The notes under the pieces: generated by a model
What the model saw: only the letters and a program-made list of their open reading frames with translations
Told to the model about the DNA's origin: nothing
Databases searched by the model: none
Position numbers and translations under genes: made by a program
NCBI RefSeq assembly: GCF_000497125.1
Contig: NC_090597.1
Span: 693,797-757,796, forward strand
Length of the DNA stretch: 64,000 bases
Direction of reading: 5' to 3'
Source of the DNA: Spironucleus salmonicida
Taxonomy: Eukaryota
Shown here: piece after piece, positions 1-64,000 of the stretch
How the letters are laid out: each line of letters starts with the position of its first letter
How positions within the stretch are numbered: position 1 is the stretch's first letter

Positions 1-2862
1 CTTCATTTATTTTATCTTTTAAGTGTAATCCTTTCGTTTGATGCTGTCTCTTCCTTTCTTGCATTACTTTATAATACTTATATGTTTGCTTTAATTCCTT
101 TAACCCATGATAGAACACTCCATCCAATTCTAATCCATACATCTTAGTTACTCCCTCCGTTTCATCATGGAATACTATGTCAATATTGTATCTTGTATCT
201 AAGAACCTTTGATTGTATAGTATATTTGTTATCTTGGTAAAGTTGGTTCCTAAAAGTTTATTTATCATTCCACTGTCATTCAAAGTTAGATGTGCTAAGC
301 GATACTCGCATTTCGATTTGCTATGTTTTAGATCTTAATAACCTATTTATATTTTTATATTGCAGTGGTGTGTGAATAGGTTCATTGGCATTGATGGTGC
401 TGTTAAATAGTTGAGGATGTTGACACTCTATTCCTTTAGTGATACCTCTACCCATTTCACTAGAGCTTTGCTTAAAATGAGCTATCTTGAATACAATAAT
501 TAATATACTAATCAATGAAGTCTAAGTGATCATAGTCGTTAGCATATTAATTGAACTCATCCAAGCTTAACTTATCAAAGTGTTTCTGTTATAGAATGCC
601 TTCTTTTACTAATTCACTTATTGATTTAAGACTCCCTCCGTTTTAAATATACAAATCAAATATATCTTTTGTTAAAAACGTGTATGACTATAGTTGTTTT
701 CGAACTTCAAGTCCAAGGGCCAATTCCTTATTTAGTTTAGATAATGGTGAAGTTATGAGTCTAAACGAATCCTTAAACGACATTCCATTTATTTTCAAAT
801 TCAATAGCTTGTTGTTTGTAATCAGTGTTTCGAATTCGAATTGCTCTTTTACTTTCATTATAACTGCTAATAATAAGTAGTTGTCATATCCTGATGCATT
901 GTGTGCATAGAAGTCTTTTATCTTATATTTCTTAGCTATTAGTTCCATGTGCCTTATAAATTTGATTAGCAAATCGTCTGTTGAAGTGATGCAGTTGCCT
1001 GATTCTTTTAATCTAAGTTCGTTACCATAAAAGTGATCCATCTCTTCATATGTGTTTGTTTCCTTATCGTGTATGTTTATAATCCATATTACTAAAAATG
1101 GGATGTGTTTCATTGAATACTTTGAATAGTTATCATCATCTTCATTTAGATTCTCGAATAGGCTTTCTATATCCTGAGTTAGAAATGATTTCTATTCATC
1201 ATAAAGGTTTCCTTGTTTGAAATACTATCCTTCATATTCAATTTACGTTTTACATTTGCGTGATGAGTTGTGTGTCGTATTACAATGACTGCATGGTGAA
1301 AACTTCTCGCATTTCTTTTAATGTCGTTCTAAGCATTTGCTATTGGGTGTGTTATGGAGCTATATTTTACAGTTTTAACATTAATAACTTTTGTTGTCTT
1401 TTGATCTTACATGACTGTAGTTGCAAAACGTACAATAATACTTAGTAGCCACTTCTTCTGCTTGTGTACATTCATAACATTGGTTCTTCTTATGGAAGAG
1501 GTTTTGGTGTTGATAGCAATAAATATATTCCTTGTGCATTGGGTTTATTGTATTTATGCATTGCTTAAAATCCATTATGACATTGTAATGTCCACTGCAT
1601 AAAACTAATAAAAGCTCCATTTCTGAATTTGGATACAAGTCATTTACTTTATTAACTTCTGCTACTCTTATCTTTATATTCAAATATCATTCTGCTCTTA
1701 TTAGTATCTCTATATCTGCTAACTCCTCTGCATGTTTGTTGATTTCATTTATACGCATATGCGTAAAGTAGTATAAGTATTAGTTTCTAGCTTTAGTTTT
1801 GTCTAAGGGCTTATCTAAATACGTTTGTAAAGCCTTACCTGCATCAAATGCTATTGTGGCCATTGTATATGGTCTCGCTCCTAACTAAAAGATATGTTTC
1901 TTATCAACTGTTTTTGATTTCTTGATGAATTCTGCAATGATGGCCGCATATAGACAGTTGTGGTCATTATTTTTGACAAAGAATATAGACCCTTTAAATT
2001 TTTACTCTAGTGTTGCGTTTCCTTAATACCGATGACCTACATTTCTACATATCAATCCTATTTAATAACCTTCATCATATTAAGAATCTACTTCTGATAC
2101 ATAAAACTCATCCTTCTCTTTACATACTTTTTATACTATTTATTCAGAAGAAATGACCTATACGTTTATGACACCAATATTTTAAAAAAGCATTACATCT
2201 GTACTGCTAACATCTCTATTAAAATACTTCTCTCCATTGTCCATTACTTCTTCAAATATTGATTCTAATAGACTTGACATCTAATTTTAAATTATGAATC
2301 CTATAGGAATGATGTTACCGTTTTATTTAATATATCTAATATTTGCAAACGCATATGTGTCTTAATAATTAGACTTGCCGTAATATAGACCCATATAAGG
2401 TGCATCCGTTATGATTTCAAAGTGAATCTTACTGTTAAATTTATTTTAAAAGTCTTCAAAGGAGTTAATGTATTTTAAATCCATCTGATCCAATTTGAAA
2501 TCCCTCCTTATGGTCTCAAGTATGGTATCGTTTTCGTTAGTATATTTATCATAATTAATTTTGAATTCTTCTATTTCTGCTATACTTTGTAACTTTGATA
2601 TCTTATCTATTTCATTATTAAGTTTATTTAACATTCTAGGTTCTAATCCTTTTTGAATTCTTGTTTTACGTTATGATTTCATTTATTCATATTTAATATT
2701 TTAAGCTCTTAGTTAACTAACCTTTTCGGTGTACCATCTTTACTTAATGAATTGGTTGTCGAATCTATATGTTTCGTTTTTAATCTTTTGCATATTGGTT
2801 TTCACTTTATTGTCTAATATATTTATGTAATCGTATGGTCTTTCAAATTAATTATAATCCAT
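1..2862 (-). pseudogene. Polinton/Maverick-type protein-primed DNA polymerase B, left copy (N-terminal and exonuclease part, cut by the window edge)
   Basis: Code 6 gives MDYNQFE..., NNDHNCLYAAII, LCSGHYNVI, CxxC clusters, ExoI DIES, ExoII YAHNASGYD and ExoIII YCIQD. Premature TGA at 1687-1689 (AGG in the right copy). A 1-nt frameshift at ~480 is shared with the right copy. Start codon uncertain. Confidence 0.85.
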
Positions 2863-3697
2863 CTTTTTGAAATTGGTTCTATATATTCGTTGTTTTATTT
2901 CTTTAGCTCTTAGTTCGACCTTCAGATAAGCTATACATAGCTACTTCGTTTAATTTTGTTTATAATGTTTAAAAGTTTTTAAGAATCTTTTTATATTTAT
3001 CCTTTTATGGCTACACATCAACGTCAAGCTTATTTTATACCGATTGTATTGTCTTGTTGAGAATCAAGTTGTGGTTAAGGCTCATTTGTTATAGTTTAAA
3101 AACTGGTATCTTCTATTTGACGTTTATAATTTTGATATATTTGTATCTTTTGATTTTCTTTATTTATTGTATAATATTCTCTATGCTTTGTGTGACCTTT
3201 CCTTTATATTCTCTTCTTTGTTCTGGTCTTTCTAAATGTTTGAAATGTATTTCTTCTCTTTCTATAATTTCTTTTGTCTTGTTGATTTTCTGACTTAACT
3301 TTTGCAATTTTGAAAATGGGTTATACTACTTTCCGGGGTTTAGACTGGGTGCTTACTACTTTATTATTTTTAGATTTGCGTTATTTATTTCGTTTTATAA
3401 AATATTCATATGTTTGAATGATCTTTCGAGTTCATTGTGTTTATCAAAATTAATATTATTGGCGTGTTATTGTGCTTTAATCGATTTGATTTATTTTTTT
3501 TATTATTTTACTATTTTAACTTGATCATTTGATAAATCATCTTTTGCTATTCTATTTATTTTTTAATTAAGAATTTCAGGTTGATGAAGTTATAATTTAT
3601 ATTGATTTGATTTCCTATTTGATAATTATGGGATTTAAAGATTTCTCTTTACAGCATTTATATTCTCTGTAGGGATCCTGTTGTAATTGAATGCCAT
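2843..3697 (-). CDS. Lys/Asn/Gln-rich hypothetical ORF (284 aa) overlapping the start of the pPolB gene; could instead be its frameshifted N-terminus
   Basis: Open in code 6 from ATG 3697 (MAFNYNRIPTENINAVKRNL...) to TGA 2843-2845. No recognisable motif. The right-arm counterpart is frameshifted. Confidence 0.45.
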
Positions 3698-4131
3698 TTT
3701 TGTATATGTAAAAAAAATGTATTTCATAATACAATTTTTTTGGTTACATTCTTTCCATTTTTTGATATATTTATAATATATATATTGGTTTTGGGTTTGG
3801 GCGATGATGATAATTAACTAAAATTGGCGTGTAATTTTGGCCAAAAATTCGGCGCTGGGCGACCAACCCCGCCACCAATCTCTAAAGAGATCGCGGGTTT
3901 GTGCGGGCTACTTGATCATGTAATAATTTTTATAGCAATGTGTTTTTTTTAAATTTCGATTTCCAAATATTGCAGAATTACCATGTTGGATGGGGCTCCA
4001 AACTACTGTTTAATAATCTAAATGTTTTTATCATAAAATTTTAAGAAAAATAGCAGATACGAAGAAACCTGGAGTAGTAAAACTACATATAGTAATTTTT
4101 ATTTTACTAGGTTTTAAATTTATTTGTTACA

Positions 4132-5007
4132 TCACTTCTTTGCTTTCCTTATGATGTAATAAGCTAATCCCCCACCAGCAGCACTTATTACGGCCAAACC
4201 ACCTATTACTATACCAGTTATTGCACCACCACTTAATTTGTTGGCACCAGGAAGTATAGATTAAGATATACATAGTTCACCAAATTTTTCATAGCCTTTA
4301 GCACAGTCTGTGCATTTGTCATCACTAGCCTTGATATATCCAGCTAGACATAAATCGCATCCAGAGTTCTCTTTGTTACAGGTAGCACATCCCTATTAAT
4401 TACTACATGCACATTTCGAAGTCGCGTCGGGCGCACAATCTGTGGCAACACCACCAAGACAATATTTATCCTAAGTAAGATCATTACACTATTTAGTGCA
4501 TTTCCCTTCGATAGTTAAGACATTATTCATACTACTTGGTTCGCATGTGGCGCAAAATTCAGAAGATATGCACAGTGAGCAGTTCAGGGCACAAGGCTTG
4601 CAATACTTAACAGATAAGTCGCAGTATCCTATACCCTTACCTGAACATTATTAATTAGTTTAACAAGCATCTTCACATTTATTGGTACTTTTATTCAATA
4701 TCTTCCCTTTATTGCAAGAAGTACATTTATCTTCAGTAGATTCGCAAGTTTAACAGTCAACAGAGCACGATTCACATTTTCCATTATTATCTAAAAATTA
4801 TTCTTCGGTACACTTAGTACATTTTTCATCTGCACACAACTAACATCCATTTGAAGCAGTGTTATCAATGCAATTACAACTATACGCACCTGACGTAGAA
4901 ATCTAAGTGCATGGTTTGCAATCGGCCTCAGTTTCGTCCGTGGATGGGCAAAAAGTATTAGCTAAACATTTATTACTAGTTACTGTACACTTTCCTGAAT
5001 TTATCAT
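4132..5007 (-). CDS. Cysteine-rich membrane protein, CRMP1-type (291 aa)
   Basis: [21 protein letters not shown]..., many CxxC, C-terminal [31 protein letters not shown] plus tail RKAKK, stop in AGTGA. TAA/TAG read as Gln. Confidence 0.9.
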
Positions 5008-5376
5008 TTAAAAAAAATGATTTCACAATATAAGTTAAACAGTTGTTAGTATATTTTTAGTTTATCTATATATACATTAAAGTAATATATAACTTATGTT
5101 ATATTATCATAAAAACAAAAAATACTATTATTTTCGAGTAATAATGGTTAATTTAAAAACTCTGTAACTTATTGCTACTAAATATTATTTAATATAAGCT
5201 ATATTTTAGAATGTCTAAAATATTTTTATAATTAAAATGGCAAATAAGTATATTTAATACATAGTTATGTTCACTTTTTTAATTTTATAATTCTAATTTT
5301 AACATTTTTATATTTATTGAATATTTATATACTATAACCGTATTGAATTTAACTAAAAAACTATTAATAATAAATA

Positions 5377-6243
5377 TCATTTCCTAACCGTCCTAATGAA
5401 ATAGTAAGTCATCCATCCACCAACTACCACTAAAGCACTGATAACTATGCCGGCAATCGTACCGCCCCCTAGTTTGTTGCTAGATTCGCTGGTAGTAGGT
5501 TTGATGCATTGGCCAGCAAAATGCACATGACCTTATGCGTAGTATGTGCATTTTCTTTCGGACCCATCGCAAAAGTTTTTTGGTAAGTGACACACCCAGT
5601 TTTGTCGGCACTAAAAGTTGCACATCCCAATTAACTGCTACATGTACATTCCGAAGTCGTGTCTGGCGCACAATCCGTGGCAACATCATCAAGAAAATAT
5701 TTATTAGAAGTAAGATCATTACACTATTTAGTGCATTTTCCATCGATAGTTAGAACATTATTGTTATCAGTTGTTCTGCATGCGGCGTAAAATTCAACAG
5801 ATATGCATATTGAGCAGTTAGTGGAGCAAGGCTTGAAATGTTTGGCAGATAGGTCGCAATACCCAAAGATTACACTTTGAGTAATCTTTTAACTCAGAAC
5901 CTGATGTTTAACAATTTTTAGCACTTATATTGAAAACAAAACCCTCTTTGTAGGAGGTATATTGTTTTGCTGCAGAGTAGCAGGTAGCGCAATTTCCATC
6001 AGATACTAAAAATTTTGGATCAGAAGTTAAGAGATTTCCATCTAAGCATTTGGAACATTTATCCGCAGTAGATAATGCACAAGTTGATGTTGGTGCATCT
6101 ACTGCGCAATTACAGCCTTGACCAGAAGATATTTTACCGCCTTCGCATGCAATACAATCTACTACTTCTGTAGCGTTAGCTGGGCAGTAAGTGTTAACAA
6201 TGTATTTATTTTCACTATTTGTGTATTCCCCAGCAAAAATCAT
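5377..6243 (-). pseudogene. Degenerate CRMP1-type gene, tandem paralog of 4132-5007
   Basis: Starts MIFAGEYTNSENK...YCP and ends NKLGGGTIAGIVISALVVVGGWMTYYFIRTVRK*. Many Cys are lost and the CxxC register changes frame near 5870 and again near 5500-5580. Confidence 0.8.
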
Positions 6244-6830
6244 TTTTGAAACAAAGTTGTTTTTAATGTTCTATATTTTCGTAGACAGTGTTACTTTTGT
6301 TAAAATTAACTTCTAAGTGTATGGTATTTACTTGGATGATCTAATTCAAAATTATCATAAACAGATTTGTAGTACATTGGACAAGATAGAAGCGATATTA
6401 AACTTTTACTTCTACCTTGTCATATTTACTACCGTAAATTTTTTTATATAGATATACTTAAATTTGGTATTTTATATATGAACTGAAGAAAGCATATCGT
6501 ACTATAGTATTATTCCAAGTATTGCTGGAGACTCATTGACACCAATCCGACCAATTGGTTTAAGCTTCCATGGTTTAACGAGAATTAGATCTTGCGAGCA
6601 GAAAAGTGAATGCAAATAAATGTGTTAATGCGGTTCTGTACTGGTGTAAATACTCCGCAATAATAATATTAACAACGTTTTCTGATATTAAGCACCAAAC
6701 TAATTATTGATTATACTTTTTCGGTAACCTACGTATGATAAAGATTATTAAATATGGTAAAATAAAATAAATATATACAATACATTTATTATCATTTATT
6801 TTTTTTGCCAATACTTTAGTTGAATCATTA

Positions 6831-8400
6831 TCAGTTAGCTAGATATTTAATTGTTGAGCTTTTAATATGATTAGTTAAAATTGATAGTTGCTTTATCTTG
6901 ATGATACAAATATAAACCACAAAGTCTACAATTAGTCCAACCGTACCTAGCATGCTGATATCTATACTAATATATATCCAATCATCATCTAGTGATCTGT
7001 ACATGGCAAGTACCATATGTAGGAGAATCATTATTTTACATTTAGTGATAACCCTGCAGAAGTAAGTCACCATCAAAATAGAGTAAAAGATCATTTATGG
7101 TTTCAAAAAACACATCGCAATTTCATTATTCTTATTCGCAAATATGAAATACTGACATTCTATCAGAAACCCATAAACACAGTTTTATTCTTCTTGGTTG
7201 GTGACGTACTACTAAACGATTTATAAAAACTAAATAGAAACAATTTATTTTAGGAGAGCTAAACTTCATTGTGTATACGATAATGTTGACTTAAAATAAT
7301 ACTTCCATCGGCAGTCTATATTATCTAAATAACAGGATTGTATCATGATAGTATAATGGTAAGAGGAATAATTTATCAGTTGATTAACAGTGCATGTTCT
7401 ACGTCTTGTTGAGCGAATCATTAGTCGTACCTTAATAGGTATCTGAATCTGCAAGGTGATCCTTCTATAGATAACTAGCTATTCAAAATCACATTAACTA
7501 CTAAAATAGAAACTTAATATAATATAATTAATACGATTTAACATATGTAGATTATCCACAGCTGTCGTAAAGTAAGATATTACCCTGCAACTAACCTTAA
7601 TCATTACACGTTATTATAATATTACTTTACTCAATATTCTTGCCAATTTAATATATTTTTAAGACAATCAAGTATGTCTCAAAAGTAACAATTAATATCA
7701 CATCAAAATCTCTACAATCTGAAAATATGCAATTTTCCATTCCTAAATTGTACTGCAAACTATACAAGATGATTATATCAGACATTCTCCTTGTTTCATG
7801 GCATTTGCACTAAATTTGATTTAACCAGTATAACCCACAAAGATATAGTGAGAATTGCACCGAAAATATCATAACAGCAAATCACTGTGATAGTTCCAAT
7901 TTGTGTAAGTTTGAGCAGATCGGATATATTACAATTTTAGAGGTCGTCATTTCGTAATTTGCAGAATGGGGGATTTGATTATTGGGAATGTAGAGATATA
8001 GTTAAAGGGATAATAAGTTAGTATTGTGATAGTTAAAATGCGATAAACGAGTTTTCTAGGAATATAAAATATAATCAGGTGGCGCTATACGTAATTTTAG
8101 AATATTATAGTATAATATATTTAAATATGGGTATTGCGAATAATTAATTCAATTGTCATTCGCATAGTAGTATTTTATTTCTAGGATTATTAAATATACT
8201 CACAAATATGTTCCGAGTATATTAATATCGCAAAAATGAAATATGTTTGATAACAATATAAGCTGGCCAAGCAGTATTGACAGGTACCTTGCGGAACAGT
8301 AAAAGTTTCATATAGTAATACATCTATATCTATATAAATGCTTGATAATAAGATATCATTTTGCATTAGGCAAGCGAAAGCAAATTTAACTTGAGCGAAG
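6831..8400 (-). pseudogene. Possible decayed type-I membrane protein gene
   Basis: Broken frames ending in a hydrophobic segment plus basic tail (ISMLGTVGLIVDFVVYICIIKIK...). Boundaries uncertain. Mirrored at ~51700-53282. Confidence 0.3.
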
Positions 8401-8864
8401 TCTGTTGGACATTATTTTGTAGCATCATTAACTGGTATATGCATCCGTATGCTGAATCTGTTTTTGTGTTAAATTTGTTAGTAGGACCTTGCCAACCGTA
8501 TTTACTTGCAAGACATCAAGACTTATGGGTAAACTTCGTAATATTACAATAAACAATATTTAATTTATATTTAGTATAATAATTCGAATTAGACATTTTT
8601 GAATACTTACATAATACATTAATATTAACTTATAAAAACAACCAGTAAAATTTTAACAATAACTTTTGTATTAATGTGTTAATAATAATATACTTGAAAT
8701 TTGCATTTCACAAATAATTAGGCTTTGTATATTTATTTATAATTAAATTCACTTTGTGATAATATAAGTATAATGTAAATTATTTAAGTATTGTTAAAAA
8801 CTAGAAACTGCTATCAAATAATACAACATAATTAATAGAATATATGAAATTAAATCTTTATAAA

Positions 8865-11033
8865 ATGGAAGTAGATCCAGGAACCTGTAAGTAAGATAGC
8901 AGTAATTGTGGAGAAGGATATTTTTGCACATACCGTGCTTAAGAATAGAACTCAATAGAAATGCCGTGCGCTAAGTGTAAAGAGACATGCGTGACCTGTG
9001 CAGGTTTAAACGCAAATGTCCACCACTGTACGAGCTGCAAAATGGGAGAATACCTGTCTCACGATAACTATTGTCGCAAATGTCATAAAGATTGCGAGTA
9101 ATGTACTGGTCCTGAGCAATCATGTGATGGATGCAAAGATGGCTTCTAGGACACTCTTGGGGAATGCGAAATTTGTCCAGGTGAGGATGATTAAGAGAAT
9201 GATTGCGTATGCGGTACCTCGAAACACTGTTTAGATTGCAATACATCCAACATGAAATAATGTGCAAGCTGCCAAGAGGGGTACGATATAAATAGCTCAA
9301 CACCATGCAAAGACTGCCTCCCAGGATACGTTTCAATAGCTATTAAGGATGAAAATATCTGTGTTGAGTGTGATAATACCTGCAGAGAGTGCTCAGGCAC
9401 AAAGACCACGTGCACGGCCTGTAACGATGGTTTTATTTTAAGTGGAAATGCCTGCACTAAGTGTTTGGCTGAAACGACTCAGATCTGCCCGTGCGGCAAC
9501 TCCCTCAATTGTACGACATGTAACCTTAATAATACTAATGCGTGCGCTACTTGCAAGGAACATTATGATACAACCGCAAGCCCACCCTGCTCTAAGTGCG
9601 AACCTAAATATTTTGAGCAAAATATTACAAATGGAAAGGAGTGCACCCTTTGCAGAAACTAATGCGAAACTTGCATGGATGTAAACAAATGCCTGACCTG
9701 TAAAAATGGGAGTTTCTTAAAAGAGGGCAAGTGTGAATATTGCTATGGTGCCTAGAATATCTCCTGTACATGCGGGACTGCCAAGAACTGCGGGACCTGC
9801 GATACTAAGAAGCAGACGACATGCCTAACATGCATGCACGGTTTCGACTCAACTAAGGAAGGTGCGTGCGATACCTGCAGCGAGGGATTCTTCAAGAAGG
9901 TTTCTAAGGACAATTTCACATGCGAACCTTGTACTACCGCTAACTGCGCTCAGTGCTCTGAGAAGAAGGAGGAATGTACAAAATGTGTGTATAATATGTA
10001 TTTAAATGAGTAAAAACAGTGTCAGCAGTGTGCCAAAGGAGATGGGATTCCGTGTGATTGCGGTGCCGTCGTTAACTGCGATACTTGCTCAACAATTTAG
10101 CCATCAAAATGCGGAGAGTGCTTCCCTGGCTACGTAATTGACAAGAATGGTTCCTGCACTCTCTGCGCGCTGAATTATGTCAAGATTGGTGATAAGTGCG
10201 TTAAGTGTGGTGTGGACAACTGCCAAACCTGCTCGGCAGACGCAAAAACGTGCGAAAAGTGCAGAAATAATTTCATTCCCAAAGATGGGAAATGCGAACC
10301 CTGCAGCGAGAACGGCCCCCAGTGCCTCTGCGGGACCACGGTGAACTGCAGTACCTGTAAGCTTAGTGATACAATGAAGTGCAAAAGCTGCGTTGAGGGC
10401 TATCAGATTGATAGCAAAGAAACATGCACGAATTGCGCGCTGAATTACGTTAAGATTGGTGATAACTGCGTTAAGTGCTAAGTAGAGAACTGCGCCACCT
10501 GTATGCCGAACGGCACGATGAAATGCCAAACCTGCTTGAAAGGCTATCAGATTGATAACACAGGAACCTGCACGAACTGTGCGGTGGGTTATTAAAAGAA
10601 GAACGAAAAGTGCGAATTCAACTGCGAGTTGGCGGCGAAAGACGGGGAATTTTGCTAGAACGGCCAAGTTATCAAGTGTGGTACAGCTGGATAGACTGTC
10701 GAGTGCACGTGTGGAAATCTTCACAACTGCAAGAACTGCTAGGGGAGCGTTTGCTCCAGCTGCATGACGGGCTATCTTTTGGCTAGCAGTGCCTGCAATG
10801 GATGTGATAAGGGATATGAGCTACAGGATAAAACATGTGTAAAAAGTGCTGAGAACTAGAGTGGGATGCCTATCAGCACGATAGCCGGTATTGTTGGTGG
10901 AATATTGGTCGTAATCGGCGTTGTAAGCGTCGGTTTAGCTGTTTACTTGAAGAAGCAGAAGAAGCAGAAGAAATTTAATAGCATATCGACCTCTGACAAC
11001 AATGTTGAGCCACTTAGTAACGTACTTTGGTGA
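8865..11033 (+). CDS. Large cysteine-rich membrane protein (722 aa), CRMP family with longer cytoplasmic tail
   Basis: MEVDPGTCKQDSSNCGEGYFC..., repeated CxCG...NCxxC modules, TM ISTIAGIVGGILVVIGVVSVGLAVYL, tail KKQKKQKKFNSISTSDNNVEPLSNVLW*. Start, internal fragment 10212 and stop share one frame. Confidence 0.9.
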
Positions 11034-13244
11034 TAGTAACATTTTTTATTATAATTTTTTGCGGCTAACCATTAACTAATTAATAGTATCCACAGAACTT
11101 GTGATTAGCGAGTATAATTCACGGCCGCAATAATTGAATTCAGTCGACGATATTATTTTTAGCAAAATTAGAAAGAAGTGTCTATATAGAGTTATATATT
11201 AAATGTTTGAATATAAATTTAATTAAATATCATTAGACCTTTCAGATCCATCTTCACAATCTGTGAAACTGAGCACTGCCTCATAAAAATACAATATGCA
11301 ACACCCACTCTAGCGAATCTTCACTAAGCTAGTTCTCGTTGATAATAAATATTTACAATTTGTAGTACAGCCCTATTTGATGTAGACTAACTGCAAATTT
11401 CAATACGGTCTCTACTTTGAACACTACAGCTGCTACATAACAAATAGCAATAACATCACATAGTTACCTTCTTGAAAAATAATAGTCATGCTACCCACCA
11501 ATCCATTCTACTAAACTAAAATATGCCACCAAAGTCCCTATTTTTACTGCACAGATCACCTACTATTATTTTATTGAATATATATCTAATATTCTCCAAA
11601 ACTATCACCCCAATCTATAAAAGTAATACAAGCTGAATTTTCGACTTTTTTGAGCCAGCAGACACGAGCAGCGCCTAATTTTATCATTATTATATCACGT
11701 AAAACAGTTAAACTCATTTTAGCATATTCAATAGTTATTTCATTTCCAGCATCATAGTCAACTACAGCACAAAATACTCAATCTTTTCCTTAGTCAAAAT
11801 TTTCAAGTAGAAAGGTCTCCTGGGCTGATTAGCATTTTACTATGTTATTATCACTTGAACACCTTTATAATTCTGCTTAAGTTTTACACGCTTTGTAGGA
11901 ATAGTTACATTTGACGCATTGATTTTTGATCGTGAAATATCAAATTTTGCATTAATAGCACTCGCTATTTATGGTAAATCAGTAAGAACATGCACAGGAG
12001 CCAATTAAAGCGATACTTATTTTTGCATTTTCCGCAGTTTGCTACAATATAGTAACACATGTAATGCGGGATCTTCCAGAATTAATTATAGATTTAGATA
12101 TTATATTCTTCTTTAGCATTATTGGAATTAGTGCTATTGGATGGTGAAATCTCGTAGGTTTAGTTTCAGGATTTTGCTGCGCATGAGCACTAAATTTCGC
12201 GTGTGAAGCTCATCCTGGTGTTCTATAACTAAACTGTTCAGGTTCGGAAAATGGAGGGACTGAAAGTATGGTTATCCTGTGTCGATGCAGTTACCTTGCA
12301 TGCTTTGTTATTCTATTTTAGTCGTAATAGGAAATGGGAACATTTAGCAATTTCTGGATTCAAGTTTTGGAACCAGTATTGTTAATGAGTTGCTTAGATG
12401 CACTAAGTAAACTGATAAAAATTTAAGAATTTCATAGGAGGAGGGCTGTGAATAATCATAAATTTACGGGTAAGAGGACTTCGAAGTTGTAGGTTTTAAG
12501 GTTCATTCGGTAGAGTCAAGAAACTCAGTTTGGTAGGTATAGAAGACGTATGTTGCTGGAAGTGGAATAATAGGATATAGGATATTCTAAAATAGGTAAG
12601 AGTCTTGCTAGGGTGCTGGCAGGATGGAAGTGGGTTTGCATTCTATGTGATTGTGCTGGCCATGCACAGGATGGTTTAATACATTTTGCTTAGTATAAGA
12701 ATCAAATTTTATTAGGTGTCCTGGTAATGCTCACTAAATATTAGGAATGATATTCAAAGCTATTTCATTCTATATTTGATATTAGTTAATACTAGAGATA
12801 CTTCATGCAAATGATAATTTAATATTAATTATATATTATATTAAAATAACTTATTTGTTAATTTAGAAGAGAATGAAATCTACCTAATAGTATAGCTACC
12901 TAAAAGGAATAGTATCCATTAAGCAGTGAATATCAATAATGAAATTTCATGTCATTTAAAATAATTCAGCAACATAGAAATAATACATATTGCTTAATGG
13001 TATTTGCAGTCTCAATATCGTTTTATTAAAGCTTCGTAAACCATTTCTAGCTGAGTTTTGAAATTTTATTTAGAAAAATACCTTTACTTAAGCTAATAAT
13101 CAATAATATCAAATTCAGTCTATATCTAGGATAATTTAAATTAATAATGGTAACAATGATAGAATTGATTTCTGAAAAATCAATTAATAAATTTCACATA
13201 TTCTGAAGACACTAGAATATTAATGTGAAAAATGAAAATACTTT

Positions 13245-14249
13245 TCACTTCTTGGCTCTCTTGATGAAGTAATACGCCAGACCACCGCCGACGCCACCTG
13301 CTACCACTAAAACAGCAATCACAATTCCAGTCACCGCGCCGCCTGAGAGGTTCCCAGATTCCTTTCTGGGGGCGAAGCAGAAGGCTCCAGTCTGTTCAGC
13401 CCCATCATCGCAATTTTTACATTCATCAGCCTCTAGCTTGTATCCAGGCAGACAGGAGGTGCACTTTTTGTTATCTGAGTTACAGGTGAGACAATTTTTA
13501 GCATTTGTACACTTACACTCCGTTATCTTGGCTTCATTTCCGCAGGTTATACCAGTGGTACCAACGCATGCTTATCCTTCTGATAAAGCTGGGCTGCAAT
13601 CAGCCTAACATGTTTAGTTGATCGTCATCTGGTGACCAGCCTAACACGTATCGCACAAATCAACGCCCTATGAGCACGTAGCACAACTATCGCTGCATTT
13701 TGTGCAAACTGAATTGACCATCATATAGCCATCAATGCAGGCATTGCATACATCACCGTTTTTCTTATAGCCAATAATACAGGTTTCACATTTAGATGCA
13801 TCACCAGAATTGCAGTTGGCGCAGTTGAGAGCCACACCACACTCGCATTCTTCTGTTGTATTTGCAGCGCAAGTACTACATTTACCATCTTTTAAGAAGA
13901 AATTGCTTTTACATATTTAGCATACTTCTTTGTTTCCCGCGCAGTTCTCACAATTCTCTGGGCAGGCCAAGCAGGTGGTTCCGGAAAGCAGATTTCCTGA
14001 TTTACACTCGCTGCACTCAGTAGTAATATTAGCACATTTAGTACATTTAACGTCACATTCTGTGCACGAATTAGAGCTGAAAAACTTACCGTCGGCGCAG
14101 GTCAGGCAGGCACTTGCAGCAGCTGCTGAGCAGGTTGCACATGTATTATCACACGCCGTACAATCAGTTGCATCTTCAGGGACATTAGCAGGACAGAAAA
14201 ATCCATCTTTGCAAGTGTTCTTGTCGGCAGAAGTACATTTGTTATCCAT
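13245..14249 (-). CDS. Cysteine-rich membrane protein, CRMP1-type (334 aa)
   Basis: MDNKCTSADKNTCKDGFFCP..., CxxC repeats, [31 protein letters not shown], tail KRAKK, AGTGA stop. Confidence 0.93.
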
Positions 14250-15029
14250 TTTAAAATAAATGGAATAGTTATTCTTATATGTATATTGGATATGAATAAG
14301 TAATATCAGTTTTTGTTTCTTCTTATCTTTAAATAGTAAGTAGTATTACCTTCCATTAAACATATATTTCATGCGTACTTCTTTATAAATTCGTAATAAC
14401 CTATTTTATTTATACCATTATCAATATAAATAAAAAACAATCTTATGTTTTATCTTCTATTTATTATTATTATTATTTTATGACTAACATGAATTTGAAT
14501 GTAACTTTTATACTTTTTCAAATTAACAATGAATATATTTCGATAACGACATATATATACCTAAGAATCTTTAAATTATTATTTTAATATTATACACTAA
14601 ATTGCTTAAGTATATTTCTAAACATAAACAAAAATACGTAATTTTGATATTAACAAAATTAACAACTACTTGTCAAGATTGCTTTCGATCAAACCTAAGA
14701 AATAAAATCTATAATTTTGCATGTTTCCTTATTCCATCTCAATTAAGCCTTAGCGTAGTATCGTATTTCAAAAACATCACAATATCATATTTGATAGAAG
14801 CTGCAATTCATGCAATTTTTATCAATTCACATGTCTTATTCTTTTAAGCATAAAAGCTTTTTCAGTACTGCTTAGATGCTACCAAAGTAAAATTTAAAAA
14901 TTCAATGTCGCTACTTATTACATCATCTCAATATAGGTTATTCATATTATCAAGCGTTTGATATATAAGCTCCTCTTCTGTCCATTCTCTTTTGAAATTT
15001 TTCATATCATATCTATATATTATTTAATA

Positions 15030-15620
15030 TCACTTCTTTCCTTTCTTACTCAAGTAATACGCGAGGCCGCCACTATAATAATTCCAGTTAACATGCCATG
15101 ACAAATATCCGTCAGAGCCTTATATAAAAACGAAAAACCCTACTTTTTCAGCCCACCGCACAATCCGCCCAATTATCCTCTTTCAAGATATAGCCAAGAA
15201 GGCAAATTGCGCATTTATTGGTACCCCTACCTGTGAATTTTCCATCTATAGAAACATAATTACGCGTATTTATGCACCCAGTTCACGTATCATGACTATC
15301 TTCTCAACATGTACAACGAACATCTCCACATGCTCCCCTGCCTCTGAACTTTCCTAGCAAATGCCTAAATTCTAACCAACAGCATCTCGTAAACGCAGTT
15401 TATCATTACTTTTTGCACTGCATGCTAATTGTCCACGCATTCATCTAAGCACTCATAATTTGTTCGCTAAATCAAATTCATGCATGTTCTATGTTAATAT
15501 CTACTTTCATTTTACAATGTGTTGCTCCTCAAAATTATCTTATTTTGCAGTACACGAAAGTGGAAATAAATGGGTTTCCAGCAGATTTTGCCCTGCAAAC
15601 CGCGCCCTCTTAGCAAGGTC
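15030..15620 (-). pseudogene. Decayed CRMP1-type gene
   Basis: Recognisable 3' end (GGLAYYLSKKGKK*, AGTGA) and scattered CxxC remnants (CLPGYILK-like) in shifting frames. 5' limit uncertain. Confidence 0.7.
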
Positions 15621-16389
15621 TCCTGGGATCTGAAGCGCGAGCGAGCCCTTCGGAGGCTGCGCGCGTGCGGTTTTGGGTGCAAATTCGATACTGGAGATCG
15701 TGAAATGTGCGAGGTAACAGCGGCAGAAATGGAAGTTTGTGCCTAGAAAACTGTTTGTATTTGAGTTGGTCTAGACGTCAGGAATTAGCTGTGGGGAAAT
15801 GAAAGGCATGAGTAGGGCAGGGTAAGAAGTCTGCTTAGGATGCAGGAGATGCATGGTATTCGCATGATTGCAGTGATATAATAAGGTGTTGGGGTTGTTG
15901 CGTTTGTGTGGGATGTTAACTAGCATTATCATAGTCAGATATTAGGGGAATAGGGTAATAATGGGTTGATAGGGTGCGGTTAGTAAACATACTTTGTACT
16001 ATAGTAATAATAATACAAAATTGGTATTATACAGTTTAATAGAAATTAGGTTTTAGGTAAAACAAATAGAATACATATTGGTGAGGTATGCAATTACTAA
16101 TCCCAGGGAGTAAAATAGTTTTCTTAATGGCGTGGTTAAGCTATCTATAGACCTAGTATAGATAATACTAACCATCATGAGATAGTTAAGGTTGCTGCAG
16201 TAATAGCGTGATGTATTTGAATTAACTACTTATGACCTTATCTCGTTTCTGCTCAGGTAGGATTATTTCATAAATATGATAATTTATTTAAATATCTGCA
16301 CAGATACAGCGTATGGTGTGGGTATAATGCTAGGCTCACTATAGTACGTATATACTTCAGCGACCTGATGCTATTCTCAAGCTATACTT

Positions 16390-18000
16390 ACATGGCTGCT
16401 AACAAAATCATCGGAAACCGAAAATATGGTTGTTGCAGTGATGTTAATTCATATCAGCCCATGCTCCAGAAGGACAGCTTACGTATTTCCAGCAAAGGCT
16501 GCCCAGGTGGAGCTGGATGCCAGATGAATGACCAATGTGAGATATAAATTTACTAAATATTCAATTTAGTCAACTGGTAAGGGAGCCTGCACGTATACCC
16601 CGTACCTGCTGAAGTTTCTAACCCGGCTACGATTTTACAGCAATGCGTGCAGACCTTGCCAGATTGCGCTATTTCGCTGGATACTTCCATAGCATGCGTC
16701 GAATGCAAGCAGTGCTATATTTTTATTTTAACCGAATACCCTAAGTGCATTGCGAACTCTATCTGCTTCTCTGACTAGTTATTTTGTGAAGAAGGTGAAA
16801 AATATTTTCGAATAAAAGAATGGTTCTGTGCGTCTCGCCTCCGGGGAAGCGAATAACGCAGAAGGGCATCCTGCTCCACTTACATGAAGGAATATATACT
16901 GTTGAATTTTACTGGTCAGCCTTGTCATGGAGACTGCGCCGACCGTGTAGGAGATGAATGCTACGAGTGCAACGAAGATTAGACGGCTAGCGACAATTTC
17001 TGCATAGTATGTCCGGTAAATTTTGCAAATGCAGATAGGTACAATACTACAAGATATGGGATGCTAACCACTCTAGCAATCCGTATAGAAGCAGATTCAG
17101 CTTCTGCATGTCTTGTCACTACTGGGCTGCGATGGAGTGTTGCGAGCGAATTTGGTGCCCTAAATCCATGATAGCCTAGCAGATTATGCGGTGTGAAGAC
17201 TACGGGATATACCTGTACGCCATCCATGAGGATATGTTACATGCAGAGGAGATTAAGATTTCAATAAGTATATAATTGGGATTTAAAAGTATGCCATGCA
17301 TTCATAAGCTGTTGTAAACATTATCAATGATGCGCAAATGCAGAAATATGAGAAGAATACGCACTTTGGTATCGCCCAATGACAGGAACGAGTATGTGAA
17401 TGAAAATAGCACAGATGTTAACCTTAGCCATCTAGGAAGGCAAGAGGCAGCGAGAACCTGGAGGCGTTTGCATTCAGTGACAGACCTTGAGCAGGGTGTG
17501 CTCTGGCAAAATATTTGCGAGTACTTTTTATCTGCAAGGTTTTCGAGAGACAGAACACACGAGAAGAATAATAGCAACCGGAATCTTTGCCCACCAGGCT
17601 CCTAGTACGAGAGTGTCTATGCTGGAACCTAGGACTACCAATTCATGTGATTTGCAACAAGTACGAGACTTTGAACGCGTAGTTCCTGTGCAACCCTGGC
17701 TTTAGCTAACTGTATGCAAAGAAGAGATAACAGTGCGAAGTTCAAGTAAGCCTTGAGTGCTTAGATTTTGGCGAACCGCACGATATGGCGAGTTGGTCCG
17801 CGCTATGCACATAGACCGGAAAACCTGAGGAAATAGGTTAATCTGCTTATCTAGCGATGCAGACTTGGTACTGGTAGAGGGAGGCTGCGCGTGCACACGA
17901 GTTTGGAAGCGGCTCTATTACAGTATTGGAGGGGGTCTTGCCACCGCATGTTACTCAATCTTAACTGGGTTGCTTAAGCAACGAATGTCAAGAGAAATAA
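16390..18000 (+). pseudogene. Decayed large cysteine-rich membrane protein gene
   Basis: Fragments such as CHGDCADRVGDECYECNED and IACVECKQC, ending in TM-like IGGGLATACYSILTGLLKQR. No continuous frame. Boundaries approximate. Confidence 0.55.
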
Positions 18001-18329
18001 TGGTTTCCTGGCACATGGCAAGACCCTAGAGTCAATAGGGAAAGGATTCCACTAAACGGCCCAGAGGATAAAATGTTGACCAGAAGTAAATTTTGAATGA
18101 AATTCATTGATTCTCTAATATGACGATTGCATGCAATATTCCAACAGTAGGTAATCGATTTCCCATCCATTTTGGTTTGCAACAGCTCCTGTCACTTATG
18201 GGGTACTAGTAAGCTGATATTGTTTTTCGGAAAGGGAGTATATTGTATATTAACATACCAAATCAATATATCATACTAGGCAGAACCGCGATGAACACCG
18301 TGCTGACCCCATTGATACCATCGCAAAAC

Positions 18330-19420
18330 CTCGCAGAATGCGGTCGCGGTACTTTGCTAGTTGCTTTTATTTTCTATCTTCTGCCATATTCTCAAAACTA
18401 GTGCCCAACCTGCGCTGGCAGTGCTGATGCCGGCCAGCCCGAGCGGGATCCCTAGAGTGACGCCTATGTGCATGTAGCCATCACTTTTCTCATAAGCACG
18501 TATTAAATATATTCTAGTCCAGCTGCACTGGAGCACTCCTTGCACGCCTGGCCAGCCAGCTGATCCCGTGTAGCGCACTTTACGTACTTTCGCAATCGTA
18601 CGTAAAGCAGTTGCGGTATTTCTCGCTTCTGTACTCGGTCTGATAAACGGTGTGCCTGTACTCCGTAGTACACCGTCTCTGCTGTACTGTCCACCTGCTA
18701 GTTTGGAATACAAATGAGCCGGCAAGTGCCCATAGCCATTTATACCCTCATACACAGTGTTCACATGACCAGAATCACCTGTTTATAGCATCTCTGAAAA
18801 CATCACGGTGGGTTTCCCTTCAGTACCGTAAGCGAGACAGCATCTTTAGCCTTGGTACGTGCAGGGTTTCACTGCTTCCCCAATTCAGGGTTGGTAGCCA
18901 AATCCCTCTAAATAGAAGCAGCTGGACACGAAGTGCACCAAGTCTTGCCTCCTGGGCATGATTTGCAGGGTTATGCGAAATTCGTCAAAATCACCTTGCT
19001 AGCATTCCTGGCATGACATGTTACCAGAAATTCCGCAGCCTAGAATGCAGTTGCCGCACGCAGCCCTGTCAAGTTAATAGGACACGCCGCAGTGCTTTGA
19101 GGGTCCGCAGGTGCACTCCTGGTAGCATGTACCCCGTCTTCGCATTCGAGGTAGGCACCACCGATCTCGTGATGGCCATCCTACCAGGGCCTGCGCGTAC
19201 GCACAATTCTAGTTGTATATGTTGCAGTATTACCATCGCCGAGGTAGTGATATTTCTTGCGACCTGAGCAGGTGATGCCGTCAGGTCACCTTTGTGTGAC
19301 ACTAAGCTTCTGCAAAGCATGTAGGGAGGAGTGTAAAGCAGAGGTTCGGGACAGTTATCAGCGGGTATGAGCAGCCATCGACACAGTTTAGAGAGTGTAT
19401 CTTTCAGTTCCTGGGGCTGC
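18330..19420 (-). pseudogene. Decayed membrane (probably cysteine-rich) protein gene
   Basis: Remnants such as CKECSS and a terminal TM-like IGVTLGIPLGLAGISTASAGWALVLRIWQK. Frames interrupted. Confidence 0.4.
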
Positions 19421-19975
19421 GGAGATGGGAGATGGAAATTTTGGGAAGGGTGGTACGATCTGCTCTGGGTAAGAAGGGTGCCCAGCGCAAGTGGAAGTAT
19501 GTACAGGCGGTATGCAGTTTGTATTTGTAGGTCGGGATTGGTTTCTGCGTGAGCTTTACAGGCGGGATATTGGCGTTAGAATTTGTAATAGAAGGCTCTC
19601 ATCAGGTCTATCGCGGTTTCTGCAAAATATATTTGCGGGCGGTAGCTGTACCAATCGAGAACTACATAAGGCGCTTAAAAATTATTATACACCAAGTCGC
19701 CTATTCCGCGAGATTGGAGTTTTAGCTACTCTAGTCTATAATTCTGCTTGTATTAGTATCCTACAATATCCTTCCAAATCAAGTCTGGCAGTTTTATGCT
19801 CCTGGGATAATATATGGTCCGTAATGACACACTGACGATGCTAATTCTGCGTAGCAACGATCCTGCGAGATACGACGCTGCGTGCGCCACCCTATATAAC
19901 TCCCTATGCGCAGTTTCACTTAGTACATATTATACGCTGATACCCGAGTAATCATTTCCGTTACCACTCCACAAA

Positions 19976-21451
19976 ATGTCTGGCAAGAAGGAAAAGACCC
20001 AGAAGCAGAACATTCGCTCAGGCCTCGAGACCTTCAACCTCCCCAAGTCCAACTTCTCGGACTGGTACGACGCCATCATGGACGCCGCCGAGATCGTCGA
20101 CAGGCGCTACCCCGTGAAGGGCGCGCCCGTCCTGCGCCCCTACGGCTTCTTCATGCACAACGCCATCATGCGCAAGATCGAGGACGACTACGCCGAGCAG
20201 GGCATCCAGCAGTCCCTCTTCCCCACGCTGATCCCCCGCTCCTTCCTGGCGAAGGAGGCCGAGCACATCAAGGGCTTTGAGTCGGAGTGCTACTGGTGCG
20301 ACCGCGGCGGCCTCGACGCCCTGGAGGAGCCCCTGGCGCTGCGCCCCACCTCGGAGACCGCGATCTACTCCATGTTCGCCCTCTGGACGCGCTCGTTCCG
20401 GGACCTGCCCCTCAAGATCCACCAGACCTGCTCCGTGTTCCGCTTCGAGACCAAGAACACCCGCCCCCTCATCAGGGTGCGCGAGATCCCCTGGAACGAG
20501 GCCCATACCGCTCACGCCACCCGCGAGGAGGCGCTGGCGCAGATGAAGATCTACTGGGAGGTCTACCTGTCAGTCTTCGAGGCGATGGGCTTCTACGGCC
20601 AGAAGCTCGTCCGTGCCCCCTGGGACAAGTTCGCCGGGGCCGAGCACACTGAGGTGCTGGACGTCGTCATGCCCTGCGGCAAGGTGCTGCAGACGGCGGG
20701 CATCCACTTCCTCGGCCAGAAGTTCGCCAAGGTGTTCAACATCAAGTTCATCGACCAGAACAACACCCAGCAGTTCGCCGAGATGACTTGCGCCGGTATT
20801 TCCACCAGGGCGCTTGCCTGCGCGCTCTCGGTCCACGGCGACCAGAAGGGCCTCATGCTCCCCAGCCTGATCGCCATGTACCAGGTCGTACTGGTGCCCT
20901 GCGGGAAGTACGGCGACGACCTGGTCCTCAAGATGAAGGAGATCCAGCAGACGCTCAAGGCGGCCGGCATCAGGTCCTTCTTCGACGACTCCAAGAAGTC
21001 CATGGGCGAGAAGATCTTCCACTGGGAGATGAAGGGCGTCCCTCTCCGCATCGAGCTCGGCCCCCGCGACCTAGAGAGCGGCGACTTCGTGGCCATCTGC
21101 AGGGACACCGGCAAGGACGGCAAGCAGGTCTTCAAGGTCCAGGACATCGCGGCGGTCGCGAGAGACCAGCTGGCCCAATACGACAGCAGGCTCAGGGCGG
21201 CAGGCAGGGCCTTCGCGACCGAGAGGTGCGCCACCTGCAGGACGCTCGCGGAGGCCCAGGCCGCCGTCCCCAGCGGCTTCGCCAGGGTGCCCCTCGCGGA
21301 GCTGGAGCAGTCCCTCGAGGAGGCCTTCAAGAAGCTCGTCGTGGGCGCCGAGATCCGCGGCTACGACCCCGAGGCCGCCTGCGAGGGCGAGCTGTGCGTC
21401 GTGACCGGCGCGCCGGCGAAGTTCTGGTGCTTCGTGGCGAGAGCGTACTGA
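19976..21451 (+). CDS. ProRS: Prolyl-tRNA synthetase, archaeal/eukaryote-like type (491 aa)
   Basis: FSDWY, RYPVKG, LALRPTSETAIY, motif 2 FRFETKNTRPLIRVREI.W.E.HTAH, HFLGQKF, CAGISTR, anticodon-binding WEMKGVPLRIELGPRD, C-terminal ARAY. Strong GC3 bias. Confidence 0.98.
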   Translation: MSGKKEKTQKQNIRSGLETFNLPKSNFSDWYDAIMDAAEIVDRRYPVKGAPVLRPYGFFMHNAIMRKIEDDYAEQGIQQSLFPTLIPRSFLAKEAEHIKGFESECYWCDRGGLDALEEPLALRPTSETAIYSMFALWTRSFRDLPLKIHQTCSVFRFETKNTRPLIRVREIPWNEAHTAHATREEALAQMKIYWEVYLSVFEAMGFYGQKLVRAPWDKFAGAEHTEVLDVVMPCGKVLQTAGIHFLGQKFAKVFNIKFIDQNNTQQFAEMTCAGISTRALACALSVHGDQKGLMLPSLIAMYQVVLVPCGKYGDDLVLKMKEIQQTLKAAGIRSFFDDSKKSMGEKIFHWEMKGVPLRIELGPRDLESGDFVAICRDTGKDGKQVFKVQDIAAVARDQLAQYDSRLRAAGRAFATERCATCRTLAEAQAAVPSGFARVPLAELEQSLEEAFKKLVVGAEIRGYDPEAACEGELCVVTGAPAKFWCFVARAY

Positions 21452-21461
21452 GATTGTCATT

Positions 21462-21668
21462 TCACTCGTCTAGGTAGTCGAAGTTGAGCATCTGGCCCTG
21501 CTGGTAGTACGCCGAGAACGCGTTCAGCTCCTCGAACTTCTGGTGCTCCCTCTCCAGGTCGCGCGTCGAGTTCGCGAGCAGGAAGTCGGTGTCGTGGGCG
21601 GCCGGCAGGCTGGCAAAGCTGGTCTGCGTTTTGCGCGCGATCTCAAATTTCTGCTGCAGAACGTTCAT
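21462..21668 (-). CDS. Small hypothetical protein (68 aa), convergent with ProRS
   Basis: MNVLQQKFEIARK...FDYLDE*. GC3-rich codons, C-rich motif before the ATG, AGTGA stop. Differences between the arm copies are synonymous. Confidence 0.75.
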   Translation of the reverse strand: MNVLQQKFEIARKTQTSFASLPAAHDTDFLLANSTRDLEREHQKFEELNAFSAYYQQGQMLNFDYLDE

Positions 21669-21871
21669 TTGGAGTGCGGGTGGAACGGTAGGGCAAGGTA
21701 TTGGGCGGTGCAGATGCGGACGCGGTCCCACCGGTGCATGGGCAGCGCTACTGCGGGCGGCAGGGGCAGCTTGGGTGCGCGCCTGCAGCTGGGATAGCGT
21801 TCCAATCCTCCTGGCCCAACTCGCCAGCTAAATGGCTTGGCCCATCGTCGCGCGCAGTGAGACAGCACAGA

Positions 21872-22252
21872 TCACGAAAAGTCAATCCGGCCGACGTACT
21901 CGTCGTAGTCGATGCCGAAGTGCTGCAGCACCTCGCGGTTGGGCAGCTGCTTGCCGGCGTGGGTCTGGGGCTGCGTGCTGCCCTCGAATCCCGGAAACTT
22001 GACCCGCAGCGTCAGGTCGGTGAAGTCCATGAAGTAGCGGCCGGAGGAGGTGAGGACGCCCGTCTCGTAGCCCTGCAGGACGCCCTCGGGGCAGAGGACG
22101 AAGGAGTGAAACGCGAAGTTCTTGACGATCTTGAAGCCGCTCTGGCCGTGCTCGTTCAGCTCGAGGGAGAAGAAGCAGCCGCCGTAGTAGTAGACGGAGG
22201 GCTCCTCTACGGACCGCGCGACTGCGATCGATGCGTAGTCTGGAAGGGACAT
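21872..22252 (-). CDS. Hypothetical protein (126 aa)
   Basis: aaaATG context, MSLPDYASIAVARSVEEPSVYYYGGCFF...GRIDFS*. Strong GC3 bias. Same protein in the right arm. Confidence 0.75.
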   Translation of the reverse strand: MSLPDYASIAVARSVEEPSVYYYGGCFFSLELNEHGQSGFKIVKNFAFHSFVLCPEGVLQGYETGVLTSSGRYFMDFTDLTLRVKFPGFEGSTQPQTHAGKQLPNREVLQHFGIDYDEYVGRIDFS

Positions 22253-23828
22253 TTTCGGTGCGTATGCTGACAATTATACAGAACTCGAGATAGTATTCCG
22301 CCACTATACAAAGCAATGCGCGCCAGCCGATGGGCGCTCTGGGATGCGGTGGGCGTGCGAGAGGACCCGTGCTGCACCAGCTGGCGGGAGCCTTCAGCCG
22401 CGGAGGTGCCGCTCGCCTGAGGAGCTAGAGGCGAGGAGCACGCGCAGGCGCTCGGCAGTGTGTCCGGCTGCTAGGGGGTGCCTGCGTACTACTATAATGG
22501 TGCGGTGCCGTCCTGCCTGCCCTACTGCATGTCGGCAGCAACGGCACCGCTGGTGCGGACCAGAGAAGGCGCCCGCTTTTTCTCGATATGGCTAGTATGG
22601 TATTGGTGTACGCAAACTAAAAAATGCAAAGTGGAGTGGGAATCGTAAACATTGTTTGCATATCTATTTGGTGCAAATGCAGTAACTAATAGCCAGCAAT
22701 GCGCAACTCCGCCTCCTGTAATTACTGTCTGCTTGGTTTATTGTACCTCGCGAGGCCTGCCGCAAGAGCAAAGATACCGGAATATATATTAGAGTCGGCT
22801 CCATAAGATGACGATGCTGTCCATCGCGGCGCAGCACACCCAGAACCTGGGGAGGGCCACGAGTCCACTGCGGCCAACACGAGGCATAACGTTAACATCG
22901 CCCACTGGACCGGTGTGCGGGTGACGGTGCCAGTTGACATCATCAACTTCGGGATATCGGCTTCCATACAGTGATAGTGGGGAGCGTAACTTCTGCTCAC
23001 CACGCGGACACCCGACTTCACGCATAACTTCAACTTCTTCTACTCGGACTTCCGCAGCCCGCGGTTCTGCTACCAGGTCCGCCCAGTAGGCAGCCTAGTT
23101 CAGCGCGATCCGGCAGAACGATATCTCCCTCCCGATCCTGCTGAGCAATAGTGAGAGCAAGGTTCGGATGCTCTCCTAGCAGGTGGGGCGAAGGGCTCCC
23201 GGAGGGTCCAGATTGCAGCGCTCTCCGACACGATCTTGCGCGTTGTGATCTTCTCCATGGTCGGCGAGGCGTAGACGCGCATGTGAGGCTAGTCCGCAGG
23301 GCCTGGAGGTTCACGCGGCAGGTAGTAAGAGGATTATTTGTATAGGTTTGTGCTATACTAAAAGCATGGGTTTTAGCAATTATAGTTTAACGTCATGTTA
23401 ATGTTCATTTTGATGATCTGCCTTACGTCGCATTTTCTGAGTTTGCTTTTTCAACTAAATTATATTTAGAGTAATATTGTTACTTTGATGGCACTATTAA
23501 AGACATATAAGTAGCTATTAAAAGTTAAACTACTAGTACATTAATATATTAAAAATAACTTATATGTATGTTTTATGACAAATTTTTTAAATAATTTTTA
23601 GCATTACTATTTATTATATGCTATATAAACTGAAGAATCACTTTGATTGAATCATCTATTAAATAGGATAATTATATTCTTTTATTAGTTCATAAGAATG
23701 GGTATTTACTATGAGAACAATAATATTATTTAATCATATATAATATTAAATAAATATTATAATAATGATTATCTACTGTAAAAATAAATACCATACTTGA
23801 TACAAATATAATTATATCTAAGAGAAAA

Positions 23829-25385
23829 ATGCTGGTGTTACTTGCAGTCGAAATACCTGACTGCTATTCAGGAGCTACGGTATAATATAACTAAAATCTT
23901 GAAACTGCAACTGTAATGCTTGTATCAAATAATTAAGATGCTTGTTAGCAATTCCTTGATGAAGTTCGCCTTTCACTGATCTTTCATGATGGATTTCATC
24001 CTACGCATTTTACTTATGATTCATATAATTACAGTGATAGTAATAGAATTGTAATGTAAAATGTTGAAATTTTAAACGATGATCCAGAACCAGCGATGCC
24101 TTTATATGCCCGTTTAAATATTAGCAATCTAGCGTTTTGGACCGGTGTGCGTGTGGCATACGTCGGGAACTAGGTATCACAGATGGACCAGTGCTTCGAT
24201 CAGGTGCGCAGTAACTTTTCGATTATCCAGCGCAGCTTCTCCTTCACGGTCGGTGTCACAAACGCGTGCCTAGAGGAGATCAGCACTGGCGCGTTCCAGT
24301 TCTTGTACCAATTCAACGAAAAGGCAGATACAATCGCGATCCGCAGGCGGGAGGACTTCCCGGACGACTACAACTGCGAGACAATAGTTGAGGATGATAA
24401 AGTCTATTTACGTTGTAAATAAGAAGGAGATTTTATAATAGACCTATAGACGCCATTTATGGAAGCCACGGTGGAATTCACCATTCAAGCATCAGGTATC
24501 AATTATGCATCTGAGATTAATTTTGATACTGTTTTTGTTGGAACTGTTGTAGGACTTTTACAAAATATGCAAGTTTAGTTTTTTAAAGATCTTTTTTATA
24601 TAGAGATAACATTTAATACCAATACTACACTTCATGATGCTTGGGTTAATCTAGTATAAGGATCAAATTTATTTATATATCGGCTGACGGTGTAAACACC
24701 CATTTAATCTTTTACATTTTAATTTAATTATCCAGATTTTGACTTTAATCATATTATTTTAACCGAAAGCTGTTATGCTGATTTGAGTTGTCTTAATACT
24801 ATGAGCGCAATTAATAAGTATGCTGATAGTTCAAATTTTTATATGGATATAACTGGATTTTAAGATATAACATTAAAAGGAACAGTTGGTATGGAATTTA
24901 AGGCAAGAACTGCATGTTTTAGACGTATGGTTATGGAAGTCACCACTGCAACAACATTATGCATTGAATTGGAAAAATCTGCATATTTTAATTTAGGCGC
25001 ACATTGCTTATTAATAAAAGACGATACAATGTCAGTTGCTGTTGCTAATGGAATCAATTCATCTAATCATAATTAACGTATTTTTAATCAAGAAGTTAAA
25101 TTTTAGTTTAGTTTTAAAAATCCCAGATTTTGTTTTGAAGTTTCAGCAAATAAGGCATATGAGATTGCTAGCATGCGGTCTGACGAAGTATTTTTAATGA
25201 TACAATTAACATAAGGAAATAATACGGTTAGATTAGTTGGGAGCTAAGTAGGAGAAAATAATTATTCACTAATGTTAATTATTACATGCTTAGTTGGAGG
25301 TACAATAGTAATAGTAAGTTTAATTGATAGTGTTTGGAGAATGGTGATTTTTGTTAAGGTTAGCAAAACTTATAAGAGAAAGTGA
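23829..25385 (+). CDS. Type-I transmembrane protein (518 aa), unknown function
   Basis: Short hydrophobic N-terminus MLVLLAVEIPDCYSG, C-terminal TM LMLIITCLVGGTIVIVSLI, tail ...KTYKRK*, AGTGA. ORF fragments at 24183 and 24891 are in frame. Same length as the paralog at 32783-34339. Confidence 0.88.
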
Positions 25386-25759
25386 TAGAATCCTTATTTC
25401 AGATTGAATTTAATAAGTATATGTTCACTGATGGTGATGTTAATTGGTATTTTGAGCTAGATTAACTCAAAAATGATAGGATGAGTTAATTTTAATTTTA
25501 AGTTAATTATAAACTTAATATGAATAACATTTTTATAGTATAACATATTTTAATAATGCAGACTAAATTAAATAATATATAAATTTATATTCTCGAGGTA
25601 CTGTTTAGAAACTTTAGTGTATAAAATTAATTTTCAATTTAAAATAAATGATTAACAGTTAATATAAAATAATATTTATTGTTTGAGGTAAGTTTTCATA
25701 TTATTTTTTCAATTTATTCTACTTAGTATTATTATATATTAACTATAAATTCTGAAATA

Positions 25760-26470
25760 ATGAATCTATCTGATATTTTAACAAGCTCCTAATCCGCTAG
25801 GATACCATATTATAACCCTTTTTATACATCATTTACTTCAAAATTCAATAAGTTTTCCTAAACACCTTCAACAACCACCACTCTAACTAAAATATAACTA
25901 TTCATTACCTAGGCTAAAAAATCAAAAAGTTTGGTGGACCGTTTCATGTATGACGAGAAATGTTCTTTATCAAATAATTTCGGTCTTTTCAGCGCAGTTA
26001 AGCAACTCCAGAAAACCCTCCAAAGCGCGCTAATTTTGTTACAGGCCACGATGTCTTAGCATACTTATATTGAAAGCTGTGAATAGGCGAACCTTTCTCT
26101 TGAAATTGTTATTTAAAACATGTTTCATGGTTTCTTTGAAGTTGAGTCAAAATTTTCAACTAATTTTAGTGTAGCGTCTAATATGATTAAATTTGACCAT
26201 TTTAGCGAATAAATTACTCTTATTCTAGATAGTCTTAATGTTAATGAATACTAATTAAATAACGCAGATTAATATGTACATTTTTTGATGAAATATATTA
26301 AAAATTACGTAAATTAAACAGATAAACTGATTAGTGAACTATTAGTAGCCAATAATGCATTGTAGGTAGATACTAAGAAGTTAATCGACGGCGTGGAGAT
26401 AAAATATGCTGGAAAAATTACAATTTTAGAGCAAGAAATTGAGCGTTTAAAGCGATTATACAGTGAGTGA
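25760..26470 (+). CDS. Hypothetical protein (236 aa), coiled-coil-like C-terminus
   Basis: Open in code 6 from MNLSDILTSSQSARIPYYNPF to ...ILEQEIERLKRLYSE*, AGTGA stop. Confidence 0.75.
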
Positions 26471-26787
26471 ATTTAGGGGATTTGAATATTAATCAATTTT
26501 ACATGGTATTTTTAATATATCTATATTGAAACTTAAAATAATTTCAAGTAATAAATCTTGGTTATTAATTAAGGCTATAAGTGAATTATATTTTATAATG
26601 GCTTTAATAAATTTACAGTTTTTATAACACAAAATAATGAGCTTTTTAACTAGTATATATAATCATTTAAAAGCTATCAATTATCTTATAAAATATATAA
26701 TAATTGGAATAGTAAATTCTTTAAAAATCGAACCTGCGCGAGTCGCTAGGCCCGTCATCTCCTTTCCCCCAATTTTACCTTTCAAAA

Positions 26788-27147
26788 ATGGCTATTGACA
26801 ACAAAGCCAAGTCAAGATCCACCCGTGCCGGTATCATCTTCCCCGTCGGTCGTATCCACAGACATCTCAAGGAGGGCCGCTACGCCGACCGTATCTCCTC
26901 CGACGCCCCCGTCTACATGGCCGCCATCCTCGAGTCCGTCATCGACGAGGTGTTCAAGGAAGCCCTCAACCAGAAGGACAAGAAGTCCACCAAGCGTATC
27001 ACCCCCAACAACATCGTGAACGCCATCCGCAAGGACAAGGAGCTCAACGAGATCTTCAAGGACGTCGTCATCCGCGACGGCGGTGTCGCTAGACTCGAGG
27101 ACGAGAAGAAGCACACCTCCAAGTCCAAGAAGTCCCAGGACCAGTGA
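26788..27147 (+). CDS. H2A: Histone H2A
   Basis: SRSTRAGIIFPVGRIHRHLKEGRYADRI, APVYMAAILE, RITP, IRKDKEL, GGV. Ends SQDQ. GC3-rich. Confidence 0.97.
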   Translation: MAIDNKAKSRSTRAGIIFPVGRIHRHLKEGRYADRISSDAPVYMAAILESVIDEVFKEALNQKDKKSTKRITPNNIVNAIRKDKELNEIFKDVVIRDGGVARLEDEKKHTSKSKKSQDQ

Positions 27148-27166
27148 TATATTCTTGTTTACCCTG

Positions 27167-27332
27167 TCACTCCCTCTCGCCCAGGTACTCCGCCACCGTG
27201 CGAATCCCGGCGTCCAGCCGCTGCAGCACGTCCTTCTCCATGGACGTGAACCCCTGGGTCAGCTGCAGAATGCCGTGCGCGATGATCGCCACCGGGTCAA
27301 TCAGGATGGCCTGTGACGTCTTCTTCAAACAT
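27167..27332 (-). other. GC3-rich coding-like segment (3' end of a small, frameshifted or truncated gene), convergent with H2A
   Basis: ...AILIDPVAIIAHGILQLTQGFTSMEKDVLQRLDAGIRTVAEYLGERE* ending in AGTGA. The nearest upstream ATG (27332) is one base out of frame. Confidence 0.5.
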
Positions 27333-28552
27333 GTATAATTAATAAAGTATATAATGAAAATATAAATATTTGCTTAAACTTATAACTTTTATTATAAAAT
27401 ATTTTTTAAAATGCTAATATATCAACTTTTAATATACTGAAAAAATTAATTTTAAAATTATAAACAAAACATCAATATTTGTATTATATAATTCTATATC
27501 ATAAATCAAAAAATTAGAGTAAACTATATTTGCTCTTTTACTTAAAGCGAATTACTACTATTTGCTAAAATATATAATTAAACACTTTTAATGATAATTA
27601 TTATTAATCTAATTACTTTAGTATATGCTGAAAATATTGTTCTAAAAAAGAAGATATTTCAATGCGGTAAAGTATATATAATGAGGTTTACTGTAATCTG
27701 TTTGTTGAGAAACGATTTGTAGTTTATATCATTTAAAATTATGAGTTTAGCTTAAGATATTTAAAGAACTTTAAATGCTGGTAGTTAAATCATTTGGCTT
27801 GACGTTAAGTGTTATATATTGTATTAAAAAACTATATTGTGAAAGAGAGTAATTCTTGATGCTTTATGAGTGATAATTTTTATTTAGTTTCGTAGGATAA
27901 AGAAAAATTAATAAAAATTAATAAAATTATTGAACACGTTTACTTGTGTATGTAATCATGCAACAAGTTTATTCAATATGGTTGAATTATTATATAATAG
28001 ACATAACTTATATAATATAGACCCATGATAGACAAACTTTAACTTTATTGAATTCATATTTTTAAATTAAATATGAATTGTATTATAAATAATTATTATT
28101 TATATATTATAAATAATGTATTTTCAAATATAATACTGAACAATAGACTTACCATAACTTAGCTAAAAATTTGTATACAAAATATGTAGTATATAGACTA
28201 GCAAAGGTTAATACTACTATGTAAAATATCATTAAATCTTTAAGTATAAGTTTATTTTAATAAACTCCATTTACTATAGTTTATACTAAAAATTTAAATA
28301 TATTTATTATTATAATTTAAAAATATTTATTTATATATTTAGTTATCTAATAATGTAATGTATTATAAATTATAAATGGAATAATTTCAATAAATTGATT
28401 AATTAACCATTTATTACTAAATATATAGTAACTATTTTAACAGTTATTGTTTTATAAATATAATTATTTATATTTATGATAAGATATTTTAAATAGTTAT
28501 ATTGTAAATTTATATAATATTGATTTTAAGTAATTTAACCTATATTTAAAAA

Positions 28553-30100
28553 ATGTTATATAACATTCTGGCGTTAAATTGCTTCACAGACACTATTCTT
28601 ATATATAGTTAGCAAACGGAAGAGCTAGAATTTATCGCAAAATAAGCCTTATCAATCAGCTAAGTAGATAAGGACTCTTGCAATATTTTTATAAACTAAA
28701 ATGTAATAGTTCATATTTAAATTGGAAGTATTATGTTTAGCTCTGAATATTACAATTATGATGAAAAATAAATAAATTTAACATTACGTAGAATTTCAGG
28801 GGACTTAAAAACAATTAAGTAATTTTCAGTTGCTTTTTTTAGAATAGAGACTTTAAATGATAATATTTATTAAGACAGTACCGTTATAAGATTTAATATA
28901 AAGTTTTTTGATAGAAGAAACTGCTTCAAAAATGTGTCTTTGTTATATGATATTAAAAATTCGTAAGTAACAGTGTAGAGATTTTCATAATAATTGTGCA
29001 ATTTTGATGTATAAGGGGACATTTAATCTAGTGTTTATGTATAAACAGATGATAAATACAAGCTTGTTTTATAAGAAAAGCTTGCTGAAAAATATAATGA
29101 GTGGTTTTCAACTAATACTACATGTACGGATACAACTTGTGCAAAATTCATTCCAGAATTAATATAAATATTATTCCCGCTAGGATATTATCAGATATTG
29201 ATACCTTAAACGATGAAGAAGGAAACATAAGCCTATAAGCCAGATGGTACACTTGTTAAATAAGATACCGATTTTAAAATTAATTTGATATTAAAACAAA
29301 CAATTTCTTAGTTTACAGTAGATAAACTAATTACCACAATTGATAATATTACTTTACATCCTCTTTATAAATCTATAGAAGTTGATTAAAAAATAAATAT
29401 GATAGCTTCTAATATAGATCCAGTTTATGATAGCATAATAGTAGATATTTGTATAGCCGCAAGTAATAGCAATTCTTCGAGATATTAGTGTTTTTCATAT
29501 AAATAGTCTTAATTTTAACCAGTAGAGACTATAATATATCGTTGTGATTAATAAGATGATACAAGTTTTGACTTATGTACTGAAAAACTACTATAAATTA
29601 GTGAATTTACAAATGATGCTATAGGCCTAGTCTACTATGATACATACAAAGATGGGAAATTAAAAGAATCTTTTAAATATTATGCAAACGTAGTAAGAAA
29701 CAACTTCTAACCTATTATTTTAACATGTATGTTACAAAAAGTATGCATTGCTGTAAAATTGCGGAAAGGAACGATAATGACACATAGCATAAAAGAATTC
29801 ATATTAGAATGGGTATCCTAAAATGAAAAATAACGTCTTATTAACGTTTTTAACTTCCCAAATGAAAACGAATAATATTGTTTTGCTGCATCTTCTAGTC
29901 AGCTTAGTAGCTTAACTGATATTAATTCAACGGAATTTAGATTATCTATTGGCGATTAATCTCTATTTATAAATAAAATAGAGGATTTATTATAACCTGA
30001 TGTATTTGTTCACGGTATTATAGCCACACTGATATTGGCAGTCATTATCGGTTGTATATTAGTTATTTTGATGTTATTTAACAACAAAATATAAAAGTGA
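28553..30100 (+). CDS. Type-I transmembrane protein (515 aa), unknown function
   Basis: MLYNILALNCFTDTILIY..., C-terminal TM GIIATLILAVIIGCILVILMLF, tail NNKIQK*, AGTGA. Start and stop in frame under code 6. Confidence 0.8.
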
Positions 30101-31049
30101 TGCTTAGTTTCATTTATTTGCTTCTTACATTAATTTAAAATAAGTAAAATTCATACAAAACTACAGTTCTTAGATAAAATATTATTAATACCATTATTCA
30201 AGCTAAAATACGTATGATAATTACTATTATCTGTTTAACAATATATTTACAATTTTAATATTGGTAAACAATCTTATTATAATTTTACGAAGATTTATTG
30301 AAAAATTCGTATATTAATTTAGTAAATTAACCTTATTCTTCTTTGTTATAAATTTATTAAATTATTTTTAGGTATACAGTATTAAAATACAAGGCTGTTA
30401 AAATTCTTTTTCAAGCTTTATCCATGTAAGATATGAAATATCTTAGTCATAACGAATCATAGAAGAAGCTTAATAAGTTTTGCTACATATCAGGTCATTA
30501 GTTTTTGAAATAAAGACTATTAACCTTTATGTATCACATGTAGAAATTAGAATATAAATTTGTTTAGATGCGTAGTACATATATTATTTTATTAAACAAC
30601 TAAACTTGTAACCGGTAATAAAAAATAATCGAGTACACGCTAAATATGTAGCTTAATCTATAAAACTAGCTAGGTTTATATTCGTATAAGTAAACAATCA
30701 ATATAAACAATGTTTCGACTTATGCCTACATATAATGAATAGTTATAGCCGTCATAAGCAGAAATAGAATCTAAATAACATATTAGAGTTCCCATTACTT
30801 AATCTTACTTACATTTATATAATTAAGCTTCAGAAATATTTAGAATCCAATTTTTATTATTCACATGTATTTATTTAAGAACAGCATTTCTTAACTTTAC
30901 AGATTTATAAATATTAACTGTCATTTAAATATTTATACATATATTAATATATAATATTAAGTATACCAATTTATAAAATTTATTTTCTACTAAAAATAAC
31001 ATAACCTACATAAATCACATAAAAAATCACCGACCACCACATCACTCGC

Positions 31050-31673
31050 TCAACAGCACCCCTTTCCCCTACCTTTAGCAATTTCATTTTCCTCTACTGC
31101 TTCAATAACGAAATCTTCACCCTCAACTTCCCCGCCATCGCCGCCGACCTCGAGAGCCATTTCAGCGCCAATTCGAAATGCATTTTCAACTCCTTCTCCG
31201 TTTTTTGCACTAACCTGAAAATGCTTGAAATTGCCTCCCCGTGATTCTGCGAAACTCCTGCCTCGCGCCTCTGATACGGTTTGCTGATCAATTAAGTCGA
31301 CCTTATTTCCTAGAATTATGAATGGAAACTTCTATATATTCTGGATGCCAGAATTCTACAGGAAATCGTTCCGCCACTGGTCAAGATTTTAAAGGGTCTT
31401 GGCCGAGCAGATATCGTATATCAAAATTACACAGTCTGCTCCCCTGTAGTAGGCGGATCCCATTGACGTGAACCACTGTTCCTGGCCAGCGGTGTCCCAG
31501 ATCTGCAGTTTTACGTTCGTTTTGCCGAGCTAAAGTTCCTTGCATAGGAAATCTGCGCCTATTGTTGGGCGGTACAACGCCGTAAAATCGGTGTTAATGA
31601 ATGAGTTCATCAGTGAGGTTTTCCCCACCGACGAGTCGCCTAGGAGGAGGATTTTTAGATTTTTTTTCGGCAT
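31050..31673 (-). CDS. Rab7: Rab GTPase, Rab7-like (207 aa)
   Basis: [59 protein letters not shown]-terminal CC prenylation site. Contains in-frame TAA/TAG read as Gln. The Rab family call is secure; the subfamily is judged from motifs only. Confidence 0.88.
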
Positions 31674-31918
31674 GTGGAGCGGAGTGGAATGGTAAATATC
31701 ACTAAAACTATATAATATTAACTTATTAAATTTGTGAAACGTAGAATTAAAATGGTAAATAAAATCAGTTTATGCATAATTTCAGCAAATCGAACTATTT
31801 AACGCCATTTCACACCCCTTTCCTTATTTTGTGGAGCGAAATTTAAAAATCTATATTACGTATTATTATATCTTTTAATCACCAATTTCCCTTCCCTTCC
31901 ACTCCCTTCCACCGCAAA
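31674..31918. promoter_or_regulatory. Divergent promoter region between Rab and Myb-like genes, with a C-rich motif before each ATG
   Basis: ttcccttccactcccttccaccgcaaaATG on the + strand and ttaccattccactccgctccacATG on the - strand flank an AT-rich core. Confidence 0.6.
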
Positions 31919-32593
31919 ATGTCAAAATCGTGGACGCCAGAGCTGACCAGCCGGCTAATCGCGCTCGCGGACGCCGCGAAAACCGACGGAATCCCGAACT
32001 TCGCGCCCGCGGCCGCCGCGCTGAGCAGGCCCGTCTACCAGTGCCAGCTGCAGTACTTCCGGAAAACGGACCCGGAATTCGCCCCCGCGGCCTGCGAGCA
32101 GCTGGAGCAGATCTGGGCCGCGAACGCCGGGAAGCTCAACTTCGCGCGCGTCGCGGCGGCGCTGGGCCACTCCGTTTTCAGCACCAAGTGGCAGCTCGCG
32201 CGCCTGGCGCAGAAGCGCGGCCTGGAGCCGTTTTTCGAGCTGCGGCCGCAGGCCTACAGGGGCGCGTGGGACGCCTCCCGCGACGCGCAGCTGCGGGCGC
32301 TGCGCGCTGCGGGCGCTGGATTCGCGGCGATCGGGCGGGCGCTGGGCTGCTCGGACCGCGCCTGCCAGCAGCGCTTCCACGTGCTGGGGCGGCGCGCGTT
32401 CTGCGGGGAGGACGCAGAGCGCCTGCGCGCGCTGCTGGCCGCCCGATAGGGCCGCGTGTCCTCGCAGGTGCTCTGCGGCCTTTTCCCGGAGCACGACTTC
32501 TACAGCATTTTGGGCGAGATCTGGGGGTAGGAGGGGGAGGAAGAGGAGGGGGTTAAATACGACGTTTTGCACGAGGTGGCGGACGAGGAGTGA
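31919..32593 (+). CDS. Myb/SANT-like DNA-binding domain protein (224 aa)
   Basis: Repeats WTPELTSRLI...F...A..L.R...CQLQY and GAWDASRDAQLR...FAAIGRALGCSDRACQQRF. Reading TAG as Gln extends the ORF to an acidic tail ending VADEE* with AGTGA. Confidence 0.85.
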
Positions 32594-32782
32594 GGGGAGT
32601 TGGGCGGTGGATTTGAGTGTGGGGAGTGGGTGGATTTGAAAATTAGGAAGGGAAAATGTATTCTAAAATATATAATAATCGGTATTAATTTGAATTTTTA
32701 ATGGAAGCAATGGGGGATTGGGGAAAAGGGCAGATGTCGTGACGTGTTGGCAAAAGCGGTGGGTGGCAGTAAATTGATCAAA

Positions 32783-34339
32783 TCACTTCTTTTTAAAGCT
32801 TTTACTAACTCTAATGAATACTATCATTTTCCAAATGGTGTCAACAAGCGCGGTAAGTAGAATAATAGTACCAAAAAGATAAATGACAATTTCTACTATT
32901 TAGTAGTTTTTTTCAACTTAATGGTGGCCTAGCATACTAATAGTATTATTTCCTTAGGTGAATTGGATTTACAAATAAATACCACTCTCTCGCATTGCTG
33001 CTACTTAACCTACTTCGTCCGGCTATACCTCGAAACAAACCCTAGGATCTTTGAAGTTAAGTCGGAATTCTTATTTTTAAGAAAATACTACTTAACCCGA
33101 ATTAGATTCATTTATTCCTGTTGCAGTTGCTGTTGTTACCTCATTTTCTTTTATTGCTAAACAGTGATCTCTAGTAAAATACCTGCTAGATCTTTCTAGT
33201 TCTATGCAAAGTCTTGTCGGTGAGTATATTTAGATAACAACACGACGAAAACATGATAACCTTGACGAAAAAGAAGTTCCAGTACTACCTTTTAGTGTAA
33301 TATCTTAAAATCCAGTTATGTCTAAATAAAAATCTGAGTTTAAAGCAACTGAATTAATATATATCATTTATTCCATGCACTCTTAATCGCCATTACAACT
33401 ATTAATTAACATCACATTGTTAAAATCAAAGGTGTCATATTGAAAGGAGAATGTATATGACCCCGTAGGTGTTCTCGCAGTAACTCTATAAATATATAAG
33501 TTAGATCCTAACGTAAGAAGTCTCCATGAATTTTTAATTGAATTATTTTGCGTAAAATGCATTTCAACATAAAAAAGATCTTAAAAATATTAGACCTGCA
33601 CACTTTCTACCAGACCAGCTACAGTTCCTACAATAACTGTATCAAATTTAATCTCAGCGTTATAGTTAATTCCAGATGCTTATATGGTAAATTCAACAGT
33701 GGCTTCAGTAAATGGTGTCTACAGATCTAATACAAAATTTCCAAACTATTAACAATATAAATATGATAATCCTGCCTCTACTATATTTTAACAATTATGA
33801 CTTAATGGATAGTCTTTTTTTCTCTTGATTGCGAAAGTATCTGCTTTTTCGTTAAATTAATACTGATACTAGAAAGCTCCTGTACTGATTTCGTCAAGGC
33901 ATGCAGCTGTTATACCTACAGTAAAATAAAAATTCCTCTACACGATCGTAAAATTGCTCCTTAATTGATCAAAACATTAATCCATTTATGAAACTTAGTT
34001 TCCCACATATGATACTCTAACACCTGTCCAATAAGCGATATTACTAATATTAAGTCTAGCATACAATGGCATTGGAGGATCAACATCGTCATTTATAATG
34101 TCAACATTGAGCATAACTATAGTTTAACTTTCACTATAATTAAATGAGTCGTATATATAATGCACATTATGGAATCCATCATGGAAGATTAGAGAAAGTT
34201 TTACTTCATCTAAAAATCTCTAGCATGATTCATCTAGATTTGATACCAGCATTACAGTTGCAGTTTCAAGATTTTAGTTATATTATACCGTAGCTCCTGA
34301 ATAACAGTCAGGTATTTCGACTGCAAGTAACACCAGCAT
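32783..34339 (-). CDS. Type-I transmembrane protein (518 aa), diverged paralog of 23829-25385
   Basis: MLVLLAVEIPDCYSGATVQYNQNLETATVMLVSNLDESCQRFLDEVKLSLIFHDGFH..., ending VDTIWKMIVFIRVSKSFKKK*. Same 1557-nt length as the paralog. Confidence 0.88.
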
Positions 34340-35914
34340 TTTTCTCTTAGATATAATTATATTTGTATCAAGTATGGTATTTATTTTTACAGTAGATAAT
34401 CATTATTATAATATTTATTTAATATTATATATGATTAAATAATATTATTGTTCTCATAGTAAATACCCATTCTTATGAACTAATAAAAGAATATAATTAT
34501 CCTATTTAATAGATGATTCAATCAAAGTGATTCTTCAGTTTATATAGCATATAATAAATAGTAATGCTAAAAATTATTTAAAAAATTTGTCATAAAACAT
34601 ACATATAAGTTATTTTTAATATATTAATGTACTAGTAGTTTAACTTTTAATAGCTACTTATATGTCTTTAATAGTGCCATCAAAGTAACAATATTACTCT
34701 AAATATAATTTAGTTGAAAAAGCAAACTCAGAAAATGCGACGTAAGGCAGATCATCAAAATGAACATTAACATGACGTTAAACTATAATTGCTAAAACCC
34801 ATGCTTTTAGTATAGCACAAACCTATACAAATAATCCTCTTACTACCTGCCGCGTGAACCTCCAGGCCCTGCGGACTAGCCTCACATGCGCGTCTACGCC
34901 TCGCCGACCATGGAGAAGATCACAACGCGCAAGATCGTGTCGGAGAGCGCTGCAATCTGGACCCTCCGGGAGCCCTTCGCCCCACCTGCTAGGAGAGCAT
35001 CCGAACCTTGCTCTCACTATTGCTCAGCAGGATCGGGAGGGAGATATCGTTCTGCCGGATCGCGCTGAACTAGGCTGCCTACTGGGCGGACCTGGTAGCA
35101 GAACCGCGGGCTGCGGAAGTCCGAGTAGAAGAAGTTGAAGTTATGCGTGAAGTCGGGTGTCCGCGTGGTGAGCAGAAGTTACGCTCCCCACTATCACTGT
35201 ATGGAAGCCGATATCCCGAAGTTGATGATGTCAACTGGCACCGTCACCCGCACACCGGTCCAGTGGGCGATGTTAACGTTATGCCTCGTGTTGGCCGCAG
35301 TGGACTCGTGGCCCTCCCCAGGTTCTGGGTGTGCTGCGCCGCGATGGACAGCATCGTCATCTTATGGAGCCGACTCTAATATATAATCCTGTATCTTTGC
35401 TCTTGCGGCAGGCCTCGCGGGGTACAATAAACCAAGCAGACAGTAATTACAGGAGGGGGAGTTGCGCATTGCTGGCTATTAGTTACTGCATTTGCACCAA
35501 ATAGATATGCAAACAATGTTTACGATTCCCACTCCACTTTGCATTTTTTAGTTTGCGTACACCAATACCATACTAGCCATATCGAGAAAAAGCGGGCGCC
35601 TTCTCTGGTCCGCACCAGCGGTGCCGTTGCTGCCGACATGCAGTAGGGCAGGCAGGACGGCACCGCACCATTATAGTAGTACGCAGGCACCCCCTAGCAG
35701 CCGGACACACTGCCGAGCGCCTGCGCGTGCTCCTCGCCTCTAGCTCCTCAGGCGAGCGGCACCTCCGCGGCTGAAGGCTCCCGCCAGCTGGTGCAGCACG
35801 GGTCCTCTCGCACGCCCACCGCATCCCAGAGCACCCATCGGCTGGCGCGCATTGCTTTGTATAGTGGCGGGATACTATCTAGAGTTCTGTATAATTGTCG
35901 CATACGCACCGAAA

Positions 35915-36295
35915 ATGTCCCTTCCAGACTACGCATCGATCGCAGTCGCGCGGTCCGTAGAGGAGCCCTCCGTCTACTACTACGGCGGCTGCTTCTTCTC
36001 CCTCGAGCTGAACGAGCACGGCCAGAGCGGCTTCAAGATCGTCAAGAACTTCGCGTTTCACTCCTTCGTCCTCTGCCCCGAGGGCGTCCTGCAGGGCTAC
36101 GAGACGGGCGTCCTCACCTCCTCCGGCCGCTACTTCATGGACTTCACCGACCTGACGCTGCGGGTCAAGTTTCCGGGATTCGAGGGCAGCACGCAGCCCC
36201 AGACCCACGCCGGCAAGCAGCTGCCCAACCGCGAGGTGCTGCAGCACTTCGGCATCGACTACGACGAGTACGTCGGCCGGATTGACTTTTCGTGA
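35915..36295 (+). CDS. Hypothetical protein (126 aa), copy of 21872-22252
   Basis: Same protein sequence, GC3-rich. Confidence 0.75.
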   Translation: MSLPDYASIAVARSVEEPSVYYYGGCFFSLELNEHGQSGFKIVKNFAFHSFVLCPEGVLQGYETGVLTSSGRYFMDFTDLTLRVKFPGFEGSTQPQTHAGKQLPNREVLQHFGIDYDEYVGRIDFS

Positions 36296-36500
36296 TCTGT
36301 GCTGTCTCACTGCGCGCGACGATGGGCCAAGCCATTTAGCTGGCGAGTTGGGCCAGGAGGATTGGAACGCTATCCCAGCTGCAGGCGCGCGCACCCAAGC
36401 TGCCCCTGCCGCCCGCAGTAGCGCTGCCCAGACACCGGTGGGACCGCGTCCGCATCTGCACCGCCCAATACCTTGCCCTACCGTTCCACCCGCACTCCAA

Positions 36501-36707
36501 ATGAACGTTCTGCAGCAGAAATTCGAGATCGCGCGCAAAACGCAGACCAGCTTCGCCAGCCTGCCGGCCGCCCACGACACCGACTTCCTGCTCGCGAACT
36601 CGACGCGCGACCTGGAGAGGGAGCACCAGAAGTTCGAGGAGCTGAACGCGTTCTCGGCGTACTACCAGCAGGGCCAGATGCTCAACTTCGACTACCTAGA
36701 CGAGTGA
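36501..36707 (+). CDS. Small hypothetical protein (68 aa), copy of 21462-21668
   Basis: Same protein, C-rich upstream motif, AGTGA stop. Confidence 0.75.
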   Translation: MNVLQQKFEIARKTQTSFASLPAAHDTDFLLANSTRDLEREHQKFEELNAFSAYYQQGQMLNFDYLDE

Positions 36708-36717
36708 AATGACAATC

Positions 36718-38193
36718 TCAGTACGCTCTCGCCACGAAGCACCAGAACTTCGCCGGCGCGCCGGTCACGACGCACAGCTCGCCCTCGCAGGCGGCCTCGG
36801 GGTCGTAGCCGCGGATCTCGGCGCCCACGACGAGCTTCTTGAAGGCCTCCTCGAGGGACTGCTCCAGCTCCGCGAGGGGCACCCTGGCGAAGCCGCTGGG
36901 GACGGCGGCCTGGGCCTCCGCGAGCGTCCTGCAGGTGGCGCACCTCTCGGTCGCGAAGGCCCTGCCTGCCGCCCTGAGCCTGCTGTCGTATTGGGCCAGC
37001 TGGTCTCTCGCGACCGCCGCGATGTCCTGGACCTTGAAGACCTGCTTGCCGTCCTTGCCGGTGTCCCTGCAGATGGCCACGAAGTCGCCGCTCTCTAGGT
37101 CGCGGGGGCCGAGCTCGATGCGGAGAGGGACGCCCTTCATCTCCCAGTGGAAGATCTTCTCGCCCATGGACTTCTTGGAGTCGTCGAAGAAGGACCTGAT
37201 GCCGGCCGCCTTGAGCGTCTGCTGGATCTCCTTCATCTTGAGGACCAGGTCGTCGCCGTACTTCCCGCAGGGCACCAGTACGACCTGGTACATGGCGATC
37301 AGGCTGGGGAGCATGAGGCCCTTCTGGTCGCCGTGGACCGAGAGTGCGCAGGCAAGCGCCCTGGTGGAAATACCGGCGCAAGTCATCTCGGCGAACTGCT
37401 GGGTGTTGTTCTGGTCGATGAACTTGATGTTGAACACCTTGGCGAACTTCTGGCCGAGGAAGTGGATGCCCGCCGTCTGCAGCACCTTGCCGCAGGGCAT
37501 GACGACGTCCAGCACCTCAGTGTGCTCGGCCCCGGCGAACTTGTCCCAGGGGGCACGGACGAGCTTCTGGCCGTAGAAGCCCATCGCCTCGAAGACTGAC
37601 AGGTAGACCTCCCAGTAGATCTTCATCTGCGCCAGCGCCTCCTCGCGGGTGGCGTGAGCGGTATGGGCCTCGTTCCAGGGGATCTCGCGCACCCTGATGA
37701 GGGGGCGGGTGTTCTTGGTCTCGAAGCGGAACACGGAGCAGGTCTGGTGGATCTTGAGGGGCAGGTCCCGGAACGAGCGCGTCCAGAGGGCGAACATGGA
37801 GTAGATCGCGGTCTCCGAGGTGGGGCGCAGCGCCAGGGGCTCCTCCAGGGCGTCGAGGCCGCCGCGGTCGCACCAGTAGCACTCCGACTCAAAGCCCTTG
37901 ATGTGCTCGGCCTCCTTCGCCAGGAAGGAGCGGGGGATCAGCGTGGGGAAGAGGGACTGCTGGATGCCCTGCTCGGCGTAGTCGTCCTCGATCTTGCGCA
38001 TGATGGCGTTGTGCATGAAGAAGCCGTAGGGGCGCAGGACGGGCGCGCCCTTCACGGGGTAGCGCCTGTCGACGATCTCGGCGGCGTCCATGATGGCGTC
38101 GTACCAGTCCGAGAAGTTGGACTTGGGGAGGTTGAAGGTCTCGAGGCCTGAGCGAATGTTCTGCTTCTGGGTCTTTTCCTTCTTGCCAGACAT
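36718..38193 (-). CDS. ProRS: Prolyl-tRNA synthetase, second copy
   Basis: Protein identical to 19976-21451 in the ORF track. Confidence 0.98.
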   Translation of the reverse strand: MSGKKEKTQKQNIRSGLETFNLPKSNFSDWYDAIMDAAEIVDRRYPVKGAPVLRPYGFFMHNAIMRKIEDDYAEQGIQQSLFPTLIPRSFLAKEAEHIKGFESECYWCDRGGLDALEEPLALRPTSETAIYSMFALWTRSFRDLPLKIHQTCSVFRFETKNTRPLIRVREIPWNEAHTAHATREEALAQMKIYWEVYLSVFEAMGFYGQKLVRAPWDKFAGAEHTEVLDVVMPCGKVLQTAGIHFLGQKFAKVFNIKFIDQNNTQQFAEMTCAGISTRALACALSVHGDQKGLMLPSLIAMYQVVLVPCGKYGDDLVLKMKEIQQTLKAAGIRSFFDDSKKSMGEKIFHWEMKGVPLRIELGPRDLESGDFVAICRDTGKDGKQVFKVQDIAAVARDQLAQYDSRLRAAGRAFATERCATCRTLAEAQAAVPSGFARVPLAELEQSLEEAFKKLVVGAEIRGYDPEAACEGELCVVTGAPAKFWCFVARAY

Positions 38194-38749
38194 TTTGTGG
38201 AGTGGTAACGGGAATGATTACTCGGGTATCAGCGTATAATATGTACTAAGTAAAACTGCGGATAGGGAGTTATATAGGGTGGCGCACGCAGCGTCGTATC
38301 TCGCAGGATCGTGGCTACGCAGAATTAGCATCGTCAGTGTGTCATTACGGACCATATATTATCCCAGGAGCATAAAACTGCCAGACTTGATTTGGAAGGA
38401 TATTGTAGGATACTAATACAAGCAGAATTATAGACTAGAGTAGCTAAAACTCCAATCTCGCGGAATAGGCGACTTGGTGTATAATAATTTTTAAGCGCCT
38501 TATGTAGTTCTCGATTGGTACAGCTACCGCCCGCAAATATATTTTGCAGAAACCGCGATAGACCTGATGAGAGCCTTCTATTACAAATTCTAACGCCAAT
38601 ATCCCGCCTGTAAAGCTCACGCAGAAACCAATCCCGACCTACAAATGCAAACTGCATACCGCCTGTACATACTTCCACTTGCGCTGGGCACCCTTCTTAC
38701 CCAGAGCAGATCGTACCACCCTTCCCAAAATTTCCATCTCCCATCTCCG

Positions 38750-39840
38750 CAGCCCCAGGAACTGAAAGATACACTCTCTAAACTGTGCCGATGGCTGCTC
38801 ATACCCGCTGATAACTGTCCCGAACCTCTGCTTTACACTCCTCCCTACATGCTTTGCAGAAGCTTAGTGTCACACAAAGGTGACCTGACGGCATCACCTG
38901 CTCAGGTCGCAAGAAATATCACTACCTCGGCGATGGTAATACTGCAACATATACAACTAGAATTGTGCGTACGCGCAGGCCCTGGTAGGATGGCCATCAC
39001 GAGATCGGTGGTGCCTACCTCGAATGCGAAGACGGGGTACATGCTACCAGGAGTGCACCTGCGGACCCTCAAAGCACTGCGGTGTGTCCTATTACCTTGA
39101 CAGGGCTACGTGCGGCAACTGCATTCTAGGCTGCGGAATTTCTGGTAACATGCCATGCCAGGAATGCTAGCAAGGTGATTTTGACGAATTTCGCATAACC
39201 CTACAAATCATGCCCAGGAGGCAAGACTTGGTGCACTTCGTGTCCAGCTGCTTCTATTTACAGGGATTTGGCTACCAACCCTGAATTGGGGAAGCAGTGA
39301 AACCCTGCACGTACCAAGGCTAAAGATGCTGTCTCGCTTACGGTACTGAAGGCAAACCCACCGTGATGTTTTCAGAGATGCTACAAACAGGTGATTCTGG
39401 TCATGTGAACACTGTGTATGAGGGTATAAATGGCTATGGGCACTTGCCGGCTCATTTGTATTCCAAACTAGCAGGTGGACAGTACAGCAGAGACGGTGTA
39501 CTACGGAGTACAGGCACACCGTTTATCAGACCGAGTACAGAAGCGAGAAATACCGCAACTGCTTTACGTACGATTGCGAAAGTACGTAAAGTGCGCTACA
39601 CGGGATCAGCTGGCTGGCCAGGCGTGCAAGGAGTGCTCCAGTGCAGCTGGACTAGAATATATTTAATACGTGCTTATGAGAAAAGTGATGGCTACATGCA
39701 CATAGGAGTCACTCTAGGGATCCCGCTCGGGCTGGCCGGCATCAGCACTGCCAGCGCAGGTTGGGCACTAGTTTTGAGAATATGACAGAAGATAGAAAAT
39801 AAAAGCAACTAGCAAAGTACCGCGACCGCATTCTGCGAGG
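38750..39840 (+). pseudogene. Decayed membrane protein gene (mirror of 18330-19420)
   Basis: Near-identical inverted copy with an extra TGG->TGA at 39783-39785. Confidence 0.4.
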
Positions 39841-40169
39841 TTTTGCGGTGAGTATCAATGGAGTCAGCACGGTGTTCATCGCGGTTCTGCCTAGTATGAT
39901 ATATTGATTTGGTATGTTAATATACAATATACTCCCTTTCCGAAAAACAATATCAGCTTACTAGTACCCCATAAGTGACAGGAGCTGTTGCAAACCAAAA
40001 TGGATGGGAAATCGATTACCTACTGTTGGAATATTGCATGCAATCGTCATATTAGAGAATCAATGAATTTCATTCAAAATTTACTTCTGGTCAACATTTT
40101 ATCCTCTGGGCCGTTTAGTGGAATCCTTTCCCTATTGACTCTAGGGTCTTGCCATGTGCCAGGAAACCA

Positions 40170-41780
40170 TTATTTCTCTTGACATTCGTTGCTTAAGCAA
40201 CCCAGTTAAGATTGAGTAACATGCGGTGGCAAGACCCCCTCCAATACTGTAATAGAGCCGCTTCCCAACTCGTGTGCACGCGCAGCCTCCCTCTACCAGT
40301 ACCAAGTCTGCATCGCTAGATAAGCAGATTAACCTATTTCCTCAGGTTTTCCGGTCTATGTGCATAGCGCGGACCAACTCGCCATATCGTGCGGTTCGCC
40401 AAAATCTAAGCACTCAAGGCTTACTTGAACTTCGCACTGTTATCTCTTCTTTGCATACAGTTAGCTAAAGCCAGGGTTGCACAGGAACTACGCGTTCAAA
40501 GTCTCGTACTTGTTGCAAATCACATGAATTGGTAGTCCTAGGTTCCAGCATAGACACTCTCGTACTAGGAGCCTGGTGGGCAAAGATTCCGGTTGCTATT
40601 ATTCCTCTCGTGTGTTCTGTCTCTCGAAAACCTTGCAGATAAAAAGTACTCGCAAATATTTTGCCAGAGCACACCCTGCTCAAGGTCTGTCACTGAATGC
40701 AAACGCCTCCAGGTTCTCGCTGCCTCTTGCCTTCCTAGATGGCTAAGGTTAACATCTGTGCTATTTTCATTCACATACTCGTTCCTGTCATTGGGCCATA
40801 CCGAAGTGCGTATTCTTCTCATATTTCTGCATTTGCGCATCATTGATAATGTTTACAACAGCTTATGAATGCATGGCATACTTTTAAATCCCAATTATAT
40901 ACTTATTGAAATCTTAATCTCCTCTGCATGTAACATATCCTCATGGATGGCGTACAGGTATATCCCGTAGTCTTCACACCGCATAATCTGCTAGGCTATC
41001 ATGGATTTAGGGCACCAAATTCGCTCGCAACACTCCATCGCAGCCCAGTAGTGACAAGACATGCAGAAGCTGAATCTGCTTCTATACGGATTGCTAGAGT
41101 GGTTAGCATCCCATATCTTGTAGTATTGTACCTATCTGCATTTGCAAAATTTACCGGACATACTATGCAGAAATTGTCGCTAGCCGTCTAATCTTCGTTG
41201 CACTCGTAGCATTCATCTCCTACACGGTCGGCGCAGTCTCCATGACAAGGCTGACCAGTAAAATTCAACAGTATATATTCCTTCATGTAAGTGGAGCAGG
41301 ATGCCCTTCTGCGTTATTCGCTTCCCCGGAGGCGAGACGCACAGTACCATTCTTTTATTCGAAAATATTTTTCATCTTTTTCACAAAATAACTAGTCAGA
41401 GAAGCAGATAGAGTTCGCAATGCACTTAGGGTATTCGGTTAAAATAAAAATATAGCACTGCTTGCATTCGACGCATGCTATGGAAGTATCCAGCTAAATA
41501 GCGCAATCTGGCAAGGTCTGCCCGCATTGCTGTCAAATCGTAGCCGGGTTAGCAACTTCAGCAGGTACGGGGTATACGTGCAGGCTCCCTTACCAGTTGA
41601 CTAAATTGAATATTTAGTAAATTTATATCTCACATTGGTCATTCATCTGGCATCCAGCTCCACCTGGGCAGCCTTTGCTGGAAATACGTAAGCTGTCCTT
41701 CTGGAGCATGGGCTGATATGAATTAACATAACTGCAACAACCATATTTTCGGTTTCCGATGATTTTGTTAGCAGCCATGT
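40170..41780 (-). pseudogene. Decayed cysteine-rich membrane protein gene (mirror of 16390-18000)
   Basis: Near-identical inverted copy. Confidence 0.55.
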
Positions 41781-42549
41781 AAGTATAGCTTGAGAATAGC
41801 ATCAGGTCGCTGAAGTATATACGTACTATAGTGAGCCTAGCATTATACCCACACCATACGCTGTATCTGTGCAGATATTTAAATAAATTATCATATTTAT
41901 GAAATAATCCTACCTGAGCAGAAACGAGATAAGGCCATAAGTAGTTGATTCAAATACATCACGCTATTACTGCAGCAACCCTAACTATCTCATGATGACT
42001 AGTATTATCTATACTAGGTCTATAGATAGCTTAACGACGCCATTAAGAAAACTATTTTACTCCCTGGGATTAGTAATTGCATACCTCACCAATATGTATT
42101 CTATTTATTTTACCGAAAACCTAATTTCTATTAAACTGTATAATACCAATTTTGTATTATTATTACTATAGTACAAAGTATGTTTACTAACCGCACCCTA
42201 TCAACCCATTATTACCCTATTCCCCTAATATCTGACTATGATAATGCTAGTTAACATCCCACACAAACGCAACAACCCCAACACCTTATTATATCACTGC
42301 AATCATGCGAATACCATGCATCTCCTGCATCCTAAGCAGACTTCTTACCCTGCCCTACTCATGCCTTTCATTTCCCCACAGCTAATTCCTGACGTCTAGA
42401 CCAACTCAAATACAAACAGTTTTCTAGGCACAAACTTCCATTTCTGCCGCTGTTACCTCGCACATTTCACGATCTCCAGTATCGAATTTGCACCCAAAAC
42501 CGCACGCGCGCAGCCTCCGAAGGGCTCGCTCGCGCTTCAGATCCCAGGA

Positions 42550-43140
42550 GACCTTGCTAAGAGGGCGCGGTTTGCAGGGCAAAATCTGCTGGAAACCCAT
42601 TTATTTCCACTTTCGTGTACTGCAAAATAAGATAATTTTGAGGAGCAACACATTGTAAAATGAAAGTAGATATTAACATAGAGCATGCATGAATTTGATT
42701 TAGCGAACAAATTATGAGTGCTTAGATGAATGCGTGGACAATTAGCATGCAGTGCAAAAAGTAATGATAAACTGCGTTTACGAGATGCTGTTGGTTAGAA
42801 TTTAGGCATTTGCTAGGAAAGTTCAGAGGCAGGGGAGCATGTGGAGATGTTCGTTGTACATGTTGAGAAGATAGTCATGATACGTGAACTGGGTGCATAA
42901 ATACGAGTAATTATGTTTCTATAGATGGAAAATTCACAGGTAGGGGTACCAATAAATGCGCAATTTGCCTTCCTGGGTATATCTTGAAAGAGGATAATTG
43001 GGCGGATTGTGCGGTGGGCTGAAAAAGTAGGGTTTTTCGTTTTTATATAATGCTCTGACGGATATTTGTCATGGCATATTAACTGGAATTATTATAGTGG
43101 CGGCCTCGCGTATTACTTGAGTAAGAAAGGAAAGAAGTGA
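42550..43140 (+). pseudogene. Decayed CRMP1-type gene (mirror of 15030-15620)
   Basis: Ends GGLAYYLSKKGKK* at 43140. CxxC remnants in broken frames. Confidence 0.7.
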
Positions 43141-43921
43141 TATTAAATAATATATAGATATGATATGAAAAATTTCAAAAGAGAATGGACAGAAGAGGAG
43201 CTTATATATAAAACGCTTGATAATATGAATAACCTATATTGAGATGATGTAATAAGTAGCGACATTGAATTTTTAAATTTTACTTTGGTAGCATTTAAGC
43301 AGTACTGAAAAAGCTTTTCTGCTTAAAAGAGTAAGACATGTGAATTGATAAAAATTGCATGAATTGCAGCTTCTATCAAATATGATATTTTGATGTTTTT
43401 GAAATACGATAGTGCGTTAGGGATTATTGGTAGCGAATAGCGAAACATGCAAAATTATAGATTTTATTTCTTATGTTTTGATAGAGGTCAATCTTGATAA
43501 GGAATTTTTAATTTTCTCACCATCAAAATTAAGTATTTTTGTTTATGTTTAGAAATATACTTAAGCAATTTAGTGTATAATATTAAAATAATAATTTAAA
43601 GATTCTTAGGTATATATATGTCGTTATCGAAATATATTCATTGTTAATTTGAAAAAGTATAAAAGTTACATTCAAATTCATGTTAGTCATAAAATAATAA
43701 TAATAATAAATAGAAGATAAAACATAAGATTGTTTTTTTATTTATATTGATAATGGTATAAATAAAATAGGTTATTACGAATTTATAAAGAAGTACGCAT
43801 GAAATATATGTTTAATGGAAGGTAATACTACTTACTATTTAAAGATAAGAAGAAACAAAAACTGATATTACTTATTCATATCCAATATACATATAAGAAT
43901 AACTATTCCATTTATTTTAAA

Positions 43922-44926
43922 ATGGATAACAAATGTACCGATTCTGATACGACCACTTGTAACACTGGGTTCTTCTGTCCTAATAACGCTGAGGTGGGTG
44001 GTACTACGTGTACGGCATGTGATAATACGTGTGCAACCTGCTCAGCAGCTGCTGCAAGTGACTGCCTGACCTGCGCCGACGGTAAGTTTTTCAGCTCTAA
44101 TTCCTGCACAGCCTGCGATGATAAATGCACGAAATGTGTTAATAATTCTACTGAGTGTAGCGAGTGCAAATCAGGACATATGCTTTCTGGAACCACCTGC
44201 GAGGCCTGCCCTGACAATTGTGAAAATTGTGCTGGAGACAAAGCAGTTTGTAAGATCTGCAAAAACAATTTCTTCTAAAAAGAGGCCAAATGTGAGGCGT
44301 GTGCTGGAAATATGACGTAGCAGTGCGAGTGTGGTGTTGCACTCAATTGCGCCACCTGTACTTCTGGTGATTCGTCTAAATGTGAAACCTGCATTACTGG
44401 CTATAAGAAAAACGGTGAGGTATGCGATACCTGTGAAGATGGCTATATGATGGTCAATTCAGTTTGCACAAAATGCAACGATAATTGTGAGACGTGTTCC
44501 AAGGGCGTTGACTTGTGCGATACGTGTATGACTGGTTACCAGATGACGGTCAACTAAACATGTTAGGCTGATTGCAGCCCAGTTTTATCAGATGGAAAAG
44601 CCTGCGTTAGTGCCGCTGCTATAGCCTGTGGAGACGAAGCCCAGATAACGGAATGCAAGTGTGCAGATGTTAAAAATTGTCTCACCTGTAATGATAGTAA
44701 TAGTAAGTGCGCCTCCTGCCTCCCTGGATACAAGCTAGAGGCTGATAAATGTGAGACTTGCGAAGATGGGGCTGAACAGACTGGAGCCTTTTGCTTCGTA
44801 CCGAGAAAGGAATCTGGGAACCTCTCAGGCGGTGCTGCGGCGGGAATTGTGATTGCTGTGCTGGTGGTGGTAGGGGCCGTCGGTGGCGGTCTGGCGTATT
44901 ACTTCATCAAGAGAGCCAAGAAGTGA
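43922..44926 (+). CDS. Cysteine-rich membrane protein, CRMP1-type (334 aa)
   Basis: [20 protein letters not shown]..., [31 protein letters not shown], tail KRAKK, AGTGA. Confidence 0.93.
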
Positions 44927-47900
44927 AAAGTATTTGAATTTTTCACATTAATATTCTAGTATTATCAGAATATGTGAGATTTAATAGTTGATTTTTCAGA
45001 AATCAATTCTATCATTGTTACCATTATTAATTTAAATTATCCTAGATATAGACTGAATTTGATATTATTGACTATTAGCTTAAGTAAAGGTATTTTTCTA
45101 AATAAAATTTCAAAACTCAGCTAGAAATGGTTTACGAATCTTTAATAAAACGATATTGAGACTGCAAATACCATTAAGCAATGTGTATTATTTCTATGTT
45201 GCTGAATTATTTTAAATGACATGAAATTTCATTATTGATATTCACTGCTTAATGGATACTATTCCTTTTAGGTAGCTCTACTATTAGGTAGATTTCATTC
45301 TCTTCTAAATTAACAAATAAGTTATCTTAATATAATATATAATTAATATTAAATTATCATTTGCATGAAGTATCTCTAAATATTAACTTATATCATATTT
45401 TAGAATGGAATTCCTTTAATATCATGCCTAGTAACAAGTGAACATTACCATGAAAGTTAATAAAATTTGATTCTTATACTAAGCAAAATGCATTAAACCA
45501 TCCTGTGCATGGCCAGCACAATCACATAGAATGCAAACCCACTTCCATCCTGCCCGCACCCTAGCAAGACTCTTGACTATTTTAAAATGTCCATATTCTA
45601 TTATTCCACTTCAGCAACATACGTCTTCTATACCTAGCAAGCTGAGTTTTCTTGACTCTACCGAATAAAATTTAAAACTTACAGCTTCGAAGTCCTTGCT
45701 AGGCTTGAATTTATGATTATGCGCAGCCCTACTAATATGAAATTGCGCAATTCTCCAACAGTTTACTTAGTGAATCTAAGCAACTCATTAACAATACTGG
45801 TTCCAAAACGCGAATCCCGAAATTGCTAAATGCTGCAATTTCCTATTACGACTAACATAGAATAACAAAGCATGCAAGATACCTGCATGGATGCAGGATA
45901 ACCATATTGGAAGGACCTTCATTTTACGAACCAGCGCAGTTCAGTCATAGAACACCCGGATGCGCTTTAAATGCGAAATTTAGAGGAGATGGTCGGCAAA
46001 CTTTAGACCTCCGCAAGGACGGGTTGGAGTCCAGAGGTTGACAAATTTGCATACTCGAGTGCGGAGTTTTCTACCGATACTGGTAAATTTGATGAAATGA
46101 TTTTGCTGCTGCTACGTCATGTGGGGATTTCGTATTTTTCAGTTTTATGTTATAGCTTTATTATATAATAGGATATATTTATTAATGTATAGTAAAAGTA
46201 TATTATATATGATAATATATTCTACTATGAGAAATGTTGAACCTGAAAGCTGGTGGCTTGCGTTAATAGGTGCTTACTGGATGAGATTAAAATTCTCCAG
46301 TTAGTGCTGAGTTATATTAATAGGCTAGTTTACAAGTGCATGATATGAAAAGGGGTAACTGTAAATCCCCGAAACTGAATAAATTATTCAACATTGGATC
46401 TAGTACTTTATATCCTTAAACACCATACAAAGTAACGAAGCTAATTATATTATACTTTTCTATTTCAAGTTCATTCTCGTGGTTCCATTACAATTAGGTA
46501 GCTGAATTCTGATTAAAAATCTACTATTTAATTACACTTTTACTAATTTTATATAAATATGACTCTAAAGTATCATTATAATTAAATACAAAATTTACAC
46601 CGTTAAGCTGATTTTACTGGGAGATGTCACAATCATTTTAATAATAACTATAAAATTAGCTAAGTTGTTCGAAATTGTAGGCTATGGTGATCTAACTGAT
46701 ACTGCATACATTAAATACTGATTAAGATACTATATAGCGAAATTAATTCAGCGCCAGCCTGATAACCTATCTTCACTAATTGCGTAGGCAGAAAATAAGT
46801 CTGCTCCATACCACTAATATTTATTTCTGGATGGCCGTGAGCGACTGCTTTGAAATTTGTCCAAATGATGTTGGAGTATCAAAATTATCAATCGTGCCAC
46901 CTTCAACGCTGCGTAGGCTAGGCACTGAAATTTAGCATTGTGGGTCATAAGAGTCAGAGCTTTATGAGATCCGGTAGTAGTCTACTAACAAAACTCAATA
47001 TTTGCAAAAATATATACATGCCATGCTTCCAGTCGCTAAAGCACTTGTGCTGATTGATTTTTAAATTTGTTGTCGTATGTATTCTTGTATGTTGGTATTT
47101 CTACACTTTAGTTAAGCTAATACTTTGAAGCAACATAAAAGTACTCAACTGATACTTTCTAAGTTATAGTGTATTTATAACATCATTTATCGATAATTGG
47201 AACTTCATACTACTCAAGTATACCTAGCCATTATAAAATGATCTTTTGCTAGAAGAGCTACAAATAATAATATTTGTGTAATTTATCGCTAACAGACTAT
47301 TTTAGTGTAAGTAAGTACTACGCAACTAATATTATTGATATCCTGTAGAAACAGTAAGTATTTCAACTATTTACCTATAATGATTTTCTCTACCATAATT
47401 GTCCTGATATGAAATAATCTCATACTTTAAAAAGTTTGACTTTATTAGTAACGTGTTACTATATGCGTAAATAGCTACTCACTAATTCGTTACATGATAG
47501 CATGGAGTTCAAACTGCTAAAATAGTTTGTAGCACGATTTCTGTATAATTCCATCATGAGAATACTCAGATTCCGTCATTAGCAATCCAAGTATATTTAA
47601 GATATAAAATAATTTGCAATTGATATGCTACTATTGCTAGCTGAATATAGCTGCTTGAGCATATTATTGTGATAGTAACTCTGTCATCATGCATGTTCCA
47701 ATTATAATATTTTGTAAATAATATTTTCATATAAGTTCAAAATAACTTTAGAGGTTTATAATGTAATCTACGCAAATTAATTATCTCTAATGCGATTAAT
47801 TAAGAATGTACGAAGATTCAAAATCCTACTCAAGTGTGATAGACTGAAAGGTACCTTGCTGATAGAATAGTAGAACATGCGCTTTGAAAGTATAGAGAAC

Positions 47901-48246
47901 CGTAGAGTAATACCATGATTGTGCTAAACTGGCTATCTGTTATTATTATGGTCCTCTTTAAAAAATTACTCAATATGGAGGTATTCAGCCAATAATATCA
48001 GCATTGCAATGTGTAGCTTAGGTATTATTTCTATTTTAGCATATCGTTTTACTCTTTCTATGATTAGAATTTTCTATGACTATATTTTCATATATAGGCT
48101 ATTTTTGTTAAAATTAGCTTCTAAGCATATTATATTCATTCGGACGATCTACCCCAAAATTATCATAAAATAATTTATAAGTCTATCTCTGTTATATTTA
48201 TACTATATCTTCCCACCATGTTTATTTATATGAAAAATTAAATTTC

Positions 48247-51243
48247 TCATTATAGACGTCTATCGACAAGACCGATTTCAGCAGGCGTATGTTTAGACCT
48301 CTTTACGTACCAGAAAGCTCCGCCTGCAACTAGTCCAATTACAACCAATACTGCTATTACAATACCAGCTATGGCACCTCCAGAAAGGAAGTTTTAAGAC
48401 CCAATGGAGGGATCGAAGCAGAAAAGGCCAACGGTGGTCGCCCCTACAGCGCACTATGTACACGACCCACCGATGAGTTTGTAGCCAGGCATGCAGGACT
48501 CGCAGGTGCTCATGTTACGCTCGTTGCATTCTTGGCAGTTTGCGGCAGCTCCGCATTTGCAAGCCGTTATTTGGTCGTAGTCATCGTCGCACTCAACCGC
48601 TTTGCCGCCAACACAGGCTTTGCCATTCGTTAGGACAGGGGTGCAATCTTTTTCGCACGTCTATTTGATGCTCATCGTGTACGAATCCGCGCAGATGCTG
48701 CATTTCTCGATGCTTTCGTAGCAGATTTTACACGACTTTTCGCATTTCGTGCAGACCCTGTCCACCATCAAATAACCGTCGGCACACTCCGCGCAGGTGT
48801 TGCTAGCTGACATTTTGTAGCCGGCGATGCAGGTACCGCAGGTGCCGGATTTAGCGTTATTGCAGGTCGCGCAGTTAGCTGCCCCAGAGCATTCGCACTG
48901 TGCGGTAGAGTTATTTTAGCACGACTAGCAGACCCCGCTGATACCGAAATAACCGTCTTTACAGAGATTGCACACGTTCTTGTTTCCAGTGCAATCTGCG
49001 CATCCTGCAGAGCACGCGGCGCATGAGCTGCGATCTAAAGTAAAGCCAGGAGCGCAGCTGGTGCAGCTGGTTACGGTCACCTCGCAAGTCATGCAGTTCT
49101 CTGAGCAGGTTTTGCAGGTGGTTAGGCAAATTTGGTTGGCGGCGCAGACGGATTAGCCCTGGTAGCACTTCAGCTCGCATTTCCCATCAACAGTTAGATA
49201 ACCAGTGTTGCACTTAGTGCAGACATTCTTGTTAGCAGAGCAGATATTGCAGTTAGCGTCTTCGCAGGTTACGCACTTATTGCCGTCAACACTAAACCCG
49301 TCCTGGCAGGCCGTACAAGTGACTGCTGATGTGCAGTTTGTGCATTTATCCGAGCAAGCGGTGCAGGTGCTCTTTCCACTGACGTCAGATTTGAAAAATC
49401 CATCCAGACAGTCTGTGCAAGGGGTGGTCGCTTTGGGGTCAAAGTTCCCGACGCAGCTTTTGCATTTGTCTGCATTTGGTGCGCAGGTGGCGCAGTTCAC
49501 CGCGGTCCCGCAGAGGCACTCGGGGCCATTATCGCGACATGCATCACATTTATTACCATTGGGAACGAAGTTATTTTTACACTTTACGCATGTTTAGGCG
49601 TCAGTCGAACAGGTATCGCAGTTATCTACTTAGCACTTAACGCACTTCTCGCCAATTTTTACGTAATTAATTGCACAGTTCGTGCAGGTTTCTTTGTCAT
49701 CAATCTGATAACCCGCCACGCAGCTTTTGCATTTATCTCCATCTGCTGAGCAGACGGCGCAGTGTACCGCAGCCTAGCAGACGCATTCGGGACCGTCTAA
49801 GCTGCAGGCTTCGCATCCAACATGGTTTGGAGCGAAATTATTTCTACACTTTTCGCACTTTAAGGCGTCTGCCGAGCATTTTTCGCAATAGTTCGCCCGA
49901 CACCTGACGCACTTATCGCCAATCTGGACGAAATCCAGCGCGCAGATCGTGCATGATCCGGACTTGTCAATTTCGTATCCAGACATGCAGTCTCCGCATG
50001 TTTATAGTTTGTCTGTTGAGCACGTGGCACAGTTAACGACATTACCGCAATGACATAGAATTCTATCTCCCTTGAGACACTGTTGACATTGTGTTCTGAA
50101 ATTTAAATACATGTTATACACACACTTTGTGCATCTATCCTTCCTCACAGGGCACTGGGCGCAGTTGGTAGTCAAACAAGGCTCGCATGTGAAATTGTCA
50201 TCAGAACCATTCTTAAAGAATCCCTCACCGCATGTATCGCACACGCCTTCCTTAGTTGAGGCGAAACCATGCATGCAGGTAAGACATGTCGTCGGTTTCT
50301 TTTCATCGCAGGTCCCGCAATGCTTGGCATTACCACACGTGCATGCAATCTTCTGACCAACACTACAAAGTTAGCATTACTCATTTTCTAAGTAATTGCC
50401 ATTTTGACAGGTCAGGCATGTGTTTGCATTCAGACACGTGTCGCATGAGTTCTTGCAAAGGGTGCATTCCTTTTCATCTGTGATTGCTTCCTCAAAATAT
50501 TTAGATTCGCACGCAGAGCAAGGTGGATTTACGGTATTATCGTAATGGGATTTGCAAGTGGCGCATTCATTAGTATCAGTATCGTTACATGTCGTGCAAT
50601 TTGGGGAGTTGCCGCACGGACAGATCTGATTCTTTTCAGCCAAACACTTAGTGCAGGTACTTTCACTTAAAATAAAGCCATCGTTGCAGGCTGTGCACGT
50701 GGTCTCTGTGCCTGAACACTCTTTGCAGGTCATATCGCATTTAACACAGATATTTTCGCCCTTAATAGCTATTGAACCATATCCTGGGAGGCAGTCTTCG
50801 CATGGTGTTGAGCTATTTATATCGTACCCCTCTTGGCAGGTTCCACATTTTTTCATGTCCAATGAATTACAATCTAAACAGTTTTTCGATGTCCCACATA
50901 CGCAATCAATCTTTTGACTACTATTACCTGGGCAAACTTCACATACTCCACTCGGGTCGTATAAGCCATCTTTGCATCCTCCACAGTCTTGCTCAGGACC
51001 AGTACATGATGGGCAATCTGAATGGCAATTACGGCAATAGCTATTATAAGATAGGTATCGTTCGCTTTCGCAGCTCTCACATTTCCAGGAAACTTCGCTA
51101 TTCCCTGAACAGGTAAGGCAGTTTTCGTTACACTTAACGCACGCCATTTCCTATAGGTCCTGTTCTAAAGCAGGGTCAGGACAGAAATATCCTTTTGCGC
51201 AACTGTTGCTATCTTTCTTACAGGTTCCTGGTATGTCTTCCAT
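48247..51243 (-). CDS. Large cysteine-rich membrane protein (998 aa)
   Basis: MEDIPGTCKKDSNSCAKGYFCP...; ORF fragments 51147, 50274, 49986 and 49500 all share this frame. [30 protein letters not shown], tail KRSKHTPAEIGLVDRRLQ*. Confidence 0.9.
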
Positions 51244-51699
51244 TTTATAAAGATTTAAGTTACGATATTGATTAACATTATAATTATATATTATTCGATA
51301 CCAGTTTTTAGTTTTTAGCAATAGTTAAATAATTTATGTTATACTTATATTATCTCAAAGTTAATGTAATTATAAATAAATATACAAAGCCTAATTATTT
51401 GTGAAATGCAAATTTCAAGTATATTATTATTAACACATTAATACAAAAGTTATTGTTACAATTTTACTGGTTGTTTTTATAAGTTAATATTAATGTATTA
51501 TGTAAGTATTCAAAAATGTCTAATTCGAATTATTATACTAAATATAAATTAAATATTGTTTATTGTATATCTTACGAAGTTTACCCATAAGTCTTGATGT
51601 CTTGCAAGTAAATACGGTTGGCAAGGTCTTACTAACAAATTTAACACAAAAACAGATTCAGCATACGGATGCATATACCAGTTAATGATGCTACAAAAT

Positions 51700-53282
51700 A
51701 ATGTCCAACAGACTTCGCTCAATTTAAATTTGCTTTCGCTTGCCTAATGCAAAATGATATCTTATTATCAAGCATTTATATAGATATAAATGTATTACTA
51801 TATGAAACTTTTACTGTTCCGCAAGGTACCTGTCCATGTGGCTTGACCAGCTTATATTTTTATTAACCATATTACGTCTCTGCGATATTAATATACTCTG
51901 AACATATATATGAATATATTTAATGTTACTATACATAAAACACTACTATGCGAATGACAATTGAATTAATTATTCGCAATCTCCATATTTAGATACATTA
52001 TACTATATTATTCTAAAATTACGCTTAGCGCAACCTGATTATATTTTATATTCCTAGAAAACTCGTTTATCGCATTTTAACTATCACAATACTAACTTAT
52101 TATCCATTTAACTATATCTCTATATTCCCAATAATCAGATACCATATTCTGCAAATTACGAAATGACGACCTCTAAAATTGTAATATATCCGATCTGATC
52201 AAACTTGCACAATTTGGAACTTTCACAGTGATTTGCCGTTATGATATTTTCGTTGCAATTCTCACTATATCTTTGTGGGTTATACTGGTTAAATCAAATT
52301 TAGTGCAAATGCCATGAAACAAGGAGAATATCTGATAAAATCATCTTGTATAGTTTGCAGTACAATTTAGGAATGGCAAATTGGACGTTTTCAGATTGTA
52401 AAGATTTTGATGTGATATTAATTGTTACTTTTGAGACATACTTGATTGTCTTAAAAATATATTAAATTGGCAAGAATATTGAGTAAAGTAATATTATAAT
52501 AACGTGTAATGATTATGGTTAATTGCAGTGCAATGTCTTACTTTACGACAGGTGTAGATAATCTAGATATGTTGAATCGCATTATTTATATGATATTAAG
52601 TTTCTATTTTAGTATTTAATCCAATTTTGAATAGTTAGCTACCTATAGAAGGATGGCCTTGCAGATTCAGATACTTATTAAGGTACGATTAATGCTTCGC
52701 TCAACAAGACGTAGAACATGAACTGTTAATCAACTGATAAATTATTCCTCTTACCATTATACTATCATGATACAATCCTGTTATTTAGATAATATAGACT
52801 GCCGATGGAAGTATTATTTTAAGTCAACATTATCGTATACACAATGAAGTTTAGCTCTCCTAAAATAAATTGTTTCTATTTAGTTTTTATAAATCGTTTA
52901 GTAGTACGTCACCAACCAAGAAGAATAAAACTGTGTGTATGGGTTTCTGATAGAATGTCAGTATTTCATATTTGCGAATAAGAATAATGAAATTCCGATG
53001 TGTTTTTTGAAACCATAAATGATCTTTTACTCTATTTTGATGGTGACTTACTTCTGCAGGGTTATCGCTAAATGTAAAATAATGATTCCCCTACATATGG
53101 TACTTGCCATGTACAGATCACTAGATGATGATTGGATATATATTAGTATAGATATCAGCATGCTAGGTACGGTTGGACTAATTGTAGACTTTGTGGTTTA
53201 TATTTGTATCATCAAGATAAAGCAACTATCAATTTTAACTAATCATATTAAAAGCTCAACAATTAAATATCTAGCTAACTGA
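51700..53282 (+). pseudogene. Possible decayed type-I membrane protein gene (mirror of 6831-8400)
   Basis: Broken frames ending in a TM-like segment. Confidence 0.3.
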
Positions 53283-53869
53283 TAATGATTCAACTAAAGT
53301 ATTGGCAAAAAAAATAAATGATAATAAATGTATTGTATATATTTATTTTATTTTACCATATTTAATAATCTTTATCATACGTAGGTTACCGAAAAAGTAT
53401 AATCAATAATTAGTTTGGTGCTTAATATCAGAAAACGTTGTTAATATTATTATTGCGGAGTATTTACACCAGTACAGAACCGCATTAACACATTTATTTG
53501 CATTCACTTTTCTGCTCGCAAGATCTAATTCTCGTTAAACCATGGAAGCTTAAACCAATTGGTCGGATTGGTGTCAATGAGTCTCCAGCAATACTTGGAA
53601 TAATACTATAGTACGATATGCTTTCTTCAGTTCATATATAAAATACCAAATTTAAGTATATCTATATAAAAAAATTTACGGTAGTAAATATGACAAGGTA
53701 GAAGTAAAAGTTTAATATCGCTTCTATCTTGTCCAATGTACTACAAATCTGTTTATGATAATTTTGAATTAGATCATCCAAGTAAATACCATACACTTAG
53801 AAGTTAATTTTAACAAAAGTAACACTGTCTACGAAAATATAGAACATTAAAAACAACTTTGTTTCAAAA

Positions 53870-54745
53870 ATTATTTTTGCTGGGGAATACACAAATAGTG
53901 AAAATAAATACATTGTTAACACTTACTGCCCAGCTAACGCTACAGAAGTAGTAGATTGCATTGCATGCGAAGGCGGTAAAATATCTTCCGGTCAAGGCTG
54001 TAATTGTGTAGTAGATGCACCAACATCAACTTGTGCATTATCTACTGCGGATAAATGTTTCAAATGCTTAGATGGAAATCTCTTAACTTCTGATCCAAAA
54101 TTTTTAGTATCTGATGGAAATTGCGCTACCTGCTACTCTGCAGCAAAACAATATACCTCCTACAAAGAGGGTTTTGTTTTCCATATAAGTGCTGAGAATT
54201 GTTAAACATCAGGTTCTGAGTTAAAAGATTACTCAAAGTGTAATCTTTGGTATTGCGACCTATGTGCCAAACATTGCAAGCCTTGCGCCCCTAGCTGTTC
54301 AATGTGCATATCTGCTGAATTTTGCATCGTATGCAGAACAACTGATAACAACAATGTTCTAACTATCGATGGAAAATGCACTAAATAGTGTAATAATATT
54401 CAAGCTAGTGAATATTGTCTTAATGGCGTTACAACAACATGTGTTGTTGAAGCTACTTCTGAATGTGCATGTAACAATTAAAAGGGATGCGCTACCTGTA
54501 ACAAAGAGATATCTGGATGTGATTTATGTCTAGCTGGATATATCAAGGCTAGTGATGACAAATGCACAGACTGTGCTAAAGGCTATGAAAAATTTGGTGA
54601 ACTATGTATATCTTAATCTATACTTCCTGGTGCCAACAAATTAAGTGGTGGTGCAATAACTGGTATAGTAATAGGTGGTTTGGTCGTAGTAAGTGCTGTT
54701 GGTGGTGGATTAGCTTATTACTTCATAAGGAAAGCAAAGAAGTGA
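53870..54745 (+). pseudogene. Chimeric CRMP1-type gene with an open frame but no ATG (ATT at the start position)
   Basis: 5' part matches 5377-6243 and 3' part matches 4132-5007. The 876-nt frame is open to [12 protein letters not shown]. No in-frame ATG after the TGA at 53765. Confidence 0.78.
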
Positions 54746-55166
54746 TGTAACAAATAAATTTAAAACCTAGTAAAATAAAAATTACTATATGTAGTTTTAC
54801 TACTCCAGGTTTCTTCGAATCTACTATTTTTCTTAAAATTTTATGATAAAAGCATTTAGATTATTAAAACAATAGTTGGGAGTTCCATCCAACATGGTAA
54901 TTCTGCAATATTTGGAAATAGAAATTAAAAAAAAACACATTGCTATAAAAATTATTACATGATCAAGCAACCCGCACCCACCCGCGATCTCTTTAGAGAT
55001 TGGGGGCGGGGTTGGTCGCCCCAGCACCGAATTTTAGTTAATTAGCATCATCGCCCAAACCCAAATCCAAACCCAATATATATATATATATATATCAAAA
55101 AATAGGAAAGAATGTAACCCAAAAAAAATACATTATGTAATACATATTTTTTTAACATATACAAAA

Positions 55167-56019
55167 ATGGAATTCAATTACAACAGGATCTTAACAGAGA
55201 ATATAAATGCAGTAAAGAGAAATCTTTACATCCCATAATTATCAAATATGAAATCAAATCAATATAAATTATAACTTTATCAACTTGAAATTCTTAATTA
55301 AAAATAAATAGAATAGCAAAAGATAATTTATCAAATGATCATGTTAAAATAGTAAAATAATAATCAAATAAATCAAATCGATTAAAACACAATAACATGC
55401 CAATAATATTAATTTGGATAAATACAATGAACTCGAAAGATCATTCAAACATATGAATATTATATAAAACGAAATAAATAACGCAATCTAAAAATAATAA
55501 AGTAGTAAGCACCCAGTATAAACCCCGGAAAGTAGTATAACTCATTTTCAAAATTTCAAAAGTTAAGTCAGAAAATCAACAAGACAAAAGAAATTATAGA
55601 AAGACAAGAAATACATTCCAAGCATTTAGGAAGACCAGAACAAAGAAGAGAATATAAAGGAACGGCCACACAAAGCATAGAGAACATTATAAAATAAACA
55701 AAGAAAATCGAAAGATACAACTATATCAAAATTATTATGTCCAAAGAAAAGATACCAATTTTTTTACTTATAACAAATGAACCTCAACTATAATTTGATT
55801 CTCAACAAAACAATAGAATCGGCATAAAATAGACTTGGCGCTATTGTGTATCCATAAAATGATAAATATAAAAAGATTCTTAAAGGGGTTTAAACGCTAT
55901 AATCAAAACTAAACAAAATATATATGTATAGCTTATCTGAAGGTCGAACTAAGAGCTAAAGAAATAAAACAACGAATATATAGAACCAATTTCAAAAAGA
56001 TGGATTATAATTAATTTGA
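55167..56019 (+). pseudogene. Frameshifted copy of the Lys/Asn-rich ORF upstream of pPolB
   Basis: MEFNYNRILTENINAVKRNL..., single-base indels relative to 2843-3697 (first at ~55365). Confidence 0.5.
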
Positions 56020-59000
56020 AATACCTTACGATTGTATAAATATATTAGACAATCAAGTGAAAACCAATATACAAAAGATTAAAAACGAAACATATAGATT
56101 CGACAACCAATTCATTAAGTAAAGATGGTACACCGAAAAGGTTAGTTAACTAAGAGCTTAAAATATTAAATATGAATAAATGAAATCATAACGTAAAACA
56201 AGAATTCAAAAAGGATTAGAACCTAGAATGTTAAATAAGCTTAATAATGAAATAGATAAGATATCAAAGTTACAAGGTATAGCAGAAATAGAAGAATTCA
56301 AAATTAATTATGATAAATATACTAACGAAAACGATACCATACTTGAGACCATAAGGAAGGATTTCAAATTGGATCAGATGGATTTAAAATACATTAACTC
56401 CTTTGAAGACTTTTAAAATAAATTTAACAGTAAGATTCACTTTGAAATCATAACGGATGCACCTTATATGGGTCTATATTACGGCAAGTCTAATTATTAA
56501 GACACATATGCGTTTGCAAATATTAGATATATTAAATAAAACGGTAACATCATTCCTATAGGATTCATAATTTAAAATTAGATGTCAAGTCTATTAGAAT
56601 CAATATTTGAAGAAGTAATGGACAATGGAGAGAAGTATTTTAATAGAGATGTTAGCAGTACAGATATAATGCTTTTTTAAAATATTGGTGTCATAAACGT
56701 ATATGTCCTTTTTCTTGAATAAATAGTATTAAAAATATTTAAAGATAAGGATGAGTTTTATGTATCAGAAGTAGATTCTTAATATGCCGAAGGTTATTAA
56801 ATAGGATTGGTATGTAGGAATGTAGGTAACGGGTATTAATAAAACGCAACAGTAGAGTAAAAATTTAAAGGGCCTATATTCTTTGTCAAAAATAATGACC
56901 ACAACTGTCTATACGCGGCCATCATCGCAACATTCACCAAGAAATCAAAAACAGTTGATAAGAAACATATCTTTTAGTTAGGAGCGAAACCATATGCAAT
57001 GGCCACAATAGTATTTGATGCAGGTAAGGCTTTACAAACGTATTTAGATAAGCCCTTAGACAAAACTCAAGCTAGAAACTAATACTTATAATACTTTACG
57101 CATATGCTTATAAATGAAATCAACAAAGATGCAGAGGAGTTAGCAGATACAGAGATACTAATAAGAGCAGAAAGGTATTTGAATATTAAAATAAGAGTAA
57201 CAGAAGTTAATAAAGTAAATGACTTGTATCCAAATTCAGAAATGGAGCTTTTATTAGTTTTATGCAGTGGACATTACAATGTCATAATGGATTTTAAGCA
57301 ATGCATAAATACAATAAACCCAATGCACAAGGAATATATTTATTGCTATCAACACCAAAACCTATTCCATAAGAAGAACCAATGTTATGAATGTACACAA
57401 GCAGAAGAAGTGGCTACTAAGTATTATTGTACGTTTTGCAACTACAGTCATGTAAGATCACAAGACAACAAAAGTTATTAATGTTAAAACTGTAGAACAT
57501 AGCTCCATAACACACCCGATTGCAAATGCTTAGAATGACATTAAAAGAAATGCGAGACGTTTTCACCATGCAGTCATTGTAATACGACACACAACTCATC
57601 ACCCAAATGTAAAACGTAAATTGAATATGAAGGATAGTATTTCAAATAAGGAAACCTTTATGATGAATAGAAATCATTTCTAACTCAGGATATAGAAAGC
57701 CTATTCGAGAATCTAAATGAAGATGATGATAACTATTCAAAGTATTCAATGAAACACATCCCCTTTTCAGTAACATGGATTATAAACATATACGATAAGG
57801 AAATAAAACCATACGAAAAGATGGATCACTTTTATCATAACGAACTTAGATTAAAAGAACCAGGCAACTACATCATTTCAATAGACGAATTGCTAATCAA
57901 ATTTATAAGGCACATGGAACTAATAGCTAAGAAATATAAGATAAAAGACTTCTATGCACACAATGCATCAGGATATGACAACTACTTATTATTAGCAGTT
58001 ATAATGAAAGTAAAAGAGCAATTCGAATTCGAAACACTGATTACAAACAACAAGCTATTGAATTTGAAAATAAATGGAATGTCGTTTAAGGATTCGTTTA
58101 GACTCATAACTTCACCATTATCTAAACTAAATAAGGAATTGGCCCTTGGACTTGAAGTTCGAAAACAACTATAGTCATACACGTTTTTAACAAAAGATAT
58201 ATTTGATTTGTATATTTAAAACGGAGGGAGTCTTAAATCAATAAGTGAATTAGTAAAAGAAGGCATTCTATAACAGAAACACTTTGATAAGTTAAGCTTG
58301 GATGAGTTCAATTAATATGCTAACGACTATGATCACTTAGACTTCATTGATTAGTATATTAATTATTGTATTCAAGATAGCTCATTTTAAGCAAAGCTCT
58401 AGTGAAATGGGTAGAGGTATCACTAAAGGAATAGAGTGTCAACATCCTCAACTATTTAACAGCACCATCAATGCCAATGAACCTATTCACACACCACTGC
58501 AATATAAAAATATAAATAGGTTATCACGATCTAAAACATAACAAATCGAAATGCGAGTATCGCTTAGCCCATCTAACTTTGAATGATAGTGGAATGATAA
58601 ATAAACTTTTAGGAACCAAGTTTACCAAGATAACAAATGTACTCTACAATCAACGATTCTTAGATACAAGATACAATATTGATATAGTATTCCATGGTGA
58701 CACGGATGGCGCAACTAAGAAGTATGGATTAGAATTGAATGGAGTGTTCTATCATGGGTTAAAGGAATTAAAGCAAACATATAAGTATTATAAAGTAATG
58801 CAAGAAAGGAAGAGACAGCATCAAACGAAAGGATTACACTTAAAAGATAAAATAAATGAAGACTCATTTGAAGACATCTTTCATGTAACAGACGTTGAGT
58901 TTATTAAATTTGAATAGGACACCGATATCAAGATAGAGATGCCTCCATAATACAACATAAGCAATAGATTGATATTAGCAGGAGTAAGAACTGAATGCTA

Positions 59001-60600
59001 CACTCATTGTAGAGAAATCGATATACCAAACGAAAAGATGTACGGAATTGGCTTCACATCGCTTTACCCTTCAGGCATGGTATTTGGAAACTTACCTTTA
59101 AGAGATTTAATTGTTGGAACACATGCAGGAAGCTAAACCTATACTAAAAGTATTGATTCAAAAGATATAGCAAAGCATAAGTTTAAACTTGATTAGGCCT
59201 ATATTGATAACTTAATTGAATACATTAAGAGCATACCAAGGAAGATTACAGCAGAAGAAAGGCGTCAATACTATTTAGCTAGATGCGATAAGAAGTATAG
59301 AGTAATTTAAATCAAATGTTAGATGTTACCACCAAGGAATTTAAAGTTCTCAGTGTTAGGATGTCATATTTGGAACAAGGTATTGTTTCCCTTATGTAGA
59401 ACATGTGCAGAATAGCAATGTTTGAATGTTAACAATCATGATAAATGTAAGCACAAAGTCGAATAAAGATATCTTTATGGGTTTTGGCATGATATTGAAT
59501 TGATAAATGCTTTATACGAAGGTTATACGTTCAGGGAGATATGCAAGATACATACGTACTAAATAACAAGTTTTAATGATAAGAAATATGATGGAAATAA
59601 TTACATTAATTCATAGATGTTCAACAAGATATTGCACGCAGATCAAGATGGTTATAAGGATGAAGCTGTACTAAAGCAATTAGCAAATGATTGTAAGTTT
59701 GATTATAAGTATGATAATGGCATAGCATATATAAAACAGAAAGGATAGTAGGATTATAGATCAATAAAGTTAAACCTGGGAGGTAAATCGTTCTATAAGC
59801 TGTTATTAAATGCAATATATAGTAAAACAGGTCAAAACGTGGTAAGACCCACAACATAATTTCATTAAGGAGAGTTCATATTTGAACAGTGGGATAAGGA
59901 GCTACACAATAATTGCACAGTTTAACTGGTGGGAAAAAATATATTTAAGAATACATTTAATTATGAAGAGCAGTTGCAACAAACATAAAGATCTTAATCA
60001 AACGTATCATTCGCAGGAGCGATAATATCCGTATAAAGAACACTGTTATACACATTAATGAGATATATAAACGATGAATTGAAAGAATTGGTTTTATATG
60101 GAGATACAGATTCAATCTATTGTATACTGGATAGAGGAATGTATCCAAACTTGATATCTGTCACATTCAAGAATACGTACTCTTGCTAATACGAATAGAA
60201 GCTGGAACCGGAGTTATGGGTATGTCTAGGGGAATAAGTATATGCGTATACAGACGGAATCAGATGTGCTCATACATCAAAGGGTATCACAGTTGACAAG
60301 TAAGGAATTATGACATTGGAAGATCAATCATAAAAGCATTTATTTGAAGTATACATACACGTGTTATTTGATAAGATCAATATAGATAAAAATAGTAATG
60401 CATAATACCCAACTATCAGACGGTATAAGTAAAAGTAAAGCAAGAAATAAACTTCATAAGAGATTAGAAGGATTGTAGCATATATACAAACACAACATAT
60501 AAATCGATCAAAATGGACTCATAGAAACGATGTATTGATTTTAATTCAACACCGAATGAAATAGCTACATTATCATTTGGATATGTAAAAGAATGATTGA
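56000..60600 (+). pseudogene. Polinton/Maverick-type protein-primed DNA polymerase B (~1500 codons), inactivated
   Basis: Code 6 gives ExoI DIES, ExoII HNASGYD, ExoIII YCIQD, inserted YNIDIV...ELNGVFYHG, AGVRTECY, motif A GFTSLYP (59050), LFPLCRTCAEQQC...CKH...GFW...ELINALYEGY, motif B KLLLNAIYSKTGQ (59797), motif C YGDTDS (60097), KGIT and terminal KR...TLSFGY. Frameshifts at ~58380 and ~60500. Confidence 0.92.
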
Positions 60601-63600
60601 TATTTCCAGAGTTATATTTATTTAATATAGTAAAATGGGAAAGTTAACTTTTGGTTAAGTAATATAAAAAATAATATATAATTCTATAACAATGAGCATA
60701 AGATCTTGAGAGCAGATTAAAAATATGTAACCGATATCGTGGCGAGAGATAACTTAAACGCATAAGATTTATTAGTATTAATGAAAGAATATATGATTCA
60801 TCGGAAGAGATCAACACTAGGGCGTTTAGTACTAAAACTATTCTGTTATGAGAAATTATCCAAGTATTTTTTTTGTATTAATAAAATTGAATAGCATCGA
60901 ATTCAATTAATTCAATTGATACAAAAAATAAATAAAATAATTCAGTTAATTCAGATAACACAAATATAAAAATAAGGAAATTAAAGAAGAATTATGAATG
61001 TATAGATGAAATAAAACATAATAAAGAGAAATATAACCATACGTATAAAAATAAGAAATATTAATTAAGTAATATATGTAATTAAAAGAAACATAAACAA
61101 AAATGTTTGAGATAAGAATGAAAATAAATAGGTAATTTAATAATCAAAAATCCAAAGTATTGATACACTAACAGAATTATAAAATAGTTAAAAATAATTT
61201 AAATATGAATTCTTTTAAAAATTTGAAAGTTAATAACAACTCAAAAAAGAGCAAATCGTTGAAAAACCAATGTTAGAATCAGTTACAGATTAACATTAAC
61301 AAATAAAGGAACATCCAGATTTAATAAACTTCATTGACCACATGTTAAATGTTATAAGCAAGATTTAAGTGACTTACGAAAAATCAATTTTTTTTAATTA
61401 TTAAAATGAACATTGCAGATTAAATTAACAAAGGAGCAGATATCGCAACAGACGGAAGACATCTAGTTATTAATACATTAGGTCTAAAAGATCAAAATAA
61501 ACATAAATTAGGAAAGGTATTATACATGACAAACAGATTTACAAAATATTTACCATAACCAGAAACATTGCAAGAGACTAAAAAAAGTATAACCATAATA
61601 ACCATAAAAACCCGCAAAAAACATATCTCGTTCCTGCACAAAAGCATGAAATACGTTTTTGCGCAGTCAAAAAGCCTTAACTGAGCTGTTTCAACATTTA
61701 CATGATTTTTTGACCGTTTGAGAGTTGGTTGACAGCAAATACGCAGAACTACTAATGTGGAACGCACGATTGCAGTATTCACATGATATTGTCATGCAAA
61801 ATCTAGTTTAGGGTAGGGTAGAAACTCTTGAGGAATCGGTGAGAATGTGGCTTCAATTGTGTAGCTTGAGAGTTAGTATGGAGGCTGAAAATGGTATTTT
61901 GCAGGGTTTGATTTGAAAAATTGTTGTAACAGCCCTAAAAGGGTTCATGAGTCGTTAAATGTTAAATGGTCTTGTAGTAAAAATATTACTTGGGGCTGAG
62001 TGGTAAAATTATGATAAAATAGTAGTAGATGCAATTATTAGGTGTAAAAGGGAATAAGATATCCTTATATTCAGTTTTACCATTTCATAGTGGTTAAAAT
62101 GGTTCTAGCCAACTTATTCACGCGATTTTAGTTTTAGACTATTCTAGGGCGTTAAATCAGTAAGTTTTTACTGCAGTATGGCCATTTGCCTCTAAATATT
62201 TTACTTTTATAAAATCCATACAGCAACGAAAACTAAGCACTTTGTAACAACATTATACAGATATTCTAATTATTAATTTGTATTTACGTAAATTTATCTA
62301 ATTTTGTTTTTATTTTATTCTCATCACGCAACATATTTTGTATATAATTTATCTACTCTTTAATGTTAAACGACAAGTTTTTGTAATGTTAGTTATGTTA
62401 AATGCTTCGGTTGGTGGATACATAGTACTTTCGTTGGATCTTCATTCCTTACGATTAACTATTAAGATGTGTACCAATAGTCATAATTTTGGTAAAATAC
62501 TTGATATTTACCATTGATTTTTAAACTATCCGTTCCAAAATAAGCTATATCTTATCAGTTAATTGCATTTATTATCCACTCTTTAATAGCTCCACCCGAA
62601 GGAGTTACAGTTTATTCTTCTGTGGAACCCTTTGTGTGACTGGATGATACTGTAATTCCATTTTAGACTATATATTAGCACTGAAAATATTTTAAAATAT
62701 TATTCTTTGATACCTGGTATACTATATACCAATATGTTGTATGACGAGATTATTATTAAATTTTGATGAAAATTAGTAGGAGCCATATACCACCATCAAG
62801 TGATGATAATATTTACTGCATCTTCTAGCTATATTAGTCTATGGGATGCGCATGTAACCGCTTGGGATAATCCTCCATCTTGCTAACACGTTTTCAGTCT
62901 ATATCTAACTCAAAGCAGAATAATTGCTGATATTCTAATACCAATTACGCACTACACATGATAGTTTAGGACTAATTTAATTCATACTGGGGTATTAAAC
63001 GAATATGAAATAATAAGTATATAAAATTAGCCTATCGTTGTCGCTCATTAATTACGAGTCTACCATCATCTCTAATATTTGCATTCTTTCATCAATTGAA
63101 AGAAGGTAGCAAACTTATGGACCTTCTGCTGCAATTATCTACATCATTATAATAACATTTTTCCTGGACGTGCTTCTTCCACACAAGAATCCCACCACAC
63201 CCATCCAAAAATATTCTATTTCAATGAGGTCACATATCAACAAAGTTCCATAACTATCCTATATTTGTCACACCAGCTACATGGCCTACCGGAACAGATA
63301 CAAATATAGCTATACCGACAAAATAAATGAATAGATGTGCAATTCGCTGAAAAGTGATACAATACTGACTGTACCGCAGTATATGCAAGATTATCTCGAA
63401 GAAGCGATAGTTGCAGAATTATCAGAATTTGTGTTTTTGCAGATTAAAATTTGGTTCCATTGGTGTCATTTTGGTTGCCGTCGGTGCCGGCAGCTTCAAA
63501 TGCGACGTGGACAGCATTTGGCCGCTGGTATTTCGTCTGCGTACGTTTCAATGATTTCACTTCAGGTTTTTGACATGATACCGCAGGGTGGAGGTTTTGC

Positions 63601-64000
63601 AGGTGTTATGTATATGATACTGATTGGGCGTTTTGATAATTTTCCTGGTTATCAGCTTTGCTTCAGTCAGTGCGACCAGACCTCGGAACGCGGTAAGAAA
63701 TTGCGCATGACTCTGCAAATGTAGTTAATGGGATATGCTTCAGGTGGCAATGGCATCGATAAGGCATCGCTGGATGTGTTTTTAGGTGTAGATGGGGTAA
63801 GTATATTTAACGGGCAGGTAAATAGCCGTGAAGGGCGTTACGTGAAAATAGGAACCGGGAGTTGAGCAGTTGTGTGTTTTTTGTTATCAGTGTTTGAGTG
63901 GGGTTTTGTGTGGAGTGTTTTTGTGGGCATACGGTGAACTGTGAAGTTTTTCTTGGAATGTTTTCCAGCGTTTTAGGCTTGGACGGGTTGGTAGTGATTT

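Follow-up and report, generated by a model that had tools for sequence, protein, structure and literature searches.

Arrays of antigen genes such as Giardia vsp, Plasmodium var and trypanosome VSG are mosaics of segmental duplications, with chimeric genes at the junctions and patchwork identity across paralogous blocks, and the locus described here is built likewise. The diplomonad Spironucleus salmonicida, a parasite of fish, has 19.2% duplicated sequence, GC-richer duplicates, arrays of genes for Cys-rich membrane proteins (CRMP) and suspected gene conversion; "inverted", "transpos" and "polymerase" each occur 0 times in the main text of that report (PMC9509377). For palindromes of the primate type, the definition is arms of over about 10 kb with more than 99% identity (10.1101/800185). 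The protein-primed family B polymerase (pPolB) of Polintons has the domain order TP-vOTU-exonuclease-palm (PMC10120064 and PMC11071308), and pPolB-like proteins of Hexamita and Giardia are already known as BLAST matches (PMC11296320, main text). By title or abstract, the literature on S. salmonicida inverted repeats offered nothing on this structure, and our search found no paper on diplomonad Polintons or palindromes. The word "Spironucleus" is absent from the main texts of PMC10120064, 10.1101/2025.04.19.649669, PMC13215967 and PMC11296320, whose supplements may list such elements; "diplomonad" is absent from the main text of PMC11071308, and "Maverick", "Polinton" and "virus" from that of PMC11787283, where the supplements may differ.

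We analyzed a stretch of 64,000 nucleotides on C2 of S. salmonicida (the window, in whose coordinates positions are given) and found a real 74-kb mirror-image duplication within a surface-antigen region. Its parts are the following:

1..25385 (+): left arm, window part; runs on to -7624 (C2:686172) and ends inside a CRMP gene
25386..32782 (no strand): spacer; single copy except for histone H2A and a diverged membrane-protein family
32783..64000 (-): right arm, window part; runs on to 66488 (C2:760284), where its end lies within a CRMP frame of 628 aa
14801..23890 (+): left core, near-identical between the arms; present twice in the genome
34280..43369 (-): right core, near-identical mirror of the left one
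10503..12189 (no strand): left-arm-only block, missing in the right arm; 95-98% to an upstream direct copy
45984..49608 (no strand): right-arm-only block, missing in the left arm; part of a stretch also found at C2:799983-805093 (97%) and C2:911456-917080 (90%)

The original prediction of mirror arms around a spacer of ~7.4 kb at 25386-32782 was borne out by self-BLAST, which aligned 1-4626 with 58861-54251 (93.7%), 5617-10502 with 54495-49609 (89.2%) and 12190-24990 with 45983-33175 (94.4%), all inverted; the complete arm-arm chain is 93.4% identical. The left arm does continue past the window edge, as had been noted, and the proposed arm length of at least 25 kb holds as a lower bound, the real size being bigger at ~33 kb each (-7624..25385 and 32783..66488). 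Both outer arm ends fall within CRMP frames, and the spacer edges are the stop codons of a pair of inner genes, over which arm-arm identity is 50-77% before it drops to ~40% past 25400. The predicted identity patches were reproduced in a sliding 200-bp arm-arm profile, with high values at 14.8-23.8 kb (97-100%), 6.2-7.4 kb (98-100%) and 8.4-8.8 kb (96-99%), lower values at 7.4-8.4 kb (88-96.5%), 12.2-12.8 kb (84.5-90.5%) and 14.6-14.8 kb (87%), and 70-88% in the CRMP genes. Non-homologous blocks were likewise found where partners are missing (left 4627-5616 and 10503-12189; right 45984-49608). The core differs by 60 substitutions across 14801-23850, that is 99.34% identity over 9.05 kb. These substitutions are bunched, with 23 neighbors at 30 bp or less against 10.7 expected (0 of 10,000 shuffles), and the longest identical run of 1069 bp is only marginally long (p 0.03). 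The core ends sharply: 60 nt past the start of the inner gene, identity drops over 50-100 bp from 98-100% to 68-78%.

It is extremely improbable that two haplotypes or fold-back reads were joined up as arms during assembly. The proposed comparison of read depth placed the core at about twice the spacer depth in read contigs; for three runs from a single sample, the core/spacer ratios were 1.87, 2.12 and 1.65. All 36 alternative letters listed for the core equal the right-arm letter, and read contigs fork at 23891-23930 into both inner genes, each linked to one spacer end. The core divergence of 0.66% is also about seven times the allelic heterozygosity of the species, given as 0.09% in the main text of PMC9509377. 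What an artefact has in its favor is that the read sets may share their sample with the assembly and that the evidence comes from contigs only. From depth, variant letters and forked contigs, we find two-copy arms around a single spacer, and for the core an assembly artefact is largely refuted.

Translation table 11 gave only 28 frames of at least 150 aa; table 6 opens genes. The arms and the spacer encode:

19976..21451 (+): left prolyl-tRNA synthetase (ProRS), 491 aa, intact, GC3 96%
36718..38193 (-): right ProRS, identical protein, 2 synonymous differences from the left copy
23829..25385 (+): left inner gene, 518 aa, hydrophobic C-terminal stretch, no Pfam family, initial ~60 nt in the identical core
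32783..34339 (-): right inner gene, mirror partner of the left inner gene
26788..27147 (+): spacer gene resembling histone H2A, with five more copies on C2
31050..31673 (-): spacer gene for a small GTPase of the Rab type
31601..32593 (+): spacer frame weakly resembling Myb, single copy, GC3 90% over the 3' 229 codons
4132..5007 (-): CRMP gene, 291 aa, partially in a block missing from the right arm
8844..11033 (+): CRMP gene, 729 aa, pairs with the 998-aa gene
48247..51243 (-): CRMP gene of 998 aa that matches Pfam VSP (E 4e-18)
13245..14246 (-): CRMP gene, 333 aa, Pfam VSP, pairs with 43925-44926
43925..44926 (+): CRMP gene, 333 aa, Pfam VSP

Pfam agrees with the earlier identification of ProRS, and these two copies are the only ProRS matches in the genome. 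The inner genes are 58-59.8% identical in amino acid sequence and are mutual closest paralogs, with any other paralog at 34% or less. Replacement of an inner gene by a third paralog was rejected, since no closer paralog was found. Gene pairs standing in register differ in dS from about 2.2 (inner genes) over 0.86 and 0.45 (729/998-aa and 333-aa CRMP pairs) to 0.006 (ProRS). The window contains six tandem repeats, all short, and no tRNA genes were found in it.

The repeat might also be read as a selected invertible switch, in which flipping the spacer would alter the context of inner genes and CRMP genes and thereby vary surface antigens. Nine kb at 99.3% would permit crossovers, and the CRMP variants differ between the arms. 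Against this function, either orientation leaves both inner genes with the same upstream 9 kb, so that a flip leaves the local context as it was; the inner genes are covered evenly, at depths of 36 and 30, by the contigs of run X5 (RNA by our guess, as none of the listed runs is recorded as RNA, and hence not proof of expression); and a scan of 56 window frames found no recombinase gene. We consider a selected switch highly improbable; crossovers in the core would invert the spacer as a by-product.

The palindrome is one among many overlapping duplications and is not isolated. It sits in a CRMP gene field of ~400 kb that contains eight inverted and seven direct duplications of at least 13 kb, and duplications cover at least 80% of 34 out of 41 10-kb bins between C2:594 kb and 996 kb. 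The two-arm picture holds for the inner core with its two copies, but not for the outer arm, which exists in at least four: two more copies lie on the same contig, and over this part the left arm matches a direct copy located 60.7 kb upstream at 93.9% identity, more closely than it matches the right arm (92.7%).

Along the arms, widely unequal divergences stand in register along one diagonal. One tract joins the arms most clearly:

6173..7309 (+): arm-joining tract; at 62 informative sites in a row the two arms side together against the other two copies

Among 299 four-copy informative sites, 153 pair AB against CD, 103 AC against BD and 43 AD against BC. The partner switches 61 times, whereas 10,000 shuffles gave 178.9 switches on average and never fewer than 148; runs within CRMP coding parts may include alignment effects. 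The spread of arm ages together with these long partner runs supports conversion among all copies, not arm-to-arm alone. In a donor test covering 73 fetched stretches and the window, 30 of 41 outer-arm bins were below 97% between the arms. A third copy at 99% or more existed for only four of these 30, leaving 26 without such a copy among the fetched stretches, with the caveat that ten of the 30 have one at 98% or more. Seven of the 41 bins were at least 99% identical between the arms, and in six of them third copies reach at most 98.3%. Further donors may have escaped notice, as the genome searches evaluated 38 of 63 candidates in one case and 39 of 66 in the other. The substitutions are unpolarized, and ages are relative only. 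The 62-site run, the runs test and the donor test, all indirect and from one genome, support arm-to-arm gene conversion as a probable process. An old palindrome held by arm-to-arm conversion, as first proposed, is thus right with regard to the inverted duplication and to exchange between its arms, but the exchange includes other copies.

Non-coding GC in the core is 37-66% in seven of eight stretches (the eighth measures 8 bp) versus 18-29% in five of six spacer stretches. The near-identical outer patches have a GC content of merely 18-32%, and the arm-joining sites show no G/C excess in the arms (55 versus 73). GC as the sole age marker of the core was weakened by the high GC3 of the single-copy Myb-like spacer gene.

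These data also bear on a rival history, in which an old pair of inverted genes seeded a recent fold-back event or the copying of a long tract. Here the inner paralogs, and perhaps the CRMP pair at 13/44 kb, would be the old inverted homologies, one repair event would have copied the 9-kb core or the full arm across, ProRS would have been single beforehand, and other copies would have scrambled the outer arms afterwards. Such an event would fit the abrupt core end in the inner gene, the identity above 97% in every 200 bp of the core, and the repeat on C6 with 13-kb arms of 98-99% that terminate at pPolB; large palindromes have been described to form by fold-back priming at inverted repeats (PMC7999016). 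We consider it rather unlikely, because most of the diverged outer bins (26/30) have no 99% donor among the stretches compared, which argues against outer arms that were copied recently and overwritten later. The clustered core differences and the GC-rich non-coding DNA of the core favor repeated exchange over a single event, and the core by itself still requires arm-to-arm transfer.

The reading that we prefer, with a probability of roughly 70%, is an old inverted segmental duplication in a CRMP array that was overwritten in patches by non-allelic homologous recombination and carried pPolB as a passenger. The inverted duplication would have occurred long ago, as judged from relative divergence, and the arms would have drifted apart wherever nothing was copied back. 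Recombination would then overwrite patches between the arms, and between the arms and at least two other outer-arm copies; the mosaic is seen directly, and the mechanism is the presumed part. Since the inner 9 kb exists only in the two arms, exchange there would run from arm to arm only, which would keep the core 99.3% identical and thereby preserve two identical ProRS genes. The high non-coding GC of the core may reflect long GC-biased conversion, with one counter-example. The CRMP coding parts and the inner gene may be too divergent for frequent conversion, or selection may keep them different. The pPolB pieces would descend from a single decayed Polinton-like insertion that was present before the segment multiplied and was carried along. 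These pieces and their surroundings are:

1..3690 (-): 5' part of a broken pPolB in the left arm, reaching to about -1700; in-frame stops and a frameshift
55167..60600 (+): broken pPolB in the right arm; an in-frame stop peculiar to it, and a frameshift where other copies also break
3850..3910 (-): GC-rich imperfect hairpin upstream of the left pPolB, z -1.0
54960..55025 (+): matching hairpin motif upstream of the right pPolB, z -2.4
60900..61850 (+): decayed frame that follows pPolB and shares 71% identity with the post-pPolB frame at C6:1051461-1052250

The identity of the predicted outward-facing pPolB remnants was confirmed. The arms extend to -7624 and 66488, so that pPolB lies away from their ends and was rejected as their marker. 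The right-arm copy shares 35% identity with Hexamita proteins of ~1515 aa. The pPolB protein P0001 matches PF03175 above the cut-off, and 31 matches to protein-primed family B polymerase among 2797 candidates were all PF03175, the best four of the 31 being from Hexamita inflata (E 1e-99 to 1e-105). Taken alone, the window pPolB fragment gave no Pfam or PDB sequence match, and no relatives of P0001 were found in viral contigs. The Polinton-like family occupies about ten internal loci in the genome and has intact relatives in Hexamita; all nine loci mapped by tblastn carry stops or frameshifts. The hairpin motif likewise precedes other pPolB copies, and on C5 it returns in inverted orientation behind the copy, with 71% identity across 136 bp; for the window's copies no such right-end counterpart was found.

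At this locus, whose ends lie in host genes, the evidence does not bear out an implied link of the palindrome with pPolB. It is very unlikely that pPolB built the repeat, either because an inverted element pair seeded recombination or because the 74 kb correspond to a giant element, or to a linear plasmid after integration, bounded by terminal inverted repeats. The present repeat and the one at C6:1038055-1072899, both large and inverted, do each contain a pPolB pair; on C6 the inner boundary comes some 20 bp past the pPolB match, and a fifth copy at C2:1091-1098 kb is enclosed by 1.86-kb inverted repeats of 99-100%. In the present repeat, by contrast, 5.9 kb separate pPolB from the outer arm ends and over 20 kb from the inner ones, and both arm ends are in host genes. 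The same pPolB copy occurs in direct duplications too, six further inverted chains of at least 13 kb lie nearby, several of them distant from any pPolB match, and every mapped locus is broken. Arms that serve as terminal inverted repeats of a giant element were rejected: the outer ends are in CRMP frames, the inner ends at a host gene, and pPolB is internal. The dead pPolB genes in the arms look like passengers, not the cause of the duplication.

By eye, Cys and His motifs precede the exonuclease motifs in the window copies and P0001, and motifs that we take to be Walker A, Walker B and arginine-finger-like follow the copies on C5, at C2:1097 kb and on C6. This ATPase-like gene is absent behind the window's pPolB copies. 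It matched no Pfam, NCBIfam, PHROG or PDB family, and a fragment used as single query gave no homolog. Its protein P0043 has weak P-loop matches, predicted models reach a pLDDT of 37 and 33, and a profile matched six proteins, five of them named Spironucleus. The ATPase-like module also occurs in subtelomeres. A capsid search with PF21738 found nothing in the genome and nothing in 14 control genomes either. No integrase, tyrosine recombinase or cysteine protease was present in 25 element-region frames (of ~108 listed) and 13 further frames, where decayed genes could escape detection. A 464-aa frame in the C2:1089-1100 kb repeat matches its own copies and five short relatives only. C4 carries a 17.7-kb AT-rich element with 1.26-kb inverted ends, at which no target-site duplication was seen by eye. 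It is quite doubtful that endogenous Polinton-like viruses, undescribed for Spironucleus in the literature searched, shaped the genome by seeding inverted duplications (C6, C2:1091 kb and here), helping to shuffle CRMP blocks and contributing the ATPase-like module to the subtelomeric repeat of several chromosomes.

The locus shows how an antigen array is built: duplications tens of kb long lie nested in one another, swap patches in either orientation and give rise to chimeric CRMP genes where they join. Four segment copies in a small genome make conversion tracts mappable, and the locus lends itself to testing, in a protist, for spacer inversion and for GC-biased conversion. Polinton-like remnants, the subtelomeric ATPase-like module and the C4 element, although by-catch, may outweigh the palindrome. 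Overall, it is a large new example of known processes. The arrays of Giardia, Plasmodium and trypanosomes differ from this one, which is a chromosome-internal field and has captured housekeeping genes such as ProRS.

Like the duplications described in the main text of PMC9509377, those studied here are multi-gene, of higher GC and in CRMP arrays, with sizes there of up to 64 kb and conversion suggested; orientation, mosaic analysis and pPolB are absent from that main text. With the Polintons/Mavericks and Polinton-like viruses of PMC10120064 and PMC11071308, the pPolB family shares a length of ~1500 aa, PF03175 in its Hexamita relatives, Cys/His motifs at the expected vOTU place, a Walker-motif ATPase behind sister copies, inverted ends on some copies and use of the host genetic code, as in Streblomastix elements. 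It differs in that the mapped copies are all broken and measure about 7-8 kb instead of 15-30 kb, that capsid, protease and integrase were not identified among the frames searched, and that the window's copies lack the ATPase. Finally, the locus resembles the X/Y palindromes of primates, whose arms convert each other with a GC bias (PMC8981503, PMC8600007 and 10.1101/800185), in its big mirror arms, short spacer, core above 99% and inferred conversion; its GC exceeds that of the flanks in the core but not in the outer patches. With a core of 9.05 kb at 99.34% and an arm chain of 93.4% it stays below their size and identity threshold. Unlike them, it reaches 99% in only 9 of 33 kb, exchanges its outer arms with extra copies in both orientations, and resides in a protist, with no sex chromosome known to be involved.

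Self-comparison found three inverted blocks where the original prediction had placed mirror-image arms, and a 200-bp identity profile recovered its patches of high and low identity. The window occupies positions 693797-757796 of contig C2 in a genome (G000) of 14.5 Mb in 42 contigs. Its reading frames are open with translation table 6, not table 11. With flanking stretches added to the comparison, the arms have the following extent.

Arms of the inverted repeat (window coordinates; negative values lie left of the window)
-7624 to 25385: left arm (A), ~33 kb
32783 to 66488: right arm (B), ~33 kb

Both outer ends lie in Cys-rich frames, and the stop codons of a pair of 518-aa genes form the inner ends. 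A Pfam scan of 56 frames identified VSP-type Cys-rich membrane proteins (CRMPs), prolyl-tRNA synthetase (ProRS), a histone and a Ras-family GTPase. The spacer also contains a 513-aa membrane-protein gene (28543-29980), whose 65-66% relatives form two tandem arrays that repeat every ~2.2 kb (G000:C2:810770-817640 and 1041172-1055814).

The inverted repeat is real, judged by read contigs over 14500-32700. This check used four of the eight listed runs, with contigs in every case; three of the four represent one sample, which we guess to be DNA, and the runs may come from the assembly's own sample. The ratio of core to spacer-side depth was 1.87, 2.12 and 1.65 in three runs (length-weighted over listed contigs, not an exact copy number). 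Among the 40 variant rows listed, all 36 core letters that remained after exclusion of four rows near the spacer's histone H2A gene were identical to the right-arm letter (nine further rows lie outside those listed). At 23891-23930 the contigs branch into both 518-aa genes, each branch reaching one spacer end. Furthermore, the core copies differ by 0.66%, as compared to the allelic heterozygosity of 0.09% given for the species in PMC9509377, which supports a real repeat.

The in-register gene pairs of the arms are of very unequal age, with dS values of ~2.2 for the 518-aa genes (59.8% amino acid identity), 0.86 and 0.45 for CRMP genes, and 0.006 for ProRS. Each 518-aa gene has the other as its closest paralog, and identity falls from 98-100% to ~70% about 60 nt inside these genes. 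Had the arms been copied recently and overwritten afterwards, the diverged bins should have near-identical donors. Within the window and 73 fetched stretches, chosen via genome searches that scored 38 of 63 and 39 of 66 candidates, donors at 99% exist for just 4 of 30 diverged bins (10 of 30 at 98%), which makes this alternative unlikely.

Two further copies of the outer arm, C (direct orientation, 60.7 kb upstream) and D (C2:900-918 kb), allow a four-way comparison. Over 10,209 common columns, the identities are 92.7 (AB), 93.9 (AC), 93.2 (AD), 91.3 (BC), 92.1 (BD) and 94.0% (CD). The 299 informative sites split 153/103/43 over the three pairings, and the pairing type changes 61 times along them, compared to a mean of 178.9 and a minimum of 148 in 10,000 shuffles. 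A and B group together at 62 consecutive sites (6173-7309), A and C do so in runs of 16 and 20 sites, and blocks absent from one arm are present in other copies. The proposal of an old palindrome maintained by arm-to-arm conversion is supported as to the age of the repeat and by the 62-site run, but exchange extends to C and D. We therefore read this locus as probably an old repeat with patchy exchange across all copies.

Apart from short matches at its outer edge, the 15-24 kb region exists in two copies only; both ProRS matches in the genome lie within this core, and the 60 substitutions between its copies are clustered. Non-coding GC is 37-66% in the core versus mostly 18-29% in the spacer, and GC3 is 96% for ProRS and 24-29% for the diverged 518-aa genes. 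This GC content carries limited weight, since a single-copy Myb-like spacer gene has a GC3 of 90%, the near-identical outer patches are AT-rich, and no GC excess was found at sites common to both arms. The Myb-like gene (31900-32500, 71-77% GC) stands amid AT-rich spacer, and present-day duplication does not explain it. Within the core, 17200-19500 is a 2.3-kb stretch of 47% GC with no recognisable gene; two frames scanned there matched no Pfam or NCBIfam family. A crossover within the core would invert the spacer; the upstream 9 kb of each 518-aa gene is the same in either orientation.

The repeat is not isolated but one among many duplications of the region. C2:574-996 kb contains 15 duplication chains of at least 13 kb (8 inverted, 7 direct), and from 594 kb onward duplications cover at least 80% of 34 of 41 10-kb bins. 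Cys-rich frames occur throughout (83 rows, some split or doubled, hence not a gene count). A direct repeat of at least 21 kb (98.8%, offset 30.5 kb) occupies G000:C2:944483-996000. For S. salmonicida, PMC9509377 reports that 19.2% of the sequence is duplicated in blocks of up to 64 kb, that the duplicates are richer in GC and that gene conversion is suspected; its main text does not contain the word "inverted".

Further elements elsewhere in the assembly (G000)
C6:1038055-1072899 (fetched stretches L055-L059): another large inverted repeat, with an 8.8-kb spacer between 13-kb arms (98-99%)
C2:1089601-1100632 (L049, L050): 1.86-kb inverted repeats, 99-100%, around a broken pPolB and an ATPase-like block
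C4:933397-951101 (L088:1397 to L089:9101): AT-rich element of 17.7 kb with a 1263-bp inverted repeat (99.92%) at its ends
C6:14505-15231, C8:14535-15261, C4:13988-14642, C2:27289-28016, C2:1867729-1868440, C8:1058006-1058732, C1:1888589-1889315; also C14, C15, C21, C23, C28: ATPase-like gene near contig ends

Four Hexamita inflata proteins of ~1515 aa share 34-35% identity with the 749-aa fragment of protein-primed polymerase B (pPolB) in the right arm, and 27 further PF03175 proteins match it more weakly. Across the genome, 20 pPolB matches fall into about ten loci, distributed over C2, C5 and C6, and all nine loci mapped with a PF03175 query (P0001) carry stops or frameshifts. In-frame stops differ between the two window copies; one frameshift position is common to both, copy D and the C5 copy. 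A GC-rich hairpin motif precedes most copies, with an inverted version behind the C5 copy, and folds better than shuffles in three of four copies tested, the left-arm copy being the exception. Three other copies are followed by a broken gene whose Walker-type motifs, assigned by eye, suggest a putative packaging ATPase; profile searches and two predicted folds did not confirm this identity. No capsid or integrase was identified among the frames and profiles searched. A frame behind pPolB (L057:1717-2469 and window 60900-61850; four loci) has an amphipathic, glycine-rich end that may resemble membrane-lytic core proteins of adenovirus-like viruses. The pPolB pieces resemble remnants of Polinton-like viruses as described in PMC10120064 and PMC11071308, and are candidate members. 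PMC11296320 mentions pPolB-like proteins of Hexamita and Giardia as BLAST hits.

The implied link between pPolB and the palindrome is not upheld at this locus: pPolB lies 5.9 kb inward of the outer arm ends and also occurs in direct duplications, which argues that these copies are passengers. A causal role is still conceivable, because the inner junction of the C6 repeat lies ~20 bp behind pPolB and because of the 1.86-kb inverted repeats at C2:1091 kb, which contain a 361-aa frame of unknown family. The C6 remnants face inward at the inner ends, and the two C6 copies continue downstream into different genes.

The C4 element has the appearance of an insertion of Polinton-like or virophage-like type. 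Its frames include a P4/D5-type primase-helicase (TIGR01613, E 1.5e-11), fragments of SF2 helicase, the P-loop protein P0043 (326 aa) and fibre-like proteins rich in repeats; it gave no pPolB match and no evident target-site duplication. The ATPase-like gene that follows pPolB also occurs within a common subtelomeric repeat, at a distance of 9-28 kb from the ends of several contigs, always directed away from the end on contigs of known length; C6 and C8 end in telomere repeats. A subtelomeric tandem repeat with a ~345-bp unit occupies C6:9244-11945 and 24250-30000 and C8:8940-11970.

The literature searched (supplements outside its scope) held no description of this inverted repeat or of Polintons in Spironucleus. 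Likeness to the primate sex-chromosome palindromes of PMC8981503 is limited to the core: unlike those, this repeat lacks the required identity over whole arms and trades sequence with further copies. We would best class it as an inverted segmental duplication that lies in an antigen array and is subject to non-allelic conversion, a new and large case of processes already known.
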